NCBI GenBank assembly: GCA_024640505.1
Contig: JAHEEV010000008.1
Coordinates: 2,977-66,976, forward strand
Direction of reading: 5' to 3'
DNA length: 64,000 nt
DNA from: Halieaceae bacterium
GTDB taxonomy: Bacteria > Pseudomonadota > Gammaproteobacteria > Pseudomonadales > Halieaceae
Shown here: positions 1 to 64,000 of the stretch, piece after piece
How the letters are laid out: every line of letters starts with the position of its first letter
How positions within the stretch are numbered: position 1 is the stretch's first letter
Program-made: the position numbers and the translations under genes
Notes under the pieces: model-generated
What the model saw: the letters and a program-made list of their open reading frames with translations, nothing else
Told to the model about the DNA's origin: nothing
Database searches by the model: none

Positions 1-138
1 ATTCTGGACAATGATCCGGCTGTTGCTGTCACCCGGAATCAGGGTCTGCTGGGCTGCGGTCGCCCGGGAGGTAACCGGCAGGCATGTGAGCACCAGGAAC
101 ACGCCGATCAAGCCGGGAGAGCGATTTACAGTTTTCAT
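1..138 (-). CDS. N-terminal part of an exported protein; gene continues beyond the left edge (partial)
   Basis: Reverse-strand ATG at 138-136 opens MKTVNRSPGLIGVFLVLTCLPVTSRATAAQQTLIPG..., which has a basic n-region, a hydrophobic core and an AxA-like site (Sec signal peptide). The frame stays open to position 1. Too short for the ORF track; no family assignable. Confidence 0.3.
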   Translation of the reverse strand, partial: MKTVNRSPGLIGVFLVLTCLPVTSRATAAQQTLIPGDSNSRIIVQN

Positions 139-289
139 GGCAAAAGGCCTCGGTTCCATGATCATGAGTACACCCTGTAGTCTAGACGATCCTGCAGGCA
201 CGTCAGCCTGCGACGCGCGGCTTCCTTTGGCTGCAAAAAAGGCCTGATGTGTGTTAGCTTCCGTCAGCGGTCCTGACCTGGAGCCGGCC

Positions 290-1369
290 ATGTATTTCAC
301 TCAAAACCTCCGCTGCCTTCTCGGCACTGTGTTGTTTTACCTTGCCACACCCGGCTGCCTGCAGGCCGCCGTGGTTCTGCAGTACCACCACATCAGTGAT
401 ACGACCCCGGCCAGCACGTCCACCTCCCCGGAACGCTTTGCCATGCACCTGGCGTACCTGGAAAAACATGACTTCGACGTGGTTCCATTGGAGCAGCTGG
501 TCCAGATGGTGCGTTCGGGGCAGCTGCTTCCGGACAGGACCGTTGCCATCACCTTCGACGATGGTTACCGCTCGATCTATGACACGGCCTACCCGATGCT
601 GAAGTCCAGAGGCTGGCCATTTACGGTTTTCGTGAATTCCGAGCCCCACGATCACCGCCAGCCCTCCTTCATGACCTGGGAGCAACTGCGTGAAATAAGC
701 CGCAATGGTGGGACGATTGCGAATCATACCGTCGGCCACCCGTACCTCCTCGCACGTGAGGCAGGACAGGGCGAGGAGCCCTGGCGGGAGTGGGTGGCCG
801 ACGAAATCACGACGGCACAGTCGCGCATCGAGGCCGAGACAGGCACTACGGTCAAGCTGCTTGCGTATCCCTTTGGCGAGTACAACGAGGCCATTCTAGA
901 GGTTGCCCAAAGCCTCGGTTTTGCCGGATTCGGTCAACAATCCGGCCCCCTGTCAGAGCATAGCGACCTCAGGGTCCTGCCCCGCTTCCCGTTCGGCGGC
1001 AGTTACGGTGATGAATCGGACTTCGCTACCAAGGTAAACAGCCTGCCCATGCCGCTTGCTCCGGGGTCGGACTCCATCAGGCTGGAAAACGGGGACGGTG
1101 ACATCCTGCCCGACATGGTTTTCCCCGAAAGCGGTGTCCGCCCGATACTCGGACTCAGGTTTGCGGAAGGCTTCGATACTTCGCGCGTCAACTGCTTCGT
1201 GTCCGGTCAGGGTCGCACTCCGCCGCGGGCCGAGGAATCCTGGGTTTATGTGCGCGCTGAACAAGGCCTGGGCCCGGGCCGTTCCCGCTACAACTGCACC
1301 GCTCCCAGTGGTCAGCCCGGCCGTTTTTTCTGGTACTCTCAGCTGTGGATCGTACGGCCAACTCCCTGA
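290..1369 (+). CDS. Polysaccharide deacetylase (NodB-homology domain) family protein, probably exported
   Basis: ORF 251..1369; first ATG at 290. NodB motifs TFDDG, HTVGH (H-x3-H) and AYPFG occur in the canonical order. Hydrophobic N-terminus (LGTVLFYLATPGCLQAAVV). Cys-containing C-terminal extension of unknown function. Confidence 0.85.
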   Translation: MYFTQNLRCLLGTVLFYLATPGCLQAAVVLQYHHISDTTPASTSTSPERFAMHLAYLEKHDFDVVPLEQLVQMVRSGQLLPDRTVAITFDDGYRSIYDTAYPMLKSRGWPFTVFVNSEPHDHRQPSFMTWEQLREISRNGGTIANHTVGHPYLLAREAGQGEEPWREWVADEITTAQSRIEAETGTTVKLLAYPFGEYNEAILEVAQSLGFAGFGQQSGPLSEHSDLRVLPRFPFGGSYGDESDFATKVNSLPMPLAPGSDSIRLENGDGDILPDMVFPESGVRPILGLRFAEGFDTSRVNCFVSGQGRTPPRAEESWVYVRAEQGLGPGRSRYNCTAPSGQPGRFFWYSQLWIVRPTP

Positions 1370-1397
1370 AGAACCCCTTTGATTGCCTGGAGACAAC

Positions 1398-2480
1398 ATG
1401 CAACGCTTGATCTTTATCCGCACGCTGCTGAGCGCTGTGCTTTGCACTTCCGCCCTGACCGCCTGGTCAAAGAATGAAGCACCTGCCGGCGCGGTTAACC
1501 CGTCGGCTACTCTGGCGGAATCCGCCGAGGTCGTCGTCGTCCAGGGCATGCCCGAGCTGATCAGTTTCCTGAAGTCAGAGGACTGGTGGGGGGAGGAGAA
1601 CCGCGACGAACAGCTGACGGTTCCGCGCCTGATGATCACTGCCATCACGCCCTCCTGGCAGGAGGCCGCGAAAACGCTGACAGTACCCGAGAAGAAGGCC
1701 ATCTTTTATCGCCTGATGTGCCCACTGGTGATGCACGCCAACGATATGGTACTGGAATTCCGAGGTGCCCTGGAGCAGGCCGCTCAGGAGCTCGAGACGA
1801 CCGGAAAACTGTCCCCGGAAAGTCTCTCGGTGATTCGACGGGCGGCGATCCTCCTGCCCGGCATGGAGGAGGAGGATGCGGCCAGCATCACCGCCACTCA
1901 GCCCGAGCTGAGCAGCATGATCGATGGCCTGTTGTACCGTCTGGATATTATTCCGACGGGTCTGGCACTGGGACAGGCGGCCTACGAGAGCGGTTACGGC
2001 ACATCGCGTTTTGCCGTGGAGGGGAACTCCCTGTTCGGCCAGTGGACCTACAAGGGGGATGGCATCAAGCCGGGCCAGCAGCGCAAGGAGCTCGGCAATC
2101 ACCAGATCAAGGCATTCGAGTGGCCGTTTGACAGCGTGAGAGGTTACTTCGTCAACCTGATGACGCACCCCGCCTATGAGGACTTCCGGCGCCTGCGGGC
2201 CGAGCTGCGCGCGGCGGGCAAGCCTCTGGATTCACTGGTTCTTGCCGACGGGCTGGTCAAGTACTCCGAACGTGGCCAGGAATACGTCGACTCACTGAAA
2301 GGTATCATTCGGGTCAATAATCTCGATATCGCGGATCATGCGGTCTTTCGCGACGAGCCTGTTCGCTTCCTGGTCAGCGGGGAAACCGCAGAAAAAGCAG
2401 CGCAGCTCGAAACCATCATCCGACAGATGCGAGAAAGTGGAGAGCTCCATGACATCATCGAGCAGATGCGACTGGAGTAG
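1398..2480 (+). CDS. Bax-like protein with glucosaminidase (endo-beta-N-acetylglucosaminidase) domain
   Basis: ORF 1383..2480, first ATG at 1398. MQRLIFIRTLLSAVLCTSALTAWS looks like a signal peptide. The block AAYESGYGTSRFAVEGNSLFGQW matches the glucosaminidase/muramidase core seen in Bax/FlgJ-type proteins. Confidence 0.8.
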   Translation: MQRLIFIRTLLSAVLCTSALTAWSKNEAPAGAVNPSATLAESAEVVVVQGMPELISFLKSEDWWGEENRDEQLTVPRLMITAITPSWQEAAKTLTVPEKKAIFYRLMCPLVMHANDMVLEFRGALEQAAQELETTGKLSPESLSVIRRAAILLPGMEEEDAASITATQPELSSMIDGLLYRLDIIPTGLALGQAAYESGYGTSRFAVEGNSLFGQWTYKGDGIKPGQQRKELGNHQIKAFEWPFDSVRGYFVNLMTHPAYEDFRRLRAELRAAGKPLDSLVLADGLVKYSERGQEYVDSLKGIIRVNNLDIADHAVFRDEPVRFLVSGETAEKAAQLETIIRQMRESGELHDIIEQMRLE

Positions 2481-2518
2481 TTGGCAGGCGCTCAGGGTGC
2501 GCGGAGACCCACCGGCAT

Positions 2519-3610
2519 CTAGAACGGGTGCCCGAGGTTCAGGTAGTAGGCGGAGTTGTCGCCCTCACCTTTTGCGTATTCCAGGCGCAGGACAATGCCT
2601 GCGTCCGGCTTGAGAACAAAAAAGACCCCACCACCCAGCATCGGGTAGAGAGAGTCACCCTCATCGCAGGAGGATACTTTCTCGTAGAGACAGCCAACTC
2701 CACCAAAAAGTGAAGCGCCCCAGCGCCCGTAAATATGGAAACGGGCATCCAGGTTCAGGTGGCTGTAGTGTTCCGCCAGGTAATTACCCCGCGTATAGCC
2801 CCGCATATTCAGTGAAGAATATCCGGCCTTGGGTGCATCGTGAGTCCAGCGGCCACGAACATTCGTGGCCAGCACGTGTCCATCACCGAAGGCGTAGTAG
2901 TTGCTGTAATTAATCTGGTAGGCATCGAAGGATTCTTCGCCCCCCAGTCCCTCCCGGTAGGCGACATTATGTGCCACAAAGCGGTTGCCACTGTGCGGGT
3001 TGCGCTGATTGTCGCGGCTGTCGAATTCCCCCACCAGGCCAAGTCCATTGGACCTGAAGCCTGTCAGGCCAATCTGCTCCAGGATTAAATCGAAGTAGCC
3101 GTCCGCCCCGATGATGTAGTCAGAGGAAATAAACTGACCGCCCAGGTACCAGTTCCCCTTTACTCGATGGAGATATCGGAAAAAGAAGGTCTCCATGTTG
3201 TCCTCGGTTTTGGCAGAGGCACCGGTTCCCAGGAAGTCATCGTACTCGTTGCGTATTTTGCCGTTGATATAGCCGGTCATCACTCTGTGCTTATCGCCAT
3301 CAAAATACATATCGCCGAACAGGCCGCCCACGTAGGAGTCCGTGTCGCTGTAGGTGACAAAACTGGTAACCAGGGAAGGACTGGATTCCGGGTCAAACTT
3401 GTGAATATAGCCAGCCACAGCGCCCAGCGTGGTACCCAGCTTGGGATCGGAACTGACTGTGGGTGTGATCAGCCAGGGCGACTCTTTTTTCACCGCCGCC
3501 TCCGGCATGCCGGGCTCGTCGACTTCATCAGCAGATAAAATCGCCGGGCATACCAAAAAAAGCGTTAGTGACATTAGCCATGTACGGATCATGTAGAAGT
3601 TCTCTTGCAT
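2519..3610 (-). CDS. Outer-membrane beta-barrel protein, Omp85/surface-antigen-like barrel without recognisable POTRA region
   Basis: Signal peptide MIRTWLMSLTLFLVCPAILSADE (alternative ATG at 3592). Alternating aromatic/glycine beta-strand pattern throughout. C-terminal ...YYLNLGHPF ends in Phe, as is typical of OM barrels. Confidence 0.6.
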   Translation of the reverse strand: MQENFYMIRTWLMSLTLFLVCPAILSADEVDEPGMPEAAVKKESPWLITPTVSSDPKLGTTLGAVAGYIHKFDPESSPSLVTSFVTYSDTDSYVGGLFGDMYFDGDKHRVMTGYINGKIRNEYDDFLGTGASAKTEDNMETFFFRYLHRVKGNWYLGGQFISSDYIIGADGYFDLILEQIGLTGFRSNGLGLVGEFDSRDNQRNPHSGNRFVAHNVAYREGLGGEESFDAYQINYSNYYAFGDGHVLATNVRGRWTHDAPKAGYSSLNMRGYTRGNYLAEHYSHLNLDARFHIYGRWGASLFGGVGCLYEKVSSCDEGDSLYPMLGGGVFFVLKPDAGIVLRLEYAKGEGDNSAYYLNLGHPF

Positions 3611-3881
3611 CGATCTGGCCGATCTACGTTAACGACAACTACCTAGTGCACAACCACACGAACGCAGCCGGCCTGGAACGAACTTATTCTCTCGGGCCCG
3701 GGAGCACGGCTGATTCATGATGCTCACCACGCTCATCCAGAATCTCATAAGCCCCATTCGCCTGTTGTTCACTGTGGCGGCTTTCTCCACGCGTTGCAAC
3801 ATCCGCAGGGCGGCGGTTGACGACACCGCTGGGCTCGCTATCATAGCCCGGCTTGATAACCCTTCGGAGTGAGGTTCTACC

Positions 3882-4613
3882 ATGAGAAAACTGCTTATCG
3901 CCTGCACCGCTTTTTCAGCCTTCACCGTGGGGACTGTACTGGCCGACACTCTGGAGCTTGCTGACGGCACACTGCTCGAGGGTGACTTCGTGGGCAGCAG
4001 CAATGGCATCATCATGTTCAACACCGGTGACGACATCGAGGCCTTCCCCGAAAGTGAGGTGGTGGGCCTGTTCCTCAGCGCCGGCGTTGCCACCGCCGAA
4101 GCCACCCGCAACCAGGCCCCTGCGACGATTACCGTACCCGCAGGAACCAGGCTGGTGATCCGCACCTCTGACACCATCGATTCCCGGCGCCATCAGGCGG
4201 GGCACCGCTTCCGCGGACAGCTCGAGGGCGCCCTGGTGATCGATGGCGTAACGGCTGCTCAGCGGGGCACCATGGTACACGGCCGCATCGTCCAGGCACG
4301 CCAGGCGGGCCGCGTAGCGGGATCCTCCGAACTGGCCCTGGAATTCACGGATATCATGGTGGATGACCAGCTGTTTGAAATCCGCACTTCAGGCCTGCAG
4401 GCCCAGACCGGCAACGAAGCCGGCCGCACCGTGGGCCGCACTGCCCGCGCCGCCGCCATCGGCGGCCTGATCAGTGGCAAGTCCGGCGCCAAGACGGGCG
4501 CCGCTGTTGGGGCAGGCGCTTCAATCCTGACGGGTGGCGCCAGCATCAATATTCCTGCAGGCACGCTCCTGGAGACCAATCTCTCCTCACCGGTGTCCCT
4601 GCCCCGCCCCTGA
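3882..4613 (+). CDS. Exported hypothetical protein with C-terminal glycine-zipper segment
   Basis: Signal peptide MRKLLIACTAFSAFTVGTVLA. Repeated (V/I)PAGT(R/L)L strands. Gly/Ala-rich AAAIGGLISGKSGAKTGAAVGAGASILTGG near the C-terminus. No family recognised. Confidence 0.6.
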   Translation: MRKLLIACTAFSAFTVGTVLADTLELADGTLLEGDFVGSSNGIIMFNTGDDIEAFPESEVVGLFLSAGVATAEATRNQAPATITVPAGTRLVIRTSDTIDSRRHQAGHRFRGQLEGALVIDGVTAAQRGTMVHGRIVQARQAGRVAGSSELALEFTDIMVDDQLFEIRTSGLQAQTGNEAGRTVGRTARAAAIGGLISGKSGAKTGAAVGAGASILTGGASINIPAGTLLETNLSSPVSLPRP

Positions 4614-4747
4614 TCAGGTGGCCCTGCGCTACGAGTGGGATGTGGGCGTGCACTGCATCGGTGATGTTGGCCGCCTAAACGTTCCAGAACACTAACGATC
4701 CCCACTTTTACCCCTGCACACCCCAGCCGGGACTTTCTCGACATTTT

Positions 4748-4788
4748 GGCAACTAGCGATTGAAGTTGCCTGGTCTGTCACCTATACT
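4748..4788 (+). promoter_or_regulatory. Candidate sigma70 promoter (TTGAAG-17 nt-TATACT) overlapped by a 7-bp inverted repeat; putative MarR operator
   Basis: GGCAACT (4748-4754), a 9-nt spacer, then AGTTGCC (4764-4770) form a perfect inverted repeat. TTGAAG lies at 4760-4765 and TATACT at 4783-4788 with a 17-nt spacer. The site is about 40 bp upstream of the MarR ATG at 4829. Confidence 0.4.
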
Positions 4789-4828
4789 CATTACCCATAT
4801 TATAAGCATAGTTATTAATAGTGTGCCT

Positions 4829-5263
4829 ATGGAAGACAATATTGGTGCAATGCTGGCTGACGTCTCGCGCCTGATGCGGCGCTCCTTTAACGAGCGCGCC
4901 CGCGGAATCGGCGTGACCCGACCGCAATGGCAGGTACTCACCGTGCTGGGCCGCCATGAGGGGAGTAAACAGGCGGGTGTAGCGGATTTGCTGGATGTCG
5001 AGCCCATCACCCTGTGTCGTATGGTCGATCGTCTGCAGGAGGCCGAGCTGGTCGAGCGGCGCCGTGACCCGGGGGACCGCCGGGCGTGGCAACTCTTTCT
5101 GACCCCCAAGGCGAGAGACCTGCTGGACGAGCTCAGGCCAATGGGAGAGGAGGTTATGGCCATTGCCCTGGAAGGTTTTTCGCAGGAGGAGCGGGACGGC
5201 CTGCGTCAGTCCCTGGACCGTATCCGCCAGAATCTGGCACGCCGTTCGGTCGGCGTCACCTGA
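4829..5263 (+). CDS. MarR family transcriptional regulator
   Basis: ORF 4760..5263, ATG at 4829. Winged-helix region QWQVLTVLGRHEGSKQAGVADLLDVEPITLCRMVDRLQEAELVERRRDPGDRRA is typical of MarR. Confidence 0.85.
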   Translation: MEDNIGAMLADVSRLMRRSFNERARGIGVTRPQWQVLTVLGRHEGSKQAGVADLLDVEPITLCRMVDRLQEAELVERRRDPGDRRAWQLFLTPKARDLLDELRPMGEEVMAIALEGFSQEERDGLRQSLDRIRQNLARRSVGVT

Positions 5264-5380
5264 ACCGCTGTCCTGGCCTGTCAGCTCCGGAGTTTCTGTT
5301 ATGTATTTACGATTTTTGACCAGATGCTTTGTGATAGAGTCGTCATGGCTTAACACGCCACGCCCCGCGAAACACGGACC

Positions 5381-6712
5381 TTGCGCCACCCTTCAACAAT
5401 ACCGGCGGTCATCACTGTGAGTTCCAGGACACGACAAGCCATTCTCTCCCTTGCCATGCTGGCCTGCGCTACGGCAATCAGTGTGCTGCTATACCTGAAT
5501 CGGCCCACGTCGGAGATCGTGGAACCGGAGTACATCCCGGTTACGGTCGACGTGGCGGAGGTGGTTAAAGAGAACCTGCACATCAATATCCAGGCCCAGG
5601 GTACTGTCACGCCGCTGCGCCAGACCGCGATTTTAGCGGAAGTAAAGGGGCGGGTGGTCGAGGCTTCCCCCGCTTTTAACGTAGGTGGATTCGTCGCGCA
5701 GGACGAGGTCCTGCTGCGCATCGATCCGCGGGATTACCAGACCGCCCTGCTCCGAGCCCAGGCGGCCCTGGAATCTGCCGAGAGCGCACTGGTCCAGGAA
5801 AAAGGCCGCGCAGAAGTCGCCCTCAGAGAGTGGCAGAAACTGCCCAGGGGCGACCAGCGCAGCAAGGAAGCCCGGGACCTCTACCTGAGAAAGCCGCAGC
5901 TCGAACTCGCAGAAGCCCAACTGCTGGCAGCGAGAGCCGATCTGAACACCGCCCGTGACAACCTTGAACGCACGATCATCCGAGCGCCCTACCAGGCCCT
6001 GATACGCGCCAAGCACAGTGAACTGGGCCAGTTCGTGGCGGCAGGCTCGCAAGTCGCCGACATCATCTCCGTAGACTATGCGGAAATACGGTTGTCCATT
6101 CCCCAGAGCAAGCTGGGCTACCTGAACCTGCCCGGCCTGGGTGAGTCCGGTGAAGGCGCGCCAATCGATCTGTTCACGGACGTAGCCGGAGAGGTCAGGC
6201 ACTGGGAGGCCCGGCTGCACCGCACGGAGGGGACCTTCGACGAGCGCTCCCGCGTACTCTACGCGATCGCCCGCATAGAGGATCCCTACGCCCTCAACTC
6301 ACCCGGGCGCGAACCCCTGCGCATCGGCACCTTCGTCACCGCCAACATCGAGGGAAAAGAGATACAGGACGTGGTCCGGCTGCCACATCATCTGTTGCGG
6401 GCGGGAAATCAGGTGTGGATCGTGGATGAGTCGTCCCGACTCCGCAATCGCAAGGTCACCCTGTTGCGTACCGGAGGTGACGACGTTTATATCAGGTCAG
6501 GTCTCGATGAGGGCGACCTGGTATCGCTTACAGTGCTGGACAACTCCTTCGATGGCGCCCGGGTGGATGTCGTCTCGACGACCCCGAGTAACCAGCTGGA
6601 ACTGAAGCCATCCAGCGAGAGCCCAATCATCGAGTCCGTGTCCGGCGAGACGCGACAGATCACCCGCTCCGAAGCCAGCCGGTCCACGCAATCCGAAACT
6701 GAACCGGGATGA
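5381..6712 (+). CDS. RND efflux periplasmic adaptor (membrane fusion protein, HlyD family)
   Basis: N-terminal anchor ILSLAMLACATAISVLLYL. Coiled-coil hairpin (LLRAQAALESAESAL ... LELAEAQLLAARADLNTARDNLERTIIRAPY). The stop overlaps the pump start (ATGA, 6709-6712). Start uncertain: TTG at 5381 or in-frame GTG at 5417. Confidence 0.85.
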   Translation: MRHPSTIPAVITVSSRTRQAILSLAMLACATAISVLLYLNRPTSEIVEPEYIPVTVDVAEVVKENLHINIQAQGTVTPLRQTAILAEVKGRVVEASPAFNVGGFVAQDEVLLRIDPRDYQTALLRAQAALESAESALVQEKGRAEVALREWQKLPRGDQRSKEARDLYLRKPQLELAEAQLLAARADLNTARDNLERTIIRAPYQALIRAKHSELGQFVAAGSQVADIISVDYAEIRLSIPQSKLGYLNLPGLGESGEGAPIDLFTDVAGEVRHWEARLHRTEGTFDERSRVLYAIARIEDPYALNSPGREPLRIGTFVTANIEGKEIQDVVRLPHHLLRAGNQVWIVDESSRLRNRKVTLLRTGGDDVYIRSGLDEGDLVSLTVLDNSFDGARVDVVSTTPSNQLELKPSSESPIIESVSGETRQITRSEASRSTQSETEPG

Positions 6713-9700
6713 AAGAGACACCACAGGTAGGCATCATCGCCTGGTTCGCGCACAATCCCGTCGCCGCCAACCTGTTGATGCTGATCATCATGGCCGTGGG
6801 CCTGGGTAGTGCATTCAGCATACAGCGCTCCATGTTTCCCAGCTTTGATATCGAGAAGATCGTCATTGAAGCGCCCTACCCCGGCGCGGCGCCCGAAGAA
6901 GTCGAGAACGGTGTGGTCCTCAAGATCGAGGAGGCCATCAATGACGTCGAGGGTATCAAACGGGTGGTCGTCGATGCCTATGAGTCAAGCGCACGCTTCT
7001 GGATCGACCCACAGGATGGGACGGACATATCGAAGCTGCTGGATGACATCCGCAACCGCATCGACGGGATCCGGCATTTCCCCGAGGAAGCCGAAAAGCC
7101 CATCGTTACACAGCCTGAAATGCTGTTCTCGGCGTTGACGGTACAGATTTCCGGGGATCTCAGCGAGCGCAGCATGAAATCGCTGGCAGATGAGATCAGG
7201 CGTGAATTGCTGGCACTGCCTGATGTCTCGGCCGCCGAGGTGACGGGCGCCCGGGATTATGAAATCGCCATCGAGGTATCGGAGCAGTTGTTGCGGGAGT
7301 ACCACCTGACGCTGGGTGACGTGGCCCGGACCATTGCGGCGTCGTCGCTGGACCTACCGGCAGGTGCGGTGCGCACCGAGACCGGGGACATCATGCTGCG
7401 CACGGTCGGGCAGGCCTACGTGCAACAGGACTTCGAGGCGATCGTGCTCAAGACCTGGCCCGACGGCACCCGCCTGCTGCTGGGCGATATCGCCAACGTC
7501 CACGACGGCTTCGTGGATGCCCGGGGTTTCTCACTCTTCGACGGCAAGTACTCCCTGGGTGTCAGCGTATTCGCCATGGGCAAACAGGACATCATCGAGA
7601 CCGCCAACGCCGCTAAAGCCTACGTTGCAGAGAAGAGTACCCGCCTGCCGGATGGCGTCCAGTTGAATATCTGGGCTGATTCCACCTATTACCTCGAAGG
7701 CAGACTGGGCATGATGCTCAAGAACCTGGCCATGGGGGCACTGCTGGTCTTTATCGTCCTGGCCCTGTTCCTCGAGATAAAGCTGGCCTTCTGGGTGATG
7801 TTGGGTATCCCTGTCTGTTTCCTGGGCGCTATGGCCGTGATACACACACCCTATATCGACGCCAGCCTGAATATGATCAGCCTGTTCGGCTTTATTCTCG
7901 TGCTGGGCATCGTGGTGGATGACGCCATTATTATGGGTGAAAGCGCCTACAGTGAGCAGGAACGCCACGGCCATAGTGTGGGCAGCGTCATCAACGGGGT
8001 CTACCGGGTATCGACGCCGGCTACCTTCGGTGTATTGACCACCATCGTGGCCTTCACACCAACGCTGTTTACCCAGGGCATGTTCAGCGCTTTTCCCGAG
8101 GCCTGCGGGTGGGTGGTGATTCTCTGTCTCTGCTTTTCCCTGGTGGAGTCCAAGTGGATTCTCCCCGCCCACCTGGCTCACAGTAAACCGACCCGCAACC
8201 GCTTTTTGCTGGCGATCGACCATGTACAGGAAGCCGCCAACCGCAAGCTGAGTCATCTGGTGGAAAACCACTATCGGCCGCTGGCTGAACGTTGTGTTGC
8301 CAACCGCTACGCCACCCTGGCCTTTTTCCTGTCGTTACTGGTGCTCTGCTCGGGGCTGATCGCAGGAGGCATGGTCCGGACCGTAGTGGCCCCCGATACC
8401 CCCGGGGAATTTATCCGGGCGGAATTGGTGATGTCACAGGGAACGCCGGAGGATCGCACGCTGCAGGCCCTGTCCGCTATTGTGGAGTCACTGCACCAGG
8501 TGGAACGCGACTACCAGCGCGAGACAAAGAGCGATACGCAACTGCTGAAGCATGTTTATGCCAGTGGGTTCGACCGCATCAATGGCCGCATCGATGTCGA
8601 GCTGAGCAAGGAAGACGAGCGGAGCATCTCGACCCAGGAGATCGAGCGACGCTGGCGCGATCAGACGGGCGCTGTCCACGGCGCCAAGATACTTTCTTTT
8701 TCCCACGCGAGCGGACCGAGTTTCGGGCCCGAGATTACCTTCGATCTCACACACAAGAACTTCGATGTCCTGCGCGAAGCGTCTGTCGAGCTGGGAGATG
8801 CCATGAGGCGCTACGCAGGCGTCTACGATATCCGGGAAGGAGCCAGCGATACCGCCGATGAATTTCACCTGGACATCCGGCCGGAGGCCGAATCTCTCGG
8901 GCTCACCCGCTATGACCTGGCAACCCAGGTGCGTCACGCTTTCTACGGGGCAGAGGCACAGCGGATACAGCGGGGCATCGATGAAATCAAGGTCATGGTG
9001 CGCTACCCACAGGCGGACCGTGAAAATATCAGCAGCCTGAACGGCATGTTTATCCGCACCCCCGCCGGAGACGAGGTGCCTTTCGAAACCGTTGCACAGC
9101 TGGATGTTCGCCAGGGACTGTTGAAGGCGACGCACATCAATTACCAGCGGGCCTCGTCCGTCACCGCCGAGGTCGACAAGAAACTGGTGGAGCCGGACAA
9201 AGTCATCTCCGAGATCGAGCAGAATGTCATGCCCGGCCTGCTGGAGAAATACCCGGGACTGAGTTACAGCGTTGCAGGCATCGCAGAGGAATCCAGAAAG
9301 GTCGTGTCCAGTATGCTGGTAGGCTTCGCCCTGTCTCTGTTCGGTATCTACGCCCTGCTGGCCATACCGACCAGATCCTACCTGCAACCCCTGATCATCA
9401 TGGGAGTGATACCCTTCGGCATCATCGGTGCCATCGTGGGCCACTGGGTCACGGACTTCCCCCTGAGCATGATGTCGATGATGGGCGTGATCGCTCTCAG
9501 CGGTGTGGTGGTGAACGACAGCCTGATCCTGGTCGACTTCGCCAACAAGTCCGTGGCCGCCGGGGCTGAGCGCCACAGGGCTATTCTGGACGCCGGCACC
9601 CGGCGCTTTCGGGCCATTCTGCTCACCTCCATGACCACCTTCTGCGGCCTGGCGCCCATGCTGCTGGAGCGCAGCGTCCAGGCACAGGAGATCGTTCCCA

Positions 9701-9909
9701 TGGCGATTTCTCTCGCGTTCGGTATCGTCTTTGCCACCGTGATCACCCTGCTCCTGCTGCCCTGCCTCTATATGATCCTGGACGACCTGAGCCGCTGGTG
9801 GCGATCACACGAGGCGACCAGGACGTCCGGGGACCGAGTTGCAGCAACACCGCGCAGCAGGCTGCCGTCAGATGGGGCCGCCGCGGATCCTTTTTCGCCG
9901 GAACTGTAA
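6709..9909 (+). CDS. RND efflux transporter permease (AcrB/AcrD/AcrF superfamily)
   Basis: 1066 aa. N-terminal TM segment, two large periplasmic loops each followed by TM clusters. Conserved TM4-type segment FGFILVLGIVVDDAIIMGE. Translationally coupled to the adaptor. Confidence 0.95.
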   Translation: MKETPQVGIIAWFAHNPVAANLLMLIIMAVGLGSAFSIQRSMFPSFDIEKIVIEAPYPGAAPEEVENGVVLKIEEAINDVEGIKRVVVDAYESSARFWIDPQDGTDISKLLDDIRNRIDGIRHFPEEAEKPIVTQPEMLFSALTVQISGDLSERSMKSLADEIRRELLALPDVSAAEVTGARDYEIAIEVSEQLLREYHLTLGDVARTIAASSLDLPAGAVRTETGDIMLRTVGQAYVQQDFEAIVLKTWPDGTRLLLGDIANVHDGFVDARGFSLFDGKYSLGVSVFAMGKQDIIETANAAKAYVAEKSTRLPDGVQLNIWADSTYYLEGRLGMMLKNLAMGALLVFIVLALFLEIKLAFWVMLGIPVCFLGAMAVIHTPYIDASLNMISLFGFILVLGIVVDDAIIMGESAYSEQERHGHSVGSVINGVYRVSTPATFGVLTTIVAFTPTLFTQGMFSAFPEACGWVVILCLCFSLVESKWILPAHLAHSKPTRNRFLLAIDHVQEAANRKLSHLVENHYRPLAERCVANRYATLAFFLSLLVLCSGLIAGGMVRTVVAPDTPGEFIRAELVMSQGTPEDRTLQALSAIVESLHQVERDYQRETKSDTQLLKHVYASGFDRINGRIDVELSKEDERSISTQEIERRWRDQTGAVHGAKILSFSHASGPSFGPEITFDLTHKNFDVLREASVELGDAMRRYAGVYDIREGASDTADEFHLDIRPEAESLGLTRYDLATQVRHAFYGAEAQRIQRGIDEIKVMVRYPQADRENISSLNGMFIRTPAGDEVPFETVAQLDVRQGLLKATHINYQRASSVTAEVDKKLVEPDKVISEIEQNVMPGLLEKYPGLSYSVAGIAEESRKVVSSMLVGFALSLFGIYALLAIPTRSYLQPLIIMGVIPFGIIGAIVGHWVTDFPLSMMSMMGVIALSGVVVNDSLILVDFANKSVAAGAERHRAILDAGTRRFRAILLTSMTTFCGLAPMLLERSVQAQEIVPMAISLAFGIVFATVITLLLLPCLYMILDDLSRWWRSHEATRTSGDRVAATPRSRLPSDGAAADPFSPEL

Positions 9910-9989
9910 AGCTTCTACAGGGCGGTGACGCTCCGGCGGCCCGGATCTAACCTGGCATCACGCTGCAGGGAGCGCCGGGAGCACGATCA

Positions 9990-11861
9990 TTACGACGTTT
10001 TCTCCCGGCCATCCCGGTCACCTTCCTTTTCCCCTGCTTTTTCTTTTTCTTTCGACGTCGGCTTACGCTCCAGCGCCAGGCTGGCCACCGTCCAGCCGGC
10101 GTCGAGGATATTTTTCCACCGGGGTGAATAGGGAGCGAGCTTGCCTTTGTCACTCCAGGCCAGCAGCAGAATGCGTTCGCTGTCTCCCTGGGCCAGGAAA
10201 TCCTCGAAACCGAAGTTTTCCGTGAGCCGCGTTGTCCGGATCTCAGCGCCGCGACTCATGTAACTGAGCAGCTTGGACAGGCTGACATCCTCCGCGAACA
10301 ATCTGCGGCCCGGCATCTCCATCGAGGGCGTGTGTTTGCCGTTGGTGATTTCCCCCTCCTCGACACTCACGGGAAGCGCGAACACGTCACGTCGGCCGAA
10401 GTCACGGGAAAAATAGGCACAGGCGAGACGATTCATCTCTGCGTTGCGCGACATGGCGAACAGCCTGCCGATACCGGCCAGGTCCAGCGTTCGCTCGGCA
10501 TAATCTGACATGGGGTTACCGTAGAACGTGGGAATCCCTGCCATGCGCGCCTGGCGCAGGCTGTCCCAGTCACTGTGGGCGATGACCACATTGAAGTCCG
10601 CACCCTTGAGTACCTTGGCCAGCGCTGTGGAGAACGCATTGGCCCCCAGGATCAATACGCCTTCGGGCTCCGGTTCCGCCACGCCCAGTGCGCGGGCCAG
10701 GGGACGAGCCGTGACGCTCTGCAGGACAACCGTCCCCACGATAACGACGAAGGTCAGGGGCACCAAAAGGTCTGCCCCGGCGACGTTCTGCGCCGCCAGC
10801 CGCTCGGCGAATACCGCGCTTATAGCCGCCGCGATGATGCCACGCGGCCCTATCCAGGCGAGCGTTGCGCGCTCCTGCCAGCGCAGGGTCGAACCCAGCG
10901 TACAGAGGAACACCTTGAAGGGGCGCCCGATAAACTGGATGCTCAGCATCACCAGGAGTGCGGTCCAGCCCAGCGTCTGCAGCTGCTCGAAATCCAGTCG
11001 CGCCGCAAGCAGTATGAAAAGTCCCGAGATCAGGAGAATGCTCAGGCTCTCCTTGAAGTCGAGCAGCTCGCGAATATGCAGCCTGCTGGTGTTGGCCAGC
11101 CACACCCCCATCACCGTAACGGCCAGAAGACCCGACTCAGAGGCAATCGTGTCAGCGATGGCGTAGACGGCAAAGACCACGAGAAGGGTCGCGACGTTGT
11201 GCAGGAACTGGGGAACCCAGAAGCGACGCAGGGCCTGGCCCCAGAGTTGACCGGCGACACCGCCGACGATGAGCCCGCTGGCCAGCATGCGCAACAGCAG
11301 GGTGAATACTTCGAACCAGCTGGTCGTCATTTGACTGGCGAGAATGACTGTAAAGGTCAGTACCGCCAGAATCGCCCCCAGGGGGTCCACCAGGATACCC
11401 TCCCACCGGAGAATGTTGGCGACCGCACGCGTAGGCCGTACCGCCTGGAGCATGGGCATGATCACCGTGGGACCGGTTACGGTCATGATCGCGCCGAACA
11501 GGAAAGCGAGGGGCCAGTCCATCCCGACGATCCAGTGCGCCATTCCCGCCACCAGGACCCAGATGATGAGCACGCCCCAGCTTATCAGTCGTCGCACCAC
11601 CAGGCCGTGGCCGCGGATCTCTTCCCGGTTCAGGGTCAGGCTGCCCTCGAACAGGATGACCGCGACGGAGAGAGAGATGAACGGGAACAGCAGGTCGCCG
11701 AAGAGTTGGTCCGGATCCAGTAGCCCGGTGACCGGTCCAAGCGCCACACCGGCACTCAGCAGAAACAGGATGGCCGGGACCCGTAATCGCCAGGCCAGCC
11801 ACTGGGAGACCAGCGACAAGATACCGATGCCGACGAGCAGAAGCAGAACCTGGTGGGACAT
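9990..11861 (-). CDS. Cation:proton antiporter (CPA1 / NhaP-type) with C-terminal RCK/KTN-like domain
   Basis: About 400 aa of hydrophobic Na+/H+ exchanger-type N-terminus. C-terminal VLILGANAFSTALAKVLKGADFNVVIAHSDWDSLRQARMAGIPTFYGNP follows the KTN fold pattern, but the GxGxxG is degenerate (GANAFS). Lys/Glu-rich tail. Confidence 0.9.
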   Translation of the reverse strand: MSHQVLLLLVGIGILSLVSQWLAWRLRVPAILFLLSAGVALGPVTGLLDPDQLFGDLLFPFISLSVAVILFEGSLTLNREEIRGHGLVVRRLISWGVLIIWVLVAGMAHWIVGMDWPLAFLFGAIMTVTGPTVIMPMLQAVRPTRAVANILRWEGILVDPLGAILAVLTFTVILASQMTTSWFEVFTLLLRMLASGLIVGGVAGQLWGQALRRFWVPQFLHNVATLLVVFAVYAIADTIASESGLLAVTVMGVWLANTSRLHIRELLDFKESLSILLISGLFILLAARLDFEQLQTLGWTALLVMLSIQFIGRPFKVFLCTLGSTLRWQERATLAWIGPRGIIAAAISAVFAERLAAQNVAGADLLVPLTFVVIVGTVVLQSVTARPLARALGVAEPEPEGVLILGANAFSTALAKVLKGADFNVVIAHSDWDSLRQARMAGIPTFYGNPMSDYAERTLDLAGIGRLFAMSRNAEMNRLACAYFSRDFGRRDVFALPVSVEEGEITNGKHTPSMEMPGRRLFAEDVSLSKLLSYMSRGAEIRTTRLTENFGFEDFLAQGDSERILLLAWSDKGKLAPYSPRWKNILDAGWTVASLALERKPTSKEKEKAGEKEGDRDGREKTS

Positions 11862-12003
11862 GAAACGTTCCTTGCGCGGGTGCGGGCGTGCGCAGCCATG
11901 TTAGCCCAGCCGCCGGGCACAATGAAGGCTGGCCCTGGTTAAATGCCCACCCGGCCCGATGCCAGCACCGTCATCCCGCCTGGCGGTCCGCCTTTGACCG
12001 GGA

Positions 12004-14160
12004 CTACATCCCCCCGGAGATCACTTTCCCCGCATCTGAGTCTGCAGTTTTGGCTCCAGCCACCGATTCACGTGCAGCGGCTTCAGCCGGGGCCTGCTTC
12101 GCCCGCATGCGCAGATAGTGACGCATATCCTCGAGGTCTGAGTCAGCCAAGTGCGGCGAGGGTGGCATACCTTTCGGTTTGAGTGCGCCACCCTTGACCA
12201 CGGCCTTGAAGACATTTTCATCGAGAATCATCGGTGAATAGCGCAGATCAGGGGCGGCACCACCACCTATCGCGTTCATGCCGTGGCAGACCAGGCAGGC
12301 ATTATTGGCGTACGCCATGGCGCCCGCCATGACCCGTTCCGGATCCGGCTTAAAACCCGGATCCTCTGGTGGAATCAGTTCCGGCATATCGAAAGCCGGG
12401 AGGCTGGCAGTGCCATCGATAGAGAATGTCAGCACACGGCGGGGCAGCTGGTAGTCGGTGCGATAGGCTGCGTTGCCTGTCGCCAGGATGCCTCCCCCCT
12501 GCGAGCCATTACCGGTCAGAACAGTGACATACTGTTTGCCCTTCACGCTGTAGGAGATCGGTGGGGCAACGATCGGGGCCGCCGTCTTGAAGGACCAGGT
12601 CTCCCTGCCCGTTTTTGCATCATAGGCCACCAGGTAGCCGTCAATCCGCCCCTGGAAAACCAGATCACCGGCGGTTGCCAGCACGCCACCGGGCCAGGCG
12701 CCGGGCAGTTCGATAGTCCAGGCAGGCTGCTGGGTAAGGGGGTTCCAGGCTTTGAGGAAGCTGCGCCGACTGCCCGGCAGTTCCGCGTCGGGAATCAAGG
12801 TCGCCCCCATACCCGCGCCGATACCGGCGGCGCCGGGACGGGGTGGGCCGATCAGCGCGCCAACTTCCATAATCGGGACGTATACGAGCCCGGTTCGCGG
12901 GCTGAAAGCCTGCGGCAGCCAGCTGTGGGCGCCCTGTGGCCCTGGCCAGAGCTCGAACAACTCCGGTTTGCCCTGGTAGCGAATACCGGGGTTTTCGACC
13001 GGGCGCCCGGTGTCCGGGTCGATCTTTTCCGCCCAGGTCACCCTGGCTATTTTCTCGGCAGAAATAAATTCTCCCGTGGCGGCGTCCACTACATAGAAGA
13101 AGCCATTCTTGGGTGCCTGCAACACGACCTTGCGTGGCTTGCCATCGATTTCCAGGGTCGCGATCGTCATATCCTGCGATGCGGTGCAGTCCCATTGTTC
13201 CGCGGGACAGACCTGGTAGTGCCAGACATACTCGCCCGTATCGGCCTTCACCGCTACGATCGAGGCAAGGAAGAGATTGTCGCCACCGCCGGGGCTGCGC
13301 ATCTGGTGATTATAGGGGAAACCATTGCCTACCCCGAGGTAGACCAGATCCAGTTCCTCGTCGTAGCTGAAGGCATTCCAGGCGGTGCCACCCCCACCTT
13401 TGCCGAACCAGTCACCCTTCCAGGTGGGGCGCATTACCTGCTCTGCCTTGCTGTCTGCAGGCCTGGAGGGATCGCCGGGCACCGTATAAAAGCGCCACAA
13501 CTGCTCGCCTGTCATGGCATCGTAGGCCGTGACATATCCGCGAATGGGGCTGATATCCGCGCCACCGTGGCCGACAATGACTTTGCCGTCAAATACACGA
13601 GGCGCACCGTTACTGTTGCGCAGCTCCGTCAGCTCAAACTGGCGCTGTTCCCATACCGGCTTGCCGGTAGCGTCGTCCAGTGCGATCACGCGACCGTCCG
13701 TGGTAGCAAGAAAGACCCGTCCGTTCCACCAGGCGATGCCCTTGTTGCCCCAGCTCATATGCAGGGAAGATTGCGCAATGTCCCGCACCCCTGGGTCGTA
13801 CTCCCACAATAATTTGCCGCTGGCCGCATCGAACGCGCGAATGTGGTTGTGCCCCGTCGTGGTGAACAGCTTACCGCCGGCCTCGACCGGTGCCGAGACC
13901 GAAAAGCCCGGCTCGAGGTCATAGGACCAGGCCAGGCTCAGCTCGTCCACATTGGCAACAGTAATCTGATCGAGGGGGCTGAAATGCTGCTCACTGCCGT
14001 CGCGCCCGAAATTGGGCCAGTCACCCGCCTCCGTCGCAAACAGATCGCCGGGGTAGAAGCCGAACAGGGCAAATGCTGCGGCCAGTGCAGGCGCGAGTAC
14101 GCCCCCTGGGGAATCGTCCACTCTACCCTTCACTGCGTTTATCATTATGCGTATACCCAT
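12004..14160 (-). CDS. PQQ-dependent quinohaemoprotein alcohol dehydrogenase (methanol/ethanol family with C-terminal cytochrome c domain)
   Basis: N-terminal GDWPNFGRDGSEQHFSPLDQITVANVDELSLAWSY and repeated Trp-docking propeller blades. C-terminal haem-c motif CLVCHG. The ORF track extends to 14397, but the first 79 codons have no signal-peptide character; ATG at 14160 (or 14145) precedes a signal-like AAAFALFGF segment. Confidence 0.9.
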   Translation of the reverse strand: MGIRIMINAVKGRVDDSPGGVLAPALAAAFALFGFYPGDLFATEAGDWPNFGRDGSEQHFSPLDQITVANVDELSLAWSYDLEPGFSVSAPVEAGGKLFTTTGHNHIRAFDAASGKLLWEYDPGVRDIAQSSLHMSWGNKGIAWWNGRVFLATTDGRVIALDDATGKPVWEQRQFELTELRNSNGAPRVFDGKVIVGHGGADISPIRGYVTAYDAMTGEQLWRFYTVPGDPSRPADSKAEQVMRPTWKGDWFGKGGGGTAWNAFSYDEELDLVYLGVGNGFPYNHQMRSPGGGDNLFLASIVAVKADTGEYVWHYQVCPAEQWDCTASQDMTIATLEIDGKPRKVVLQAPKNGFFYVVDAATGEFISAEKIARVTWAEKIDPDTGRPVENPGIRYQGKPELFELWPGPQGAHSWLPQAFSPRTGLVYVPIMEVGALIGPPRPGAAGIGAGMGATLIPDAELPGSRRSFLKAWNPLTQQPAWTIELPGAWPGGVLATAGDLVFQGRIDGYLVAYDAKTGRETWSFKTAAPIVAPPISYSVKGKQYVTVLTGNGSQGGGILATGNAAYRTDYQLPRRVLTFSIDGTASLPAFDMPELIPPEDPGFKPDPERVMAGAMAYANNACLVCHGMNAIGGGAAPDLRYSPMILDENVFKAVVKGGALKPKGMPPSPHLADSDLEDMRHYLRMRAKQAPAEAAARESVAGAKTADSDAGKVISGGM

Positions 14161-14391
14161 TATCCAGTCCTGACGATAAGGCTCATAGCGCTCGCCGTGA
14201 GCGTTAAAACAAGCGCAAGCGGACCCTTTGAGACTATGACATGCTTTCGGCACGGTTAACCTATCAGCCAAGGCAATCCGAATGCAACGAGGGGCCGGGA
14301 TGAGTTTGTCCGGCACTTGTCCAGTATGGCCCTCGTCTGCTCCCCGGGCTGCTCCGTAACAACTATGTGTTTGGCAAACGAGGAGAAAATT

Positions 14392-14733
14392 GTGCAATTA
14401 ACCGTGGAAGCGTGGCATAAACCGGAGCTCGAGAGCAACTCCCGCAAACTCGGTCGGATGCGACTGGACATCGATGAGCAGGCGTATCGTTCCCTCGAGA
14501 AAATCGAGAAAAAACTGCAGGAGAGCGAGGAGAGGGAAGCCTATTTGGCCGTGGATCCTGCAGAACTGGACCTTCAGCTTCCCCGGCAATGTGGACAGCT
14601 CTCTAATTTCAGGATCAGGGTCTACCTCCGGGAGGAGGATGACAGCGGTCTTTTCCACCTGGTGGGCCGCCGCGAGGCGGATGACGGTCTCGTTTATACC
14701 AACGCCGTCATGCTGAGGACTGTTGCTTCCTGA
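14392..14733 (+). CDS. Hypothetical small acidic protein
   Basis: ORF 14317..14733. An in-frame GTG at 14392 is preceded by AGGAGA (14381-14386) and avoids overlap with the dehydrogenase ORF. No motif recognised. Confidence 0.4.
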   Translation: MQLTVEAWHKPELESNSRKLGRMRLDIDEQAYRSLEKIEKKLQESEEREAYLAVDPAELDLQLPRQCGQLSNFRIRVYLREEDDSGLFHLVGRREADDGLVYTNAVMLRTVAS

Positions 14734-14791
14734 CAGACCTCGACCCGCTACACCTTCAACTAACGGTAAACGCAAACTGACAGGAGTTGTT

Positions 14792-15295
14792 ATGAAAAAC
14801 CGCGTATTTTTTCTGGTGGAAGATATCGAGGCGGCCAAGCTTCTGGTACCGGATATCAGGCGACTCGGCATAGAAGATACTGATCTGCACGTCATCGCCA
14901 ATCAGAGCATCGCCCTGGAACCTTTGCCGGAACCAGACATCGCTCACAGAAGCGACCTGGTGAACGCCGCGAGGCGTGGGGCACTGACAGGTGGCACCCT
15001 GGGACTGGTCGGAGGGCTGGTGGCACTGACGGTTCCCGTCGCCGGGCTCACCCTGGGAGGGGGCGCCGTGCTGGCCAGTACCGCTCTGGGCACAGCCCTG
15101 GGTACATGGTTCAGCACACTGGTCGGCGTGAGCGTTCCCAATCAGGAGGTAGAACAGTACCGCGATCGCATCGATCGCGGCGAGGTGATGATCATCGTAG
15201 ACCTGGAACCGGAGCAGGAAGCCCTGTTCACGGGCCTGATGGCGGACAGGCACCCTGAAACCCTGATCGAATACGGCAATCTCGACGCCGCGTAG
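14792..15295 (+). CDS. Membrane protein with YflT/general-stress-protein-17M-like domain and glycine-zipper TM region
   Basis: ATG at 14792 preceded by AGGAG (14782-14786). The N-terminus VFFLVEDIEAAKLLVPDIRRLGIEDTDLHVIAN and the C-terminus QYRDRIDRGEVMIIVD flank GGTLGLVGGLVALTVPVAGLTLGGGAVLASTALGTALG. Confidence 0.6.
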   Translation: MKNRVFFLVEDIEAAKLLVPDIRRLGIEDTDLHVIANQSIALEPLPEPDIAHRSDLVNAARRGALTGGTLGLVGGLVALTVPVAGLTLGGGAVLASTALGTALGTWFSTLVGVSVPNQEVEQYRDRIDRGEVMIIVDLEPEQEALFTGLMADRHPETLIEYGNLDAA

Positions 15296-15373
15296 CGGAC
15301 CAGAAAACGTCGCTGCATTCTGTCCTCATCCGGGAGAGGCGGTCACCAGACCGGCCGGGGCGCTGTAGCCCGG

Positions 15374-15886
15374 TCAGCTCTCCTGGCTGGCAGCCGCGCG
15401 TGTCATGGCCTCGCCAAGCAGCGCAATATTTCCCCGGGTATAATTCATCTCCAGTTTCGACCTGCAGATAACCCAGCCCCGCGGTCCCTGCTCAAAGGTG
15501 TTGGTGTACTCCCCCACGACCGTCACCACGTCCTGTTCACCGGCAATAGTCACCTCGGGATCGGGATAAATCACGTGTTCCGCCGTCAAATAGGCCCGAC
15601 AGGTGACACTGTCACCCGCGAACTCGAAACGGTGGTTGGTAATGGTGTGCCGGGTGATGTCAAAACCGTTGATCACACTCTGTAACACCGGTATCCAGTC
15701 ATCCGCCGGACGCGGCACATCGGGACCACCGGAGGCCTCACTGAGGCCGCCGTAATCAAGGTACACTTCGTCCGCGAAGCAATCGCGCACCATGGACCAG
15801 TTCTTTCTGTCCAGGCCCTCGGCGTAGGCGTTGTAGTTTTCGATGATGGCAGCCCTTATCTCCGCCAGCTTATCGCTTGCAGCCAT
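15374..15886 (-). CDS. NTF2/SnoaL-like family protein
   Basis: 170 aa. The pattern NYNAYAEGLDRKNWSMVRDCFADEVYLDY ... ITRHTITNHRF ... CRAYLTAEH is typical of SnoaL_4/NTF2-fold proteins. Confidence 0.8.
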   Translation of the reverse strand: MAASDKLAEIRAAIIENYNAYAEGLDRKNWSMVRDCFADEVYLDYGGLSEASGGPDVPRPADDWIPVLQSVINGFDITRHTITNHRFEFAGDSVTCRAYLTAEHVIYPDPEVTIAGEQDVVTVVGEYTNTFEQGPRGWVICRSKLEMNYTRGNIALLGEAMTRAAASQES

Positions 15887-15892
15887 AGTGTT

Positions 15893-16672
15893 TCAGTCCT
15901 TATGCAATTTGGGCACGGCCCCTTCGGTGATCGTGGTCGTGTTGTCCACCACCATGGCCGCGCCGTTGACCGATTTTGATTCGTCGGAGGCGAGAAACAA
16001 CACCATATTGGCCACATCCGAAGGTTCGCCGACCCAGAGCTTGTCCATCTGTTCGACGGCGGCGGGATCACTCCTGAGAACCGTTTCCCGCATTTCCCGC
16101 AGCATGGGCGTGTCCATGTTACCGGGGTGTATGGAGTTGCAGCGCACCCCGTAACCCTCCTGGGCGCTCAGGCAGGCGACGGACTTTGTCATGCCGCGGA
16201 TGGCGCTTTTGGAAGCGGCATAGGCGAAGATATTCGGCCCGCCCTGGATGCTGGCCGTGGAACACATGTTGATAATGGATCCGCTGCCCTGCCGTTTCAT
16301 AATCCGCAACGCGTGCTTGCAACCGTAGAACGTGCCGTCGGTGCCCACCGCATTGACCAGGCGCCAGATAGCCTCGGTAGTGTCCTCGATGCTCGCCAGC
16401 CGGGCGACACCGGCACCATTGAGCACAATGTCGAGGCTGCCGGACTCCTCCACCACCTCATCGACCAGGCGCTCCCAGGCAGGTTCTCTGGTGACGTCCA
16501 GGAGGGCGAAGCGCGCACCCGGAATATCCGCCGCAGCTTCACGTCCCTGTTCTTCGTTGATGTCAGCCATCACCACCCGCGCGCCCTCTTCCGCCAGGCG
16601 CCTGGCCGATGCCAGGCCAAGGCCGGAGGCTGCGCCGGTGACGATAGCCACTTTTTCTTCTACACGTCCCAT
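15893..16672 (-). CDS. Short-chain dehydrogenase/reductase (SDR)
   Basis: TGAASGLG cofactor motif, NGAG, and catalytic YAASKSA (YxxxK). Confidence 0.9.
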   Translation of the reverse strand: MGRVEEKVAIVTGAASGLGLASARRLAEEGARVVMADINEEQGREAAADIPGARFALLDVTREPAWERLVDEVVEESGSLDIVLNGAGVARLASIEDTTEAIWRLVNAVGTDGTFYGCKHALRIMKRQGSGSIINMCSTASIQGGPNIFAYAASKSAIRGMTKSVACLSAQEGYGVRCNSIHPGNMDTPMLREMRETVLRSDPAAVEQMDKLWVGEPSDVANMVLFLASDESKSVNGAAMVVDNTTTITEGAVPKLHKD

Positions 16673-16739
16673 GGCTTTTTATTCCCGAAGAGGTTACCTG
16701 TCCGCTTGCAAATTTCTACCGCGATGTTACCTTATCATA

Positions 16740-16761
16740 AAACAGTCAGTCCGTACTGTTT
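16740..16761. promoter_or_regulatory. Operator-like palindrome, site a (AAACAGT-N8-ACTGTTT)
   Basis: ATAAAACAGTCAGTCCGTACTGTTTATAT lies in the 190-bp divergent region between SDR 15893..16672 and Rieske 16863..18254. It belongs to the recurring AAACAG...CTGTTT family (see findings). Confidence 0.45.
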
Positions 16762-16862
16762 ATATGAAAAATAATGGAAACCCGGCACGAGCGTGAAGGA
16801 ATTTGTGAGGTCGTCTTGCGCGACACGGCGACTGGGGCACTCAGCGACTTAGAGTAAACACC

Positions 16863-18254
16863 ATGGGAAAGAAAGTATCATCGAGCGACCCGGATAGACT
16901 GGCCCGCTCGCCGGGCAGGTCCTACCAGGAACTCCTGAACGAAGAGACGAACCCGGTCCCGGACTGCCTCCGGGAAAATACCAACCCCTACCTGGGTTCC
17001 GGGAACCTGTCCGTTGACCGCTATCTATCCCGGGAATTTCACGAGAAGGAAGTCGAGCACATCTGGAGGCGCACCTGGCAGGCCGTGTGCCGAGAAACCG
17101 AAGTTGCCGGGCCGGGCGATACACATGTCTATGATATCGTGCGCTTTTCCATCATCGTTTGCCGCACGCAAGAGGGCTCACTGAGAGCCTATCGCAACGC
17201 CTGCCTGCACCGCGGTCGACAACTCGTGGATCAGAACGGCAACTACGAGAAATTCAGCTGCCCCTACCACGCCTTTACCTGGAGCCTGGAAGGAGCGTTC
17301 AAGGGGGCCCCGTGCAAGTGGGATTTTCCCCATATCGATCCCGACAGGTTCGGCCTGCCACAGGTCCAGGTGGATACCTGGGGCGGCTGGGTGTTCATCA
17401 ACATGGATCGGGAGGCACCGCCGCTGCGCGACTACCTGGGTGTGCTGCCGGAACATTTCAAGCGCTGGAAGCCGGAAAACGCCTACAAGATGATACACGT
17501 GGAGAAGGTCATTCCGTGCAACTGGAAGGTCGGCTGGGAGGCATTCATCGAGTCTTACCATGCCGTGGCCACGCACCCCCAGATCCTTCACTATACGGCC
17601 GACGCCGACTCCCAGTACGATGTCTGGCCACCCCACATCAGCCGCACTATCACCGCCCTGGGCGTGCCGTCTTTCCACCTCGACGCTATAACAGACCAGC
17701 AGGTGGCGGATGCCATGCTGGGGGTTTCCGCCATGGTTGCCAGGCCTGACGGAACAGAAGTGCCCAGCGGCATGAGTGCCAGGGAGTTCATCGGCGTGAA
17801 GAATTCGGCAGAATTCAGCAAAAACCACGACCGGGAACTGGCGAGCTTCGCCACCAATGCGGAGCGCATGGACTCAATTCTCTATTCGATATTCCCCAAC
17901 TTCGCGCCATGGGCAGGCTTTCACCCCAACATCACCTACCGCTTCCGGCCCAACGGTGACGATCATACGACCGCGCTCATGGAGATCATGGTGCTGTGTC
18001 AGCTGCCAACGGGGGCGGAGCACCCCGGGGACTGTCCGGCTCGGCGCATGGGTGAGGACGAACTGTTTTCAGAGGCTCCGGAACTGGGCCCGGGCCTGGG
18101 CACGATCTTCGACCAGGACCTGTTTAACATGCCCATGATCCAGAAGGGCATGCACAATGTGGAGTCGCGGGAGCTGGTACTGGCCAACTACCACGAGGTC
18201 CGCATCCGGCACTTTCACCAGACCATCGACAAATATATCAACGGGGAGCTGTAA
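16863..18254 (+). CDS. Rieske [2Fe-2S] non-haem-iron oxygenase, alpha subunit type (paralogue 1)
   Basis: Rieske motif CLHRGRQL...CPYHAFTW (CxH...CxxH). Large C-terminal catalytic domain. Full-length paralogue of 22219..23604. No beta subunit gene adjacent. Confidence 0.9.
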   Translation: MGKKVSSSDPDRLARSPGRSYQELLNEETNPVPDCLRENTNPYLGSGNLSVDRYLSREFHEKEVEHIWRRTWQAVCRETEVAGPGDTHVYDIVRFSIIVCRTQEGSLRAYRNACLHRGRQLVDQNGNYEKFSCPYHAFTWSLEGAFKGAPCKWDFPHIDPDRFGLPQVQVDTWGGWVFINMDREAPPLRDYLGVLPEHFKRWKPENAYKMIHVEKVIPCNWKVGWEAFIESYHAVATHPQILHYTADADSQYDVWPPHISRTITALGVPSFHLDAITDQQVADAMLGVSAMVARPDGTEVPSGMSAREFIGVKNSAEFSKNHDRELASFATNAERMDSILYSIFPNFAPWAGFHPNITYRFRPNGDDHTTALMEIMVLCQLPTGAEHPGDCPARRMGEDELFSEAPELGPGLGTIFDQDLFNMPMIQKGMHNVESRELVLANYHEVRIRHFHQTIDKYINGEL

Positions 18255-18327
18255 AGACCCCGCGCCGTGGCGCGCTGAAGATTTGCCTGCGCGTGGTCCG
18301 GCGTCTTTACCGGGGAGCGCGGCCGGG

Positions 18328-18831
18328 TCAGTCCGCAACACCCGGTACCGTCCCCTCATGAGACGCGTGGGCGATCTTGTCCCCGTCGAACAGCAGGCTC
18401 ATCTCCGGGATGAGTTCTATAACGACCCGCAGCGGCGTGTCCAGGTATGCCAGTGCGGCCTCGGCGGTCGGCGCCGGGTAGGGAGAAATGATCTCCGCCA
18501 TGGCGGGGTAAAACCAGTCCTTGGTGGCCTGGTCTTCATGCAGCACCACCCTGCCCTTGTAGGTGATCTGCTTGCCGGGCCCCATATCCGTGCCCATGCT
18601 GGAAATGACTACCGTAGCTCGAGGATCCCGCTGCAAAGCCTTGATGCGGGGCCGCTGGCGGGTAGCGGTCAGCCAGATGGAGCCATCCTTCGCGACGTAG
18701 TTCATGATCACGCCCATACCGTGACCTTCCTTGTTGGTCCAGATAAAGTTGCACTCGATCTGCTTCTCCAGCAGCTCCTGCTCCCGCTCCGGTGACAAGC
18801 GGTAAATGGTGACGTCTTCATAGCCCTGCAT
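18328..18831 (-). CDS. Pyridoxamine 5'-phosphate oxidase (PPOX) / flavin- or F420-binding split-barrel family protein
   Basis: 167 aa. NFIWTNKEGHGMGVIMNYVAKDGSIWLTATRQRPRIKALQRDPRATVVIS fits the PPOX-class split beta-barrel pattern. SD GGGAGAG lies 6 nt upstream of the ATG. Confidence 0.7.
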   Translation of the reverse strand: MQGYEDVTIYRLSPEREQELLEKQIECNFIWTNKEGHGMGVIMNYVAKDGSIWLTATRQRPRIKALQRDPRATVVISSMGTDMGPGKQITYKGRVVLHEDQATKDWFYPAMAEIISPYPAPTAEAALAYLDTPLRVVIELIPEMSLLFDGDKIAHASHEGTVPGVAD

Positions 18832-18866
18832 GACGATCTCTCCCTGATTGGTTGTGTGTCGTTCCG

Positions 18867-19625
18867 CTATTCGAAGCGGGGCAGATGCCCCATCTGCTGC
18901 CCACCCGCCAGATCCAGTACCTGCCCGTTGATGTAACCGGATCTTCCCTCGTCAGCCAGGAACAGGGCCGCCTCGGCCACGTCATCCAGGGTTCCCATCC
19001 GGCCTGCCGGGGTCTCCCTGAGGTGGCCCTGTACGACCGGATCCATCTCGAACAGCTCGGCAGTCATATCGGTATTTATCAGGCCGGCCGCGATTGAATT
19101 GAAGCGCACCTTCTGTGCCGCGTACTCCACCGCGGCGACCTTGATGGCGTAATCGATACCCGCTCGCGCGGCAGAGTAGACGGCCAGGCCGGGGCCGGGA
19201 ATACGCGCGGTCAGTGAAGACATGGTGATCACGGAACCCCCGTCGGACATGGCGGCGGCAGCGTGTTTGAAAAATAACAGTGCGCCGATGAAACTGGTTT
19301 CCAGGGAAGGCCGGATCTGCTCGGCAGTCAAATCCGCGATGGCGCCCGCGGCATAGTTGCCGGCGGAATAGACACCGATATCGACCCGGCCATAGTGCTC
19401 ACGTACCGCCGAAAACAGCCGCTCGATCTGCTGCTCGTCGCTGACGTCGCAACCGACCGCCAGGCCCCCGAGTTCCGAGGCCAGCGCCCGCAAAGGCTCT
19501 TCACGGCGGGCCGTCACCACCACATTGGCGCCCTCGGCGCCCAGTCGCCGCGCAATGGCCGCGCCGAAATTGGCCTTGCCCGAGGCGCCCATTATCACTG
19601 CCGTCTTGCCGGCCAGAGTTCCCAT
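18867..19625 (-). CDS. SDR family oxidoreductase (atypical: YSAAR instead of YxxxK)
   Basis: Rossmann N-terminus KTAVIMGASGKANFGAAIARRL and NSIAAG. The active-site tetrad position reads VYSAARAG (codon CGA), so the usual Lys is Arg. SD AGGAGGA upstream. Confidence 0.85.
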   Translation of the reverse strand: MGTLAGKTAVIMGASGKANFGAAIARRLGAEGANVVVTARREEPLRALASELGGLAVGCDVSDEQQIERLFSAVREHYGRVDIGVYSAGNYAAGAIADLTAEQIRPSLETSFIGALLFFKHAAAAMSDGGSVITMSSLTARIPGPGLAVYSAARAGIDYAIKVAAVEYAAQKVRFNSIAAGLINTDMTAELFEMDPVVQGHLRETPAGRMGTLDDVAEAALFLADEGRSGYINGQVLDLAGGQQMGHLPRFE

Positions 19626-19747
19626 GCAGGTTTCCTCCTGTTATGAATAGACAATGCCCGCCACCCGGGGCCACAGGCGGGCTTGCGGAACCCGGGCTCC
19701 GTGGAACCCCTCGGGCACCCTCACCGGTGTTTCACCCGGACAGTCTC

Positions 19748-21370
19748 CTACTGGAGCCCCACCCGTTCTTTTATCCGCCGCCGCAGGACATCCTTGCGCA
19801 CCTTGCCGCTGGCGGTGCGCGGCAGTTCGTCGACCACCTCCACGTGCTGGGGAATCTTCTGTTTCGCCAGGCCGGCTTCATCGGCAAAGGCAGCCACCAG
19901 GGCGAGGTCTGGCACCACCTCCGCAGACTCCGGGATCACGAAAGCGCAGACACCCTCCCCCAGCCGCTCGTGGGGCATGGCTACCACGGCCGCTTCCCGA
20001 ATGCCCGGGTGGTCGTGGAGCACGTCCTCCACCTCCTTGGCGCTGATATTCTCTCCGCCGCGGATAATGATGTCCTTCTTGCGATCAGTGATGAGAATGG
20101 CGTCATCCGCGGTACGCTGGCCTATATCACCGGTGAGGAAAAAGCCGTCACTGTCATGGGCTTCTGCATCCTGTCGGGGATCGGCATAACCCAGCATCTT
20201 GCCCGCACCCCGTGCGGCGATTTCACCGTCCTCTCCGATGCCCAGTTCCTTGCCCTCCTCATCGAGGATCTTCACCTCGTAGCCGAATATTTTGCCATCG
20301 GTCTCGGCAGCCAGTTGCCGCTCCCCCTCGCCGACGAAGCCCAGGGTGATAATGGGCACCTCGGTACTGCCATAGACCCTGAAGGCCCTGCAGTTATCCA
20401 AAACCTCCCAGGCGCGGGTGACCACCTGTGGTGGCACCGCCGCGCCCCCGCAGGCAAAGAGGCGCATGCTGGGCAGGCCGGTGCCGGCGCGCTCTGCGGC
20501 GTCTACCAGCTCCACCAGGAAAGGTGTCGCCCCTACACTCGCCGTGGCGCCTACTTTCTGAATGAATGCTACTGCGGCATCCGCGTCCCAACGGGCCATC
20601 AGCGCGGACTTGGTCGGGGTCACGAATGGCAACACCATCCCGGAGCCATAACCGGTGATATGGGTAACGGGCGACGGCATCAGCATGACGTCGCGCTCAT
20701 CCAGCTGCCAGTAGTCCCGGGAATTATGGATGACCCGGGTCAGGGTATTGTGGCTGTGGAGCACCGCCTTGGGGTTGCCGGTGGTGCCCGACGTGTAGAG
20801 GATCGCCTTGATGCAATTGGGATCTATCGCCGGCAGCGTGGCGAGATCGGCCGCCTCATTGTTCACCAGGTTCTCGTAGCACAGCATCCCGGGGTGCTCA
20901 TCCTGCGCCCTTACCGTGACGATGTATTCCAGGTCTGGCAGGTCCGGCTGCAGGCCGGCCAGCATCGAGGGAAACTCCAGGCTGCGTATCTGCTCGGGAA
21001 TGTAGATCAGGCGGGTGCGCGCGTCCTTGAGGATGAAGCGCAGCTCATGGTCGCGGTAGATGGGTATCACCGGATTGACGATCAGGCCCATTGCCGAGGC
21101 GGCAATGTCCAGCACCACCGACTCGCGCCAGTTGGGCAACTGGAAGCTGACCACGTCGCCCTCCTTCAGGCCCAGCCCGCGCAGACCGGTCACCAGTCGC
21201 AGGGCCTCATCGGCGATAGCGCCGTAGGTGATGGGCGGCTCGTCCTCGAGGTAGATCGCCACCTCGTCCGGCATTTTCTCCGCCTTCTCCCAGGCCGCGG
21301 TGGCGATGGTCTTGTTGAACCAGAGGTGTTGGTCCCGCTCTATACGCGCCTGGCTCAGGGGATTTTTCAT
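19748..21370 (-). CDS. Acyl-CoA synthetase (AMP-forming adenylating enzyme, ANL superfamily)
   Basis: AMP-binding motif YTSGTTGNPKAV, also TGDIG and a C-terminal ...GKVRKDVLR. Confidence 0.9.
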   Translation of the reverse strand: MKNPLSQARIERDQHLWFNKTIATAAWEKAEKMPDEVAIYLEDEPPITYGAIADEALRLVTGLRGLGLKEGDVVSFQLPNWRESVVLDIAASAMGLIVNPVIPIYRDHELRFILKDARTRLIYIPEQIRSLEFPSMLAGLQPDLPDLEYIVTVRAQDEHPGMLCYENLVNNEAADLATLPAIDPNCIKAILYTSGTTGNPKAVLHSHNTLTRVIHNSRDYWQLDERDVMLMPSPVTHITGYGSGMVLPFVTPTKSALMARWDADAAVAFIQKVGATASVGATPFLVELVDAAERAGTGLPSMRLFACGGAAVPPQVVTRAWEVLDNCRAFRVYGSTEVPIITLGFVGEGERQLAAETDGKIFGYEVKILDEEGKELGIGEDGEIAARGAGKMLGYADPRQDAEAHDSDGFFLTGDIGQRTADDAILITDRKKDIIIRGGENISAKEVEDVLHDHPGIREAAVVAMPHERLGEGVCAFVIPESAEVVPDLALVAAFADEAGLAKQKIPQHVEVVDELPRTASGKVRKDVLRRRIKERVGLQ

Positions 21371-21415
21371 AGTCGCGACGCTCCCGTGTGCAAGCCCGGA
21401 TGGAAAAGGAGTGAC

Positions 21416-22192
21416 TTAAAGGCTGGACAGTACATGGCCGCCATCAACCGTCAGGGCCGCACCGGTCATGAGTGCGCCGGCCGGTGAAGCCAGCAGCAAC
21501 AGCGGGCCATTCAGATCCTGGAGGTCTCCGACCCGACGCTGGGGAATGCGACGGATCATCTCCTGCCCCGCTTCGGATGCCAGCCAGCCGCGGTTCAGGT
21601 CGGTCTCAAAATAGCCGGGGCAGATGGCGTTCACCCGAATTCCGTGCTCGGCCAGCTCCAGCGCCGCTGTGCGGGTGAACTGCACCACCCCGGCCTTTGA
21701 CGCGGCGTAGTTGGTCAGCAGTTTCTGCTCCCGGTGGGCCAGGATGGAGGCGATATTGATCACGCTGCCGCCGATGCCCGCGGCAATCATGCGCTGTGCA
21801 GACTCCCGGGTCACAAACGCCAGGCCGTTGAGGTTGGTATCAATCACCCCGGACCAGTCGTCGTCCTCGAGGTCCACCAGGGGTTTGGGGATAGTGATGC
21901 CGGCATTATTGACCACGACCGATACGGTACCGAAGGTTTGCTCCGCGGCGTCGAAGGCGCTGGCGATGCTGGCGCTTGACGTGACATCCATGGTGACCGC
22001 CACAGCCTCTCCACCGGCTTCGTTAATCTCATCACAGGCGGCCTGAACCCGCTCGCTGCGACGGGCTGCCAGGACGACTTGCGCACCGGCCCTGGCCAGC
22101 ACCGCGCCAAAATGGCGACCGAAGCCACTTGAAGCGCCCGTCACGAGGGCGGTTTTACCCTCCAGCAGGAATGGCTGGAACAGGTCATTCAT
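21416..22192 (-). CDS. SDR family oxidoreductase
   Basis: TGASSGFG, NNAG, YAASKAG. Confidence 0.9.
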   Translation of the reverse strand: MNDLFQPFLLEGKTALVTGASSGFGRHFGAVLARAGAQVVLAARRSERVQAACDEINEAGGEAVAVTMDVTSSASIASAFDAAEQTFGTVSVVVNNAGITIPKPLVDLEDDDWSGVIDTNLNGLAFVTRESAQRMIAAGIGGSVINIASILAHREQKLLTNYAASKAGVVQFTRTAALELAEHGIRVNAICPGYFETDLNRGWLASEAGQEMIRRIPQRRVGDLQDLNGPLLLLASPAGALMTGAALTVDGGHVLSSL

Positions 22193-22218
22193 GTCTCACC
22201 CTCTCTTGGTTGCCCGCG

Positions 22219-23604
22219 TCAGGCGTAGACATATTTATCCAGGGTCTGGTGGAAATGCCGGATGCGGATCTCCTGGTAGTTCCCCAGCACCACTTCACCG
22301 GACTTCAGGTTTTTCAGACCCCGCTGCACCATCTTCAGGTTGCTGAAGTCCTGGTCGAAGACCCGGCCCAGCCCCCCTTCCAGGCCTTCGGCCTCGGAGA
22401 ACAGCTGGTCCTTGTCCAGCCGCTGCACCGGGCAGTCCACAGGGCGATCCTCTCCCTCGGGGTAGCGCATCAGGACAATGATCTCCATGGTGCACATCTC
22501 GTGGTTGTCACCATAGGGTTTCATACGATAGGTCAGGTTGGGATGGAAACCCGCCCAGGGCGCGAAGTTGGGAAACAGGGAATACAGGATCGAATCCATG
22601 ATTTCGCTATGTGTGCAAAAACTTGCAAGGTCTGTTTTGTACTGCTCGGAGAAGGCACTGAAGTAATAATCCGCCAGCCATTCCCGGGCTGTCATGCCCT
22701 CGGGGACCTCCATCTTTTCGCCGCCTGCCAGCAGGTTCGCATGCTGCAACCAGTCGTTGACGGTCTGGCCGGGTTCGACATTTTCCAGGTGCGGGCTGAC
22801 GACCCCCATGGGCGAAATGGTGCGGCTGACGTTGTCCCCCCAGCAATCGTACTGGGAGTTGGAGTCCCCCAGGTAGGGCATTATCTGCGGGTGGGTCTGC
22901 ACGGTGTGAAAGGACTCGATGAAGGCCTCCCAGGCCACCTTCCAGTTGCACTCGATCACCTTCTCCACATGCAGGGCCTTGAACGTATTCTCGGGCTTCC
23001 AGCGGGTGAAGTGTTGCGGCAGGATTCCCATGTAACTCTGCAGTGACTCGGCCTCCAGGTCCATGTTCATGAAGACCCAGCCACCCCAGGTATCCACCTG
23101 CACTTGCGGGAGAGAAAACTCACTCTTGTTGATGTGGGGGAAATCCCACTCGCAGGGTGCCCCCTTGAAATCGCCCTCGAGGCTCCAGCGGAAGCCGTGG
23201 TAGGGACACTTGAATTCCCGGGCGTTACCACAGTCCTTGCGCAGCTGGCGGCCGCGGTGCAGGCAGGCGTTGTGATAACCCTTCAACGCGCCGGACTCAG
23301 TGCGTGTCACCACGATGGAGTAGGTGGTGATATCGTGGACAAAGTAGTCCCCGGGATTGCCGATTTCTGTTTCCCGGCAGACCGCCTGCCAGGTGCGGTT
23401 CCACATTTTCTCCACTTCGAGCTCGTGGAACTCGCGGCTCAGGTACCGGTCCACCGACAGGTTGTCGGAGCCCAGGAAGGTGTCGGTGCTCTCGCGAAGA
23501 GGGGCGGGCACGGGGTTGGTCTCTCTGTCCAGCATCTCCTGGTAGGTATCGCCATCGGAGCGGGTGACTACCCGGCCGTCCTCCAGCTCAATACTTCTGC
23601 TCAA
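22219..23604 (-). CDS. Rieske [2Fe-2S] non-haem-iron oxygenase, alpha subunit type (paralogue 2)
   Basis: CLHRGRQL...CPYHGFRW. Shares long identical blocks with 16863..18254 (NLSVDRYLSREFHE, RTWQAVCRETE, QVQVDTWGGWVF, FPNFAPWAGFHPN). The ORF track starts at 23823, inside the upstream thiolase gene. I place the start at TTG 23604, 6 nt after AGGAGA (23616-23611), giving 461 aa against 463 aa for the paralogue. Confidence 0.9.
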   Translation of the reverse strand: MSRSIELEDGRVVTRSDGDTYQEMLDRETNPVPAPLRESTDTFLGSDNLSVDRYLSREFHELEVEKMWNRTWQAVCRETEIGNPGDYFVHDITTYSIVVTRTESGALKGYHNACLHRGRQLRKDCGNAREFKCPYHGFRWSLEGDFKGAPCEWDFPHINKSEFSLPQVQVDTWGGWVFMNMDLEAESLQSYMGILPQHFTRWKPENTFKALHVEKVIECNWKVAWEAFIESFHTVQTHPQIMPYLGDSNSQYDCWGDNVSRTISPMGVVSPHLENVEPGQTVNDWLQHANLLAGGEKMEVPEGMTAREWLADYYFSAFSEQYKTDLASFCTHSEIMDSILYSLFPNFAPWAGFHPNLTYRMKPYGDNHEMCTMEIIVLMRYPEGEDRPVDCPVQRLDKDQLFSEAEGLEGGLGRVFDQDFSNLKMVQRGLKNLKSGEVVLGNYQEIRIRHFHQTLDKYVYA

Positions 23605-23614
23605 AATGTTTCTC

Positions 23615-24760
23615 CTAACGCTGCAGGATAGTGACGGCGCTGATGCCGGGCGCGCCATAGACGTGGGTGTAGCCCAGCTTCGGCTCGCCCGGTACCTGGT
23701 GTTCGCCCGCCTCATGACGCAATTGCAGCACGTTCTCGTAAACCTGGCGCAGGCCGGAGGCACCAATGGGCTCGCCATTGGCCAGGCATCCGCCATCCGT
23801 ATTGATGGGCATGCTACCGCCAATATGGGTGGCGCCGGACTGGATCAGGTGTTCCTGCTCACCGTGCTCGCAAAAGCCGTTTTCCGCCATGTGCATGATT
23901 TCAGCACCCGATTCGGTGTCCTGCAATTGCGCCACGTCGATGTCCCGGGGCCCAACCCCCGCCATCTCGAAAGCGGCCTTCGAGGCATCCACCGTCGGGC
24001 CGTCAACCTGCCGGAGGGCCTGGCTGGGCGCAAACACCTCGAACGATCCAAACCGGCGCGACTTGAGAACGGCGGATTTCAGGTACACGGGTTTATCCGT
24101 GTATTGCCTGGCCTTGTCCGCATGGCATAACACCAGGGCCACTCCACCCTCTGCCGGCGAGCAGAACATGAACTTGGTGAGTGGATCGTTGAGCATCATG
24201 GAATTGGCAATCGTATCGGCGTCCACCGGTTCGCGACGCCAGGCGTTGGGATTCAGGGCACCGTTGGTGAATGCTTTTTCAGCCACTTTCGCCAGGGTGC
24301 CGGAACTGATCCCGTAGTCGTGCATATACTTCTGGATCTTCATGGCAAAAAACTGGGTGGTCATCATCAGGCCGACTTCGCCGTACCAGTCGCCCAGACC
24401 CAGCGCCTTCGGGTCGGCGTTGAAAGCGCCGCGATCGTGCTTGTCAAAGCCTACAACCAGACCCAGGTCATGCTCGCCAGACTTGATCGCACTGTAGGCC
24501 GCCATCAGGGAACTGCCGCCCGTGGCACAGCCATTGGCCACATTGATAAAGGGAATTCCCGTCAGCCCGAGCTCATTACCCAACGCATCGGCGTTGCCGG
24601 CGCTGGCGCTGCCACCGAAAGCGAACTGGATGTCCTTCCACGCTACGCCCGCGTCCTTGAGAGCCAGGCGCGCTGCATAAGCGCCCTGCTGCAGGCCCGT
24701 TCGCGAAGGGGTACGACCGAAAGGGTGAATGCCGATACCTACAATCGCCACATCCATCAT
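23615..24760 (-). CDS. Thiolase-like protein, SCP-x / lipid-transfer-protein type
   Basis: Active-site region NVANGCATGGSSL. C-terminal NTDGGCLANGEPIGASG. Immediately follows its DUF35 partner (TGA then ATG with no gap). Confidence 0.9.
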   Translation of the reverse strand: MMDVAIVGIGIHPFGRTPSRTGLQQGAYAARLALKDAGVAWKDIQFAFGGSASAGNADALGNELGLTGIPFINVANGCATGGSSLMAAYSAIKSGEHDLGLVVGFDKHDRGAFNADPKALGLGDWYGEVGLMMTTQFFAMKIQKYMHDYGISSGTLAKVAEKAFTNGALNPNAWRREPVDADTIANSMMLNDPLTKFMFCSPAEGGVALVLCHADKARQYTDKPVYLKSAVLKSRRFGSFEVFAPSQALRQVDGPTVDASKAAFEMAGVGPRDIDVAQLQDTESGAEIMHMAENGFCEHGEQEHLIQSGATHIGGSMPINTDGGCLANGEPIGASGLRQVYENVLQLRHEAGEHQVPGEPKLGYTHVYGAPGISAVTILQR

Positions 24761-25195
24761 TCAGTCTCCCGCTGCCACCGGCTTGAAGAAAAAGCTGATG
24801 ACCTCGTCGCCGTTGTCTTCTGTACGCCAGGTCTCGAATACCACGTCCATTTCCATTCCAATCTGTATTTTGTCGGGGTCGTTCTCCGTAAGCCGCCCTT
24901 CTACCCGCACGCCGCCCGGCAGTTCGAGATAGCCCACGCCGTAAGGCTTGAAAGTCTCCGGCGTCTCGCCGCTGAGGTAGGGTGGCTTGGGCATGAACTG
25001 CTGCACGGTCCAGGTCCACAGCGTCCCGCGGGTGGGCAGTTCCTCGACCGATACATCCTCGCCGCTGCAGGCCATACAGGATTGCGCTACCGGAAAAGTG
25101 GCAATACCGCAGTTGTTGCACCGACTGCCCAGCAGGGCCGGGTTATCCGCAGGCCAGGTGAACAGGCCCTCGGCGATGGGAAGTTGCTTACTCAT
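24761..25195 (-). CDS. Zn-ribbon + OB-fold protein (DUF35 family), thiolase partner
   Basis: ATG at 25195. Rubredoxin-like CNNCGIATFPVAQSCMACSG (CxxC...CxxC) followed by an OB-fold-like C-terminus, the usual DUF35 architecture. Confidence 0.85.
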   Translation of the reverse strand: MSKQLPIAEGLFTWPADNPALLGSRCNNCGIATFPVAQSCMACSGEDVSVEELPTRGTLWTWTVQQFMPKPPYLSGETPETFKPYGVGYLELPGGVRVEGRLTENDPDKIQIGMEMDVVFETWRTEDNGDEVISFFFKPVAAGD

Positions 25196-25255
25196 GGTTT
25201 TCTCTGGTCTCACCTCTTCCCGACACAATAATCAGGGACGGCCGGGGATATGGCC

Positions 25256-26662
25256 TCATAACGTCAGGTTCTGCATCCAGTTGGCGTGAAAGCCATTGGG
25301 TACCCGTCCGGGGATATGTATCTTGGCGACCGGGCCACTGTCAAAATCGCCCGCGCTGAGTATCGACAGGAATGCACCCTCCCCGGGATTGTAGACAAAG
25401 CACATAACATAGCCGTCTTCTTCCCGGTCGCTGTCGGGGTTGGGCACGTGCACCGGTTCGCCGGCGTTGGCCTCGGGGCCGTATTCCCACAGTCTGGTTT
25501 CGCCGGTCTGGAAATCGAAACGGCCCGTACAGTTATAGCCGTGAGCGTCCCCCCAATCACGGTTGGAACAGGTGGCAAAACCGTAACGGTAGTCCTTGCC
25601 CATGCGGCGCTCGTCCACCCGGGAGAATTCACACCAGGCATCGGAGAACTGCTCGTTGGTCACCGCTTTGGTGGCCAGGTCGAGGGTCATACGGTACATC
25701 CGGCGAGGCTGCTTCTCCACGCCGGTACCCTGGGCCTGGGTAAACGGTATGGAATTGATCCACACATAGTCGATGACGATCTTGCCGCCCTGCTCGAAGC
25801 CGTTGCAGTAATGCCAGCTGAAAAACGCATCCGTCTCGAATACGATGTTCTCACCGCTGCCACTGCGGGGGATTGCTATGATCTTCGTGCCCTTTTCCGG
25901 CTCCCACATGAAGGGGTTTTCACCCTTCATGGCCTTCTCCACGCTGTGGAACGCGGGGGCATAGAAAATGACGATGTAGTTGTCGGTGATCTGCAGGTCG
26001 TGGATGATGCCCTTGCGGGGGAATTCCACCGGGATGGTCTGCTTGTGCACCCCTCTGGCATCGAATACCTGCACCCAGTAGTTGGGGCTGTCCCAGCGCT
26101 GGGTACAGGAGATCAGGTCGCCGGTATCCGGGCAGACTTTGGGATGTGCGGTCAGGGCATCCCCGGGCTTGAGAGCGCCTTCGTAATCGTAGAGCCCGAC
26201 CGTGGACAGGTCGTTGTTCAGCAGGTGGGGAAAACCACCCTCCCACATGGCGAGCAACTTCCCCGCGTGATAGAGCACATTGGTGTTGGCCGTATTGCGG
26301 ATCGGGTTGGGCTCACCCCCGGCGTCGATCACTTCCTGCGGCACTTCCATCAGCTTGCCCACACTGCCGTAGAGGGTGCGACCGAACTTGCGCTCCGTCA
26401 GGAGGTGGCTGGTCTGCACCCAGCGATTTTTGTACTCGACATGACCGTCCTTGAAGTAGACCGCATGCACCATGCCGTCACCGTCCAGCGGATAAACATA
26501 GTGATTGGGCTGGAAGGCGCAGTTGGGGCCGTCCCGCATGAATGCCCCCACCAGGTTATCCGGAACATTACCTTCTACACGCAGTTCGTCTTCACTGAAA
26601 TCCCGCTCCTCGTCGATCGGGGCGTAGTTGCCTTGCAGGTAGGGAAATGCACTTAAGTCCAT
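25256..26662 (-). CDS. Carotenoid-cleavage oxygenase family protein (CCO / lignostilbene dioxygenase-like), cytoplasmic
   Basis: 468 aa with no signal peptide. Iron-ligand His contexts MVHAVYF, TAHPKV, IIHDLQIT, SWHYCNGF and GFHANW lie in the order typical of the RPE65/CCO propeller. Confidence 0.9.
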   Translation of the reverse strand: MDLSAFPYLQGNYAPIDEERDFSEDELRVEGNVPDNLVGAFMRDGPNCAFQPNHYVYPLDGDGMVHAVYFKDGHVEYKNRWVQTSHLLTERKFGRTLYGSVGKLMEVPQEVIDAGGEPNPIRNTANTNVLYHAGKLLAMWEGGFPHLLNNDLSTVGLYDYEGALKPGDALTAHPKVCPDTGDLISCTQRWDSPNYWVQVFDARGVHKQTIPVEFPRKGIIHDLQITDNYIVIFYAPAFHSVEKAMKGENPFMWEPEKGTKIIAIPRSGSGENIVFETDAFFSWHYCNGFEQGGKIVIDYVWINSIPFTQAQGTGVEKQPRRMYRMTLDLATKAVTNEQFSDAWCEFSRVDERRMGKDYRYGFATCSNRDWGDAHGYNCTGRFDFQTGETRLWEYGPEANAGEPVHVPNPDSDREEDGYVMCFVYNPGEGAFLSILSAGDFDSGPVAKIHIPGRVPNGFHANWMQNLTL

Positions 26663-26736
26663 GAAGTGACTCCGTTTATCAGCTCGTCAGGTCGTTGGAT
26701 CAGGGATTCTGGATAGTACCAGCTCGCTCCTTATAA

Positions 26737-26754
26737 AAACAGTCCCGTCTGTTT
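26737..26754. promoter_or_regulatory. Operator-like palindrome, site b (AAACAG-TCCCGT-CTGTTT, perfect arms)
   Basis: Located in the 149-bp divergent region between CCO 25256..26662 and SnoaL 26812..27240, 69 and 57 bp from the two start codons. Confidence 0.5.
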
Positions 26755-26811
26755 CTTTTTCGGCAATGAGGCGCTAAAGTCTGAGTATCGGATGCCCCGG
26801 AGAAGCGCGCG

Positions 26812-27240
26812 ATGAGCAGGATCGAAGACCAACTGGCACTGCAGGACCTGATGGCCCGCTATGTAGACGCGGTCAATCGCGTAGACGGAGCCGCCTGGGC
26901 GGCTACCTGGGCCGAGGATGGCAAATGGAGTCTGCTGGGCAACGAGGTCGCCGGCAGGGACAGCATTCTCGCCTACTGGCGGCAGATGATGAGTGGTTTC
27001 GAATTTGCCCTCATGATGCCCGGTTCATGCCTGCTTGAAATAGAGGGTGACTCTGCCTCAGGCCACTGGTACCTGCAGGAGCACACCCGGGACAGGGAGG
27101 GGAATGCCGCCAGTGTCCTGGGCCGCTATCGGGACAGCTACAGCCGGGTTAATGGCCAGTGGCTTTACCAGTCCCGTGACTACGACATCATCTATTACGG
27201 CCCGGCGGATTTAAGCGGAAACTACTCGCCCCTGCCCTGA
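26812..27240 (+). CDS. NTF2/SnoaL-like family protein
   Basis: 142 aa. IEDQLALQDLMARYVDAVNRVDGAAWAATWAEDGKWSL ... YRDSYSRVNGQWLYQSRDY is the classic SnoaL_4 pattern. Confidence 0.8.
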   Translation: MSRIEDQLALQDLMARYVDAVNRVDGAAWAATWAEDGKWSLLGNEVAGRDSILAYWRQMMSGFEFALMMPGSCLLEIEGDSASGHWYLQEHTRDREGNAASVLGRYRDSYSRVNGQWLYQSRDYDIIYYGPADLSGNYSPLP

Positions 27241-27257
27241 TACCGGGTACCAGCGGC

Positions 27258-27644
27258 TCAGGCAGCCGCGTCAATAAGGCGAACCCCATAGGGAGCGATG
27301 TTTTGGTCGCAGGTCAGGATACTCAGGCCTTCAGCCTGGGCCTGCGCTATCAGCATACGATCAAAAGGGTCCCGGTGAAGGGGCGGCAAAGCCCCCGCCT
27401 GCTCGGCGTGAAACGCATCTATCACCAGGGATTCAAATCCTTCCTCATCCAGAATCATGTCAAATCCATCGGGGGCTTGCAGCTTGCCCAGGGATTTCTT
27501 GATGGATATCTCCCAAATGCTGGCAGCACTGACATAAATGACATTATCAGCCGCCGCTATCAGGGATCTCGCTCGAGGACCCAGAGCAGCGTCGTCCGCC
27601 AGCCACCAGAGCAGGACATGCGTATCCAGCAGGAGGCGCTTCAC
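27258..27644 (-). CDS. vapC: Type II toxin, PIN-domain ribonuclease (VapC family)
   Basis: LLLDTHVLLWW, SIWEISIK, DPFDRMLIAQA and LTCD supply the conserved acidic PIN residues. The GTG start overlaps the antitoxin stop (GTGA, 27641-27644). Confidence 0.9.
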   Translation of the reverse strand: MKRLLLDTHVLLWWLADDAALGPRARSLIAAADNVIYVSAASIWEISIKKSLGKLQAPDGFDMILDEEGFESLVIDAFHAEQAGALPPLHRDPFDRMLIAQAQAEGLSILTCDQNIAPYGVRLIDAAA

Positions 27645-27898
27645 GACTCGTCCTCAAATGCTGCAACCACCTCCGGCGGCAAGCGGTCGAAATCCCGGGC
27701 AAGCTTGATCTTGCCTTTGTAACGACCGGGAACCCTCTGCCGGGTTGATGACGTGTGCGGTTTCAAATCCAGATAGGGCTTCCCGGCTTTTGCGATGACG
27801 ACTTCGTCTCCCCGCCAGGCCCGTTCCGCCAGTTGGGATAAACGCGTTTTCGCCTCATGCATATTTACCTGGATGCGATTCACTTTTTTTCTCGGCAT
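27641..27898 (-). CDS. Type II antitoxin (Phd/YefM-like N-terminus), partner of VapC
   Basis: 85 aa. QVNMHEAKTRLSQLAERAWRGDEVVIAKAGKPYLDL matches the Phd/YefM-type antitoxin N-terminus. GGAGA lies 9 nt upstream of the ATG, and there is a 4-bp overlap with the toxin gene. Confidence 0.8.
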   Translation of the reverse strand: MPRKKVNRIQVNMHEAKTRLSQLAERAWRGDEVVIAKAGKPYLDLKPHTSSTRQRVPGRYKGKIKLARDFDRLPPEVVAAFEDES

Positions 27899-27917
27899 AG
27901 CGGACAGTCTCCACTGT

Positions 27918-27938
27918 AATTAGCTAATTTTAGCTAAT
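27918..27938. promoter_or_regulatory. Tandem palindromic operator upstream of the antitoxin-toxin operon
   Basis: AATTAGCTAATT (27918-27929) is a perfect 12-bp palindrome, followed by TTAGCTAA (27930-27937). The centres are 10 bp apart and the site lies 20-40 bp upstream of the antitoxin ATG. Confidence 0.55.
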
Positions 27939-28123
27939 AGAGCGGCTGTGCACTACCTCAGTCCGGAAAAACGTTATTGGAAATCTACTGAAATTAGCGG
28001 AGGATGGAACATCACTTGAAGCCATCAGTGGTAAAACGGCTCCGCATACTGCTGATAGACCTCCAAAACACCCACGGGAAGGCTATCGATACCTGGCCCG
28101 GAACCAATCCCTGGGCACCTGGA

Positions 28124-29137
28124 CTATTCCGGAATACGGATCACCAGCTTCCCGCTGTTACTGCCATCAAACAGGCGCAGAAAGGTCGGCAGCACGTTGT
28201 CGAGGCCGTCGACCACATCCTCCCGGAACTGGAGCTTCCCCGCCATTACCCACTCCGCCAGCTGGGCAATGCCCTCGGGAAACCGGTCGAGGTAGTCCAG
28301 AATCACGAAGCCACGGATGGTGACGCTGCGGGCCACCAGTTGCCAAAGGTTGGCAAGGGGCGGCAGCTCACTCTCGTTGTAGGTCGAGATCCAGCCGCAG
28401 ACCGCAACCCGGGCATACCGGTTGAGGCAGGCCAACGCGGCATCGAGAATCTCACCACCGACGTTATCGAAGTAAACGTCCACGCCATCAGGGCAGGCTT
28501 CACTGATAGCCGCGCGATAATCTCCGCAGGTCCTGTAATTGATCGCGGCGTCGAAGCCCAGATCTTCTGTGAGCCACCGGCACTTATCCTCGCTACCGGC
28601 CATGCCGACCACCCGGCAGCCCTGCATTTTGGCAATCTGCCCCACGATGGATCCCACGGCACCCGCGGCGGCGCTGACCAGCACGGTTTCACCCGCTTTG
28701 GGCTGACCCACTTCCAGCAGACCGAAGTAGGCGGTCAGCCCGGTTGGACCCAGCACCCCCAGGAACAGGCTGAGGGGAATGCCGGCATTTTCATCCAGCT
28801 TGTTCAACATGCCGGCCGGCACGGTGGTGTACTGCTCCCAGCCCCCCATCACCATGGCCACGTCGCCCACGGCAAAGTCCGGGCTGTTACTGGCAACTAC
28901 CCTGCCTATGACGGAACTGCGCACCGCGTCTCCCAGCGTGATGGGCTCTATGTAATTCGGCGCATCACTCATCCAGCCACGAATCGCGGGATCCAGTGAG
29001 ATGTAGAGATTGCGGATAGTCACCTCACCCTCCCCGGGCGGGGCAAGGGGCACGTCCCGGCAGGCGACGTTATCCGGGGTGGGTTCACCGACGGGACGGG
29101 AAGCCAGGAAATACTGTCGGTTGGTGAGTTCTGTCAT
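28124..29137 (-). CDS. NADP-dependent oxidoreductase, MDR superfamily (alkenal/one or enone reductase type)
   Basis: ATG at 29137 (MTELTNRQYFLASRPVGEPTPDN...). Nucleotide motif AAAGAVGSIVGQIAK. No zinc-ligand Cys cluster, as in the leukotriene-B4-dehydrogenase/YncB-like branch. Confidence 0.9.
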   Translation of the reverse strand: MTELTNRQYFLASRPVGEPTPDNVACRDVPLAPPGEGEVTIRNLYISLDPAIRGWMSDAPNYIEPITLGDAVRSSVIGRVVASNSPDFAVGDVAMVMGGWEQYTTVPAGMLNKLDENAGIPLSLFLGVLGPTGLTAYFGLLEVGQPKAGETVLVSAAAGAVGSIVGQIAKMQGCRVVGMAGSEDKCRWLTEDLGFDAAINYRTCGDYRAAISEACPDGVDVYFDNVGGEILDAALACLNRYARVAVCGWISTYNESELPPLANLWQLVARSVTIRGFVILDYLDRFPEGIAQLAEWVMAGKLQFREDVVDGLDNVLPTFLRLFDGSNSGKLVIRIPE

Positions 29138-29239
29138 GGTAGCAGCTGCCTTTTGCGATAAAGCGTTTACCTGCACCGACGTCGGCAACAGGAGCGCATT
29201 GAGCGCCGGGATGAGAGGGCAACATAGTCTGTCACAAAA

Positions 29240-29262
29240 AAGCAGTCAACCCTGATTGTTTT
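29240..29262. promoter_or_regulatory. Operator-like palindrome, site e (AAGCAG-TCAACC-CTGATTGTTTT)
   Basis: Located in the 199-bp divergent region between 28124..29137 and the ABM/Mo/LLM operon. Shares 18 of 20 positions of CAGTCAA-NN-CTGATTGTTTT with site d. Confidence 0.5.
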
Positions 29263-29336
29263 CGACAGGTCGATCTGCTAACTTGCCGCAGACCATCTCG
29301 CGCTTGACAGGCACTGCAAATAACAAGGAATCCACC

Positions 29337-29681
29337 ATGACAACCCTGATTGCCGGAACCGTGGACATGAGTCCGGAGAACCGCGCCGAGGCCCTCGCCG
29401 ACGCCGCCGACCTGATCGCGGATACCCGCTCGCAGAAGGGTTGCGTGCACTATGTGTGGTCAGCGGACCCGACCTCCGATACCCGCATCTATGTCTACGA
29501 GAACTGGGAGACCACGGAGGACCTGGCAGCTCACCTGGCAGGCCCCTATTACACCCAGATGCTGGGCGTACTGGGCAAGTACGGCGTTGAGAACGTCGAG
29601 ATATCCAAGTTCAGGATCGACCTCGAAGAACCGGTGTACGATCCGGAGGGCAGGCCCCGGGCAGATTTCTTTACCGGCTAG
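29337..29681 (+). CDS. Antibiotic-biosynthesis-monooxygenase (ABM) fold protein
   Basis: ATG at 29337, 114 aa. The pattern TRSQKGCVHYVWSADPTSDTRIYVYENWETTEDLAAHLAGPYY is typical of the ferredoxin-like ABM domain. Confidence 0.75.
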   Translation: MTTLIAGTVDMSPENRAEALADAADLIADTRSQKGCVHYVWSADPTSDTRIYVYENWETTEDLAAHLAGPYYTQMLGVLGKYGVENVEISKFRIDLEEPVYDPEGRPRADFFTG

Positions 29682-29712
29682 AGCGGATTCTGATTGTAAG
29701 GGGGAGCATCCA

Positions 29713-31887
29713 GTGGCTACCAGACAAGTCAAAACCTACTGCCGGTTCTGCCACGCCTACTGCCCCATGGTGGCGACGGTAGAGGACAACCGCCTCATCG
29801 CCGTCGAGCCGGATACGGACAATGAGATCTACGGCGGCTACACCTGTGTCAAAGGCCGCCAGCTGGTGGAACAGACCTATCACCCCCAGCGCCTGCAGCA
29901 TTCGCTGAAAAGACAGGCAGACGGCAGCTTCGAAACTATCGGCACGTCCCGGGCCCTGGATGAAATCGCAACGAAGCTGCAGGACATACTGGACAGGCAC
30001 GGTCCCCGCAGTATCGCCAGTTACAATGGCACCGTCTCCTTTCAGAATTCCGCCACCCACCCGGTCGCCAAAGCCTGGCACGTGGCCCTGGATTCCCCCT
30101 CCTACTACACCAGTATTACCATCGACCAACCCGCCAAGGTGGGTATCGGCGTCGCCCGTATGGGTTACTGGGGCGGCGGCAACCACACCTGGCGCGATTC
30201 CAATGTCGCCCTGATCATCGGCAATAACACCCTGGTGTCACATTTTTCCATCCCCGGGGGCATTCCCTCCTTCAGCCCCAGCAATGCGCTGCGCGAGGGG
30301 AGGAAGCGCGGCATGAAAATCATCTGCGTCGATCCGCGCCGCTCCGAAGTAGCCTCCCGGGCTGACCTTCACCTGCAGATCAAACCGGGGCAGGATGCGG
30401 TACTCCTGGCGGGCCTGATTCATATTATTCTGGAGGAAAACCTGCACGACGCGGAGTTCTGCGCCCAGCATATCCGTAATCTGGAGCCCTTCAAGGCCAG
30501 CCTTGGCCGCTTTACCCCGGATTACGTCGCAGCGCGTACCGAACTGGAACGGGACGATATTATCGCCGCCGCCCGACTGTTCGCCGCCGGCCCCAGGGGC
30601 ACGGCAAGCACCGGTACCGGCCCGGAGATGGGGCCGCACCCCAATCTGGTCCAGCATCTGGTGCAGTCCATCAACGCCATTTGCGGTCGGCATTACCGCG
30701 CCGGGGAGAGGCTCCCCAACGCCGGTGTGCTGTCGCCGCTGGCTCCACGCCTGGCGCAGGCGGTACCGCCGCAGCCGGAATGGCTGACCGGTGTCCGCAG
30801 CCGGGTATCAGAGGATATCGGCGAGGTCACCGTACTGACCGCCAATGGCCCGATCAAGGAAATGCCTACCGCGATCTGCGCCGATGAAATCCTGATGGAG
30901 GGCCCGGGCCAGATCAAGGCCCTGATCTGTGTCGGTGGCAATCCGCTGCTGGCCTGGCCCGGACAGGAGAAGGCTTTCAGGGCACTGCAGGGCCTGGAGC
31001 TGTTGGTCTGCATTGACTACAAACTGTCCGCCACGGCGGAACTGGCAGACTATGTGATCGGCTCCAAGTTGTGCCTCGAACGGGACGACCTGACGGTGCT
31101 CACCGATATCTGGTACGAGCAACCCTACAGCCACTACGCCAGAACCGTGGTGGAGGCCGAGGGCGATGTCATCGAGGAGTGGGAACTGTTCTGGGAGCTG
31201 GGCAAGCGCCTGGGACTGGACCTCAGCATCAACCAGCAGCATCCGCTGGATATGACGGAGAAGCCAACCAAGTACGACATACTGGCCAGGATGACCACCG
31301 GCTCACGGGTTCCCCTCGAGGAGATCTACAACCGCGATGGCGGTCATGTCTATGACGTACCCGATGTCATCGTACAGCCTGCAGATCCGGCGACCCGCGG
31401 CCACATGGACCTGTTCCCGGCCGGCCTGGCTGACGAACTGGAGGCGGCAGCCCGGGATGCCGACCACGGTTTACAGCTTACAGCCGGGGGCGAATATCCG
31501 TACCTGCTGGTGAGCCGCCGCATGAAAAACACCTTCAACTCCACCGGGCCGGAACTGAGTTTTCTCGCCGCCAAAGGCACCACCAATCCCGCCTATATCA
31601 ATCCGGACGACCTGGCCGCACTCAACATCGCCGATGGGGAGATAATCACCATCCGCTCCGAAAGGGGCGAAATCCCGGCAGTGGCGCAGGGCAGTCCCGA
31701 TATCAAGCGCGGCGTGGTATCCATGGCCCACTGCTGGGGCGCTGCGCCGGACGGCTCCGGCGATGACAAGGTCCGCGAAATTGGCGCCAACACCAACCGG
31801 CTGATCGACAACCTGGATCATCCGGAAAAATACTCCGGCATGGCGCGACAAAGTGCCATCGCCGTCAAATTGTGCAAACCGGGATGA
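29713..31887 (+). CDS. Molybdopterin (Mo/W-bisPGD, MopB family) oxidoreductase, cytoplasmic, stand-alone
   Basis: GTG at 29713 preceded by GGGGGAG. The N-terminus VATRQVKTYCRFCHAYCPM...YTCVKG carries the CxxCxxxC...C 4Fe-4S pattern with no twin-arginine leader. Molybdopterin-binding and C-terminal beta-barrel regions follow (ITIRSERGEIPAVA). The ORF-track start at 29452 overlaps the ABM gene. Confidence 0.9.
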   Translation: MATRQVKTYCRFCHAYCPMVATVEDNRLIAVEPDTDNEIYGGYTCVKGRQLVEQTYHPQRLQHSLKRQADGSFETIGTSRALDEIATKLQDILDRHGPRSIASYNGTVSFQNSATHPVAKAWHVALDSPSYYTSITIDQPAKVGIGVARMGYWGGGNHTWRDSNVALIIGNNTLVSHFSIPGGIPSFSPSNALREGRKRGMKIICVDPRRSEVASRADLHLQIKPGQDAVLLAGLIHIILEENLHDAEFCAQHIRNLEPFKASLGRFTPDYVAARTELERDDIIAAARLFAAGPRGTASTGTGPEMGPHPNLVQHLVQSINAICGRHYRAGERLPNAGVLSPLAPRLAQAVPPQPEWLTGVRSRVSEDIGEVTVLTANGPIKEMPTAICADEILMEGPGQIKALICVGGNPLLAWPGQEKAFRALQGLELLVCIDYKLSATAELADYVIGSKLCLERDDLTVLTDIWYEQPYSHYARTVVEAEGDVIEEWELFWELGKRLGLDLSINQQHPLDMTEKPTKYDILARMTTGSRVPLEEIYNRDGGHVYDVPDVIVQPADPATRGHMDLFPAGLADELEAAARDADHGLQLTAGGEYPYLLVSRRMKNTFNSTGPELSFLAAKGTTNPAYINPDDLAALNIADGEIITIRSERGEIPAVAQGSPDIKRGVVSMAHCWGAAPDGSGDDKVREIGANTNRLIDNLDHPEKYSGMARQSAIAVKLCKPG

Positions 31888-31892
31888 TCGAC

Positions 31893-32879
31893 ATGAGCAC
31901 TAAACCCTTTCGTTTTTCCCTGCAGAGTTTCAATACGGACTCACCCCGCAGTTGGCGCAACCTGATCAGCAAAACCGAGGACCTGGGTTACTCCACGTTC
32001 TTCCTGGCTGACCACTTCCTCAGCCCCGGCCCCGCCCTGGAGGGCACGTTCCACCCGCCCCAGACGGTGGCATCGGTGCCGGCCATCGCCATGGCCCTGG
32101 AACAGACATCCACCCTGCGGGTGGGTTGCCGGGTCTTCTGCAACGACTACCGCCACCCGGTGATTCTGGCCAAGGAAGCGGCCACGATGGATTACCTGTC
32201 CGGCGGGCGTCTGGAGTTCGGGCTCGGCGCCGGCTGGATCAGGGCGGAGTATGAGGCGGCCGGCCTGCCCTTTGACGAGTTCCCCGAAAGGTATGCACGC
32301 TTCACAGAAACCGTGCATGCCTACAAGGCCTTCATGTCCGGCGAGCCACTGGAAATAGAGGGCGCGTTCATCAAATGGTCCGGCTTCTCCGGCACACCGG
32401 CCCCGACGCAATCGCCCTACCCGCCCCTGATGATTGGCGGTGGCAGTAAGAAGATTCTCGAGTTTGCCGGTGCCGAAGCGGATATCGTCAGCCTGAACTT
32501 CAACAACCGGGCCGGCATGCTGGGGCCGGACGGTATGAATTCCGGCATGGCTGCCGCCACGGCCAGGAAGGTTGACTGGATAAAATCGGGGGCAGGAGAT
32601 CGCTTTGACGAGATCGAGCTGGAGATCGGCGCCTACAACACCGTCGTCACCGACCACCAGCAGCCCACGGCGGCCGCGATCGGCGACGCATTGGGAATGA
32701 GCGCCGACGACATCCTCAGCCACCCCCACTGCCTGATAGGCTCCATCGATTACATCTGCGAGGAACTGGAGCGGCGCCGGGCGACCTATGGCATCTCCTA
32801 TATCGCAGTATTGGACGACGGTGAAAACAATATGGTGGAGGCCTTCGCACCCGTGGTCGCGCGATTGGCAGGCAAGTAA
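31893..32879 (+). CDS. Luciferase-like monooxygenase (LLM) class oxidoreductase, possibly F420- or FMN-dependent
   Basis: MSTKPFRFSLQSF...WRNLISKTEDLGYSTFFLADHF and GRLEFGLGAGW are LLM TIM-barrel signatures. The start lies 5 nt after the Mo-enzyme stop. Confidence 0.85.
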   Translation: MSTKPFRFSLQSFNTDSPRSWRNLISKTEDLGYSTFFLADHFLSPGPALEGTFHPPQTVASVPAIAMALEQTSTLRVGCRVFCNDYRHPVILAKEAATMDYLSGGRLEFGLGAGWIRAEYEAAGLPFDEFPERYARFTETVHAYKAFMSGEPLEIEGAFIKWSGFSGTPAPTQSPYPPLMIGGGSKKILEFAGAEADIVSLNFNNRAGMLGPDGMNSGMAAATARKVDWIKSGAGDRFDEIELEIGAYNTVVTDHQQPTAAAIGDALGMSADDILSHPHCLIGSIDYICEELERRRATYGISYIAVLDDGENNMVEAFAPVVARLAGK

Positions 32880-32903
32880 GTTCCGCGAGTTCGACCTTTC
32901 GTA

Positions 32904-32960
32904 TATAATCTGGTCAGCTTTAACCTGTTTTAAACAGTCGGTCTTGTTTTTTTAACAAGA
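32904..32960 (+). promoter_or_regulatory. Candidate TetR promoter/operator: TATAAT box followed by site c palindromes
   Basis: Perfect TATAAT at 32904-32909. Then CTGTTT-T-AAACAG (32925-32937), AAACAG-TCGGTC-TTGTTT (32932-32949) and TCTTGTT-TTTTT-AACAAGA (32942-32960). The region ends 22 bp before the TetR ATG. Confidence 0.5.
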
Positions 32961-32981
32961 GACAACACTAGGGAAGGTAAC

Positions 32982-33680
32982 ATGCCAGCGGACAAAACTG
33001 AGAACGCCAGGACTGTCATTGACGAAAACGGGGAAACCATCAGCTGGCAGGCCCAGAAGAGCGCCATGACCCGGGACAGGATCCTGGACGCCGCCATCAG
33101 CTGTTTCATCAACCAGGGTTACACCAACGTCACCACGGCCAAGGTTGCCAGCGCCGCCGGCGTCTCCCGCGGCGCCATGCTGCACCACTTCCCCTCCAAG
33201 ACCGAACTGATACAGGCGGCTATCGAGTATCTGCACGACAAACTGGTGGAAGATTTCACCCAACGGGTAAAGGCCATACCCGATTCCCTGCGAGGGAAAA
33301 AGCATCGACGTGCGGGCCTGGATGCCTACTGGGAGCACCTCACCAGCGACCTCTTCATGGCCTACCACGAGTTGTGTGTGGCGGGACGCACGGACCCGGA
33401 GCTGCGGGAAATACTCGAGAAATCCACGGTCACTTTCGACCAGCATGTACGCAGCTCAACCACGGAACTGTTCAAGGAGTGGGCTGACATGGGAGATCGC
33501 TTCCTGCTGGCCATGGACGTCACCAAGTTCATGATGGAGGGCATGGCCGTAGGCCAGATGGTCGGTGATCGGGAGGCGCGGGTTCAACGCCTGCTGGACT
33601 ACCTGGCGGATCGACTCGAGGAAATTTTCAAGGAGGGTGGTTCCGGCGCAATTGGCCGCCACTCTGCCAGGAAGAGGTAG
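32982..33680 (+). CDS. TetR/AcrR family transcriptional regulator
   Basis: HTH region RDRILDAAISCFINQGYTNVTTAKVASAAGVSRGAMLHHFPSK. Confidence 0.9.
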   Translation: MPADKTENARTVIDENGETISWQAQKSAMTRDRILDAAISCFINQGYTNVTTAKVASAAGVSRGAMLHHFPSKTELIQAAIEYLHDKLVEDFTQRVKAIPDSLRGKKHRRAGLDAYWEHLTSDLFMAYHELCVAGRTDPELREILEKSTVTFDQHVRSSTTELFKEWADMGDRFLLAMDVTKFMMEGMAVGQMVGDREARVQRLLDYLADRLEEIFKEGGSGAIGRHSARKR

Positions 33681-33809
33681 CCCTGTCCCGGAGACCCCGA
33701 CCGTATTGTTTCGCCACAATGAAACCGACGTACAGCATCGCAGCAACAAACACAGCATATAGCGGGCAGATCGACCCACCCCCGAACAGCCAACTCGAAG
33801 GAGAGTGCA

Positions 33810-34793
33810 ATGAGCCTGGACAAAACGGCACTGGCGCGAGCGTACCGCCAGATGAAAACCATCCGCGAATTCGAAGAGCGCGCCCACGCAGAAATCATGA
33901 ACGGCCAGATAGCCGGCTTCACCCACCTCTACACAGGGCAGGAAGCCAACGCCGTCGGCGTGTGTGAGCACCTCTCGGGCGCCGACACCATCATCTCCAC
34001 TCACCGCGGCCATGGCCACTGCATTGCCCGCGGCGCCGATGTGAAAGGCATGATGGCCGAGCTCTGGGGCTCCAGCGCGGGCCTGTGCAAAGGCAAGGGT
34101 GGCAGCATGCACGTGGCCGACGTGGACAACGGCATTCTGGGCGCCAACGGTATTGTCGCCGGCGGCCCGCCGATTTCTGTCGGCTCCGCCCTGGCAGCGA
34201 AGCAGAAAGGGACCAACAATGTCGCCGTGTCGTTCTCGGGGGATGGCTCCGTCAACCAGGGTACCTGTTTCGAGGCCATGAATCTGGCCGTGGTGCTGCA
34301 GGTACCGGCGATATTTGTCATCGAGAACAACTACTACTCCGAACACACCTCCATCAACTATGCGGTGGGTTGCGACGACCTCAAAGCGCGCACCGAAGGT
34401 TTTGGCTTCCCGGTGTTTGTCGCCAACGGCGTAGATTTTTTCGATGTTCACGAGGCCGCGGGCAAAGCCATCGAACACGCCAGGGCGGGCAATGGCCCAG
34501 CCGGCGTCTTCTGCGAGCAGGGACGTTTCCACGGCCACTTCGTCGGGGACCCGCAGGGCTATCGGGGTGAAGGCGAGCTGGATCGATTGCGGCAGGACTA
34601 CGATTGCCTGAAACATTTCCGCGAGCGCGTGACAGGCACAGGGGAGATGAGCCATGAGGAGCTGGACGCCATCGATGCCGAGGTCATGGCGCTGATTGAC
34701 GAGGCCGTCAGCGCCGCTCGCGCCGCGCCGCGACCCACCGCGGCGGACCTGGAAACCGACGTCTATATCAACTACGCAGCGCAGGGAGTATAA
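33810..34793 (+). CDS. TPP-dependent dehydrogenase E1 alpha subunit (acetoin/2-oxoacid dehydrogenase type)
   Basis: SD AAGGAGAG upstream. TPP motif GDGSVNQGTCFEAMNLAVVLQVPAIFVIENNYY. HRGHGH block. Confidence 0.9.
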   Translation: MSLDKTALARAYRQMKTIREFEERAHAEIMNGQIAGFTHLYTGQEANAVGVCEHLSGADTIISTHRGHGHCIARGADVKGMMAELWGSSAGLCKGKGGSMHVADVDNGILGANGIVAGGPPISVGSALAAKQKGTNNVAVSFSGDGSVNQGTCFEAMNLAVVLQVPAIFVIENNYYSEHTSINYAVGCDDLKARTEGFGFPVFVANGVDFFDVHEAAGKAIEHARAGNGPAGVFCEQGRFHGHFVGDPQGYRGEGELDRLRQDYDCLKHFRERVTGTGEMSHEELDAIDAEVMALIDEAVSAARAAPRPTAADLETDVYINYAAQGV

Positions 34794-34797
34794 GACC

Positions 34798-35802
34798 ATG
34801 CCACAGAAAACCATGCGCGATGCAATCAATGAAGCCCTGCACCAGGAGATGGCCGCAGACGAAAGAGTCTTTGTCATCGGTGAAGACGTGGCCGGCGGCA
34901 ACGGCTCTGACGGCACGGTCGGCTGCGCCGGTGGCGTGTTCGGTGTCACCGCCGGCCTCTACGACAAGTTCGGCCCCCTGCGCTGTGTCGACACCCCCAT
35001 TTCAGAGTCCGCCATCGTCGGTGCTGCTGCGGGGGCTGCCCTGTCCGGTATGCGCCCGGTGGCGGAAATCATGTTTGCCGATTTTATCGGTGTCTGCATG
35101 GACCAGATCTTCAACCAGATGGCCAAGTTCCGCTACATGTTCGGCGGCAAGTCCAGGTGCCCGGCGGTGATCCGCTTCGCCTCCGGCGCGGGATTCAGCG
35201 CCGCGGCCCAGCACAGCCAGTCCATGTACCAGATCATGACCGCGGTGCCCGGCCTCAAAGTGGTCGTACCCTCCAACGCCTACGACGCCAAGGGTCTGCT
35301 GCTCACCGCCATCCGCGACGACGACCCGGTGTTGTTTTTCGAACCCAAGGCACTCTACCAGGAGGCCTGCGAAGTTCCCGACGAGCCCTATACCATTCCC
35401 TTTGGTGAAGCGGCCATGCCCAGGGAAGGGGACGATGTGACCGTGGTGGCCTTTGGCCAGATGGTGGGCAGGGCTGCAGCTGCTATCGACGGACTGGAAG
35501 ACCAGGGTATCACCTGCGACCTGATCGACCCGCGTACCACCTCTCCGCTGGACGCCGACACCATTCTCGAGAGCGTGAAGGCCACCGGCCGGCTGGTGGT
35601 CGTGGACGAGTCACCACCCCGCTGCGGCCTGACCGCAGACATTGCGGCCATGGCCGCCGATCGCGCTTTCCACAGCCTGAAGGCACCGATCAAACAGGTT
35701 TGCGCGCCCCATACGCCCGTGCCCTTTTCACCGGAGCTCGAGGCGGCCTACGTTCCCTCTGTACAGAAGATCCAGGCGGCCATCCTGGAGGTTATGCGAT
35801 GA
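34798..35802 (+). CDS. TPP-dependent dehydrogenase E1 beta subunit
   Basis: ATG at 34798, 4 nt after the E1 alpha stop. MPQKTMRDAINEALHQEMAADERVFVIGEDV and the transketolase-like Pyr/C-terminal pattern. Confidence 0.9.
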   Translation: MPQKTMRDAINEALHQEMAADERVFVIGEDVAGGNGSDGTVGCAGGVFGVTAGLYDKFGPLRCVDTPISESAIVGAAAGAALSGMRPVAEIMFADFIGVCMDQIFNQMAKFRYMFGGKSRCPAVIRFASGAGFSAAAQHSQSMYQIMTAVPGLKVVVPSNAYDAKGLLLTAIRDDDPVLFFEPKALYQEACEVPDEPYTIPFGEAAMPREGDDVTVVAFGQMVGRAAAAIDGLEDQGITCDLIDPRTTSPLDADTILESVKATGRLVVVDESPPRCGLTADIAAMAADRAFHSLKAPIKQVCAPHTPVPFSPELEAAYVPSVQKIQAAILEVMR

Positions 35803-37004
35803 GCGATATCGTACCCATCGCCATCCCGAAGTGGGGCATAGAAATGGTGGAGGGCACCATCAACAGCTGGCTCAAGCAACCCGGCGACGCCGTCAGCAAG
35901 GGCGACGAATTGCTGGAAATAGAATCTGACAAGATCGTGAATGTCTGGGACGCGCCCGTCGACGGCATCCTCCGCAGGCAACTCGTTGCAGAGGGCGAGG
36001 TCCGCCCGGTGGGGTCACTGCTGGGCATTATCACCACCGCGGACGTGGACGATGCAGCAATCGACGAATTTATCGCCAGTTTTGCCGGTGGTGCAGAGCC
36101 TGAAGAGACGACCGCAGCCACTGAAGCACCCGCAGCCCCCCCGGCCGCATCGGCCCAGGATGGCGGTGTCAGCCGGCGCACCAACCCGGTGGTGCGTCGC
36201 CTCGCGGAGGAACTGGGCGTCGACCTGGAAACGGTCACCGGCACCGGTCGCAATGGCCGTATCACCCAGGATGACGTGCGCGCTGCGGCCCAGGGCGATG
36301 GCGCTGCCGAATCGGCTGCCAACGCAGGCGCCGCTGACTACGAGGTCATCCCCCTGAGCGCCACGCGCAAGACCATCGCCAAACGCCTGACCGAGGCCAA
36401 GCAGGCTATTCCTCACTACTACCTCAGTGTGGAGTGGCCACTGGACGGCCTGCTGGCTCATCGGGCGAAGCTCAATGACACCGGCGATACCAAGGTGTCG
36501 GTCAACGATTTACTGGTTTACTGCGTAAGCCGTGCGCTGATAAAAGTACCGAAGGCGAATATCAATGTGGTGGGTGACACTATTCACCAGTTCAGGACCG
36601 CCAATGTCGCAGTGGCCGTGGCCACGGACGACGCCCTTTACCCGGTAACCCTGCGCGGTGTGGAAAACATGTCACCGGCAGATATCGCCAGGGCAAGCGG
36701 TGCCGCTGCCGAACGCGCCCGCTCCGGGAGCCTGACGACGCAGGATCTCAGCGGCGGCAGCTTTACTGTTTCCAACCTGGGCATGTTCGGAATCGATCAG
36801 TTCACCGCCATTATCAACCCACCCATGGGGGCAATCCTGGCGCTGGGCGCGGCAAAGGAACAGCCCGTGGTAGAGAACGGTGAGGTGAAAGTGGCCACCG
36901 TGATGAATGCCACCCTGTCCTGCGATCACCGCGCTATCGACGGAGCCATCGGTGCGGCTTTCCTCGCGGCGCTGAGAGCGGAGATCGATAAACTGCAGGA
37001 CTGA
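35799..37004 (+). CDS. Dihydrolipoamide acyltransferase E2 component (lipoyl + subunit-binding + catalytic domains)
   Basis: ATGA overlap with E1 beta. Lipoyl-lysine context LEIESDKIV, Ala/Pro linker, peripheral-subunit-binding NPVVRRLAEELGVDLETVTGTGRNGRITQDDV, catalytic DHRAIDG. Confidence 0.9.
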   Translation: MSDIVPIAIPKWGIEMVEGTINSWLKQPGDAVSKGDELLEIESDKIVNVWDAPVDGILRRQLVAEGEVRPVGSLLGIITTADVDDAAIDEFIASFAGGAEPEETTAATEAPAAPPAASAQDGGVSRRTNPVVRRLAEELGVDLETVTGTGRNGRITQDDVRAAAQGDGAAESAANAGAADYEVIPLSATRKTIAKRLTEAKQAIPHYYLSVEWPLDGLLAHRAKLNDTGDTKVSVNDLLVYCVSRALIKVPKANINVVGDTIHQFRTANVAVAVATDDALYPVTLRGVENMSPADIARASGAAAERARSGSLTTQDLSGGSFTVSNLGMFGIDQFTAIINPPMGAILALGAAKEQPVVENGEVKVATVMNATLSCDHRAIDGAIGAAFLAALRAEIDKLQD

Positions 37005-37064
37005 CAGCCCCGGGCAGGTATGCGCGCAGCCGATCGGCAGACTTGTCGTCGACTGGAAGGCCTT

Positions 37065-37096
37065 GGTCAGGCGGCGGTCAGGCGGCGGTCAGGCGG
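37065..37096. repeat. 11-bp tandem repeat (GGTCAGGCGGC x 2.9) spanning the stop codon of the acyl-CoA dehydrogenase gene
   Basis: The repeat GGTCAGGCGGC GGTCAGGCGGC GGTCAGGCGG was read directly. On the coding (minus) strand each unit carries a TGA. Confidence 0.8.
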
Positions 37097-38196
37097 GCAT
37101 ATCGTGCCAGATAGTAATCCTCGTCGCCGAACAGTTTGGACAGCAACATCAGTCGCTTGAAGTGGTGACCGACAACCAACTCATCGGTCATGCCCATGCC
37201 ACCGTGTAATTGCACCGCCTCCTGGGACACATACCGTCCAGCCTCAGCGAGTTTTACCTTCAAGGCGGCACAGGCAGCCGGCCCCTCCTCGCTGCCGTCA
37301 TCCAGCTGGATTGCGGCGTTATAGAGGAGTGAGCGCAACTCCTCAACTTTAAGATACATATCCGCCATGCGATGCTGCAGGGCCTGAAACTTGCCGATGG
37401 CCTGCCCGAACTGTTTTCGGGTGCTGGTGTATTCCACCGTCGTATCCAGCAAACACTGCATGGCGCCCAATGCCTCACCGCCCATGGCGACGATGCCGTA
37501 ATCGATGGCTTTTTCCAGCAGGGGCAACGCCTTACCGGTCGATGCCAGCTGGTCGTCAGCCGAAACTGATACACCATCGAGGTCGACACATGCCCCGCGA
37601 CTGCCGTCCACCGCGGTGAAAGCTTCCCGACTCACACCCGGGGACCCGGCATCGACGATAAACAGGGCGATATCGCCACCGCATCGTGCGCTGACGATCA
37701 GGTGATCCGCACAGTGACCGTTCAGCACGGCGATCTTTCTGCCGCGCAGTTGCCATTGACCACCCTCCTTGCTTGCCACCGTATCCAGCGCTGTCAGGCT
37801 ATAGCCGCTGCGCTCTTCGGCGAAGGCGAAAGCCCACTGGCTGGTGCCGTCCATCAGCCCGGGCAGATACGCATCGCGCTGGGTTTCGTTGCCCCCGAAA
37901 CGCAGCAAACCCCCACAGACCACGGTGTTGTGCAGGAACGGTTCGCGTGATACTCCATGGCCGAGAGCCTCGGTGAGCACCATTACATCAGTGGCAGAAC
38001 CGCCGAGACCCCCCTGCTCTTCGCTGAAGGGAACACACAGCCACCCCAGCTCGGCAAATGCGTGCCAACGCTGCGGGTCAAAGCCCATTTCTGTGCGGGC
38101 CAGTTCACGGTGGCGCTCCACGCTGCAATGGTCGGCCACATATTTGCCGACGCTGTCGCGTAGCAGTAACTGTTCGTCGCTGAGTGTAAATTCCAC
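37078..38196 (-). CDS. Acyl-CoA dehydrogenase family protein
   Basis: GTG start with GAGG 7 nt upstream. MEFTLSDEQLLLRDSV..., a middle beta-domain and C-terminal QLHGGMGMTDELVVGHHFKRL follow the ACAD pattern. Confidence 0.9.
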   Translation of the reverse strand: MEFTLSDEQLLLRDSVGKYVADHCSVERHRELARTEMGFDPQRWHAFAELGWLCVPFSEEQGGLGGSATDVMVLTEALGHGVSREPFLHNTVVCGGLLRFGGNETQRDAYLPGLMDGTSQWAFAFAEERSGYSLTALDTVASKEGGQWQLRGRKIAVLNGHCADHLIVSARCGGDIALFIVDAGSPGVSREAFTAVDGSRGACVDLDGVSVSADDQLASTGKALPLLEKAIDYGIVAMGGEALGAMQCLLDTTVEYTSTRKQFGQAIGKFQALQHRMADMYLKVEELRSLLYNAAIQLDDGSEEGPAACAALKVKLAEAGRYVSQEAVQLHGGMGMTDELVVGHHFKRLMLLSKLFGDEDYYLARYARLTAA

Positions 38197-38288
38197 CGTC
38201 GGACCTCAAAGCATTAAAGTTAACCTGAGCCCGCGGGCACGCCATGCAAGAGGCCATGGCGTCACAGATCAGATCTTCGTTGGCGCGC

Positions 38289-39719
38289 TCAGTCGCCCGG
38301 GCGCCAGAATCCGTGGAACCCGGCGGGCACGCGATGTGAGAGATGAACTTTGGCCAGCGGTCCCTGCGCCAGATCTTGCGCATCAAATATCAGCAGGCTG
38401 GTGAGACGGGTATCGAAACTGGTCGCCAGGGACAGCAGGTAGCCCTCCCCCTCGGCGGCGTTCAAGGATTTTGGTACGAAGAGAGCCTCGGACACCAGTG
38501 AACGGCCACAGGAATAGCGATCCTCCTTGCGCGTTTCATGGTCGTAATGGCCAATGGTGTTGAAGAAGTTGTCATTGGCCTCGAGATCCGATGTTAGGCC
38601 ACCGTCGGGCGATGTGTACCAACCGTGCCGGTAGGGCTTACCGAGGTAGCGCGGATCACACTGGGGGAACTCGGATTCGAACTCGTCTATCTGTTCGAAC
38701 TCCACCCGGGGCTCCGGCGCATTCATGTCGATGGTCCAGCGGGTCAGGCGGGGCTCGGTCTTGCCTGTGGATCCGCCATCCGGTGTTGGAAAAAGGGGCG
38801 CATGCTCCATCTGGCAGCAGTCCACGGAAACAACACCGCCCTGGTCAAAACCGTTCATAAAGTGAAAGGTGAAGGCCGTGTCCATTTCCAGCCAGCGAAT
38901 ATCCTCGGCAGTGCCCCCATGGCGCGGCAGAATGCCGATGTGCACCCCCTTCTCCGGTTCCCAGGCGAAGGGCGGCCCGCCCTCCATGGCCCGCTCCAGG
39001 CTACCGCTGATAGGCAGTACCGGAATCACGATATAGTTTTCGGTGATCACGAAGTCGTGCACCATGGAAGAGTAAGGGGTAGGCAGGATAATCGTTTCCG
39101 TGAGCACCCCTTCAGGGTTCACCTTGTGCACCGCCAGGTCGGATGCAAAAGGTCCGGTCGCCATATAGGCAAAAAACACCATCTCGCCGGTTTCCGGGTC
39201 AACTTTCGGGTGGGCGGTCATCGCGGTGTGCAGCTTGCCACGGAAGTTCCAGGAGCCGACGGAGTCCAGGGTGACAGGGTCGATTTCGTGGGGCAGATGC
39301 CCCTCCTCCATGGCCAGCAGGCGCCCGCCATGCCAGACCACCGCGGTATTGGCCAGGCCCTCCTTATCCACCAACACGAAATCGCTGTATTCCGGTTCAC
39401 AGTCAAAGGGGTTCATGGCATTGACCACGGCGCGCCCCTCACTGTCCTCGATATTCCACTTGGCGGTACGCACCCAGCGGTTGCGGTAATCAACCTTACC
39501 GCCTTTTATGTAGAAGGCATGAATCATCCCGTCACCAGCGAACAGGTGATAGTCACCCCTGGGCTTGAACCGCTGGTTGGGGCCATTGCGATACAGGGTC
39601 CCGTTCAGGTCCGCGGGCACTTCGCCCTCCACGACCAGGTCGTAGGCTTCGCATTCCATCTGGATCGGGCCCCAGGGAAAATTCAGGAAGGGGTTGTCGG
39701 TGGGCATCGGTTCAGCCAT
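38289..39719 (-). CDS. Carotenoid-cleavage oxygenase family protein (second copy)
   Basis: His contexts MIHAFYI, TAHPKVDP, MVHDFVIT, TFHFMNGF and GFHGFW. ATG at 39719 has AGGA 6 nt upstream and gives a length like the first copy. The ORF track extends to a TTG at 39788, which would add a signal-peptide-like N-terminus (see rejected list). Confidence 0.85.
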   Translation of the reverse strand: MAEPMPTDNPFLNFPWGPIQMECEAYDLVVEGEVPADLNGTLYRNGPNQRFKPRGDYHLFAGDGMIHAFYIKGGKVDYRNRWVRTAKWNIEDSEGRAVVNAMNPFDCEPEYSDFVLVDKEGLANTAVVWHGGRLLAMEEGHLPHEIDPVTLDSVGSWNFRGKLHTAMTAHPKVDPETGEMVFFAYMATGPFASDLAVHKVNPEGVLTETIILPTPYSSMVHDFVITENYIVIPVLPISGSLERAMEGGPPFAWEPEKGVHIGILPRHGGTAEDIRWLEMDTAFTFHFMNGFDQGGVVSVDCCQMEHAPLFPTPDGGSTGKTEPRLTRWTIDMNAPEPRVEFEQIDEFESEFPQCDPRYLGKPYRHGWYTSPDGGLTSDLEANDNFFNTIGHYDHETRKEDRYSCGRSLVSEALFVPKSLNAAEGEGYLLSLATSFDTRLTSLLIFDAQDLAQGPLAKVHLSHRVPAGFHGFWRPGD

Positions 39720-39778
39720 GGCGCATCCTGTGTAAATCGTTATCCAAGCAAGGGCTATGACCTTACGCTGTAAATTAA

Positions 39779-39802
39779 AATCAGTCAATTCTGTTTGTTT
39801 TT
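39779..39802. promoter_or_regulatory. Operator-like palindrome, site f (AATCAG-TCAATT-CTGTTTGTTTTT)
   Basis: Located in the divergent region between CCO 38289..39719 and TonB-dependent receptor 39895..42348. 32 of 38 ungapped positions are identical to site d and its flank. Confidence 0.5.
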
Positions 39803-39894
39803 AAAAGGGGCTTTTGATACTGTTTGTCAGCTCGCAATCCAAGGGCGTGCAAGTTGCACTCCAAAGACAATTATAAGCTTGAATTGGTGAATAA

Positions 39895-42348
39895 ATGACT
39901 ATCCAGCGCCTGGCTGCAGGTACCCTGCTATTGTTGCCCGCAATGGCGGCATTTTTATTGCCGGGCGCTGCACAAGCCCAGGAGCCGGAAACCCTGAAGA
40001 AAGAACTCGCACTGGAAGAGGTCATCGTGACCGCCAGCCGACGTACCGAACGTTTGCAGGAGGTGGCCATGTCGGTCTCAGCCTTCGGCAGCGATTTCCT
40101 GCAGGACAGCGGTATCAACGATCTCTCCAATCTGGAAGAGTACACGCCGAACTTGAAGATCACACCCGGACCAAACGCTCGCGCGACCTCTTTCAGAATC
40201 AGGGGAATCGGCTCGGCCGGCACTAACTCCGGGATAGACCCCAGTGTCGGCATTTTCCTTGATGGCATCTACCAGGGTCGCGCCGGAATGAGTATCAGCG
40301 ATCTGGTGGATGTAGAGCGGGTGGAAATCCTCAGGGGGCCACAGGGCACCCTGTACGGCAAAAACACTGCTGCCGGCGCTCTCAGTGTTATCACCAAGCG
40401 GCCCTCGACCGAGTTTGAGTCCCTGCTTGAACTGAACTACGACAGCAATGAAAAACTGGAATTGCGCGGCACGGTCAACCTTCCCCTGGGCGAGTCCGGA
40501 CACGCCGTCCGCCTGTCGGCGTTCGCCGTGGACGGCGAGCACCTGTATGAGAATAGCTACAATGGCGAGGGACTCAACGACGCCAACAAGTGGGGAGGAC
40601 GGGCCCGCTTCCTGCTGGATATGAGCAGTCGTGACGGCGATGAAGGCCTCGGCGAGTTCCTGGTCACCCTCGACTACACCAAGGAGGACAAGGACTGCTG
40701 CGCCTTCGCGGTCATCGACTATAATGGCCTGTCCCCGCTAAACACACCTGCAACCAACAACCCCTCTGCTGAATGGCAGGCCATGCTGGGACTTAACGAC
40801 CAGGGCAAACCCATCCTCCAATACACCGCCTTCGAGGATTCGGAAGGTTTTTCTCCACCAGATCCCGACCCCTTCGGCGATGACTACTGGCTCGACGGCG
40901 ATCTTCGCAGCAAGATTGAAGTAGGCGGCCTTGGGGTCGAATGGAATCGCGACATGGCCGATGGAAATACGCTCACCTTCATCAACGCCTGGCGGTTCTA
41001 TGAGAACGACAGCGCCTTCGATGGCGATTTCACCGCCTATGAGGCTTCTCTGGCTTCGGACCTGGTCGATCTCGACCAGTATTCATCCGAGCTGCGCATC
41101 GCCACTCCCGCCGGCCAGACATTCGAAGGTCAGGCGGGCCTCTATGCCTACTATTCCGAGTTTGATTCAGTCGGCGTATTCGCCCAGGGCCAGAGTCTGT
41201 ACGAAAATGCGATAGTCCGGATTGAGGGCACCACGATAGATGCGCCCATGTCGATTTTTTTCCCCAATGGTTCGGTCAACACCGACGACAACACCTATAC
41301 AACCACCAGCTATGCAGCTTTCGGGCAGCTGATATGGAACATAAACGAAGAATTCAGTGCCACTCTGGGTCTGCGCTACACCTATGAGAAAAAGGAACGC
41401 GAGGGAACCCAGACCAGCGATCCGGTTCCACCTTTCGATGTGGATCTCCCACCCATCGCCGGACCGAATGTCGAATACGACAATAAACGCAGTGATAGCA
41501 ATATCTCGCCTTCTTTCAACCTCCGCTACTTTTTCAGCCCCGATGTGATGGGCTACGCCTCGATAAGCCGGGGCTTCAAATCCGGTGGGTTTGACCAGCG
41601 ACGTGTAGCGGTGGGTAATGACGGGGAGTTCGACGAGGAAACTGCCACCAACTACGAACTGGGCTGGAAAACCACTTTGTACAACCGCCGCCTGCAGTTC
41701 AACGGGACCCTGTTCCTGGTGGATTATGAGGACTTCCAGGCCCAGTCCTTTGACGGTGCACAGGTGCGCGTCACCAACGCCGGAGACCTGCGCAGTTACG
41801 GTTCCGAACTCGAATTGGTATTTCTCCCCGTGGCCAATATGACCATTGGTAGCGCCATCGGCTACGTCAAGGCAGAGTACGAATCCTTCGACAATGGCCA
41901 GTGCACCATCGAACAGGTTTTTACCAAATACTATATCGAGGATGGCGCACAATTTGGCTCCCCGGGAACACAGAGTATCTGTAAGCAGGACCTGGCCGGC
42001 AAGCCCCTGGACAATGCACCGGAGTGGACTATCAGCTCCTATATCCAGTACGACTTTGACCTGGGTGAGAATCTGGTGGGCATTGCACGCCTGGAACACA
42101 GCTTTATTGACAGCTACTATCTTGACCAGGACCTCGATGAAAACCTGCAAAACGATGAAGTAAACCTGGTGAATTTCAGGCTGACCCTGGCCCATGCCGC
42201 CCGCAACTGGGAGGTGGCACTCTGGGGTCGCAATATGCTGGATGAGGAATACTACTCCTGGGGCCTGGATATTCCGACACTGGGTGGCTATGCCGGCATC
42301 GTCGCGCCAGAGGCTACCTACGGGGTCACCCTGCGCTGGATGAATTAG
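39895..42348 (+). CDS. TonB-dependent outer-membrane receptor
   Basis: Signal peptide ending AAQAQE. TonB-box/plug region LEEVIVTASRR ... VERVEILRGPQGTLYGKNTAAG. 22-strand barrel-type repeats. C-terminal ...TYGVTLRWMN. Confidence 0.9.
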   Translation: MTIQRLAAGTLLLLPAMAAFLLPGAAQAQEPETLKKELALEEVIVTASRRTERLQEVAMSVSAFGSDFLQDSGINDLSNLEEYTPNLKITPGPNARATSFRIRGIGSAGTNSGIDPSVGIFLDGIYQGRAGMSISDLVDVERVEILRGPQGTLYGKNTAAGALSVITKRPSTEFESLLELNYDSNEKLELRGTVNLPLGESGHAVRLSAFAVDGEHLYENSYNGEGLNDANKWGGRARFLLDMSSRDGDEGLGEFLVTLDYTKEDKDCCAFAVIDYNGLSPLNTPATNNPSAEWQAMLGLNDQGKPILQYTAFEDSEGFSPPDPDPFGDDYWLDGDLRSKIEVGGLGVEWNRDMADGNTLTFINAWRFYENDSAFDGDFTAYEASLASDLVDLDQYSSELRIATPAGQTFEGQAGLYAYYSEFDSVGVFAQGQSLYENAIVRIEGTTIDAPMSIFFPNGSVNTDDNTYTTTSYAAFGQLIWNINEEFSATLGLRYTYEKKEREGTQTSDPVPPFDVDLPPIAGPNVEYDNKRSDSNISPSFNLRYFFSPDVMGYASISRGFKSGGFDQRRVAVGNDGEFDEETATNYELGWKTTLYNRRLQFNGTLFLVDYEDFQAQSFDGAQVRVTNAGDLRSYGSELELVFLPVANMTIGSAIGYVKAEYESFDNGQCTIEQVFTKYYIEDGAQFGSPGTQSICKQDLAGKPLDNAPEWTISSYIQYDFDLGENLVGIARLEHSFIDSYYLDQDLDENLQNDEVNLVNFRLTLAHAARNWEVALWGRNMLDEEYYSWGLDIPTLGGYAGIVAPEATYGVTLRWMN

Positions 42349-42362
42349 GAGTCGCTATCATC

Positions 42363-43166
42363 ATGCCCCACGACAGCATCATCTCCACAGATCAGGGCAC
42401 CGGCCGTGTCGCAGCGGCAAAAAAACCGGGTTTCTACTACAACTGGGGGCCCCAGGCGTGGATCGACATGTGGATGTCGAACACCATGCTGGTGAAGAAG
42501 GCGATGCCGATCATCAGTCACACTTTCGTGCCCATTCTGCGTCTGTCCGGTGATAAGGAACAGGTGGATCGTGATTACGATGAGATCAAATCCCGTCGGG
42601 AACCGGTCAAGTGGTCCGACTCACCCAGGGAGAAATGGCGCAAGCGCTACGGCAATTTCGTCCGGGAAGCGGAGTGGGCCCTGCTGGAACTGCGCCGGTA
42701 CTACAGCCAGAAGCAGTACGAGGAGATTGTCATCGGTACATCCGTCGCCCTCTCCCACGAAAACTCCCCCGAATTTCTCAAGATGATGAACAGCATGTCG
42801 GACAAGAACAAAAACAAGAAGGCAAAGCCCTCAAAAGACGGCAGCCGTCGACCAGGGCGCTGGAGCACATTCCTGTTCGAAACATTCAATCCCGCCCATT
42901 GGCTCACGGGCCGGGCCACCATCACGGAATTCGACCCGGCCAACGGCCTTACCGTCATGGAGATACCCGACTGCGCCTGGCACACCTGCGGCCCCAGGGA
43001 GCGGCTACCCAATCCCGATGCCCTGCCGGAGGAAGGTTGCCTGAATATCTGCAAAGGCCCTTTCGAAGCGCTGTTCAATGGTGAAGGCGGTGGCCTGAAA
43101 ATGGAGTTCGAGCCGCATCTGCCGGAAACCTCCTGCACCGTGCGCATGAGCTGGGCGACCAGGTAG
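42363..43166 (+). CDS. Hypothetical protein with Cys-rich C-terminal domain
   Basis: Starts 14 bp after the receptor gene. No signal peptide. The C-terminal pattern PDCAWHTCGP ... EEGCLNICKG ... ETSCTVRMSW (C-x4-C, C-x3-C, C) faintly recalls the ATC-hydrolase-like fold family, but this is a weak recollection only. Confidence 0.6.
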   Translation: MPHDSIISTDQGTGRVAAAKKPGFYYNWGPQAWIDMWMSNTMLVKKAMPIISHTFVPILRLSGDKEQVDRDYDEIKSRREPVKWSDSPREKWRKRYGNFVREAEWALLELRRYYSQKQYEEIVIGTSVALSHENSPEFLKMMNSMSDKNKNKKAKPSKDGSRRPGRWSTFLFETFNPAHWLTGRATITEFDPANGLTVMEIPDCAWHTCGPRERLPNPDALPEEGCLNICKGPFEALFNGEGGGLKMEFEPHLPETSCTVRMSWATR

Positions 43167-43167
43167 T

Positions 43168-43374
43168 GTGTCCCTGTTGAGTGATTTTCTTGCCCCGCGA
43201 AAACGCCTGCTACGCCAGGCGCGTGAAATCAGGCAATTGAAAAAAGAGCTGGACGCGCTGCAGGCCCGGAACGCCAGCATGAGCGAGGGGATGCGCCGCT
43301 GCATTAACTGCGAGTATCGCATCGACTTCAAGAACCGGCAGGGGCAGGCCCCCGTCAAGATTTCCAACCCGTGA
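43168..43374 (+). CDS. Possible small protein (68 aa, coiled-coil N-terminus, CxxC)
   Basis: GTG lies 1 nt after the preceding stop. It fills an otherwise unexplained 225-bp gap in a tight operon. Most codons end in G/C like neighbouring genes. RRCINCEY motif. No homology recognised. Confidence 0.4.
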   Translation: MSLLSDFLAPRKRLLRQAREIRQLKKELDALQARNASMSEGMRRCINCEYRIDFKNRQGQAPVKISNP

Positions 43375-43390
43375 AACAGAGAGGACTACC

Positions 43391-44263
43391 ATGTCAGTAA
43401 TACTCGTCACCGGGGCCAGTACCGGTATCGGCCAGGCAACCGCCCTGCACCTGGCCAGTAAAGGGCACCGTGTTTTTGCCGGGGTGCGCAGCCCTGATAC
43501 TGCCACTGAACTGAAAAATAAAATCGCCGCCGACGATGTACCCGTGGAACTGGTCCAGCTGGATATCACCGACCAGCCATCCGTAGACCGGGCCATCAAC
43601 GACATCATGGCCAGTGCCGGACGCATCGATGCCCTGGTCAACAACGCCGGGATCGGCGGTGGACGTGCCGTGGAGGAAACGCCTCTGGAAGAAGTGCGGG
43701 AGGTCTTCGAAACCAATTACTTCGGCACGGTGCGTATGCTGCATGCGATTACCCCGATTATGCGTGAACAGCGCTCGGGACGGATCGTCAACATGAGCTC
43801 ACTGGCAGGCCGGATGGTTTTCGGCTGCCATGGACACTACTCCGCAGCCAAGTGGGCCCTGGAAGGCCTGAGTGAGGCCCTGGCCTTTGAAATGGCGGAA
43901 TTCAATGTTCGAGTGGCCCTGATCGAACCCGGTACGGTCCCGACTCCGGCCTGGGAAAAAGGCACGCCACCGCCGGACGATACCCATTACACCAACAGCC
44001 TGCAGCGGCTCGCCGCCTGGGCGACACATACCATGAGTAACCCTGCCGCCCCACTCGACGTTGCCGTTGCGGTAGCCCACGCCATCGAGTCCGACACGCC
44101 CCACTTCCGCTATCCGGTGGGACAGGACGCCATAGAAGATATTGCCGGCCGCTTCAGCGTCACCGACGATGAGTGGATCGAGGCCAATCGCCTGCAGGGA
44201 GAGGCCTTTTATGAGCGCTGGGAGGAAATCGTCGGGGTAGACTACTTCCGATACCAGACCTGA
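43391..44263 (+). CDS. SDR family oxidoreductase
   Basis: SD GAGAGGA upstream. TGASTGIG, NNAG, YSAAKWA. Confidence 0.9.
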   Translation: MSVILVTGASTGIGQATALHLASKGHRVFAGVRSPDTATELKNKIAADDVPVELVQLDITDQPSVDRAINDIMASAGRIDALVNNAGIGGGRAVEETPLEEVREVFETNYFGTVRMLHAITPIMREQRSGRIVNMSSLAGRMVFGCHGHYSAAKWALEGLSEALAFEMAEFNVRVALIEPGTVPTPAWEKGTPPPDDTHYTNSLQRLAAWATHTMSNPAAPLDVAVAVAHAIESDTPHFRYPVGQDAIEDIAGRFSVTDDEWIEANRLQGEAFYERWEEIVGVDYFRYQT

Positions 44264-44304
44264 GATTCACCTGACTCCGAAATTGAAGGAACCTACCGGA
44301 CAAT

Positions 44305-45093
44305 ATGAAGCAGATAGCGGGCCGCGTCGCGGTGGTTACAGGAGCGGGCAGCGGTATTGGACAGGCCCTGAGCCTGGAACTCGCAAAGTGCGGCGCGGAC
44401 ATCGCGCTGGTCGATATCGATTCAGGCCGCCTGGCTGATACCCGCGAGGCCGTTGCAGCGCTGGGCAGGAAGTGCAGCGCTCACGCTGTGGATGTTTCCC
44501 GCCGCGAGCAGATGGCCGCGCTACCGGATCAGATCCTGGCGGAACACGGGGCTGTTCATATTCTGGTGAACAATGCGGGGGTATCGGTAAACAAGAGCTT
44601 CGCCGAGCAGGAAGTCGACGACCTCGAGTGGATCACAGGAATCAATTACTGGGGCGTCATGTACGGCTGCAAGTACTTCCTGCCCCATCTGGAAAGAGCG
44701 GACGAGTCCCATATCGTCAACATGTCCAGTTCCGCGGGCTTGACCGGGATGAAGGGACAGAGCTCCTATGCAGCCACCAAATTCGCCGTGAGAGGACTGA
44801 GTGAATGCCTCTACGTCGAACTGGCCAACACCGGGGTTGGAGTTACCTGTGTCCACCCGGGAGCCGTGGCAACCAATATCCTTGAAGCCGCGCGCATGGA
44901 CCCCGCACACAAGAAGAAAATGCTCAAGTCCTTCCACCTGGCCATGCCGCCAGAGACCGCGGCGCGTCTTATTGTGAAAGCCATCAGGAAAAACCGGTTC
45001 AAGCTTGTGTTCTGTGTCGATTCCAGAGTACTGAATTTTATGCAGCGCGTGGCGCCCATCGGTACGCTGAAGCTCATGCGGCTGCTCGCCTGA
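44305..45093 (+). CDS. SDR family oxidoreductase
   Basis: TGAGSGIG, NNAG, YAATKFA. Confidence 0.9.
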   Translation: MKQIAGRVAVVTGAGSGIGQALSLELAKCGADIALVDIDSGRLADTREAVAALGRKCSAHAVDVSRREQMAALPDQILAEHGAVHILVNNAGVSVNKSFAEQEVDDLEWITGINYWGVMYGCKYFLPHLERADESHIVNMSSSAGLTGMKGQSSYAATKFAVRGLSECLYVELANTGVGVTCVHPGAVATNILEAARMDPAHKKKMLKSFHLAMPPETAARLIVKAIRKNRFKLVFCVDSRVLNFMQRVAPIGTLKLMRLLA

Positions 45094-45107
45094 GACGGAT
45101 GCCGGAT

Positions 45108-46139
45108 TTACAAGCGGGTCAGAACCTTGCACTGATGACTGGGTGTGCGCAGCGCCTCGAAAGCTTCGGGCAGTTGCTCCAGGTCGACCACGTCCGTGAT
45201 CATGGGTGATATGTCGATACGCCCCTCCCCCAGCATGGCGATACAGGTCTCGAAGTCATCCCGTGTGTAGGCGATGGCGAACTGGATATGCAGTTCCTTC
45301 ACCAGACCGAAGAAAGGCATGATGGCGTCGGGTTGTTCGCACACACCCACCGGAATGATCTTGCCGCGCTGTGGCGCCATTTCGATACACTGCTGCAGTA
45401 GTCCCGGTGCCCCGACACACTCGAAGATGATATCCGGTGGGCCTCCGGCCACATCGCTGAACTGGGCCAGCAGGGTCTCCGCATCGGCAGAGGGATCCGG
45501 CTGAATTACGCCGGTGGCACCCATCTTCCTGGCCAGTTCCGCCCGCGTATCCGCCATCTCACTGACCACCACCTCTCGAGCGCCAAAAAACCGCGCCCAC
45601 AGAGCGACGGTCAAACCTATCGGCCCGGCGCCGATCACCATCACCCGGCTGCCCGCCTTGAGGTCAGACACCCGCACTGCGTGAATACCCACGGCCAGGG
45701 GCTCAATCAGCGCAGCCCGTTCCAGTTCCAGGTTGTCCGGCAGCAGCAGGGTCTCCCGGGAACCGGCATTGACGTACTCGGCAAACCCGCCGGGGGAATT
45801 GACGCCGGACAGAAGTTTGTCCTGACACTCGAAGAAACGGCCGGTAGCGCAGGCGGCACAATGACCACAGGCCAGAAACGGGATAGAACATACTCTGTCC
45901 CCGACTTCCCAGTTGCCATCCGCCCTGGGTCCCACCTCGACGATTTCGCCCACATATTCGTGACCAAGAATCTGGCCGCAGCAGGCTGTGGTAAGGCCCT
46001 CCCGGGTAGCGTGGAGGTCGGTTCCGCAGATGCCGCAGTAACCCACTTTAATGACCAACCCATCTTCACGGGGTACGGGATCGGCAACGGACTCCACTTT
46101 CAGCGGTTTACCGACCTCTTTGAATACGGCAGCCCTCAT
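45108..46139 (-). CDS. Zinc-dependent alcohol dehydrogenase (MDR family)
   Basis: CGICGTDLH, GHEYVGEIVEVG, structural-zinc cluster CGHCAACATGRFFEC, Rossmann VIGAGPIG. Confidence 0.9.
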   Translation of the reverse strand: MRAAVFKEVGKPLKVESVADPVPREDGLVIKVGYCGICGTDLHATREGLTTACCGQILGHEYVGEIVEVGPRADGNWEVGDRVCSIPFLACGHCAACATGRFFECQDKLLSGVNSPGGFAEYVNAGSRETLLLPDNLELERAALIEPLAVGIHAVRVSDLKAGSRVMVIGAGPIGLTVALWARFFGAREVVVSEMADTRAELARKMGATGVIQPDPSADAETLLAQFSDVAGGPPDIIFECVGAPGLLQQCIEMAPQRGKIIPVGVCEQPDAIMPFFGLVKELHIQFAIAYTRDDFETCIAMLGEGRIDISPMITDVVDLEQLPEAFEALRTPSHQCKVLTRL

Positions 46140-46151
46140 CCGGATCTCCTG

Positions 46152-47402
46152 TTATGCAGCAGTGACATCGACGGGGTCGAAGGTGATGTGCAACTCCTTG
46201 AGGCCGCGCAGCACCACATTCGGCCAGTGCGTCAGGTCGTTCTTGCCCTCCGCCAGCCGAATGTTGGTTAATCTCTGCAGTAGTTTGGTATAGGCCACCT
46301 GCATCTCCTTGCGTCCCAGGAAAGCTCCGGGGCAAAAGTGTGTGCCGTAACCAAAAGCGATGTGGTCGTCCGCATTTTTGCGGCATACATCCATCTGCTC
46401 AGGGTCATCGAACACTCGCTCATCGCGATTAGCCGACGCGTAGCGCAGCATTAACAGGGAGTCTTTGGGTATCGATATGCCGTTAATCTGGGTATCCCGG
46501 GTCACCACGCGCCACAGACCCGCGGAGGGTGATTCGAGCCGAAGTATCTCCTCTACGGCATTGTCGATCATGGCAGGGTCATCACGGAGCGTATGCATCT
46601 GGTCAGACAACTGGATCAGGGATAACAGGCCGCCCGACAGGGCCGACGTGGTCGTTTCATTGCCTGCCACCAGCAGCTGCTCGATCATGCTGATCGCTTC
46701 CTGCATGTTCATCTTTCGACCGTCTTCGATCTCGATGTTGACCAGGTCGGAGATCATGTCGTCTCGCGGATTTGCGCGGCGGTCCTCGACCACCTTCGCC
46801 ATATAGTGCTGGTATTCCACAATCAGCCGGGCATTCTCCACCTCCTCTACTGCAGAGGCCATCCCACCCAGGCGGGAGGCAAAGGCGTCAGACCAGGCCT
46901 TGATCCTGCGCAGATCCTCCCGGGGCACACCCAACTGGTCGGCAATCACATAGACTGGCAGCGGTGTGGCGAAATCGTGTACAAACTCGCACTCGCCCCG
47001 GTCGATAAAGGCATCGATCAACTCGTCGACGATCTGCTCCATGTAGGGGCGCATCTTTTCCACCCGCTTGGCGGAAAATACCTTGTTGATCAGCGAGCGA
47101 TAGACCTTGTGACGGGGCGGGTCCATGGTTAACAGGGTGTCGACGGGCTCATAGCCACTGGCGTAAATCTCTGCCGCTTCAGGCGAGGGATCCGGCCCCT
47201 TGAGCACATGCATGAAATCGTTGGAGAAGGTGGCGGTATCCTTGGCCGCGCGGCGAACGTCCTCGTAGCGGCTCAGCATGAATATATTGGTGCCCGGCAA
47301 CTGGTACACCGGCGCCTGCTGCCGCAGGACCTGGTAAAACTCGTGGGGGGACTCGATCACCTCGGGATCAAAGAAGTCAAAGTCGTCGGCACTCTTCTTC
47401 AT
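46152..47402 (-). CDS. Cytochrome P450 monooxygenase
   Basis: Haem-thiolate loop FGYGTHFCPGAFLGR, I-helix LLVAGNETTTS, K-helix EEILRL. Confidence 0.95.
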   Translation of the reverse strand: MKKSADDFDFFDPEVIESPHEFYQVLRQQAPVYQLPGTNIFMLSRYEDVRRAAKDTATFSNDFMHVLKGPDPSPEAAEIYASGYEPVDTLLTMDPPRHKVYRSLINKVFSAKRVEKMRPYMEQIVDELIDAFIDRGECEFVHDFATPLPVYVIADQLGVPREDLRRIKAWSDAFASRLGGMASAVEEVENARLIVEYQHYMAKVVEDRRANPRDDMISDLVNIEIEDGRKMNMQEAISMIEQLLVAGNETTTSALSGGLLSLIQLSDQMHTLRDDPAMIDNAVEEILRLESPSAGLWRVVTRDTQINGISIPKDSLLMLRYASANRDERVFDDPEQMDVCRKNADDHIAFGYGTHFCPGAFLGRKEMQVAYTKLLQRLTNIRLAEGKNDLTHWPNVVLRGLKELHITFDPVDVTAA

Positions 47403-47487
47403 TCAGTGTGTCCTCGCCCGCATTTTCCGGCAGCGCTTTATCAATATTGGTCTGGGACCGGGGACAACACATTAGCGAATAGAAAAT

Positions 47488-47510
47488 AAACAGTCAAATC
47501 TGATTGTTTT
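47488..47510. promoter_or_regulatory. Operator-like palindrome, site d (AAACAG-TCAAAT-CTGATTGTTTT)
   Basis: Located in the 170-bp divergent region between the P450 and the SDR/ThuA/ACAD/Rieske operon, 82 and 61 bp from the start codons. Confidence 0.5.
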
Positions 47511-47572
47511 TTAGAGGGGGGTTTGATAATTTGGCTCGATCCCGAATCAATCCCTCTTGCAGGAGACCCACA

Positions 47573-48334
47573 ATGGACCTCGGACTATCTGGAAAAAAAG
47601 CTGTCGTCACCGGATCCACACGCGGAATCGGCCGGGCCATCGCCAATCTGCTGGCTGACGAAGGTGTCGACCTGGCTATCTGCTCACGCAACCAGGAGGA
47701 GGTAGATGCCGCCGTCTCCGACCTCAGCGCCAGGGGCGTGAAAGTGACGGGGGCAGCCATCGATGCAGCCGACAAGGACGCGTACCAGGGGTGGATCACC
47801 GCAGCGGCAGAAGAGCTCGGCGGTATCGATATCCTTGTATCCTGTGTCAGCGGCAAGGGAGGAAAAGTTGACGAGGAGGGCTGGAAACTTAATTTTGACC
47901 TGGACCTGCTGGGCACGACCCGGGCCATAGAGGCTGCGATGCCCTCCCTCAAGGCTTCCGGTTCGGGTGCTATCGTCTGTATCGGGAGCACTGCGGCGGT
48001 CGAGGATTTCGCCGCCCCACAGACGTACAACGCCATAAAAGCCGCCGTCATCGTACATGCCAGCCAGCTGGCAAAAGCGCTTGCGCCCGAAGGCATCAGG
48101 GTGAACTGCGTGTCCCCGGGGCCCACCATGGTCGAGGGCGGTGACTGGGACATGATCAAGAACCACATGGCCGACTTTTACGATGCGACCGTGGCAGCCC
48201 ATCCCATGGGCCGACTCGGCTCTCCCGAGGAGATCGCCAATGCAGTGGTGTTCCTGGCCAGCCCCGCGGCCAGCTGGATTACGGGCACCAACCTGGTGGC
48301 CGACGGCGGCTTCACCAAACGCGTCCAGCTGTAA
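47573..48334 (+). CDS. SDR family oxidoreductase
   Basis: ATG at 47573, 7 nt after AGGAG. TGSTRGIG, YNAIKAA. Confidence 0.9.
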   Translation: MDLGLSGKKAVVTGSTRGIGRAIANLLADEGVDLAICSRNQEEVDAAVSDLSARGVKVTGAAIDAADKDAYQGWITAAAEELGGIDILVSCVSGKGGKVDEEGWKLNFDLDLLGTTRAIEAAMPSLKASGSGAIVCIGSTAAVEDFAAPQTYNAIKAAVIVHASQLAKALAPEGIRVNCVSPGPTMVEGGDWDMIKNHMADFYDATVAAHPMGRLGSPEEIANAVVFLASPAASWITGTNLVADGGFTKRVQL

Positions 48335-48349
48335 CGCGGGACAGGACCC

Positions 48350-49114
48350 ATGGGCAAGAGTGATCGCATCGATGTCTACCTGGTGGCAGGCGGCAAGTAC
48401 CACAATATCGATCACGCCAGGCTGGAAATTCTCAAGCTTCTGGCACAGCAACCCCGGATCAAGACCCGCGTGGGTGAAGATTACCGGGACATCGATGCAA
48501 TCTGCGCGTCCGACTTCCTGATCACTTATACCTGCGACGTGGTTCCCGGTGAAGCGGAAACCGCCCGGCTCCAGGAGTATATCCGGTCGGGAAAAAAGTG
48601 GTTCGCGTTGCACGGGACCAATTCCATCCTGGAATTCCTCGCACCGGATGAGGACGGCAACCCCCAGGTAGACTGTCCCGAGCGCAATGTGCCCTTCATG
48701 GAAATCCTGGGCAGCCAGTTCACGTCCCACCCGCCCATTCACGAGTACGAGGTGCTGGTCACCGACCCGGCACACCCGCTGGTGAAGGACATTCCCACCT
48801 TCAGGGTGGACGACGAGTTGTACCTGTGCAAATTTTACGGCGAGTACCAGACCCTGCTCCACACCCACTGGTCCGAACCGGTGGCCAATTTCGTGAGAGA
48901 TGACTGGGTTAAAGACACCGATGTACAGCCGGTCTTCTACCTGCATCCCTACGGCCAGGGCACGGTACTCTACCTCACCCTCGGCCACTGTCGGGGCAAG
49001 TACGATATGCAGCCGCTTATCGAAGAGTACCCGGTACCCGAGGATGGGGCCTGGAAAACCGGGGAATTCTACGAACTCCTCCAGCGCGGCATACAATGGG
49101 CCATGGAGCCCTGA
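48350..49114 (+). CDS. ThuA-domain (class I glutamine-amidotransferase-like fold) protein
   Basis: RIDVYLVAGGKYHNIDHARLEILKLL ... FLITYTCDVVP ... KKWFALHGTNS fits the ThuA pattern as I recall it. Confidence 0.75.
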   Translation: MGKSDRIDVYLVAGGKYHNIDHARLEILKLLAQQPRIKTRVGEDYRDIDAICASDFLITYTCDVVPGEAETARLQEYIRSGKKWFALHGTNSILEFLAPDEDGNPQVDCPERNVPFMEILGSQFTSHPPIHEYEVLVTDPAHPLVKDIPTFRVDDELYLCKFYGEYQTLLHTHWSEPVANFVRDDWVKDTDVQPVFYLHPYGQGTVLYLTLGHCRGKYDMQPLIEEYPVPEDGAWKTGEFYELLQRGIQWAMEP

Positions 49115-49139
49115 TCATCCTCCAACGCCCGGGTAATCC

Positions 49140-50327
49140 ATGGACCTGAACTTCACAGAGCAAGAGCGGCAATTCCAGCACGACGTGCGGCAATTCCTGG
49201 CGGAGCATCTCACACCGGACATCGTCGAAGACACCGCAAGGAACAGCAGCGTATTTGTGGAGAAGGACTTGGCACTGCACTGGCAGGCCATTCTGGTGGA
49301 AAAGGGCTGGGCGGTTCCACAATGGCCTGTGGCGCACGGCGGCACCGACTGGACGCCGGCCCAGAAGTATATCTTCAGCCGCGAATGTTATCTGGCAGGC
49401 GCCCCGATGTTGATTCCCCTGGGCCTGCTCATGTTGGCTCCGGTGATTATGGCGTTTGGTAGCGAGGAGCAGAAAGCCGAATACCTGCCGAAAATTCTTT
49501 CCGGTGAACACTACTGGTGCCAGGGCTATTCCGAACCCGGTGCCGGATCCGACCTGGCCAGCCTCAAACTGAAGGCCGAAGCGGACGGCGACGACTATAT
49601 CGTCAATGGCTCCAAACTGTGGACCACCCATGCCCACCTGGCGGACCACATCTTCTGCCTGGTGCGCACCAGCAACAGCGAACGCCCGCAGCAGGGCATA
49701 AGCTTCCTGCTGGTGGACATGGACAGCCCCGGCGTCACCGTTGAACCCATACTCACCATGGCCGGGGATCACGAGGTCAACCAGGTCTTCTTCGACGATG
49801 TGCGTGTTCCGCAGAAAAACCGTATCGGAGAGGAAAACAAGGGCTGGAGCTATGCCAAATACCTGTTGGAATTCGAACGCGGTGGCGGGTTCAGTGCGCC
49901 GCGTATCCAGCACGAGCTGGATCGGCTGCGCAACATGGTTGAAGAAGCGATCAAAACTGTCGACAATTTCGATGAGAGCGGCGAGATCGAGCGGCGGATA
50001 GCCCGCATCGATATCGATCTCAAGGCACTGGAGATCACCGAGCTTCGAATCCTGTCCGCAGTAAGCGGCGGCGGCAATCCCGGCCCCGAGTCATCCATAT
50101 TGAAACTCAACACGGTACGTCTCGAGCAGGCTATCAACGAACTGGCTGTTGACGTCATGGGTTATCGGGGTCTCTCCATGAATCCGGTGGCGGGGGGTAG
50201 CCCCTATCGCGAGGACTTCACGGCCTCGGTAGTACCGCGCTACCTGAATAACCGGGCGGCGTCCATCTTCGGTGGCTCCCAGGAAGTACAACGCAACATT
50301 ATCGCCAAGATGGTACTGGGGCTGTAA
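49140..50327 (+). CDS. Acyl-CoA dehydrogenase family protein
   Basis: MDLNFTEQERQFQHDVRQFL..., YSEPGAGSDLASL, C-terminal IFGGSQEVQRNIIA. Confidence 0.9.
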   Translation: MDLNFTEQERQFQHDVRQFLAEHLTPDIVEDTARNSSVFVEKDLALHWQAILVEKGWAVPQWPVAHGGTDWTPAQKYIFSRECYLAGAPMLIPLGLLMLAPVIMAFGSEEQKAEYLPKILSGEHYWCQGYSEPGAGSDLASLKLKAEADGDDYIVNGSKLWTTHAHLADHIFCLVRTSNSERPQQGISFLLVDMDSPGVTVEPILTMAGDHEVNQVFFDDVRVPQKNRIGEENKGWSYAKYLLEFERGGGFSAPRIQHELDRLRNMVEEAIKTVDNFDESGEIERRIARIDIDLKALEITELRILSAVSGGGNPGPESSILKLNTVRLEQAINELAVDVMGYRGLSMNPVAGGSPYREDFTASVVPRYLNNRAASIFGGSQEVQRNIIAKMVLGL

Positions 50328-51488
50328 ATGGAAAGAGAACTACTGATCGAGGAAGTAAAAACCCTGCTGGACCTGGTCGATTGCAACAGCACCACGCTGG
50401 CGGACAGCGTGATGGAGATCGACGCCACCGAGTACATCGATTCGGCGCTTTTCCAGCAGGAAAAGATCGAGCTGTTCCGCAACTATCCGCAGTTCGTCGG
50501 ACCCAGTTGCATGATCCCGGAGCCCGGAGACTACTTTGCCTTCGACGATACGGGCATTCCCATCCTCATCGTACGCAATACAGAAGGCGTGCTGAAGGCG
50601 TTCGTCAACATCTGCTCTCATCGTGGAGCACCCCTCAACGAATGCGATCACGGCAAGGCCAGGAAGGGCCGCATGTTCTCCTGCCCCTACCACGGCTGGA
50701 GTTACGACCTGGACGGCAAGCTTATAGGCGTGCCTTTTGGCAAAGAGGGCTTCGACAGCATCGATCGGTCAGTTCTGGGCCTGAGACCGTTGGACGTTCA
50801 GGAAAAGCACGGCTGTATCTTTGTCATGCCCAACCCGGAGCTGACTTTCGATATCGACCAGGTACTGGGGGGTCTGGAAGAACGCCTGTCGGGCTTCGGT
50901 TTCCAGGATCACTACTACCTGGGCGCCAAGCAGGTTCACACCAACTTCAGCTGGAAGCTGAACATGGACACCTTCCATGAGTATTACCATTTTGAGTTTC
51001 TGCACCCCGATTCTATCGCCCAGATGGCCTACAGTAATATCTCTACCTACCACCAGTATGGGCGCAATCACTCCATGGGCTCGCCGACACTGCAGATCAC
51101 GGACCTGAAGACCGTTCCCGAGGACCAGTGGAACCCGCGGAGTTACAGTTCTTATGTAAATTACATTTTCCCCAACGTGGTGATCTTCGTGGTTGAGGAT
51201 CACTTCCAGACGTGGCGGGTCTATCCCATCAGTCCTGACCGCTCGGTGGTCTACCACAGCATGTTCGTGCCACAGGCGCCAGCGAATGAAGAGGAGCGGC
51301 TGGAACGCGATGCCTACCACCAGATGATCAACGACGTGGCGGTTACCGAAGACTACGGACTGGTCGACAAGATTCACCGCGGACTCAACTGCGGCATCGA
51401 TCGCAAGGTGCTGGTAGGACGCAATGAACCCGGCGTGCAGAATATGCACCGTCAATTACATGAGGTACTGGGGATAGACCAGGTCTAA
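50328..51488 (+). CDS. Rieske [2Fe-2S] oxygenase alpha subunit (shorter, phthalate/KshA-like size class)
   Basis: The start abuts the ACAD stop (TAA then ATG). CSHRGAPL...CPYHGWSY. Mononuclear-iron region HEYYHFEFLHPD. Confidence 0.9.
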   Translation: MERELLIEEVKTLLDLVDCNSTTLADSVMEIDATEYIDSALFQQEKIELFRNYPQFVGPSCMIPEPGDYFAFDDTGIPILIVRNTEGVLKAFVNICSHRGAPLNECDHGKARKGRMFSCPYHGWSYDLDGKLIGVPFGKEGFDSIDRSVLGLRPLDVQEKHGCIFVMPNPELTFDIDQVLGGLEERLSGFGFQDHYYLGAKQVHTNFSWKLNMDTFHEYYHFEFLHPDSIAQMAYSNISTYHQYGRNHSMGSPTLQITDLKTVPEDQWNPRSYSSYVNYIFPNVVIFVVEDHFQTWRVYPISPDRSVVYHSMFVPQAPANEEERLERDAYHQMINDVAVTEDYGLVDKIHRGLNCGIDRKVLVGRNEPGVQNMHRQLHEVLGIDQV

Positions 51489-51655
51489 TCGCAGTAACTC
51501 CGACAGGTTTCTGAAAATTTTCGATTGAATCACTCGTGCAAGTCATCTCTCCGCCGCCCAGCCACTGTTTCAATTTTATCGGGGCGAGCTTTGCGTGTTC
51601 AAGTTCGGGTGGGGTAACGCTGCAACGGAAACGCCGCTGTCAAAACGCACCTACC

Positions 51656-52921
51656 CTAGCGCTGCTCTTCCACCTGATCAGGGCTGACCGCACCCGCGGT
51701 ATTGCCGAAGCTTGCCCGGACATAGGTCGCCACACTGGCAATGTCCTCATCCGAGAGTCTTTTCCCGAACATCTTCATCCGTGTCCGGTCCACGACAAAA
51801 GGTGGTGGCGGCAGGTGCGGCCCGTACAGTATGACGTTGAGCAGTGATGCAGGGTCCGGTGCCTGAACGATGGCACTGCCAGAGAGGGAGACGCCCAGAA
51901 TGTCGTCCCCGAGCCCGGAGGGTAAATGGCAGCTGCCGCAGTGCACGGTGTAGACAATCTCCCCGGCTTTCAATACTTCCGCTGCGGGCGGTGGATCCGC
52001 AGAATGGCTCCGCGGAGGTATATTCTTGAGATAGGTGGCGATAGAAAACGCGTCCTCTTCCGTCAGAAAGCGCGTCGAGTTCATGATCACTTTATTCATG
52101 GGCCCGTGAACCACGGCGTGTTTACACTGGCCCGTTTTCAGGTAAGCGACGATGTCCTCCTCGCTCCACTTTCCAAGGCCGGTGGAGGATGGCGTCAGAT
52201 TTACACCCGACCACCGCCGGTATGCGCCTGTTTTTACCTTGTCAAAATATATCCCGCCGGTCAGGGCCTGGTCGTAAAGCTCCGCACCCAGCAGATTGCG
52301 CGGCGAATGACAGGCACCGCAATGCCCGGGTCCCTCGACAAGATAGGCCCCCCGGTTCCAGGCCCGCGATTTCTCCGGATCCGGCGCATAGGTGGAGGCA
52401 TCATGAAATAGCGCCTTCCATACCGACAGCAGGGGACGTAACCCGTAGGGAAAGCGGAGTGCGTTGGCTCTGGCAGACTCGCGTACCGGTTCGATGGTCT
52501 GCAGGTACAGGAAAAGCGACGCGATATCGTCGTCGGTCAGTTTTGCAAATGCCGTGTAGGGAAAGGCGGGATACAGGTGCGTTCCGTCAGGGCGCACACC
52601 CTCTTTCATCGATCGATAGAATGCCTCGAAGGACCAGTCGCCGATGCCGGTTTCACTGTCCGTCGTTATATTGGTGGAATACAGTGTGCCAAATGGTGTG
52701 CGAAACGCTACGCCACCCGCGAAGGGCGCACCCTTGTCGGTAGTATGGCAGGTCGCGCAATTGCCGACTCTGGCGAGATACTCTCCCCGCTCCACACTGG
52801 CGTCGTACGCTCCTTGCCCCAGGGGTCTGTCGACGCCTGTCCAGGCAGTATGGAAATAAAGCGCGACCAAAACAGCCAATAGCGCCAATACCCAGGCTGT
52901 CGCCCAAAGTTTGAATTTCAT
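51656..52921 (-). CDS. Membrane-anchored tri-haem cytochrome c (dehydrogenase cytochrome-subunit type)
   Basis: N-terminal TM WATAWVLALLAVLVALYF. Three CxxCH motifs (CATCH, CGACH, CGSCH) spaced as in the cytochrome subunits of membrane-bound dehydrogenases. Confidence 0.85.
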   Translation of the reverse strand: MKFKLWATAWVLALLAVLVALYFHTAWTGVDRPLGQGAYDASVERGEYLARVGNCATCHTTDKGAPFAGGVAFRTPFGTLYSTNITTDSETGIGDWSFEAFYRSMKEGVRPDGTHLYPAFPYTAFAKLTDDDIASLFLYLQTIEPVRESARANALRFPYGLRPLLSVWKALFHDASTYAPDPEKSRAWNRGAYLVEGPGHCGACHSPRNLLGAELYDQALTGGIYFDKVKTGAYRRWSGVNLTPSSTGLGKWSEEDIVAYLKTGQCKHAVVHGPMNKVIMNSTRFLTEEDAFSIATYLKNIPPRSHSADPPPAAEVLKAGEIVYTVHCGSCHLPSGLGDDILGVSLSGSAIVQAPDPASLLNVILYGPHLPPPPFVVDRTRMKMFGKRLSDEDIASVATYVRASFGNTAGAVSPDQVEEQR

Positions 52922-52963
52922 GCCGGAAGACTCCGGATGACTCTCGCCATGTCCACCTGCCCG

Positions 52964-53560
52964 CTACCGGGGGACCGTCGCTTCGCGGGGAGCAGAATCT
53001 TCGAAGGGTATCCCGACCAGGCGTAGCCAGTTTTTCGTTCTCGCCAACAGGAAGCGGCAGGGATCCTCATCATCTGACCCCAGCCAGCTGATGATGCTGC
53101 CGGTCAGATGCGCTGTGAATGCTGCGACCGCGGAATCGTGATCAATCGATGTGTCCGGCATGACCCGGGCTATGGCCCTGTTTAAAAGTTCACCGCGTTT
53201 TTTCTCCAGGGCCACGAGAGCCGGATCCCTGACGTTGGCCGCATAGCTGGAGAAGAAGGAGGCCGAGGACTCCCTGCTCCCGACGGTATGACCGATAAAG
53301 GCCGCCACTTCGAGCAAATGGTCACCGGACGGTGTGGTGGGAAGTTGCTCCAGGCTTTGACTGAACGCATCGATCATTCTGGCCAGTATCTCGGTTTTGA
53401 GTGCCTGGGTGCTCTTGAATCGCAGAATGATGGCGGCGCGGGACAGGCCGGTCTCTGCCGCCACTTCAGACAGGGTAAAGGCGTCCACACCACGCAACCT
53501 GATCACCCTGGACGCGGCATCAAAAATCTCTTCGTCGGTAACGGTTGGTGTCCTTGCCAT
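52964..53560 (-). CDS. TetR/AcrR family transcriptional regulator
   Basis: HTH region DEEIFDAASRVIRLRGVDAFTLSEVAAETGLSRAAIILRFKST. Lies 42 bp upstream of the cytochrome c gene on the same strand. Confidence 0.9.
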   Translation of the reverse strand: MARTPTVTDEEIFDAASRVIRLRGVDAFTLSEVAAETGLSRAAIILRFKSTQALKTEILARMIDAFSQSLEQLPTTPSGDHLLEVAAFIGHTVGSRESSASFFSSYAANVRDPALVALEKKRGELLNRAIARVMPDTSIDHDSAVAAFTAHLTGSIISWLGSDDEDPCRFLLARTKNWLRLVGIPFEDSAPREATVPR

Positions 53561-53624
53561 AAACTACCCACTTACAGGCTCGACTGGGCGAACGAAATTG
53601 AAAAAACAACAGACCCATTGACAT

Positions 53625-53669
53625 TACTAACGGCAGTGTCAGAATAATACTAACATAGGCGTTAGTATT
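53625..53669. promoter_or_regulatory. Palindromic operator candidate for the adjacent TetR (AATACTAAC-N6-GTTAGTATT) plus a third TACTAAC half-site
   Basis: Perfect 9-bp arms at 53646-53654 and 53661-53669, with an extra TACTAAC at 53625-53631 just after a TTGACA hexamer (53618-53623). Located in the divergent region between TetR 52964..53560 and the 53711 operon. Confidence 0.5.
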
Positions 53670-53710
53670 TTATGCAACTGCTTTATGCAACGAACTGGGA
53701 TGTGCCGGGC

Positions 53711-54928
53711 ATGACGAGAAAATTCCCATTATTTCGGGCCGCCCGTTGGTCCGCCCTGCTTGCCGCAGGGCAACTGACCGCAGCCCAGGCCGGGCCGGCC
53801 TTTCTACAGGACGGTGAGGCAGGCTTTGTCGTATCCCACATTGAGTACGCGCTCTCCGACGACGCCGAACTGAACGGCGCCTGCCCTTCGGGCATGACAG
53901 GGGGTTTACAGGAAATTTTCGCGGCGTCCCCCGGAGGGAAGCGCGGTCCCGATGAATCGGACGAGCAGTATGTCGCCCGGGTACAAAAAGGCACGCGCAC
54001 ACTCTCGACCACATCTGATGGCCGCGCTCTGTGCATGCACCCGGAGGCCGGTCAGCCCGACCCCTATTTCCGCACGGTTCAACGCAGTGACATCGCGGTT
54101 TTCGGTATCGACCTGGATGGGGAAATATCCAACAGCGACAGCAAAAAGCACGGCACCTGTGCCCATGACGATTTCTCTGGAAGGAACGGCGAGCCCGGCA
54201 TCGACAACCAGTTTTACCGGGTCGTTGGCTGCAGCCGCTCCTTCCAGTCCACCGGTATGTCCAACAGTTTTTCCACAGAAATGCTTACGGGATCCTGGGG
54301 CATTCTCCTGCGGCTACGAGGCGTGGATGACATCGCCAACGACGACGACGTTGAAGTAGGCCTCTATTACAATACCGACCCGATAAAGCTCAGCCCTGGC
54401 CGGGAACCACTGGCCTACGCCAGTTATATCGCCGACAGTGATTCCAGGTTCAGGGGAGAAACGCGGGGGCGTATCAGCAACGGCGTCCTGACCACCGAAC
54501 CGGTGGATGTGCGGTTCCGTCATGTGGTCAACAGTATGGTCCTGGAACGCTTTCTGAGAGATGCGCGCCTCCAGGTGACCCTGTCTGAGCAGGGTGAACT
54601 GGAGGGTTACCTGTCCGGGTATACACCGGTGGAGGCTATGTATGACCAGCAGTTTGGCTACCGCAATGGCAAGACCGGCTCGGGCGAACTCGCTCCACTC
54701 AAATTGAGGTCCGGGTCTGCTACCGGCGCGGCGTTTGTACTTGGGCACACCTGTAATGGTGCCTACTATGCGTTGCTTGAGCACGCGGATGGCCATCCCG
54801 ATCCCGCAACGGGTGAATGCACCTCGATTTCCACGCAGTATCGTATCAGGGCGATACCCGCCTTTGTGCTGGAAGACACGGATTCGCCGGAAAGTCTCAA
54901 CCCGGTTGTGGCGGGTACTGCGCAATGA
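53711..54928 (+). CDS. Exported hypothetical protein (Cys-containing, no recognised domain)
   Basis: ORF 53672..54928. ATG at 53711 gives MTRKFPLFRAARWSALLAAGQLTAAQA (signal peptide, AQA site). Several Cys spread through the mature part. The stop overlaps the next gene's start (ATGA). Confidence 0.6.
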   Translation: MTRKFPLFRAARWSALLAAGQLTAAQAGPAFLQDGEAGFVVSHIEYALSDDAELNGACPSGMTGGLQEIFAASPGGKRGPDESDEQYVARVQKGTRTLSTTSDGRALCMHPEAGQPDPYFRTVQRSDIAVFGIDLDGEISNSDSKKHGTCAHDDFSGRNGEPGIDNQFYRVVGCSRSFQSTGMSNSFSTEMLTGSWGILLRLRGVDDIANDDDVEVGLYYNTDPIKLSPGREPLAYASYIADSDSRFRGETRGRISNGVLTTEPVDVRFRHVVNSMVLERFLRDARLQVTLSEQGELEGYLSGYTPVEAMYDQQFGYRNGKTGSGELAPLKLRSGSATGAAFVLGHTCNGAYYALLEHADGHPDPATGECTSISTQYRIRAIPAFVLEDTDSPESLNPVVAGTAQ

Positions 54929-56652
54929 TCGTCGCTCGCAGTGTCCTGCCTTCATGCATGACCCGGAAAATCCGTCTTTCCGTCTGTTTTTCCATAGCGA
55001 GTATCTGCCTCGCGGGCGCGCTCAATGGCTGTAACTCCGCTGATGAAACTTTGGCCGAGCCCACCCCCGTGGGTGGTCCGCCGCTCATGCGTCGCCTGAC
55101 TGAATCCCAATACCGCGCCACCATCGCTGATATTTTTAGCGCCGAGATACCCATAGCAGCGCGCTTCGAACGCGGCGTCCGAGCGGATGGTCTGCTGGCC
55201 ATCGGCACCAGTGAGGCAGGCATGTCGCCTTTCAGCATAGAGCAGTACGACGCTGCCGCCCGCAGCGTGGCCAGTGCCGTGGTGAGCGAACAGTGGCGGA
55301 AACAGCTTGTTCCATGTCGACCACAGTCGGAGACCGTTTTTGATGAAGGGTGCGCCACAGCATTTGTCGAGCACTATGCTCCGAGACTCATGCGGCGAAC
55401 GCTATCCACGCAGGAGCTCCAACCCTATATCGAACTTGTTCGTCGCGGCCACAGGCAGCTGGATAATTTTTATGAAGGGCTGAAGTTCGCCTTGATCGGA
55501 ATGATGATGTCTCCGGAATTCCTGCTGAGGATTGAGAATACGGAGCCGGATACGGAGATGCCTGGTCTGTATCAGCTGGACGATTTTTCCAGGGCAACGC
55601 GCCTCAGCTATTTCCTCACAAACTCCACCCCGGACAGCGAATTACTCCGGGCTGCGGCAGCCGGTGAACTGAAAACCCGAGAGGGCCTGGCCGGACAGGT
55701 CGACCGATTGATTGCATCGCCGCGTTTTGAAGATGGGGTTCGCGCCTTTTTTACCGATATGCTTGAATTCGAGTTATTTGATGACCTGGCAAAGGATCCG
55801 GTTATCTACCCTGCGTTTAATTCCCAAGTGGCAGCCGAGGCGCAGGAACAGATTCTGCTGACGATCACTGACCAACTGATCGGGCGGAACGCAGACTACC
55901 GTGATCTGTTTATCACCCGCGATACCTATCTCACCAGGGACCTGGGTATTGTTTACCGACTGCCGGTCGCGACACGTAAAGGATGGGAGAAATCGGAATT
56001 CCCGCAGGATACCGGTCGCGCGGGAATTCATACCACTATCGGTTTTCTGGCTCTGCATTCACATCCGGGCAGATCCTCACCTACCCTTCGCGGCAAGGCG
56101 ATCCGGGAAGTCTTCCTGTGCCAGGAAGTGCCCGACCCGCCACCAAATGTCAATTTCAGCGTGGTTCAGGAGCCTACCAGCACCAACATGCCCACCGCCC
56201 GTGACAGGCTCGAGGAGCACAGGACACAGGCTGCCTGCGCTGGCTGCCATAAGATAATGGATCCACTGGGTTTGACGCTCGAAAACTTCGATGGCCTGGG
56301 CGCGTACCGCACGCGGGAAAATGGTGCACCGATAGATTCGAGTGGCTCGCTGGACGGCACTGAATTCAACACTGCTGAAGGCCTTGCGCAGGCACTGCAT
56401 GATCACCCCGAGACACCGCGCTGTCTGGTAGAAAAAATGTACCGGTTTGCCGTCGGACGGGATACCGTCTGGGAAGAGCGTCCGTATATGGACTATCTTG
56501 TAAAGATGTTCGAGGCTGAGAGCTACCGTGTACCTGAACTGATGCGAACGATTGTGCTGAGCAGGAATTTCTTCGCCATATCAGGCGTGCGGCAATATGG
56601 TGGGGAATTCCAGAATGCCGGCCTGAACATCCCGATGGAGGAAACACCGTGA
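54925..56652 (+). CDS. DUF1592/DUF1588-type lipoprotein with a haem-c (CxxCH) motif
   Basis: ATG at 54925 (or 54958). Lipobox-like LAGALNGC. C-terminal EHRTQAACAGCHKIMDPLGLTLENFDGLGAYR is the signature I associate with the DUF1588 part of the DUF1585/1587/1588/1592/1595 family. Confidence 0.75.
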   Translation: MIVARSVLPSCMTRKIRLSVCFSIASICLAGALNGCNSADETLAEPTPVGGPPLMRRLTESQYRATIADIFSAEIPIAARFERGVRADGLLAIGTSEAGMSPFSIEQYDAAARSVASAVVSEQWRKQLVPCRPQSETVFDEGCATAFVEHYAPRLMRRTLSTQELQPYIELVRRGHRQLDNFYEGLKFALIGMMMSPEFLLRIENTEPDTEMPGLYQLDDFSRATRLSYFLTNSTPDSELLRAAAAGELKTREGLAGQVDRLIASPRFEDGVRAFFTDMLEFELFDDLAKDPVIYPAFNSQVAAEAQEQILLTITDQLIGRNADYRDLFITRDTYLTRDLGIVYRLPVATRKGWEKSEFPQDTGRAGIHTTIGFLALHSHPGRSSPTLRGKAIREVFLCQEVPDPPPNVNFSVVQEPTSTNMPTARDRLEEHRTQAACAGCHKIMDPLGLTLENFDGLGAYRTRENGAPIDSSGSLDGTEFNTAEGLAQALHDHPETPRCLVEKMYRFAVGRDTVWEERPYMDYLVKMFEAESYRVPELMRTIVLSRNFFAISGVRQYGGEFQNAGLNIPMEETP

Positions 56653-57977
56653 AAAACCTTTCCCGGCGGACGGTGCTGAGAGGCGCCCTGAAAGGGGCCG
56701 GCGTCGGTGTCGCACTGCCCTTCCTCAATTGTTTCCTCGATGACAGTGGCAAAGCCTTCGCCGGCACGGGGCAGCGGCTACCCATGCGCTTCGGAACATG
56801 GATCTGGGGATGCGGGTTCATTCCCGAGCTGTGGATACCTGCCTCTACGGGAACAGATTATGAATTGCCGGCACATCTTCTGCCTCTGGAACCTTACCGC
56901 GACAGGCTCGCGCTACTGAGCGGCTTTGACGTCAAACTGGATGGCGTGCCGAACAAGCCACACATTACCGGTTGCTTCGGGCTGCGAACAGGCATCCCTG
57001 TTCCCGACAGTAACGTCAAGGCACCGACTATCGATGTACTGGTGAGCGATGCCATTGGGCGCAATACACGGTTTAAATCGCTGGAAATAAGCACCTCGGG
57101 TATCCAACGATCCTACTCCTATCGTAGCGCGGGTTCGCCCAATCCAAGCGAGATCTCCCCTATCGCACTCTATGAGAGAATTTTCGGCGAGGGTTTCCAG
57201 GATCCCGGTGCGGCCTCTTTCAAACCCGACACGCAGGATATGATTCATCACAGCGTCCTGTCTGCTGTGAGTGACGATAGACATCGGCTCATGAACGTCG
57301 TCGGCGCTGAAGATCGCGCTCGACTGGATGAATTTTTTACCTCTATCCGGCAGTTGGAACAGCAGATCGCCCTGCAACTCGAACCGCCGGCCCCGATCGA
57401 AAATTTCGTCAAGCCGGATGCACCGCCGCAGCTTACGCTGGATTCCGAGATGGGAAATGTCATGGAAACTCATCGGATCATGGCGGGGCTGCTGGCGAAG
57501 GCCTTACAGTGCAACCAGACACGGGTATTCAACGTTCTGTTTTCCGATACCACCTCAAACCTGCGCCGCCCTGGCACCACGACCACACATCACACGCTGA
57601 CTCACGAGGAACCGCTGGATCCCGAGCTGGGTCACCAGAGAGAAGTGGCGTGGTTTGCACGGGAGAGTATGGTGGCGTGGCGCGAATTCCTCGACGAACT
57701 TGCCGGCATTCCCGAAGGCGACGGGACCCTGCTCGATAACTGTCTCGTCCTGGCTCATTCCGATTGTTCGATCGCCAAAGCACATGCCGTTGAGGGCATT
57801 CCCACCATGATTGCCGGCGGCGGAGGTCTGTTGCGCACCGGAGTACACCTGGCCGGCAAGGGAGACCCCATCTCACGGGTCGGGCTGACGGTTCAGCAGG
57901 CAATGGGTCTGCAGGTAGAGCGCTGGGGATCGTTATCCATGGAGACCAACCGGACTATCACGGAACTATTATCTTGA
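56649..57977 (+). CDS. DUF1552 (HXXSHH family) protein with twin-arginine signal peptide
   Basis: GTGA overlap with the previous gene, GGAG 8 nt upstream. TAT motif SRRTVLRGALKGAGVGVALPFL. His-rich THHTLTHEE at the position of the family motif. Confidence 0.8.
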   Translation: MKNLSRRTVLRGALKGAGVGVALPFLNCFLDDSGKAFAGTGQRLPMRFGTWIWGCGFIPELWIPASTGTDYELPAHLLPLEPYRDRLALLSGFDVKLDGVPNKPHITGCFGLRTGIPVPDSNVKAPTIDVLVSDAIGRNTRFKSLEISTSGIQRSYSYRSAGSPNPSEISPIALYERIFGEGFQDPGAASFKPDTQDMIHHSVLSAVSDDRHRLMNVVGAEDRARLDEFFTSIRQLEQQIALQLEPPAPIENFVKPDAPPQLTLDSEMGNVMETHRIMAGLLAKALQCNQTRVFNVLFSDTTSNLRRPGTTTTHHTLTHEEPLDPELGHQREVAWFARESMVAWREFLDELAGIPEGDGTLLDNCLVLAHSDCSIAKAHAVEGIPTMIAGGGGLLRTGVHLAGKGDPISRVGLTVQQAMGLQVERWGSLSMETNRTITELLS

Positions 57978-58228
57978 AATTGACACTTGCGCCAGCGCTG
58001 GACAGCCATGAAGGCCGGTACCGGCAACTTTTACGGTGTGCCGCCGGCGGGAAACATGTTATATAAGTTACGGTTGATTTACAGGCAGCATGTACAGGAT
58101 TAAAGCCGGCCTACCGAATATTCCTGATCAATCAGTCGGTGATAATGAGAGAATGCCAAGAGAATAAACCTTGAAAGCCAGATAAGAAAATCCCGCTAAA
58201 ATCATAATACTCCACAGGAGATAATAAG

Positions 58229-60895
58229 ATGTCCCATATCCTCAAGAGATCAATTAAAAAGTACGTGCAACAGCTGGCAGCCGGCTCTGCATCGGTGGCA
58301 TTGATGCCAGGAGCAATACTCGCCCAGACAGTGAACGCTCCCGACGGTAGCGGGAGCCTCGAAGAGATCGTGGTTACGGGTACGCTGATTCGCGGCGTGG
58401 AGGCGGTCGGCTCGCAGACGATCGGCCTCGACCGTGAGGCCATTATCGAAAGCGGGGCAGTAACGACCAACGAGTTGCTCGCCACCGTGCCGCAGGTCTC
58501 TAACTTTTTCAACCAGAGACCGGAACAGGATCCAAGGGGTGCCAACCGGTTACAGGTCAATCGTCCGAATTTGCGGAACCTGCCCGGCATCAACTCGGCC
58601 ACCGGCGCCACGACGCTGATTCTGGTGGATGGTTATCGCATCGCCCCCGTAGGCGTCGACCAGGCATCGCCGGACCCTGATATCGTCCCCGGTTTCGCTA
58701 TCGAGCGGGTAGGGGTGATTACAGACGGCGGCTCGTCTCTGTACGGTGCGGACGCCGTCGGAGGTGTGATTAACTTCATCACAAGAAATGACTTTGATGG
58801 TGTCCAGATCGACCTCGGTTATGATATCGCCGACGATTACGACGGCTGGCAGGCGTCGTTCACCGGGGGCACCAGCTGGGAGAATGGCTCCGGTTATATC
58901 TCGCTGGGCACAACGGATCGCGATCAGATCAATACCGGTGACAGGGACTGGGCCGCCGCTGGCGACTGGAATGAAGAGGGTACCGTCCTGACACCCGATG
59001 GTACGGAGTGTGTGACCCCGGTTGGCGCCGTGACCACGTGGTACTGGTATGGCGCGGGATGGACCGACAACCCGGCCGCGCCGGGCGCGGGCGTTAGACC
59101 GGTGGGTGATCCCTGCGATATCAGGGCGGAAGACGCCCTGCTGCCCGAGCAGACCCGCGACAATTTTTTTGCAGGGTTTACGCAGAACCTCGGTGACATA
59201 TTTACGCTCAAGCTGAAAACCTACTACATGAACCGTACTACCAAATACGGCACCTATCCCATTGGCAGCACCATCGCAGAACCAAATCCTACTGAGCAAG
59301 GCCTGGTGGGTGAAAATAGCGGAGACCTGTTTGACACGGCACAAGTGGGATTTTCCTATGGCGCCCATCCCGACTACCGGAACCGGAGTCTGGAAAACGA
59401 TATCGAGACCTGGGGTATCATCCCCGAGCTGACGGTTGACCTGGGCAGTAGTTGGCAGTGGCGTAATACTTTCTACTATGGTGAATCTGACAACAAAACC
59501 AACGACCCCAATGTAAACCTCGAGAAACAGGGCGCCGCCGTCGCAGCTGGTCTGCTTGATCCACTGGACGTCGCCGCTGCAGACGCCAGTCTGATCGACG
59601 ACATCCTGGATTGGGAGACCGCCAGCAAAACAGAACAGGAGTTGTGGTATATCCGCTCGATCGCCGACGGTGAAGTGATGGACCTGCCCGCCGGTAAGCT
59701 GAGAGCCGCTGTTGGTGTGGAGTATTCTCAGGAAGAGGCGAAGAAGCGCAAAGGCGATGTCGAGCGAGGCAACCTGAACGCGTTGGAGCAAAAAAAGGAT
59801 GACCGCGACGTCACATCTGTCTTTGGCGAGTTGTCGGTGCCCGTGTTCGAGTCACTGGCCCTGTCGTTATCAGTACGCTATGACGACTACAGTGATTTTG
59901 GTGATACGACCAACCCCCAGATCGGCTTCGATTTCATCCCCTTTGATTGGCTGACAATCTATGGCAAATGGGGTGAGTCTTTCAATGCACCGACCGTGCT
60001 CGATAGCATCACGCCAGGGTTTGGTCGATACATTTTCGATGCAGCTGCAGGCGTGCCGGACCCCAATATGGAGAGGACCAACCCCAATCGCGACGACGTG
60101 TTCCTCCTCGAAGGTTCCGGCGGTGCGCTGGCCCCTCAAACGGCTGAAATCTGGGCCGGCGGCTTCGAGATACGGCCACTGGAAGGTCTGTCGCTGAACC
60201 TTCACTACTACGACATCGAATTCAACGAGCTGCTGGCTTCAGTCAACCCGCAGCTTTCCACGGCGGTGCTCCTGAACCCGGACAAGTTCATCTTTGAACC
60301 GACCCAGGCGGAATGGGACGAATTCGTCGCGGCTGTCGACGACCCGGGAGTCGTTCCCGCCACGGTGGGTGCTGACGACGTGGGCGTGATTGTCGACAGA
60401 AGGCTCTCAAATACGGAGGAAGCAGCGCTCAAGGGTATCGACTTTGGCATCCACTATTTTCATGACACCCGTTTCGGCTCGATGTCATACGGGCTCACGG
60501 GCAACTATCAAACGGAGTTTGACCTCAGCCAAAGTGGCGTTGCGGTAGATCAGCTGGACTATAACCCTGATCTATTCCTGTCGGGCAACATTGGCTGGAG
60601 CAGAAACAATATACGAGCCAGCCTGACGCTCCTGTACACTGATGAATACGATGCCGACCCGGGTATCGCGGTCAACCAGACCAAGGTGGATGAATTTCTC
60701 AATACCAGGCTGTTTGTCGGGTATGACTTCGACAGTAACTCGGGTATCACCCAAGGTCTGTCACTGCGTCTGACTGTAGACAACCTTTTCGACGAAGACC
60801 CCCCCGAATATCGGGTGCAGAAGAACCTCAGCTATTCCCCCACCGGCTTTACGCTGGGTCGGATGTTTAAATTCGGTCTTACCAAAAGGTTCTGA
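58229..60895 (+). CDS. TonB-dependent outer-membrane receptor
   Basis: SD AGGAG upstream. Signal peptide ending ILAQT. Plug LEEIVVTGTLIRG ... IERVGVITDGGSSLYGADAVGGVINF. Terminal ...MFKFGLTKRF. Confidence 0.9.
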   Translation: MSHILKRSIKKYVQQLAAGSASVALMPGAILAQTVNAPDGSGSLEEIVVTGTLIRGVEAVGSQTIGLDREAIIESGAVTTNELLATVPQVSNFFNQRPEQDPRGANRLQVNRPNLRNLPGINSATGATTLILVDGYRIAPVGVDQASPDPDIVPGFAIERVGVITDGGSSLYGADAVGGVINFITRNDFDGVQIDLGYDIADDYDGWQASFTGGTSWENGSGYISLGTTDRDQINTGDRDWAAAGDWNEEGTVLTPDGTECVTPVGAVTTWYWYGAGWTDNPAAPGAGVRPVGDPCDIRAEDALLPEQTRDNFFAGFTQNLGDIFTLKLKTYYMNRTTKYGTYPIGSTIAEPNPTEQGLVGENSGDLFDTAQVGFSYGAHPDYRNRSLENDIETWGIIPELTVDLGSSWQWRNTFYYGESDNKTNDPNVNLEKQGAAVAAGLLDPLDVAAADASLIDDILDWETASKTEQELWYIRSIADGEVMDLPAGKLRAAVGVEYSQEEAKKRKGDVERGNLNALEQKKDDRDVTSVFGELSVPVFESLALSLSVRYDDYSDFGDTTNPQIGFDFIPFDWLTIYGKWGESFNAPTVLDSITPGFGRYIFDAAAGVPDPNMERTNPNRDDVFLLEGSGGALAPQTAEIWAGGFEIRPLEGLSLNLHYYDIEFNELLASVNPQLSTAVLLNPDKFIFEPTQAEWDEFVAAVDDPGVVPATVGADDVGVIVDRRLSNTEEAALKGIDFGIHYFHDTRFGSMSYGLTGNYQTEFDLSQSGVAVDQLDYNPDLFLSGNIGWSRNNIRASLTLLYTDEYDADPGIAVNQTKVDEFLNTRLFVGYDFDSNSGITQGLSLRLTVDNLFDEDPPEYRVQKNLSYSPTGFTLGRMFKFGLTKRF

Positions 60896-60914
60896 TCGTG
60901 GGAATAGCCAGATC

Positions 60915-60945
60915 AAAACCGGGCTGATAACAGCCCGGTTTTTTT
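60915..60945 (+). terminator. Rho-independent terminator
   Basis: AAAACCGGGCTG-ATAA-CAGCCCGGTTTT forms a 12-bp perfect stem with a 4-nt loop, running into TTTTTTT. It begins 20 bp after the receptor stop. Confidence 0.8.
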
Positions 60946-61019
60946 ATACGTTTCCAACGCAATGCATTACCCCACTCTCGCCACCGGTCCGTCCGGAGCA
61001 AACTGCAGATAGTCTCCCT

Positions 61020-62948
61020 ATGCGACAGCAACGATCCTACGAGAGAAAACATCACTACTTGATGTTACGCAGGCTTGCCGCAGGGATGGCCGCCAACATG
61101 TTGTGCGCTATGCTGATACCTGCCAGCCACGCAGATGACGAGACCAACACTGGCGATGCTGCCTCGAATGATGCCAAAACGGCCCACTACTCCCCCTCCC
61201 TGCGCCAGCCGCCTGAGAAAAACCTTTATTGGGGTGACCTTCACCTGCACACCCGGCTCTCTATGGACGCGTACCTCAACGGGACAAGGAATCTCGGACA
61301 GGAGGCGGCCTATCGCTTTGCCATGGGTGAAGCGGTTGTTGCCGACAATGGCGTAAACGCGAAACTGCGTCGACCGCTGGATTTCCTGGCGGTGACTGAC
61401 CATAGTGAAAACATGGGTCTTTACGTGAGTATTGCCGCAGGGGACCCCAGGGTGATCGGGCAGCCAGTCGGAGATCGCTGGATGGAAGTGCTCGATCTCG
61501 TCGACAGTGTCGGCCTGCGCAATGCGTTCATGACGGTCATGGGAAATTCCGGCCCCATGCCCGACCTGCCTGAGGACCTGCAGCGATCAATCTGGCGCGA
61601 CGTGACGCGGCTTGCCGATAAGTTCTATCAGCCGGGTCGCTTTACCACGCTCATAGGCTACGAGTGGACGTCCATGATTGACGGCAACAATCTTCACCGC
61701 GTGGTGCTGTTTCGCGATAATGCGGAGAAGACAGGCAATGTGTTGCCTATCAGCGCCCAACGGGATCCCGACCCGGAGAGTCTCTGGTCCGGGCTGGCCC
61801 GTTATGAGGAGAGTGGCGGCAAAGTGCTGGCCATTGCTCACAATGGCAATCTCTCCAACGGGAGCATGTTTTCTCCCGACCGAATCAACGGCCAGCCGTT
61901 GGACCCTCAATATGCGAAGACACGGGCGCGCTGGGAGCCGGTCTACGAGGTCACCCAGGTCAAGGGAGATGCTGAAACGCATCCTTACCTCTCTCCGACC
62001 GATGAATTTGCAGATTTCGAGACCTGGGACAAGACCAATGTCGCCAATACAGCGCCCAAGGAAACCGGGATGCTGCGCTACGAGTATGCGCGCGCGGCCC
62101 TCGCGGAAGGGCTGAGGCACGAACAGTCCCTGGAAGCCAACCCCTTCAAGTTCGGCATGATCGGCAGCAGCGACAGTCACACCAGCCTGTCCACTACTAC
62201 CGAAGACAACTTCTTCGGAAAGTTCAGGGGCTCTGAACCCTCGCCGGAGCGCTATCTTGCAACAATGAGCGGCCAGGTCGAGCGCAACTGGGAATTGGGG
62301 GCGTCAGGTCTTGCCGCCGTCTGGGCACTGGAAAACACGCGGGAGGCGATTTTTGATGCGATCCTTCGCCGTGAAGTCTATGCCACCAGCGGCAGCCGCA
62401 TTCGCCTGCGCTTTTTCGGCGGCTGGAATTTTCACGAAGAGGACATCGATCGGGCGGACTACGCCCGCTTTGGCTATCGTCATGGGGTACCCATGGGCAG
62501 TGACCTTCCGCCGCGTGATCAGGGCAGGTCGCCCACTTTCCTGATTCATGCAGCGCGCGATATTGACTCCGCCTTCCTCGACCGGGTACAGGTGGTTAAG
62601 GGCTGGTTGAACGAAAACGGCGGTACTCAGGAAAAGGTTTACGATGTCGCCCTGTCCGACGGCCGAGCGACAGGAGTCAATAATGAGCTGGATCCCGTCG
62701 GCTCTACCGTTGACCTCAGGGAGGCCAGCTACAGTAATTCGATTGGGGATCCGGAATTGGCAAGCTGGTGGCGCGACCCCGACTTCGACCCATCGCAGCC
62801 GGCATTCTACTATGTACGCGTACTGGAAATTCCTACCCCGCGCTGGACCACCCATGACGCTGCTTTTTTCGGCACTGAGTTGCCGCCGGAAATACCTCGC
62901 TCGGTACAGGATCGCGCCTATAGTTCACCGATCTGGTACAGCCCCTGA
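61020..62948 (+). CDS. DUF3604 family protein (PHP-like metal-dependent hydrolase fold), exported
   Basis: YWGDLHLHTRLSMDAY near the N-terminus is the DUF3604/PHP-type HxH signature. A signal-like MLRRLAAGMAANMLCAMLIPASHA suggests the real start may be the ATG at 61062. Confidence 0.8.
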   Translation: MRQQRSYERKHHYLMLRRLAAGMAANMLCAMLIPASHADDETNTGDAASNDAKTAHYSPSLRQPPEKNLYWGDLHLHTRLSMDAYLNGTRNLGQEAAYRFAMGEAVVADNGVNAKLRRPLDFLAVTDHSENMGLYVSIAAGDPRVIGQPVGDRWMEVLDLVDSVGLRNAFMTVMGNSGPMPDLPEDLQRSIWRDVTRLADKFYQPGRFTTLIGYEWTSMIDGNNLHRVVLFRDNAEKTGNVLPISAQRDPDPESLWSGLARYEESGGKVLAIAHNGNLSNGSMFSPDRINGQPLDPQYAKTRARWEPVYEVTQVKGDAETHPYLSPTDEFADFETWDKTNVANTAPKETGMLRYEYARAALAEGLRHEQSLEANPFKFGMIGSSDSHTSLSTTTEDNFFGKFRGSEPSPERYLATMSGQVERNWELGASGLAAVWALENTREAIFDAILRREVYATSGSRIRLRFFGGWNFHEEDIDRADYARFGYRHGVPMGSDLPPRDQGRSPTFLIHAARDIDSAFLDRVQVVKGWLNENGGTQEKVYDVALSDGRATGVNNELDPVGSTVDLREASYSNSIGDPELASWWRDPDFDPSQPAFYYVRVLEIPTPRWTTHDAAFFGTELPPEIPRSVQDRAYSSPIWYSP

Positions 62949-64000
62949 AACGTTGGCGCCACCGGGATTCTTACGGTCACCCTGGTGCTTCCCCGCGGGC
63001 CGGGGAGGAACTGCGGTTCTCATTTTGAACTCGAGCACGTTATCGGGTACTTCAATGTCCGGGTCATAAAAGTTCTTCTCCAGAAATGCCTCGACCCGGT
63101 CATTCACCTCGGGAACCCCGGCAGCGAAATCGCCGTGACCGCCGCCTTCGATAGTCTGGAAAATAACCGGGACGCCAGCTTCTACAAGCGCGGCCTCCAA
63201 CTGTACCGATTGGTTGTAGTCCACCAGGGGGTCTCTGGTCCCATGCACGATCAGAAAGGGCACATCGCTGCTATCAACATGAGAGACAGGTGAAGCTTCC
63301 GCAGCGAGCCGGGGGCTCTCCTGGGGCGTTGCACCGAGTAAGCGGGTGACCACCGAGGGGTTGCCGAGAGGATCTTTACCATCTTCGCTGCGCAAATCTA
63401 CTGGCCCAAAGAAATCCACGACACATTGCACGTCGCTGGATTGGTCTGTGTGATCGCCAAGTTCACCTTCCAGGCTGATGACGTCATTGGTGGCACCCAG
63501 CATAGCCGCCAGGTGGCCACCCGCCGAAGGACCAAAAGCACAGATTCGGGAAGGGTCGAGTCCGTAGTCCTTGGCGTTCGCCCTGATCCAGCGAATACCC
63601 GCCTTTACGTCATGGATCTGTGCAGGCCATCTGTCCTGCCATGACAACCTGTAGCCGATGGACACCGCTGCATAGCGACCGGTTGCCACCAGTGGAAGCA
63701 TCTGCGCACGCGCCATCACTTTGCTACCCATCGTCCAGCCCCCGCCGTGGATGTAGGCTATTACCGGCAGTGGCCGCCCCCCCTCCGGTTCCCCGGGGAG
63801 AAAGAGATCCAGCTGCTGCCGCGGGTCATGTGTCGCAGCATAGGGCAGATCCTCGATAAGATTGATGCTTTCCGGTATCGCCATGCTTGCCGCATTTCCG
63901 GGATCCAGGTCATAACCCGCATATTCAGTGAGCGATATGTTGCCGTCGCCGTCGGCGTCGTGTGCCGCCATGACCATCGCCTGGTAAGGATGAAGCTCCG
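62925..64000 (-). CDS. Alpha/beta hydrolase (esterase/lipase type) with N-terminal EF-hand loop; 5' end may lie beyond the window
   Basis: HGGGW oxyanion motif, nucleophile elbow GPSAGG, later HGTRD. Canonical 12-residue EF-hand loop DADGDGNISLTE. An ATG exists at 63977 but the frame stays open to position 64000. Confidence 0.8.
   Translation of the reverse strand, partial: ELHPYQAMVMAAHDADGDGNISLTEYAGYDLDPGNAASMAIPESINLIEDLPYAATHDPRQQLDLFLPGEPEGGRPLPVIAYIHGGGWTMGSKVMARAQMLPLVATGRYAAVSIGYRLSWQDRWPAQIHDVKAGIRWIRANAKDYGLDPSRICAFGPSAGGHLAAMLGATNDVISLEGELGDHTDQSSDVQCVVDFFGPVDLRSEDGKDPLGNPSVVTRLLGATPQESPRLAAEASPVSHVDSSDVPFLIVHGTRDPLVDYNQSVQLEAALVEAGVPVIFQTIEGGGHGDFAAGVPEVNDRVEAFLEKNFYDPDIEVPDNVLEFKMRTAVPPRPAGKHQGDRKNPGGANVSGAVPDR

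Follow-up and report, generated by a model that had tools for sequence, protein, structure and literature searches.

An oxygenase-rich gene cluster conserved in Halieaceae as a candidate pathway for consuming carotenoid-like pigments

Which substrate is consumed by a cluster in which oxygenases, dehydrogenases and CoA-dependent enzymes are encoded side by side? We analysed a 64,000-nucleotide stretch of DNA from a Halieaceae bacterium (the window), in which some 35 genes at 15374-51488 form a 36-kb block that is kept across marine Halieaceae. An initial annotation had read this block as a pathway for a large hydrophobic substrate of polyene, isoprenoid or stilbenoid type, and all the enzyme classes it listed were found there when all large ORFs were searched against Pfam, including two carotenoid-cleavage-type oxygenases of the RPE65 family (CCOs), three Rieske alpha subunits, six SDRs, two MDRs, two SnoaL_4 proteins and two acyl-CoA dehydrogenases (ACADs). 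Omitted from that list were a VapBC pair, a TetR-family regulator, PNPOx-like and ThuA-like proteins, a 267-aa protein and a 68-aa ORF. We argue that the block is best read as a catabolic pathway for carotenoids or apocarotenoids, an interpretation to which we give about an even chance.

The grouping of these genes is more than chance. The window proteins were compared by tblastn with 81 genome loci anchored on homologues of the second oxygenase, CCO2; cluster genes were repeatedly recovered, while the flanking genes g1-g11 and g46-g51/g53 were found in none of these loci, the only recurring flank gene being g52 (DUF3604) with three weak matches. Within 10 kb of CCO2, a TonB-dependent receptor (TBDR) was present in 63, the 267-aa protein in 64 and SDR 4 in 44 of the 81 loci, and the ACADs, ThuA, MDR 2, SDR 6 and Rieske A3 in roughly 14-25 each. 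Halioglobus maricola, H. japonicus, Seongchinamella and dozens of Halieaceae MAGs carry the same genes, syntenic although their order is shuffled, and synteny is complete, including the operon of the first oxygenase (CCO1), in H. maricola, Seongchinamella and MAGs. This comparison of gene neighbourhoods, which the initial annotation had suggested, reveals a real, co-localised set conserved across Halieaceae. Cluster composition does differ among genomes, and the block comprises at least ten transcription units plus a toxin-antitoxin insertion; both count against the carotenoid reading. Variation is seen in the left-end genes (15374-18831) and in where the E1/E2 and luciferase-like (LLM) genes lie. 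At the left end lie a SnoaL_4/NTF2-like gene (15374..15886, minus strand; PF13577, E 2.4e-20), recovered in just one of the 81 loci, and the variable SDR 1 (15893..16672, minus; adh_short, E 3.7e-50). The VapC (PIN) and Phd/YefM-like antitoxin genes (27258..27898, minus; PIN E 3.5e-17, PhdYeFM E 4e-4) occur in none of the 81 related loci searched by tblastn and are an inserted toxin-antitoxin pair outside the pathway.

The most conserved part of the block surrounds CCO2 (38289..39719, minus; RPE65, E 1.4e-130), which has relatives in 523 or more genome loci, the majority from Halieaceae. All its homologues have a length of about 476 aa, which places its true start 23 codons inside its 499-aa ORF. 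Next to it is the outer-membrane TBDR (39895..42348, plus; Plug and barrel domains), the only protein with a signal peptide among 11 N-termini inspected; no precedent for TonB-dependent import of C40 carotenoids was found, which weighs against a carotenoid substrate. The most conserved partner of these two genes encodes the 267-aa protein (42363..43166, plus; about 81% identity in the anchored loci). It is followed by the conserved 68-aa ORF (43168..43374, plus; 77 of 123 loci by tblastn, median identity 55%), at whose position a 63-aa gene is called in L001 and L002, and by SDR 4 (43391-44263, plus).

What is new here is the D27-like identity of this conserved partner of CCO2 and the receptor. 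Judged by profile matches, cysteine spacing and modelled fold, it is a putative 4Fe-4S protein and a remote relative, not recognised before, of D27, the beta-carotene isomerase of plants. The profile PF13225 (D27-like_C) matches 16 of 27 divergent family members, with a best E of 7.1e-5, and no second family recurs; on its own the window protein reaches 15.6 bits, short of the gathering score of 27, and when 1.84 billion proteins were searched with a profile, canonical D27s were not reached. Four cysteines are conserved (C204, C226, C230 and C258), and their spacing, C-x15/21-C-x3-C-x27-C, resembles that of the 4Fe-4S ligands of OsD27, C199-x11-C211-x3-C215-x26-C242. The confident AF2 model (pLDDT 88) has as its Foldseek neighbours in the PDB the TRAPP proteins Bet3, TPC6 and Trs31 as well as H-NOX, all with E-values above 1e-3 and TM scores of 0.3-0.5; TRAPP Bet3/TPC6 and H-NOX are also the published structural neighbours of plant D27. 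The Bet3/H-NOX/V4R fold accommodates many hydrophobic ligands, a point against a specifically carotenoid substrate. In three further divergent lineages (L100, L103 and L105), D27-like and RPE65 genes adjoin, and in L100 the pair sits behind four Mce lipid-importer genes. We therefore regard the protein as a candidate polyene cis/trans isomerase, and its place in the core of the cluster, together with the distant D27-like/CCO adjacency, lends the polyene option of the initial annotation independent support.

The stilbenoid option of the same annotation fared less well. The nearest solved structures to CCO2 are NOV1, NOV2 and LsdA (about 310 bits), so its closest characterised relatives cleave stilbenes and not carotenoids. 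Lignostilbene dioxygenases (LSDs), to whose clade CCO2 is related, are defined by a catalytic phenol-binding pair, Tyr-101/Lys-134. At the LSD positions F59/Y101/K134, CCO2 has F/M/E, whereas CCO1 has L/V/W, and among 22 CCO2 homologues E138 is invariant and M102 is kept in at least 90%. As the pair is missing from both oxygenases, their sequences argue against lignostilbene-like substrates, which we consider disfavoured. The block is also not an ordinary aromatic-degradation island, a reading already doubted in the initial annotation, since the window holds no ring-cleavage or aromatic lower-pathway genes (no extradiol or intradiol dioxygenase among 53 ORFs scanned with Pfam) and its Rieske proteins are distant, alpha-only types.

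In favour of the carotenoid reading, the nearest solved structure to the ACO-like CCO1 (25256..26662, minus; RPE65, E 6e-117) is the Synechocystis apocarotenoid oxygenase (202 bits). CCO1 orthologues in Halieaceae, Oceanicoccus and Microbulbifer share 80-89% identity. CCO1 is the first gene of a long minus-strand operon. It is followed by a DUF35/ChsH2-type OB-fold and zinc-ribbon thiolase partner (24761..25228; PF01796, PF12172) and an SCP-x-type thiolase-like protein (23615..24760; Thiolase_C_1), which are paired in every one of L001, L083, L084, L085 and L086. Aligned with the SCP2-thiolase 6hsj, the latter retains the nucleophilic Cys (NGCATG) and has QDTE in place of HDCF and GEP in place of GHP; its active site is non-canonical. 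Rieske A2 (about 22219..23613) has a listed ORF start at 23823 that overlaps the thiolase gene; its homologues are 461 aa long, and those in L083 and L085 immediately follow the thiolase. Further on are SDR 3 (21416..22192; syntenic in L083, L084 and L085), an acyl-CoA synthetase (19748..21370; AMP-binding; syntenic in L083 and L085) whose best NCBIfam matches, medium-chain and cyclohexanecarboxylate-CoA ligases, score 400-412 bits and below cut-off, SDR 2 (18867..19625; 69-73% identical to its syntenic counterparts in L083 and L084) and, as the last gene, a PNPOx-like flavin-binding split-barrel protein (18328..18831; PF01243, E 1.2e-7). Divergent from CCO1 is the second SnoaL_4/NTF2-like gene (26812..27240, plus; syntenic in L001, L034, L084 and L085), for whose product the PDB gave no LdpA-like match. 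The operon recurs in Microbulbifer, where E1a-E1b-E2-E3 genes lie inside it between CCO1 and DUF35.

In the window, the corresponding TPP-dependent E1 alpha, E1 beta and E2 genes (33810-34793, about 34798-35802 and 35700-37004, plus) lie elsewhere in the block, with no E3 gene beside them; the set is PDH-like by NCBIfam, and the lipoyl domain of the E2 ORF begins near residue 40. The TetR gene (32982..33680, plus) is conserved beside ACAD 1; tblastn finds it in 17 of the 81 loci, with roughly 71% identity. ACAD 1 (37078..38196, minus; 25 of 81 loci) resembles PimD (325.6 bits against pimD_small, below cut-off) and ACAD 2 (from 49140, plus) resembles PimC (387.9 bits against pimC_large). PimD and PimC are two subunits of one enzyme; the two ACAD genes are 11 kb apart, one in each half of the block.

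The remaining oxidoreductases are diverse. Rieske A1 (16863..18254, plus; Rieske and Ring_hydroxyl_A), with neither beta subunit nor reductase nearby and only distant PDB and NCBIfam matches (about 90-100 bits), is 58.6% identical to A2, bearing out the close paralogy noted earlier. MDR 1 (28124..29188, minus; ADH_N_2; syntenic in L034, L084 and L085) is a CurA/alkenal-one-reductase-type C=C (enone) reductase, scoring 383.6 bits against the curcumin reductase model (cut-off 440); its nearness to conjugated-enone reductases was counted for the carotenoid reading. An ABM-domain monooxygenase-like gene (29334..29681, plus; E 1.5e-12) lies immediately 5' of that for a cytoplasmic MopB molybdo/tungsto-enzyme with an N-terminal 4Fe-4S domain (29701..31887, plus) in L001, L084 and L085, and occurs without an adjoining MopB in L083. 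The MopB start is uncertain (about 29662-29716; homologues 723-741 aa), and its similarity to FdhF and acetylene hydratase is only weak. The LLM gene (31872..32879, plus; 268.6 bits against TIGR03621, cut-off 213) adjoins MopB in L084. To the right are the variable SDR 5 (44305-45093, plus), MDR 2 of the Zn-dependent alcohol dehydrogenase type (45108-46139, minus) and a cytochrome P450 (46152-47402, minus), the last two syntenic in L001, L012 and L034. The nearest solved relatives of the P450 are CYP125, CYP150, CYP142 and Vdh (about 220-237 bits), and its closeness to isoprenoid side-chain terminal hydroxylases was likewise counted for the carotenoid reading. The order SDR 6-ThuA-ACAD 2-Rieske A3 (47504..51488, plus; ThuA-like 48350-49114, Rieske A3 50328-51488) is kept in L017, L027, L102, L106, L108-L110, L114, L116 and L119. 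An analogue of several modules, without a CCO, exists on plasmid pNL2 of N. aromaticivorans, and those modules are therefore not carotenoid-specific.

From gene content, conservation and sequence features, we infer the following enzymatic route. The substrate would be imported by the TBDR, and the D27-like protein would isomerise a C=C bond (trans/cis) into a cleavable isomer, much as plant D27 acts ahead of CCD7 and CCD8. The two cytoplasmic CCOs would then cleave conjugated C=C bonds with O2, and the resulting aldehydes and ketones would be converted by SDR/MDR dehydrogenases and the CurA-type reductase, in relatives also by aldehyde dehydrogenases, to saturated or partly saturated acids. 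The Pfam scan of 53 ORFs gave no aldehyde dehydrogenase, as the initial annotation had stated for the window; this lack is peculiar to this genome and not a general feature, because relatives encode them within the cluster. Activated by the acyl-CoA synthetase, the methyl-branched acids would be shortened by a PimCD-like two-subunit ACAD and the SCP-x thiolase-like/DUF35 pair, probably by retro-aldol-like cleavage, with MaoC or crotonase hydratases contributed in relatives (the window has no hydratase and no inner-membrane transporter), and the PDH/acetoin-type E1/E2 may remove ketone or alpha-hydroxyketone units as acetyl-CoA. The Rieske enzymes, the CYP125/142-like P450, LLM, ABM and MopB would functionalise end groups such as ionone-type rings and terminal methyls, using redox partners encoded elsewhere. 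Neither a ferredoxin nor a reductase that could serve the three Rieske enzymes and the P450 is encoded in the window; this gap, like the missing aldehyde dehydrogenase, hydratase and inner-membrane transporter, counts against the carotenoid reading. Expression would be under TetR control. No already characterised orthologous pathway, which the initial annotation had named as evidence against its proposal, was found in NCBIfam equivalogs, the PDB or the literature searched. The block is best read as serving the uptake and breakdown of an exogenous hydrophobic conjugated polyene, most likely a phytoplankton carotenoid or apocarotenoid, and the supercluster is a good candidate for a bacterial pathway that consumes carotenoid-like pigments.

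We read the block at 15374-51488 as a candidate gene set by which a polyene of the carotenoid or apocarotenoid type would be taken up and broken down, a reading to which we give an even chance and in which every catalytic step is drawn from gene content, conservation and residue patterns. With ORF length and codon-position GC as criteria, approximately 53 genes were called in the window, and all were scanned against Pfam. The scan recovered every enzyme class that the initial annotation had listed for the block: two oxygenases of the RPE65 family (the carotenoid-cleavage-type enzymes CCO1, 25256-26662, and CCO2, 38289-39719, both on the minus strand), three Rieske alpha subunits (A1, 16863-18254, plus; A2, 22219-23613, minus; A3, 50328-51488, plus; A1 and A2 are 58.6% identical), one each of a P450, a luciferase-like oxidoreductase (LLM), an ABM protein and a MopB molybdoenzyme, six SDRs, two MDRs, two SnoaL_4 proteins, two acyl-CoA dehydrogenases (ACADs), an acyl-CoA synthetase (ACS), an SCP-x thiolase with its DUF35 partner, an E1alpha/E1beta/E2 set (33810-37004, plus) and a TonB-dependent receptor (TBDR; 39895-42348, plus). 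Its statement that the window has no aldehyde dehydrogenase and no ring-cleavage dioxygenase likewise agreed with the Pfam results for the ~53 ORFs. Genes absent from its list were a VapC (PIN) toxin with a Phd/YefM-like antitoxin (27258-27898, minus), a TetR regulator, a PNPOx-like protein, a ThuA-like protein, a 267-aa protein without a significant Pfam match (42363-43166, plus) and, directly 3' of the latter, a 68-aa ORF (43168-43374, plus). Composition is even throughout the window, tRNA and Rfam scans of which were both empty, and no signal peptide was seen at the enzyme N-termini inspected, the receptor alone having one.

To define the conserved core, every protein of the window was compared by tblastn with 81 loci anchored on CCO2 (plus or minus 10 kb). 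The 267-aa protein, here called D27-like, matched in 64 of these loci at a median identity of 81%, above the 72% of CCO2 itself, and the TBDR in 63. SDR4 followed with 44 of the 81, then ACAD2, ACAD1, SDR6, the ThuA-like protein and MDR2 (at 45108) with 23-25 each, TetR with 17, Rieske A3 with 14, and the P450 and MopB with 11 each; the flanking genes (1-15.3 kb and 51.6-64 kb) matched in 0/81, except for three weak DUF3604 matches. Homologues of CCO2 with 68-91% identity occur in Halioglobus, Marimicrobium, other Halieaceae and Oceanicoccus, and a scan covering one genome per GTDB species placed CCO2 relatives in at least 523 loci (best identity 82%). The 68-aa ORF, which carries a CxxC motif (CINCEY), was found in 77 of 123 fetched loci (tblastn, median identity 55%), and a 63-aa gene is called at that place in H. 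maricola and in a JGI contig.

The right flank (51656-63977) is a separate uptake or hydrolase set with a di-haem cytochrome c, a second TetR, a 418-aa protein, a DUF1592/DUF1588/DUF1585 (PSD/PSCyt) protein, DUF1552, a second TonB receptor, DUF3604 (783 bits) and a BD-FAE-type esterase. About 1 kb to the left of the cluster lies a PQQ quinohaemoprotein alcohol dehydrogenase (12004-14397, minus) composed of a PQQ propeller and a C-terminal cytochrome c domain, which could oxidise alcohols or aldehydes in the periplasm and was not seen in related loci. Further, four consecutive ORFs at 2519-5163 (minus; 363, 182, 161 and 136 aa) had no Pfam match at E <=1e-5.

Gene maps show a near-complete block, with its order shuffled, in H. 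maricola, Seongchinamella unica, H. japonicus, Halioglobus sp. Uisw_031 and many MAGs. Within it, the CCO1 operon has the order CCO1-DUF35-thiolase-Rieske A2-SDR-ACS-SDR, with SnoaL_b (26812-27240, plus), MDR1 (at 28124), ABM, MopB, TetR and ACAD1 on the opposite side, and both parts are kept among relatives at 65-87% identity. Variation affects the left end (15374-18831), SDR5, the place at which the E1/E2 and LLM genes lie, and the VapBC insertion, and the clusters of relatives contain in addition aldehyde dehydrogenases, hydratases of the MaoC or crotonase type, a DLH hydrolase and a nitroreductase. The VapC and Phd/YefM-like pair is inserted mid-cluster between SnoaL_b and MDR1 and is missing from all related loci.

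Such variation could mean that there is no single pathway here and that independent modules for different hydrophobic compounds (CCO2/TBDR; CCO1/thiolase/ACS; an acetoin-type E1/E2; MopB/ABM/LLM) are gathered as a mosaic in one Halieaceae neighbourhood, which we consider unlikely. The block does comprise at least ten transcription units on alternating strands, with the VapBC insertion among them, and its module content and order vary, with MaoC, DLH and nitroreductase genes in H. maricola and sulfatases inserted in another relative (L084). E1/E2 genes lie near CCO2 in only 1-2 of the 81 loci, no CCO2 or TBDR genes occur within plus or minus 10 kb of the Microbulbifer CCO1 locus, and distant relatives retain only the triad of CCO2, TBDR and D27-like genes (L075). 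However, the CCO1 operon lies no more than 20 kb from CCO2 in all four Halieaceae genomes in which both were located, and a single TetR regulator sits between the two halves of the cluster. In Microbulbifer agarilyticus, E1a-E1b-E2-E3 sits between CCO1 and DUF35, inside the CCO1 operon, which ties the TPP enzyme set functionally to CCO1. Further, the two acyl-CoA dehydrogenase genes, ACAD1 (37078-38196, minus) and ACAD2 (49140-50327, plus), are on opposite strands and 11 kb apart, one in each half; ACAD1 scored 325.6 bits against the PimD small-subunit model (equivalog 652.7) and ACAD2 387.9 bits against the PimC large-subunit model (equivalog 623.85), in both cases the best match by a wide margin, below the cut-off. 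Judged by these scores, the two proteins are probably subunits of one enzyme, which would link the halves through the division of the PimD-like and PimC-like genes between them.

The CoA-dependent enzymes also raise the question of a different substrate. In an alignment to 6hsj, the SCP-x thiolase-like protein (23615-24760, minus) keeps the nucleophile Cys (NGCATG), and the motifs HDCF and GHP are replaced by QDTE and GEP; of the three canonical SCP-x/SCP2 thiolase residues (nucleophile Cys, HDCF Cys and GHP His) it thus has only the first. Canonical thiolysis is doubtful because of these two replacements, and the protein may act with its DUF35 partner as an aldolase-like or other C-C lyase and not as a true thiolase. 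Ltp2-type aldolases likewise lack the canonical thiolase motifs. This part of the cluster resembles the steroid side-chain systems (CYP125/142, FadD19, ChsE ACADs, ChsH1-ChsH2(DUF35), Ltp2) in its terminal-methyl type of P450, its CoA ligase, its two-subunit ACAD and its pairing of a DUF35 protein, a domain of the ChsH2 type, with an SCP-x thiolase-like protein that has a degenerate thiolase active site. The substrate might accordingly be a steroid, a sterol or another non-carotenoid isoprenoid (with a phytol-, squalene- or hopanoid-type side chain), whose side chain and rings would be oxidised by the CoA ligase, the heteromeric ACAD, the thiolase-like/DUF35 aldolase, the P450 and the Rieske enzymes, with the CCOs as accessories. 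We judge this quite unlikely. The closest solved relatives of the P450 are CYP125 and CYP142 (steroid C26 monooxygenases), CYP150 and the vitamin-D3 hydroxylase Vdh, but the likeness to CYP125/142 is at family level only (~237 bits). KstD, a KshA-type Rieske and HsaA, HsaC and HsaD, which would mark a steroid 9,10-seco cluster, are absent among the 53 ORFs scanned, as are Ipd/Ech-type and other steroid-nucleus genes from the window. The CCOs and the D27-like protein have no role in known steroid pathways, and steroid chemistry leaves the most conserved core (CCO2, TBDR and D27-like) unexplained.

The Rieske proteins also differ from those of steroid systems, as they score best against GbcA/CntA-like models and not against KshA. 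All three are alpha-only and just distant relatives of any characterised protein, their best matches being CntA/GbcA-type proteins and RHD alpha subunits at ~90-119 bits; the best NCBIfam scores were 102-119 bits against cut-offs of at least 670, the PDB matches reached ~90 bits, and the Ring_hydroxyl_B, ferredoxin and reductase genes of an alpha-beta dioxygenase were absent from the window by Pfam. More generally, none of the pathway-defining enzymes reached an NCBIfam equivalog threshold, and the models that were passed are generic subfamily models (TIGR03621 for the LLM protein, the PDH E1-beta model and, outside the cluster, TIGR03075 for the PQQ dehydrogenase). The E1/E2 set is PDH-like by NCBIfam. 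MopB is cytoplasmic, with only weak similarity to FdhF, acetylene hydratase and thiosulfate reductase. In the region 29256-29720, the long MopB ORF (29452-31887) shares sequence with the ABM ORF in another frame; as MopB homologues are 723-741 aa long, the real start would be near 29662-29716, and translation probably leaves out the initial 70-88 codons of the MopB ORF as listed.

An analogue of several of these modules that lacks a CCO is on Novosphingobium aromaticivorans pNL2 (161-181 kb; NC_009427.1 161060-191495), where the layout is SDRs-Rieske-ThuA-ACAD, then a GMC oxidoreductase and DUF35-thiolase-ACAD-E1a-E1b-E2-VOC-TBDR. Its likeness to the window lies in the Rieske alpha-ThuA-ACAD and DUF35-to-TBDR gene sets, the thiolase being 64% identical, E1a/E1b 59-62% and the E1-beta gene ~77% at the nucleotide level. 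This locus speaks against the carotenoid reading and for a sterol-type substrate, in that it has neither a CCO nor a D27-like gene, but it does not explain the function of the window, since it is itself uncharacterised. CoA ligase, ACAD and Rieske genes are also combined in sphingomonad bile-salt side-chain clusters; as a candidate orthologue, that cluster was rejected, its likeness being thematic only (KshA-like Rieske, amidases) and its genes different. The ThuA-like protein (48350-49114, plus) accompanies Rieske alpha and ACAD genes in the window and also on pNL2, where the ThuA gene (3515-4303 of the fetched locus) overlaps the Rieske gene by 4 bp; it might assist alpha-only Rieske enzymes as an accessory protein or redox partner. 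A plasmid origin or a known plasmid cluster was also considered and set aside, as a 24.6-kb megablast against PLSDB returned only ~400-bp matches to E1-beta at 74-78% identity.

Both CCOs belong to the RPE65 superfamily, with full-length matches to PF03055 (E 6e-117 for CCO1 and 1.4e-130 for CCO2). The His residues equivalent to NOV1 167, 218 and 284 are kept in both, and the C-terminal His (GxHGxW) was seen for CCO2 only, in its pairwise alignments. CCO2 shares its fold, four His iron ligands and Phe-59 with the lignostilbene dioxygenases (LSDs) of sphingomonad lignin-dimer catabolism (LsdA, LSD4, NOV1, NOV2), and the stilbene-cleaving NOV1, NOV2 and LsdA are its best solved relatives (~310 bits) and also lead its NCBIfam matches. 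Its substrate, and that of CCO1, could be a lignin-derived or other phenolic alkene (a stilbenoid, a phenylcoumaran-derived stilbene, or an isoeugenol- or curcuminoid-type compound), with CoA-dependent side-chain shortening of the fragments, an alternative of low probability. SnoaL/NTF2 proteins adjoin the CCO and Rieske genes, and LdpA is an NTF2-fold lyase that acts before LSD in beta-1 dimer catabolism. SnoaL_b was rejected as an LdpA-type diarylpropane lyase, as it had no LdpA-like PDB match, its best being Rv3472, with weak matches to BaiE, LinA and KSI. MDR1, which is CurA-type, almost reaches the cut-off of the NCBIfam model for curcumin reductase, a reductase of conjugated enone C=C bonds. 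The phenolic alternative is weakened by the residues that anchor the substrate: in LSDs, Tyr-101 and Lys-134 are catalytic and bind the 4-hydroxyl of the substrate (PMC8191317), and at the positions of F59, Y101 and K134, CCO2 has F, M and E and CCO1 has L, V and W, five pairwise HMMER alignments and MAFFT agreeing at the last two. Among 22 Halieaceae homologues of CCO2, Glu138 is invariant and Met102 is present in at least 90%. The scores are also far under the LSD equivalog cut-offs (NF053778, cut-off 800: CCO2 415.6 and CCO1 252.4 bits; NF053780, cut-off 650: 321.7 and 196.3 bits), and LSD family membership is ruled out because the defining residues are replaced. From these residues, 4-hydroxystilbene is an unlikely substrate of either enzyme. 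Moreover, Pfam found no vanillate, protocatechuate or gallate lower pathway, known-type O-demethylase or ring-cleavage dioxygenase in the window, and the D27-like partner would be left unexplained.

CCO1 instead falls closest to the bacterial apocarotenoid oxygenases (Synechocystis ACO, Novosphingobium NACOX1, MtCCO, SaCCO), with Synechocystis ACO as its closest solved relative (202 bits) and similarity to the apocarotenoid 13,14-dioxygenase model NF052295, but below the cut-off of that model (675; CCO1 290.6 and CCO2 294.6 bits). With the LSD pair replaced and the NCBIfam cut-offs for both LSD and apocarotenoid dioxygenase unreached, the two enzymes represent two uncharacterised CCO clades. 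For none of the named apocarotenoid oxygenases is a catabolic gene cluster or a physiological role defined (PMC5133782).

A new lead towards a carotenoid is the 267-aa protein of the conserved core. Its sole match at a relaxed Pfam threshold was PF13225 (D27-like_C), the C-terminal domain of the beta-carotene isomerase D27, at 15.6 bits and E 0.016, under the gathering score of 27. The family is small, with 92 representatives at E <=1e-3 in a profile search of 1.84 billion representatives, and no obvious plant-type D27 that would give a direct HMMER link was among these 92. When 27 members were scanned singly against Pfam, 16 matched D27-like_C (best E 7.1e-5) and no other family was matched by more than one member. 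In the alignment of these members (25-60% identity), C204, C226, C230, C258, K231, E235 and a P-x-L-P motif are invariant or near-invariant, with C230 nearly invariant. The Cys spacing in the family is C-x15/21-C-x3-C-x27-C, compared with C199-x11-C211-x3-C215-x26-C242 in OsD27, where these four residues are the 4Fe-4S ligands and the CxxxC pair lies on one helix, its mutation abolishing activity (PMC13254051). As far as aligned residues can tell, the four-Cys ligand pattern of the D27 4Fe-4S cluster is present in the family. A confident AF2 model built from the 27-member alignment (pLDDT 88.1, pTM 0.85) consists of a four-stranded sheet against which helices pack, and it places the CxxxC pair on predicted helix 223-237. 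Foldseek against the PDB returned TRAPP Bet3, TPC6 (2bjn), Trs31 (3cue) and H-NOX (6bde, 3nvr) with probability 0.84-0.99, and the D27 paper gives the same structural neighbours, including the same entries, for D27 itself; the E-values are 2e-3 or weaker, so this is fold-level agreement only. Despite its remoteness, its sub-gathering score and a long N-terminal helical extension that sets it apart from D27, the family is likely a remote homologue of D27.

In a metagenome scan seeded with the most divergent subgroup, the D27-like gene abutted an RPE65 gene in further lineages (L105, L103 and L100, with D27-like proteins 32%, 61% and 27% identical to that of the window), and all four Cys were kept in each. 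In L100 (33-7498), a high-GC metagenome contig, four MlaD/Mce4_CUP1 lipid-importer genes, a 311-aa protein, the D27-like gene and a 518-aa RPE65 oxygenase gene follow each other on the same strand. In M. tuberculosis, Rv0654 (MtCCO) is a neighbour of mkl/mceG. Together, the TBDR loci and the Mce-linked L100 show that the combination of a hydrophobic-substrate importer, a D27-like protein and a CCO recurs with two importer types, and functional coupling of the D27-like family with CCOs is well supported. It is possible, with a probability that we place somewhat below even, that this unit is a cross-phylum module for scavenging exogenous carotenoids, one that would rely on a TonB receptor in Gammaproteobacteria and, in a distant high-GC lineage, on an Mce transporter, and which in Halieaceae is wired to ~30 CoA-dependent and oxygenase genes that would mineralise the fragments.

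The closest known parallel is the plant and cyanobacterial sequence D27, CCD7, CCD8 of carlactone and strigolactone biosynthesis, which combines an Fe-S D27-type protein with two different RPE65-family oxygenases, as this cluster does with its putative Fe-S protein; the D27-like protein shares with D27 the Cys ligand pattern, the helix-plus-four-strand layout and the structural neighbours, whereas the CCOs are not orthologues of CCD7 or CCD8 and are nearest to the LSD and ACO types. That the triad serves to produce an apocarotenoid and not to degrade one (for instance retinal for rhodopsins, or a carlactone-like signal, from scavenged or endogenous carotenoids) is highly improbable, even though D27 followed by two CCOs is the logic of carlactone biosynthesis (PMC13254051) and many bacterial CCOs yield retinal or apocarotenones in vitro (PMC5133782), as the CCOs sit amid an acyl-CoA synthetase, ACADs, a thiolase-like protein and an E1/E2 set beside an outer-membrane importer, the triad logic also follows the Mce lipid importer in L100, and the window has no rhodopsin or crt genes. 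Unlike the biosynthetic system, the context here is catabolic, because an importer and catabolic enzymes that depend on CoA lie in the same cluster. By analogy, the cluster works most like a catabolic version of the D27-CCD7-CCD8 logic joined to CoA chemistry of the steroid side-chain kind; it is not a steroid or aromatic island.

Under the catabolic carotenoid reading, the substrate would be imported via the TBDR and isomerised by the D27-like protein, after which the two CCOs, of different specificity, would cut C=C bonds oxidatively. The fragments would then be tailored by dehydrogenases and the enone reductase and activated with CoA, and the methyl-branched acyl-CoA would be shortened by the two-subunit ACAD together with the E1/E2 set and the non-canonical pair of thiolase-like and DUF35 proteins, with the end groups oxygenated by the Rieske, P450, LLM, ABM and MopB enzymes. 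Points against this scheme are the remote D27 similarity, the redox partners missing from the window, and the aldehyde dehydrogenases and hydratases missing in this genome; a precedent for TonB-dependent carotenoid import was not found. The interpretation first given is thus supported in part: of the polyene, isoprenoid or stilbenoid substrates that it proposed for the cluster, the polyene/carotenoid branch is strengthened by the D27-like protein in the conserved core and the stilbenoid branch is weakened by the absence of the LSD Tyr/Lys pair. The view that no bacterial pathway of this kind has been genetically defined is in line with literature searches, of incomplete coverage, which found no such cluster or genetically defined carotenoid catabolic pathway, and those on Halieaceae with carotenoid oxygenase, on CCO, TonB and Rieske clusters and on bacterial growth on carotenoids gave nothing relevant.

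The cluster would be a catabolic one built from known superfamilies, and new in it are the unrecognised D27-like branch and the CCO clades. The analysis points to a likely bacterial addition to the D27 family of Fe-S isomerases and to an LSD-related CCO clade with a different substrate-anchoring pair (Met/Glu, not Tyr/Lys), and the importer/D27-like/CCO triad is a new functional association even if the substrate is another one. The unusual enzymes of the cluster (MopB, the alpha-only Rieske proteins, the degenerate thiolase-like protein and the PDH-like E1/E2) may solve the beta-oxidation of a methyl-branched polyene. Carotenoids are among the most abundant lipophilic pigments from marine phototrophs, and Halieaceae are abundant coastal bacterioplankton. 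Work on bacterial CCOs has been confined to isolated enzymes in vitro, and carotenoid breakdown by heterotrophs is essentially undefined genetically (PMC5133782). The cluster offers a concrete set of genes that can be tested in Halieaceae available in culture (Halioglobus maricola, H. japonicus and Seongchinamella unica) and, if the carotenoid reading is true, it would be the first genetically defined bacterial pathway of carotenoid catabolism and a sink for phytoplankton pigments.

Follow-up and report, generated by a model that had tools for sequence, protein, structure and literature searches.

Gene content and candidate operator sites

The locus of a marine Halieaceae bacterium analysed here (the window, i.e. 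the whole stretch of 64 kb) contains a short palindrome that is repeated in six promoter regions, and all six sites of the original prediction were found at the coordinates and with the sequences that it gave (Table 1). The near-identical 20-mer common to sites 3, 5 and 6, the distances between sites and start codons (52-102 bp), the TATAAT box (32904-32909) and the everted CTGTTT-T-AAACAG (32925-32937) had also been read correctly. Site 4 lies 3' of this TATAAT box and 33 bp ahead of the ATG of a TetR gene, and its extra everted half-site (CTGTTT, 32925-30) is conserved. Site 1 is the only one of the six with an N10 geometry, and has an alternative reading as AgTCAG-N6-CTGTTT starting at 16744. 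Sites 5 and 6 are alike for about 25 bp past the motif edge.

The genes under the sites form a putative regulon with oxygenase and beta-oxidation-like functions. The idea of a single regulon was supported, its size being revised from about 30 genes in at least nine units to about 33 genes in about 11 transcription units. Among them are those for two alkene-cleaving CCOs, three alpha-only Rieske oxygenases, a P450, SDRs, an acyl-CoA ligase, acyl-CoA dehydrogenases, a TonB-dependent receptor and an aldolase-thiolase-like pair. The E1/E2 genes are separated from the TetR gene by a 129-bp gap without operator, and are therefore probably transcribed by read-through from the TetR promoter; in two related loci (L012 and L025), they are found directly behind an operator. 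When the proteins encoded in the cluster at 14-52 kb were scanned with Pfam, no other DNA-binding family was detected, and three ORFs had no family match.

Table 1. Candidate operators, neighbouring genes and putative promoter elements, in window coordinates
Feature	Position	Strand	Details
SDR (15893-16672) and SnoaL_4 (15374-15886) genes	15374..16672	-	Left of site 1; Pfam
Operator site 1, AAACAGTCAGTCCGTACTGTTT	16740..16761		N10 geometry, AAACAGT-N8-ACTGTTT; SDR gene 15893-16672(-) left, Rieske gene 16863-18254(+) right
Rieske oxygenase alpha subunit	16863..18254	+	Right of site 1; Pfam
Eight-gene unit: ACO-like CCO, ChsH2-type OB-fold protein, thiolase-like protein, Rieske, SDR, AMP-ligase, SDR, PNPOx-like protein	18328..26662	-	Left of site 2; Pfam, PDB search
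Operator site 2, AAACAGTCCCGTCTGTTT	26737..26754		Perfect N6; CCO gene 25256-26662(-) left, SnoaL gene 26812-27240(+) right
SnoaL-like protein and 139-aa ORF without family match	26812..27722	+	Right of site 2
MDR-type (ADH_N_2) oxidoreductase	28124..29188	-	Left of site 3
Operator site 3, AAGCAGTCAACCCTGATT	29240..29257		MDR reductase gene 28124-29188(-) left, ABM gene 29337-29681(+) right
Putative -35 TTGACT, leftward promoter	29244..29249	-	Inside operator 3; consensus match
Putative extended -10 TGcTAACTT, rightward promoter	29276..29284	+	17 nt past TTGTTT
ABM monooxygenase, molybdopterin oxidoreductase, luciferase-like monooxygenase	29337..32879	+	Right of site 3
Operator site 4, AAACAGTCGGTCTTGTTT	32932..32949		Whole element with extra half-site, 32925..32949
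Candidate repressor gene, TetR family	32982..33680	+	232 aa, CymR-like
E1-alpha, E1-beta and E2 2-oxoacid-dehydrogenase genes	33810..37004	+	3' of TetR
Stilbene-oxygenase-like CCO and acyl-CoA dehydrogenase	37078..39719	-	Left of site 5
Operator site 5, AATCAGTCAATTCTGTTT	39779..39796		CCO gene (ATG 39719, minus strand) left, TonB-dependent receptor gene 39895-42348(+) right
Putative extended -10 TGaTACTGT	39815..39823		Counterpart at site 5
TonB-dependent receptor, 267-aa protein without family match, two SDRs	39895..45093	+	Right of site 5
Cytochrome P450 and Zn-alcohol dehydrogenase	45108..47402	-	Left of site 6
Operator site 6, AAACAGTCAAATCTGATT	47488..47505		P450 gene 46152-47402(-) left, SDR gene (ATG 47574)-48334(+) right
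Putative extended -10 TGaTAATTT	47524..47532		Counterpart at site 6
SDR, ThuA-like protein, acyl-CoA dehydrogenase, Rieske oxygenase	47574..51488	+	Right of site 6

Motif shape and enrichment

The conserved element is asymmetric and about 27 bp long (wwwwAAwCAG-TCnnnn-YTGwTTkTTTT), which is longer than first described. With up to two mismatches, AAACAGN6CTGTTT has 8 matches in the 64 kb versus 1.1 ± 0.9 expected from 100 shuffles, none of which attained 8. Both surplus matches fall within long ORFs (6820 in 6709-9909, 56986 in 56649-57977), and neither reaches 6 bits with a 30-column matrix built from the six window sites. With this matrix, the six sites have scores of 35-49 bits, compared with 5.8 bits for the best unrelated position in the 64 kb, and in a leave-one-out analysis every site was recovered by the matrix built without it. 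No further sites were detected by the matrix in the 64-kb window, other intergenic regions included; since the best unrelated score is so low, the reported absence of the motif from these regions holds.

Conservation in related Halieaceae

The comparison set consisted of 80 related Halieaceae loci, in which TetR is 57-80% identical to the window TetR, inspected within ±10 kb around the TetR gene. The matrix scan of related loci that had been proposed as a check yielded 238 sites of at least 18 bits, and the reversed or complemented controls gave 0. All 238 lie outside the orthologous genes mapped by tblastn in these loci, and the sites occupy the same promoter classes as in the window, TetR promoter included. 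As for the two outcomes foreseen as damaging to the regulon, AT-rich intergenic DNA does not carry the motif as a rule, as indicated by the controls and by the lack of other window sites, and the motif is conserved at orthologous promoters in the 80 genomes. In alignments of related sites, the information content drops to about 0 directly beyond the motif edges, invariance is highest in the symmetric pairs AA.CAG / CTG.TT, which have a fixed N6 spacing, and the orientation of the motif is constant relative to the flanking genes.

All six window sites have related sites elsewhere: (i) a related operator is present upstream of 10 of the 14 metagenome Rieske orthologues with readable upstream DNA (site 1), six of these operators fitting N6 with 0-1 mismatch and four fitting N10 perfectly and also N6 with one mismatch (N10 relatives occur at L096:1453 and L094:32), (ii) the orthologous classes of sites 2, 3 and 5 contain 29 unique sites, 42 unique sites in one orientation throughout, and 15 sites, respectively, (iii) the class of site 4 has the consensus gcCTGtTT.AATCAGtC..g.tTGTTTTT, from 41 loci, and (iv) the orthologues of site 6 score 39.8-41.2 bits in L012, L025, L055 and L060. 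Of 79 loci, 42-51 have an operator in the 220 bp ahead of TetR. The other 28 mostly have TetR adjoining or closely trailing another gene (Moco-LLM-TetR, or an inserted aldehyde dehydrogenase), with an operator before the TetR-containing operon wherever the contig extends that far; in a few, the operator is degenerate or absent. The autoregulation layout suggested for TetR was thus borne out, with an operator before TetR or its operon in nearly all relatives.

Promoter architecture around the operators

Conserved extended -10 blocks are present 17-19 bp to each side of the divergent operators, and appear in site-anchored alignments as TCTGcTAC.tT / aTTTG.TA..GT. The promoter boxes are consensus matches, just two of which were called by the scanning tool. 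At site 3, the promoter scan predicted a leftward promoter composed of TTGACT, a 17-nt spacer and TATGTT, and a left block gCAacaTAgc is conserved in 42 orthologues of this site. TTGACT is the opposite-strand reading of the conserved AGTCAA, with the same arrangement at 39783-39788 and 47492-47497, and TTGTTT (29256-29261) is the right arm of operator 3. Given extended -10 boxes on both sides of every divergent operator, both -35 hexamers would fall within it. Part of the conservation of the motif (AGTCAA, TTGTTT, A and T tracts) could come from these promoter elements and not from protein contacts.

The TetR regulator and its relatives

The window TetR contains a TetR_N domain (Pfam PF00440, E = 1e-16, residues 34-80) with the recognition helix SRGAMLHHF. 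Its AlphaFold2 model (pLDDT 80.6) has ten main helices in a TetR fold, and all 50 Foldseek matches listed are TetR-family regulators (E 3e-6 to 3e-4, TM up to about 0.6). No curated equivalog of NCBIfam was attained by this protein. Several features expected of a TetR repressor/operator system are present, namely an N-terminal HTH domain, an all-helical two-domain fold with a C-terminal ligand and dimerisation domain, and a pseudo-palindrome of about 27 bp (about 15-30 bp being expected) that overlaps putative -35 boxes or lies 3' of the -10 box; the gene is, as is usual in such systems, linked to its candidate target units and preceded by an operator.

The CymR sequence used here was verified at no more than ten residues, whose identities are quoted in PMC12980060. 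The window TetR shares 34% identity with this sequence over the N-terminal 128 aa (70.9 bits), which exceeds the best PDB TetR (at most 43.5 bits); in a multiple alignment with this CymR sequence, the identity is 27% and the C-terminal third is weakly aligned.

The motif also occurs beyond Halieaceae. The alphaproteobacteria Sphingobium sp. RAC03 and Croceicoccus marinus encode TetR homologues that are 37-39% identical to the window TetR, with two perfect intergenic AAACAr-N6-yTGTTT sites each, divergent from TetR, and SRGAMLHHF is identical in the TetRs of Halieaceae, Sphingobium and Croceicoccus. In Pseudosulfitobacter, the operon of a CymR-like TetR has ACAAACAA-ACTAAG-CTGTTTGT. Of four sphingomonad relatives examined, N. 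resinovorum HR1a and N. aromaticivorans pNL2 lack a clean N6 site near their TetR. Since the motif accompanies distant TetR homologues with the same helix, it points to the window TetR as its factor. This assignment, made in the original prediction, is supported at the sequence level by the autoregulatory site, the lineage linkage and the recognition helix.

Proposed regulation and alternatives

The six sites are most likely operators of the window TetR, a probable relative of the cumate repressor CymR that would act as a ligand-released repressor of about 11 units. In this mechanism, ligand-free TetR would bind the pseudo-palindrome of about 27 bp. At each of the five divergent sites, the operator would lie exactly between back-to-back promoters and hold the -35 hexamers of both, TTGACT (bottom strand) and TTGTTT (top strand), with 6 bp between them, so that one bound repressor could block both directions. 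At the promoter of TetR itself, an operator just 3' of the -10 box would lead to autoregulation. A substrate or intermediate of the pathway would release the repressor and thereby switch on the units, with their roughly 33 genes, together.

It is very unlikely that the motif serves another regulator, either the second TetR of the window (52964-53560) or a PsrA-like global lipid/fatty-acid regulator encoded elsewhere, the adjacency of the first TetR being incidental. The second TetR gene is located 1.5 kb past the last regulated operon, the regulon includes beta-oxidation-like genes of the PsrA-/FadR-type kind, and other genomes were inspected near TetR only. However, the motif tracks the homologues of the first TetR into Alphaproteobacteria, and the Pfam scan detected no further DNA-binding family in the cluster, where three ORFs lack a family match. 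The second TetR is itself not a credible factor: its promoter has no motif in the matrix scan, its recognition helix differs (SRAAIILRF), the protein scores only 22.7 bits against the CymR sequence, and none of the 80 loci contains an orthologue of it. An origin of the sites by chance, from low-complexity AT-rich DNA, or as a dispersed repeat or duplicated promoter cassette without regulatory role is extremely improbable. The likeness of sites 5 and 6 outside the motif and the AT-rich intergenic DNA of a 59% GC genome would fit it, but the shuffles and the reversed-sequence controls gave about 0 sites, the flanks are otherwise unrelated, conservation over the 80 genomes does not extend outside the motif and the -10 blocks, and no terminator-like hairpins were found. 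This origin is effectively refuted by the shuffles, the matrix scan, the alignments and the reversed/complemented controls.

Two further readings concern the function of the element. That it is mainly promoter architecture, i.e. paired back-to-back -35 boxes with UP-like A/T tracts or an alternative-sigma promoter, would agree with the TTGACT complement, with TTGTTT at 17 nt from conserved -10-like boxes and with the fixed orientation relative to the flanking genes. This is very unlikely: the most invariant pairs are not sigma-70 elements, the element lies 3' of the -10 box at the TetR promoter, it adjoins TetR homologues in Alphaproteobacteria with differing flanks, and its half-site recurs in a TetR operator already known, that of CymR. 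Moreover, this architecture is compatible with the operator reading, as an operator can overlap -35 boxes. Finally, TetR could bind the sites as an activator or dual regulator, since we infer the direction of control from the layout, and a few TetR-family proteins do activate (FasR is annotated as 'HTH-type transcriptional activator'). By far most of the TetR-family regulators characterised so far are repressors, and operators that overlap -35 regions or sit 3' of a -10 box have an occlusion layout. An activating or dual role is thus very unlikely here, and CymR is likewise described as a repressor of the TetR family (PMC12980060).

Comparison with known systems

The published CymR operator, which has been used in experiments, is AACAAACAGACAATCTGGTCTGTTTGTA (PMC1654148). 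The recognition helix of CymR (SRGAQSHHF) is near-identical to that of the window TetR, and both operators share a half-site (ACAAACAG in CuO, ACAAwCAG in the window motif), have arms of 4-bp-phased repeats and measure about 28 bp. In its N10 reading, site 1 (AAACAGT-N8-ACTGTTT) has the exact geometry of P2-CuO (AAACAGA-N8-TCTGTTT). The CAG-CTG spacing is N6 in five of the six window sites and in 221 orthologous sites, whereas it is N10 in the best-known CymR operator, so the half-site match gives no single simple common geometry. In the window and 100 related loci, there are 221 perfect N6 matches and 119 N10 matches; 112 of the latter are nested in N6 operators and seven stand alone, window site 1 among them, and P1-CuO is readable as N6 with one mismatch. 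CymR and its CuO operators (the 'cumate switch') belong to the cym/cmt operons of Pseudomonas putida F1, and these cym/cmt genes are unrelated to the CCOs, alpha-only Rieske oxygenases, P450, TonB-dependent receptor and E1/E2 of the window, whose candidate target genes include no p-cymene/p-cumate (cym/cmt) genes, and CymR controls two units versus about 11 here. As the C-terminal (ligand) third aligns poorly with CymR, cumate is an unlikely effector.

QacR binds as two TetR-type dimers to one 28-bp operator. The conserved footprint of about 27-28 bp and the nested half-sites 4 bp apart on both arms are similar, so by analogy the N6 operator could correspond to two overlapping N10 dimer sites.

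It is tentatively possible, though doubtful, that the regulon represents an uncharacterised catabolic system widespread in Halieaceae, with a related form on sphingomonad megaplasmids, for conjugated-alkene or terpenoid-like algal or plant substrates, controlled by a CymR-clade repressor with N2/N6/N10 half-sites. If so, substrates such as apocarotenoids or stilbenoids would be imported via the TonB-dependent receptor, the half-sites in 4-bp steps would imply two overlapping dimers per 28-bp operator or an unusually flexible dimer, and a new ligand-responsive switch orthogonal to cumate would be available.

The proposed regulon is of a solid but conventional kind, the TetR/operator principle being already known. 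KstR-type TetR regulons, reportedly described by Kendall et al. in 2007, serve actinobacterial lipid and steroid catabolism. KstR differs in motif (TnnAACnnGTTnnA), phylum and enzymes, and its NCBIfam model gives 28.7 bits for the window TetR versus a cut-off of 280 bits. In KstR-type regulons, as is proposed for the window, one TetR-type repressor with a short palindrome controls many dispersed operons of a large cluster for oxidative, beta-oxidation-like catabolism, and the KstR regulon, like that of the window, was reportedly defined largely through conservation of the motif.

Candidate operator sites in the window

All six AAACAG-type palindromes of the original prediction are present in the window, exactly in position and sequence (see table). 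With up to two mismatches, AAACAGN6CTGTTT is matched 8 times in the window versus 1.1 +/- 0.9 times in dinucleotide-preserving shuffles, none of which got to 8. With a position weight matrix derived from them, the six sites score 35-49 bits, the best unrelated position on both strands of the 64-kb window reaching 5.8 bits, and in a leave-one-out analysis the matrix from the other five sites recovered every site. The two extra matches to the simple pattern (6820 and 56986) lie inside long ORFs and have background matrix scores. The matrix scan also bore out the predicted lack of the motif in the other intergenic regions of the window. Likewise, the 20-mer CAGTCAA-NN-CTGwTTGTTTT common to sites 3, 5 and 6, the TATAAT box, the everted CTGTTT-T-AAACAG of the TetR promoter and the distances from sites to start codons were all confirmed. 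Downstream of the operator, sites 5 and 6 resemble each other over some 25 bp more (TTTTwAaAGGGGssTTTGATA), of which orthologues keep only TTTG.TA (an extended -10 box) and not the G-run.

Positions of the candidate operators and neighbouring features in the window
Feature	Position (strand)	Remark
Site 1	16740
Site 2	26737
Site 3	29240
Site 4	32932	TetR promoter
Site 5	39779
Site 6	47488
TATAAT box	32904-32909
Extra likeness, site 5	39800-39835
Extra likeness, site 6	47508-47535
TetR gene	32982-33680 (+)	single TetR gene in the cluster
Rieske gene, longest ORF	22219-23823	overlaps 3' end of thiolase-like gene by ~205 nt (23615-23823)
ABM gene	29337-29681	overlapped by longest ORF of molybdopterin oxidoreductase (29452-29700)
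TetR-2 gene	52964-53560 (-)	TetR_N + TetR_C_31; adjoins a multi-haem cytochrome c gene
Neighbour of TetR-2	51656-52921 (-)
Neighbour of TetR-2, divergent	53672-54928 (+)	418-aa ORF without family match
ORF around 6820	6709-9909
ORF around 56986	56649-57977

Gene cluster under the candidate operators

According to Pfam, NCBIfam and PDB searches, the catabolic cluster spans about 15.4 to 51.5 kb. In brief, it encodes: two carotenoid-cleavage-type oxygenases (CCO), the first closest to stilbene-cleaving NOV1/LsdA (314 bits) and the second to the Synechocystis apocarotenoid oxygenase (202 bits); three Rieske alpha subunits without beta subunits; a P450; ABM and luciferase-like monooxygenases; a molybdopterin oxidoreductase; many SDR and MDR reductases; an AMP-ligase; two acyl-CoA dehydrogenases; a thiolase-like and ChsH2-OB pair; E1-alpha, E1-beta and E2 of a 2-oxoacid-dehydrogenase complex; ThuA and SnoaL-like proteins; and a TonB-dependent receptor. 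The six candidate operators would govern some 33 genes in about 11 transcription units. No cluster protein reached the cut-off of a curated NCBIfam family that would point to the substrate, and a PDB search returned only distant kin of the Rieske proteins among solved structures.

In two genes the longest ORF probably begins upstream of the true start. The overlap of the Rieske gene with the thiolase-like gene recurs in related loci (e.g. L001 1567-1772), and since the Rieske domain begins only at residue 144, the true start is probably internal. The true start of the molybdopterin oxidoreductase probably lies at about 29.7 kb, as orthologue alignments start near residue 84-94.

Conservation in related genomes

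Scanning the TetR protein against GTDB representative genomes gave 80 loci, most with a Halieaceae genus in the title (Halioglobus, Haliea, Seongchinamella, Litorirhabdus), with TetR identities of 57-80% and well-kept synteny; in a separate search for distant homologues, the matches listed were all orthologues of at least 71% identity. In the 1.28 Mb of these loci, the window-derived matrix found 238 distinct sites of at least 18 bits, none of them inside tblastn-mapped genes; reversed or complemented versions of the same sequence contained no site at this threshold. The promoters carrying the sites are those of the window: between MDR and ABM or Moco (42 sites), upstream of TetR (~43), between CCO_25256 and SnoaL, including ChsH2-OB and SnoaL (29), between CCO_38289 and the TonB receptor (15), upstream of the acyl-CoA dehydrogenase g37078 (57) and upstream of SDR_47504 (5). 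Together, 235 unique sites yield the consensus wwwwAAwCAG-TCnnnn-YTGwTTkTTTT, with almost no variation at A1, A2, C4, A5, G6, T14, G15, T17 and T18; directly outside the motif, information content is close to zero.

The genes flanking site 1 are beyond the reach of these loci, and 20 metagenome loci were fetched with the Rieske protein 16863. A related operator lies upstream of its orthologue in 10 of the 14 loci with readable upstream DNA: six fit N6 spacing (6 bp between the CAG and CTG half-sites) perfectly or with one mismatch, while for four the N10 match is perfect and the N6 match has one mismatch. The Rieske gene of the remaining four loci follows a CCO gene within an operon. A second conserved palindrome, TTGATCyrGATCA, which is FNR/CRP-like (TTGAT-N4-ATCAA), occurs about 20-25 bp to the left of the TetR-type operator upstream of Rieske 16863 orthologues in the metagenome loci L082, L083, L086, L088, L094, L096 and L097/L098; it is not evident at 16673-16862 of the window, and may add oxygen-dependent or global control of the oxygenase promoter in some genomes.

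Regulon membership differs between genomes. In some loci (L002 11918-14236 and similar), genes for a nitroreductase, a dienelactone-hydrolase and a MaoC-like protein, plus one unassigned gene, run divergently from the operator of the acyl-CoA dehydrogenase; L007, L013, L018, L019, L039 and L045 have an aldehyde-dehydrogenase gene inserted immediately before TetR. The window cluster has neither set.

Outside the Halieaceae, plasmid-borne TetR homologues 37-39% identical to that of the window were found in Sphingobium sp. RAC03 (pBSY17_1) and Croceicoccus marinus (pCME4A9I). In both, the TetR gene diverges from an SDR-Rieske operon, and the ~220 bp separating the two hold a pair of perfect AAACAr-N6-yTGTTT sites, such as AAAAACAGTCATGATTGTTTTTT at 35 bp upstream of the TetR start; a hand-calculated estimate of chance expectation is about 4e-4 such sites per region. 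Both also have much of the enzyme repertoire in common with the window cluster. Pseudosulfitobacter plasmids carry a CymR-like TetR operon with ACAAACAA-ACTAAG-CTGTTTGT. No clean N6 site was found near the TetR relatives of N. resinovorum HR1a (pHR1a) and N. aromaticivorans (pNL2). The four sphingomonad plasmids encode E1-alpha/beta/E2, alpha-only Rieske oxygenases, SDRs, ThuA, OB-fold and thiolase proteins, NTF2/SnoaL proteins, a TonB-dependent receptor, a P450 and an acyl-CoA dehydrogenase. From this similar enzyme set on megaplasmids, the pathway seems common to marine Gammaproteobacteria and Sphingomonadales.

Half-site spacing and promoter geometry

Perfect AAWCAR-Nk-YTGWTT matches were counted over 1.47 Mb of Halieaceae sequence with a reversed control: N6 spacing gave 221 matches (control 0), N10 gave 119 (control 1) and any other spacing at most 7 (control at most 4). 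The N10 matches comprise 63 that have their left half in common with an N6 site, 49 that are shifted by 4 bp and 7 that stand alone. This nesting indicates that each arm is a tandem of half-sites 4 bp apart (for example AAAC|AATC|AG or CTGA|TTGT|TT). On plasmid pHR1a, the promoter of a Rieske-SDR-Rieske-ThuA operon (L105 9970-10150) contains AAATCAA-TC-TTGATTT, the same half-site type with N2 spacing; taken with N6 and N10, this suggests that spacing in this TetR subfamily varies in steps of 4 bp. Among the stand-alone N10 sites is site 1, with kin at L096:1453 and L094:32. The idea that an N6 site gave rise to site 1 by a single 4-bp tandem duplication, prompted by AAA[CAGT][CAGT]CCGTACTGTTT and by AAACAGTCAGTCCTGTTT in L087, is only partly tenable, as N10 kin have the same CGTACTGTTT arm; site 1 is treated as belonging to a conserved N10 class. 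Two readings of the geometry remain. One dimer could take the N6 core; or the dimer unit could be N10, the N6 operator then being two overlapping N10 sites with two dimers, an arrangement which, by analogy with QacR, would account for a 27-28 bp footprint.

Site-anchored ungapped alignments of each promoter class revealed two more conserved blocks, 17-19 bp to each side of the operator. The right-hand block, TGnTAnnnT, is an extended -10 box, and the left-hand block is the reverse complement of this type (e.g. CAacaTA or ATAgTAgCA). The asymmetric AGTCAA of the operator is the reverse complement of TTGACT; on the minus strand of site 3, the promoter scan called TTGACT, a 17-nt spacer and TATGTT, and at sites 3, 5 and 6 a distance of 17 nt separates the TTGTTT of the right arm from the right -10 box. 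The operator would thus hold both -35 hexamers of back-to-back divergent promoters, which would explain both the fixed orientation of the motif relative to the flanking genes and the common 20-mer. The promoter assignments are consensus-based, the scan having called only two. In the TetR promoter, the -10 box comes first and the operator after it, with an additional conserved everted half-site ahead of the operator (gcCTGtTT.AATCAG).

The probable regulator

Of 79 loci, 42 (>18 bits) to 51 (>12 bits) have the operator no more than 220 bp ahead of TetR. In most of the other 28, TetR abuts or closely follows the preceding gene, either as Moco-LLM-TetR, with gaps of mostly 2-17 bp, or with an aldehyde-dehydrogenase stop codon abutting the TetR ATG, and there an operator precedes the operon containing TetR wherever the contig extends that far. 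In a few loci the TetR operator is degenerate or lacking altogether.

Other explanations of the palindromes were weighed and rejected. A dispersed repeat or a chance origin is contradicted by the shuffles, the orthologue alignment and the reversed and complemented controls, and a hairpin or terminator by the lack of terminator-like sites in all six regions. TetR-2 could have been the binder; it has no motif nearby, another recognition helix and a generic 22.7 bits to the cumate repressor CymR, and its orthologue is found in 0 of the 80 loci. A Pfam scan of the cluster proteins of 14-52 kb found no further DNA-binding family, three ORFs being without family match. The recognition helix SRGAMLHHF is shared by the Halieaceae, Sphingobium and Croceicoccus TetRs, the CymR counterpart being SRGAQSHHF. 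The palindrome is very probably the operator of the local CymR-like TetR, to which binding is predicted. The proposal of a single TetR regulon is supported by the conservation, the autoregulatory site, the outgroup loci and the helix. Most likely, this TetR would cover the -35 regions of about 11 transcription units, so blocking them, and would control its own gene.

The AlphaFold2 model of TetR (pLDDT 80.6, 48-sequence alignment) has the canonical TetR fold. The 50 Foldseek neighbours listed are all generic TetRs (TM up to ~0.6) and so point to no effector; no NCBIfam cut-off was reached and no close PDB TetR was found that would name effector or pathway, PDB TetRs giving at most 43.5 bits through the helix-turn-helix only.

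Significance and comparison with known systems

OM60/NOR5 bacteria (Halieaceae) are described as numerous in coastal waters and as reacting to phytoplankton blooms (PMC10100682). The operator set delimits, without experiments, a ~33-gene functional unit of a pathway and tells which genes to knock out or express together in the substrate hunt, for which the apocarotenoid-oxygenase-like and stilbene-oxygenase-like CCOs offer hints. TetR and its operator may also serve as a candidate inducible switch or biosensor for a hydrophobic metabolite. A literature search found no paper describing this Halieaceae regulon. What is new is the regulon itself, its evident conservation with related versions in sphingomonads, and a large natural operator set for the CymR clade (>230 operators, half-site AAwCAG) that bears on its DNA-recognition code and, with the N6/N10 geometry, raises a concrete question for CymR.

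The window TetR is 34% identical over 128 aa (70.9 bits) to the sequence that we take to be CymR, which fits every residue and position named in one paper. These residues are G25, D39, W68, Y70, E71, I91, R133, N134, V137 and E139 (PMC12980060). CymR itself was not present in the plasmid collection, where the relatives found were all at most 39% identical. CymR is widely used in synthetic biology, without a solved structure (PMC12980060), and its published operators are P2-CuO (AACAAACAGACAATCTGGTCTGTTTGTA) and P1-CuO (AAAGAAACAAACCAACCTGTCTGTATTATC) (PMC1654148). The CuO half-site ACAAACAG is that found in the Halieaceae operators (ACAAwCAG), the CuO arm is built alike (ACAA|ACAG|AC, tandem half-sites 4 bp apart), and site 1 (AAACAGT-N8-ACTGTTT) has the geometry of P2-CuO. 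The kind of system is already well known, the CymR and KstR regulons being comparable in that a TetR repressor with palindromic operators presides over a catabolic cluster.

Follow-up and report, generated by a model that had tools for sequence, protein, structure and literature searches.

A conserved TetR-linked gene module around a PSCyt3-DUF1552 pair, with a dedicated tri-haem cytochrome c, in a Halieaceae bacterium: a candidate periplasmic redox system

Planctomycetota and Verrucomicrobiota possess gene pairs in which a five-domain haem protein of the PSCyt3/PSD type (DUF1587-DUF1595-DUF1592-DUF1588-DUF1585) is followed by a translationally coupled, Tat-exported DUF1552 protein. A paper of 2017 (PMC5615132) describes the PSCyt3/DUF1552 pair as having no known function, in line with the earlier note on this DNA, which had called DUF1588/DUF1552 pairs functionally unassigned. 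The literature found on the pair makes no mention of a TetR switch, a tri-haem cytochrome or a 405-aa partner protein.

A pair of the same kind is present in the window (the whole 64,000-nucleotide stretch analysed, from contig JAHEEV010000008.1 of a marine Halieaceae bacterium). It belongs to a three-gene plus-strand operon, unk-PSCyt3-DUF1552, from which genes for a TetR regulator and a tri-haem cytochrome c are divergent. The features of the locus are as follows:

51656-52921, minus strand, tri-haem cytochrome c gene (421 aa)
52964-53560, minus strand, TetR gene (198 aa; PF00440, 6.4e-10)
53618-53645, plus strand, sigma-70-type promoter of the plus-strand operon (TTGACA, 16 nt, (TG)CAGAAT)
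53626-53643, unstranded, predicted operator O1, an imperfect copy of the palindrome (ACTAAC-N6-GTCAGA)
53646-53669, unstranded, predicted operator O2, directly after the -10 hexamer (AATACTAAC-N6-GTTAGTATT)
53711-54928, plus strand, unk gene for an unannotated exported protein (405 aa)
54925-56652, plus strand, PSD3-PSD5-PSD4-PSCyt3-PSD2 gene (DUF1587/1595/1592/1588/1585; 575 aa)
56649-57977, plus strand, DUF1552/HXXSHH gene (442 aa; PF07586, 1.7e-50)
58229-60895, plus strand, TonB-dependent receptor gene (plug and barrel domains; own upstream region)

Read directly in the window, all five open reading frames of the earlier note are real as it described them, as are the overlaps ATGA (54925-54928) and GTGA (56649-56652), the four CxxCH sites (three in the cytochrome, one in the PSCyt3 protein) and the twin-arginine leader SRRTVLRG of the DUF1552 protein; the Pfam scores far exceed the cut-offs. 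The gap between the TetR gene and the cytochrome start is 42 bp. Alternative starts exist for two genes, namely an upstream ATG at 53672 for unk (418 aa) and a second in-frame ATG at 54958 for the PSCyt3 protein, with which the lipoprotein leader is more canonical (MTRKIR...LAGALNGC), so that the coupling of these two genes may be a 30-nt gap and not an overlap. TonB receptors also occur near the module in loci L004, L013, L020, L032, and L033; the receptor is a loose, recurrent neighbour outside the core, through which the substrate could possibly enter. Oxygenases are abundant in the surrounding window.

Linkage of the module genes is conserved in Haliea, Pseudomaricurvus, Povalibacter and other genomes. 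The divergent arrangement of cytochrome-TetR and unk-PSCyt3-DUF1552 is found in loci L001-L004, L012, L013, and L031, and in L015 and L021 all four genes run in the same direction as a single operon, cytochrome-unk-PSCyt3-DUF1552, with a two-component system after it. Co-occurrence was assessed in 81 genomes of the window's family (the relatives being Haliea), 23 of them DUF1552-positive and 58 DUF1552-negative, with a threshold of E<=1e-120 for a close cytochrome homologue. It proved strong for both partners: a close cytochrome is present in 13 of the 23 positive genomes and unk in 21, and both are absent from all 58 negative genomes (Fisher p=3e-9 for the cytochrome). All 14 close cytochrome genes of other genomes lie no more than 4.4 kb from the DUF1552 gene and on the same strand, while unk adjoins 24 of 29 DUF1552 copies in the family genomes. 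In this lineage the unk protein is thus a core partner to DUF1552, not an occasional accessory, and phyletic pattern and adjacency mark the tri-haem cytochrome as dedicated to the DUF1552 module. It is no obligatory partner of DUF1552, since about half of the family's DUF1552 copies have none nearby.

The cytochrome, encoded by a single-copy gene, has an N-terminal hydrophobic anchor and the haem motifs CATCH, CGACH and CGSCH, all kept in 10 homologues; in every complete homologue examined, the four haem-motif positions of the cytochrome and the PSCyt3 protein are kept. It aligns over its whole length with solved quinone-reducing subunits (PDB sequence matches 8gy2_B, 2.9e-81 over residues 35-419; 8hdd_B, 7w2j_C, and 8gy3_A) and is, on sequence comparison, a homologue of these subunits of membrane-bound alcohol, glucose, fructose and aldehyde dehydrogenases. 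As the earlier note had observed, no dehydrogenase partner adjoins it: the open reading frames and Pfam matches of the locus include neither a catalytic subunit of the PQQ, FAD/GMC or molybdopterin type nor a Gluconate_2-dh3 small subunit.

The PSCyt3 protein has Pfam matches of 38-100 bits, all above cut-offs, as well as a weak DUF1800 match in its C-terminal PSD2 region (residues 482-552; 28.6 bits, cut-off 26.1). C438, C441, and H442 of its haem motif CAGCH are invariant in 13 sequences. The alignment consensus carries a GCS lipobox, for which the window protein has LNGC, and this mono-haem protein is probably a lipoprotein. The unk protein is exported and has six conserved cysteines. It matches no Pfam or NCBIfam model, in keeping with the lack of a recognisable domain remarked on before. 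A search with it gave 808 cluster representatives at E<=0.001, and one unk relative is fused to an alpha/beta hydrolase. AlphaFold2 gives it a confident, beta-rich predicted fold (pLDDT 91.5) with no fold match in the PDB (best E 0.07, TM<0.2); as modelled, the fold looks new. Some loci of Alphaproteobacteria (L006, L007, L011) have unk on its own.

DUF1552 is also a single-copy gene in this genome. In an alignment of 51 sequences its twin arginine (R6, R7) is invariant, as are H105, H315, H319, H379, and D129. The AlphaFold2 model is of only moderate confidence (pLDDT 76.8), and its best Foldseek matches in the PDB are almost all members of the alkaline-phosphatase superfamily (top match 8eg3, E 4e-5, prob 1.0, with a modest TM of 0.34-0.42). 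The protein thus models as an alkaline-phosphatase/sulfatase-like fold, which is not one of the folds known to carry redox cofactors, and the order of secondary-structure elements alone would place its histidines at the classical metal site. This superfamily consists of metallo-hydrolases and transferases, and we know of no member that carries out redox chemistry with a cytochrome partner. The analysis found no known redox-cofactor site and could identify no metal or cofactor. The earlier suggestion of a probably cofactor-loaded periplasmic redox catalyst is therefore not supported in that form for DUF1552, a twin-arginine leader alone being no proof of a cofactor.

The promoter of the operon matches the consensus at 10 of 12 positions, and both hexamers are conserved across the alignable loci. 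The palindrome with 9-bp arms that had been reported earlier is present as O2, and O1 sits in the promoter spacer and overlaps the -10 hexamer; a second site equivalent to O1 was also found in loci L003 and L012. A search of the 4.17-Mb genome for the 12-base core of the palindrome, ACTAAC-N6-GTTAGT, finds this one site, also when one mismatch is allowed (expected 0.07). The TetR gene is kept at the same position in loci L001-L004, L012-L014, and L031, all of which have CTAAC-N6-GTTAG (<=1 mismatch) in the TetR-operon intergenic region; loci that have no TetR gene there lack the motif. From these sequences, the conserved promoter appears to carry two conserved TetR operators, the palindrome being one of them, through which TetR would repress the operon.

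Other variants of the module carry other electron carriers. Beside the PSCyt3-DUF1552 pair there is a HiPIP with a tri-haem cytochrome in locus L019, an FCSD flavoprotein with extra cytochrome c domains in L016, and cytochrome c', sometimes accompanied by cytochrome b561, in L027-L029 of an ankyrin-type sister subfamily. The same pair has recruited different electron carriers independently, which makes a periplasmic redox system the most economical reading. About half of our confidence goes to the locus being a substrate-inducible system of this kind, built on the PSCyt3/PSD-DUF1552 pair and wired to the quinone pool. The periplasmic oxidoreductase proposed in the earlier note is thus partly supported, as to the conserved unit, the dedicated cytochrome and the varied electron carriers, but not as to a catalytic redox cofactor in DUF1552.

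In such a system, DUF1552 would cross the membrane folded via Tat, with a metal centre bound by histidines on a scaffold of the alkaline-phosphatase type, and would pair with the Sec-exported mono-haem PSCyt3 lipoprotein and the disulfide-rich 405-aa protein, the latter perhaps a dedicated third subunit, a substrate binder or an assembly factor. Electrons from a periplasmic substrate would reach the PSCyt3 haem by way of the DUF1552 centre, and would travel on through the membrane-associated tri-haem cytochrome c to ubiquinone, as in membrane-bound alcohol, glucose and fructose dehydrogenases. TetR would bind the two CTAAC-N6-GTTAG operators over the spacer, -10 hexamer and start region of the operon promoter, and leave them when inducer is present. 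Through the module, a gene pair that has long lacked an explanation gains a link to the respiratory chain that can be tested.

The same complex could also run in reverse, with the quinol pool or other periplasmic donors feeding the tri-haem cytochrome, the PSCyt3 haem and then DUF1552, which would reduce an oxidant (peroxide, oxyanion or oxidised organic compound) or activate oxygen, as a reductase, peroxidase or oxygenase and not a dehydrogenase. The genomic evidence on electron carriers is silent on direction, the surrounding window is rich in oxygenases, and the sister subfamily has cytochrome c' and cytochrome b561, proteins often associated with the handling of oxidants or NO. However, the solved relatives of the tri-haem subunit all belong, by their PDB molecule names, to dehydrogenases, enzymes that reduce quinone, and HiPIP and FCSD partners are typical of substrate-oxidising chains, so that reverse flow appears unlikely.

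It is rather improbable that DUF1552 is an ordinary sulfatase- or phosphatase-like metallo-hydrolase or transferase acting on an imported ester, with PSCyt3 as its non-catalytic partner, the haem of which has a structural or sensing role, and with the cytochrome oxidising the released product separately. The modelled fold would suit this, as would a profile comparison in which the region of the sulfatase DNT...SD motif matches weakly and locally (P=0.0036), the sulfatase gene directly upstream of the pair in L033, the carboxylesterases adjoining it in L032 and L033, and the hydrolase fusion of one unk relative. Against it, the expected position of the Ser, Thr or formylglycine nucleophile appears, from motif order, to be an invariant His; the haem motif is invariant family-wide, including in members only 24-27 % identical; and four kinds of electron carriers recur at the locus.

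That the tri-haem cytochrome lies here by chance, as a shared or orphan subunit of an unlinked dehydrogenase, is very hard to credit: the same genome does have one Gluconate_2-dh3 small subunit and, after it, a GMC-type flavoprotein, with no adjoining cytochrome gene (C176:56583-59204), and in genome G347 a small-subunit gene directly adjoins the cytochrome-unk-PSCyt3-DUF1552 operon, but across the 81 family genomes the distribution of the cytochrome does not follow that of the FAD-dehydrogenase small subunits (45 carry a small subunit without a close tri-haem cytochrome, and 7 of 13 cytochrome-bearing genomes lack one), it is limited to DUF1552-bearing genomes, always beside DUF1552 and several times within the same operon, and it diverges in parallel with DUF1552 (63-69 % for the cytochrome and 73-82 % for DUF1552 in one clade, 50-53 % and 43-44 % in the other).

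Unlike the Planctomycetota and Verrucomicrobiota pairs, that of the window is single-copy and gammaproteobacterial, and has in addition a TetR switch, a dedicated tri-haem cytochrome c of the alcohol dehydrogenase type and a dedicated 405-aa protein; the last His of the HXXSHH motif is Glu in the window's subfamily (HTLTHE). The gammaproteobacterial PSCyt3-DUF1552-ankyrin triads (L027-L029) likewise have the pair in a single operon together with an additional cytochrome and a third protein that is exported, and their DUF1552 proteins, 27-31 % identical to that of the window, share the invariant His/Asp set. However, their third partner is an ankyrin-repeat protein in place of the beta-rich unk, and their cytochrome is a class II cytochrome c' in place of the tri-haem quinone-type protein.

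The weak DUF1800 match in the PSD2 region recalls the DUF1800 and DUF1501 pairs. As DUF1501 is a Tat-exported protein of the alkaline-phosphatase clan, the two kinds of pair look like parallel versions of one design, although to our knowledge DUF1800 proteins are without the PSCyt3 haem motif; no DUF1501 above cut-off was found in the window's own genome. With sulfatases and the alkaline-phosphatase superfamily, DUF1552 shares a predicted core fold and the weak profile similarity, which is local to the DNT...SD strand-loop region, with no sequence-level match to any solved member. It differs from sulfatases in lacking the Cys/Ser-x-Pro-x-Arg motif, in having histidines apparently at the expected nucleophile and Asp/His metal-ligand positions, and in a modelled long two-helix insertion (residues 195-244).

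Like the three-subunit membrane-bound dehydrogenases (PQQ alcohol; FAD glucose, fructose and gluconate; aldehyde), the locus encodes a cytochrome subunit homologous over the whole length and with three haem sites, and the proposed logic is the same, leading from a periplasmic catalytic subunit through a tri-haem cytochrome to ubiquinone. At this locus, in contrast, proteins without an assigned function stand where those enzymes have their catalytic subunit.

All five open reading frames that an earlier note had proposed for this module were found at the positions it had assigned to them (window coordinates):

51656-52921, minus strand: tri-haem cytochrome, with cytochrome c domains in Pfam
52964-53560, minus strand: TetR regulator (PF00440, helix-turn-helix domain TetR_N)
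53711-54928, plus strand: exported 405-aa protein of an unannotated family, here called Unk
54925-56652, plus strand: mono-haem PSD3-PSD5-PSD4-PSCyt3-PSD2 protein, a probable lipoprotein, here called the PSCyt3 protein
56649-57977, plus strand: DUF1552 protein (PF07586, DUF1552/HXXSHH)

The ATGA and GTGA overlaps joining the three plus-strand genes (the latter at 56649-56652), the 42-bp gap between the TetR and cytochrome genes and the palindrome with 9-bp arms had likewise been claimed, and each could be read directly from the sequence. The first of the overlaps is not certain, because the PSCyt3 protein gene has a second ATG at 54958, from which the lipoprotein leader would look more typical. 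In the database, Unk is called from the ATG at 53672 (418 aa); the start at 53711 was kept, since 53672 is only some 20 nt past the predicted transcription start and immediately follows the predicted operator. The genes for the cytochrome, Unk, the PSCyt3 protein and the DUF1552 protein are each single-copy in the 4.17-Mb genome, which is 91 % complete.

The co-occurrence check proposed in the earlier note was run on 81 genomes of the window's family, representing 40 genera, and both the cytochrome and Unk proved to be confined to the DUF1552-positive genomes.

Occurrence of the cytochrome and Unk in the 23 DUF1552-positive and 58 DUF1552-negative genomes of the family
Close tri-haem cytochrome (E<=1e-120): 13/23 DUF1552-positive, 0/58 DUF1552-negative
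Unk: 21/23 DUF1552-positive, 0/58 DUF1552-negative

For cytochrome versus DUF1552 presence the Fisher test gives p=3e-9, a value which overstates independence because members of a single family have a common ancestry. Against this, the module is found across 14 genera and in at least three gene orders. DUF1552 itself occurs in genomes from 14 of the 40 genera, is absent from the three other genomes of the window's own genus and is rare in the class (4/301 genomes); the module is therefore an accessory, patchily distributed one. Unk is very rare elsewhere, being present in 1 of 300 genomes across the class, namely the window's own. The 22 other DUF1552-positive family genomes carry 29 DUF1552 copies; Unk lies no more than 2.2 kb from 24 of them and the cytochrome no more than 4.4 kb from 14, in every case on the same strand, and all 14 close cytochrome homologues in these genomes lie beside a DUF1552 gene.

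Scanning species-representative genomes for Unk yielded eleven loci. Four of them (two Haliea MAGs and two other proteobacterial MAGs) keep the whole arrangement, with the cytochrome and TetR genes divergent from Unk-PSCyt3-DUF1552, and three more (Steroidobacter and Novosphingobium MAGs) keep the three-gene operon. The five-gene arrangement was met again, through look-ups of DUF1552 homologues, in Pseudomaricurvus sp. HS19, a Povalibacter contig and a 4-Mb contig. CP019046.1 and one family genome have a single co-directional cytochrome-Unk-PSCyt3-DUF1552 operon, followed by a two-component system. Close DUF1552 homologues are present in two cultured strains, Pseudomaricurvus sp. HS19 and Haliea sp. 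E17.

The cytochrome aligns over its full length with solved subunits, including 8gy2_B (E-value 2.9e-81, residues 35-419 of 421), 8hdd_B (5.6e-73), 7w2j_C and 8gy3_A. These matches, which range from 2.9e-81 to 2.2e-62, are the cytochrome subunits of quinone-reducing alcohol, glucose, fructose and aldehyde dehydrogenases. Its three haem motifs (CATCH at 55, CGACH at 201 and CGSCH at 328) are all kept in 10 homologues. As the earlier note had remarked, no dehydrogenase accompanies it, a PQQ, FAD or molybdopterin catalytic subunit being absent both here and at related loci of the same type. The one exception is in Povalibacter contigs (L013:10509-12449), where a 646-aa PQQ-repeat dehydrogenase lies on the same strand 177 bp downstream of DUF1552; no other locus has a classical dehydrogenase in the neighbourhood of the tri-haem cytochrome. 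A gene for a Rieske ring-hydroxylating oxygenase alpha subunit is convergent to the cytochrome gene in the window (50328-51488) and at a related locus (L031:2514-3923), and another lies a few genes from the cytochrome at L015:13888-15297; these alpha subunits are unequal in length (386 versus 469 aa).

The PSCyt3 protein possesses, in order, the domains PSD3 (38.4 bits), PSD5 (53.4), PSD4 (99.5), PSCyt3 (100.5) and PSD2 (53.2), all above their cut-offs. Its haem motif, CAGCH at 438, lies in the PSCyt3 domain, and 13 sequences, as little as 24 % identical, all share C438, C441 and H442. For this protein, comparison with PDB sequences, as single sequence and as profile, returned matches at chance level only. 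Its gene adjoins the DUF1552 gene in the same order at all loci examined, and the genes that surround the pair vary. One family genome has the order PSCyt3, DUF1552, a Lipoprotein_15-repeat protein, Unk, a 292-aa protein, a HiPIP and the tri-haem cytochrome. Variants with Lipoprotein_15 repeats (PF03640), the 292-aa protein, which has a weak HpcH/HpaI aldolase match, and a Tat-signal HiPIP were seen at L019:6746-8242, 9442-10320 and 10331-10678 and at L018:8043-9803, the inserts sitting between DUF1552 and the tri-haem cytochrome. In a distant gammaproteobacterium (L016, all minus strand) the PSD/PSCyt3 core is part of a 1356-aa protein (9547-13617) that also has three CBM2 cellulose-binding modules, an Fn3 domain and extra cytochrome c domains with three further CxxCH motifs; DUF1552 (8270-9541) follows, and then a Tat-signal FCSD-type flavoprotein (6959-8257). 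A sister DUF1552 subfamily (Thalassolituus, Halioxenophilus and others) has PSCyt3, DUF1552, an ankyrin-repeat protein and a cytochrome c', with cytochrome b561 in addition in one case.

At other loci, which lack the cytochrome, the pair is adjoined by TonB-dependent receptors, a carboxylesterase, an SDR or a sulfatase. On a 2.7-Mb contig (L033:4778-7174) a 798-aa sulfatase lies directly upstream of PSCyt3-DUF1552 in the usual place of Unk, with neither Unk nor the tri-haem cytochrome nearby. The TonB receptor was rejected as a fixed member of the module, as its place differs between loci and several loci have none. Its recurrence suggests that the substrate may be an imported compound, the neighbourhoods being otherwise too varied to name one. 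Downstream of the window's TonB receptor lies a DUF3604 protein (61020-62948) with at least 12 paralogues in the genome (33-52 % identity; contigs C241, C125, C76, C36, C129, C162 and others); this uncharacterised family of exported proteins is greatly expanded here.

The best explanation of the module would be a redox enzyme of the periplasm with a connection to the respiratory chain, and we put the chances of this at about even. It rests on the repeated recruitment of four kinds of electron carrier, on a haem motif without variation and on the restriction of the cytochrome to the module. Interaction with quinones is known for two of the four kinds, cytochrome b561 and the tri-haem cytochrome. 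By analogy, an oxidative direction of electron flow is favoured, because every solved relative of the cytochrome works with a dehydrogenase; the same fact speaks against the rival in which the same complex would work in the reductive direction.

The DUF1552 protein matches PF07586 with 172.8 bits against a cut-off of 30. Its orthologues are unusually conserved, the best 120 clusters all being at least 72 % identical. The twin-arginine leader that had been recognised in it (SRRTVLRG) is present, with a hydrophobic stretch behind it and with R6, R7 and L10 invariant, and predicts Tat export. In an alignment of 51 sequences, comprising two subfamilies only 27-31 % identical, the invariant residues include, besides the Tat arginines R6 and R7, H105, D129, H315, H319 and H379, while C109, H314 and H400 are nearly invariant. 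The HXXSHH region reads H315-T-L-T-H319-E in the window, its first two histidines being invariant and the last replaced by glutamate in this subfamily. The structure model is moderate (pLDDT 76.8), with low confidence for residues 1-35 as expected for a leader, and nearly all of its best Foldseek matches in the PDB belong to the alkaline-phosphatase superfamily. These include steroid sulfatase (4e-5), LtaP, LtaS-type enzymes, carrageenan and heparan sulfatases and alkaline phosphatase; five have E-values of 0.001 or below, with probabilities up to 1.0 and TM-scores of only 0.34-0.42. Alignment by hhalign with ten sulfatases of the same genome gave only a weak, short local match in the 'TLLDNxLVxxxSD' region (P=0.0036, probability 9 %) and nothing in global or alternative alignments, and single-sequence and profile comparison with PDB sequences gave chance-level matches only. 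A rival explanation is that of a plain hydrolase with a non-redox haem partner. The superfamily to which the model points includes sulfatases, and the C/S-x-P-x-R motif was looked for in the DUF1552 protein and is absent. Going by the order of strands and helices in the model, without superposition, H105 would precede a conserved xxxTG helix start where sulfatases carry the nucleophile, and H315-x3-H319 and H379 would follow the strands that bear metal ligands in the superfamily.

No Pfam domain was found in Unk or in any of the 65 family members searched, and NCBIfam has no match for Unk, the PSCyt3 protein or the DUF1552 protein. The Unk family comprises 808 cluster representatives at E<=0.001, its members all named 'hypothetical', and is marked by the acidic motifs DLDG, GIDNQ and GVDD..ND and by six conserved cysteines, of which four never vary and two are kept at 90 % or above. 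The AlphaFold2 model is confident (pLDDT 91.5, pTM 0.88); its N-terminal part is helical and its C-terminal part rich in beta structure. Foldseek found no relative for it in the PDB (best E-value 0.07, TM below 0.2), and single-sequence and profile comparison with PDB sequences gave matches at chance level only; weak beta-barrel matches (TbpB, YceI, avidin, PsbO) were set aside at E-values of 0.07 or above and TM below 0.2. Among ten long relatives, five are fused to Lipoprotein_15 repeats and one to an alpha/beta hydrolase. The fusions to Lipoprotein_15 (PF03640) occur in other organisms (relatives P0078, P0087, P0108, P0131 and P0132), and no solved relative of the Lipoprotein_15 protein was found. 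One alphaproteobacterial MAG has four Unk paralogues without adjoining PSCyt3 or DUF1552 (L006, L007, L011), two of which flank a TonB-dependent receptor at L011.

A bolder version of the redox-enzyme reading, to which we lend distinctly less than even credence, is that DUF1552 may have an alkaline-phosphatase fold in which a His-ligated redox metal centre has taken the place of the hydrolytic nucleophile and acidic ligands; it would then be one component, alongside the dedicated tri-haem cytochrome, the new-fold Unk and the PSCyt3 haem lipoprotein, of a class of periplasmic quinone-linked dehydrogenase not recognised before.

It is unlikely that the cytochrome instead serves an unlinked dehydrogenase. 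In favour of this, a Gluconate_2-dh3 small subunit (PF13618, which belongs to the three-subunit FAD dehydrogenases) and, behind it, a GMC-type flavoprotein are encoded on a separate contig of the genome (C176:56583-59204), and no cytochrome gene is found in their vicinity; against it, the phyletic pattern ties the cytochrome to DUF1552 and not to the small subunit or the GMC enzyme. PF13618 is present in 51 of the 81 family genomes; 45 of these 51 lack this cytochrome, and most of the 51 have no ADH-type tri-haem cytochrome at all; 7 of the 13 cytochrome-bearing family genomes lack PF13618, and over the 81 genomes the pattern of the cytochrome is independent of it. On these data the cytochrome was rejected as an FAD-dehydrogenase partner. 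In one family genome (G347:C1:114142-116230) a Gluconate_2-dh3 small-subunit gene is divergent from the cytochrome-Unk-PSCyt3-DUF1552 operon at about 430 bp; in two genomes of the same genus it is far off or on a different contig.

A sigma-70-type promoter at 53618-53645 faces the operon (TTGACA, 16 nt, CAGAAT with an upstream TG) and is conserved in related loci. The palindrome (53646-53669) begins directly after the -10 hexamer, and an imperfect second copy, ACTAAC-N6-GTCAGA at 53626-53643, occupies the spacer and reaches into the -10. The motif CTAAC-N6-GTTAG lies between the TetR gene and Unk at every locus with an orthologous TetR and was not found at loci without a TetR gene there, nor at L032, where a TetR gene is in place. 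Such a pattern would be expected of a dedicated local repressor occluding its target promoter, with both copies as candidate operators. Control of other genes from this operator was rejected, the core ACTAAC-N6-GTTAGT having one occurrence in the genome with one mismatch allowed.

Literature on DUF1552, DUF1588, DUF1501, DUF1800, PSCyt and PF03640 was searched and no functional study was found. PSCyt3/PSD-DUF1552 pairs are reported to be frequent in some Verrucomicrobia genomes, and their function is given there as unknown (PMC5615132). The parts list gains from the window an unannotated protein family with a confident predicted fold and no solved relative, and the observation of a sulfatase-type fold repeatedly partnered with electron carriers. 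The window's pair belongs to the known, uncharacterised kind found in Planctomycetota and Verrucomicrobiota; its new features are a tri-haem cytochrome of the quinone type and an unannotated protein without a solved fold relative, both dedicated, and the defined TetR switch. This version makes the function of the pair experimentally approachable, being single-copy, under a dedicated TetR switch with a defined predicted operator, present in cultured strains and linked to a cytochrome whose relatives pass electrons to ubiquinone. Should the dehydrogenase reading be true, the PSCyt3-DUF1552 pairs of Planctomycetota and Verrucomicrobiota would gain their first physiological role, the respiratory oxidation of an imported substrate.
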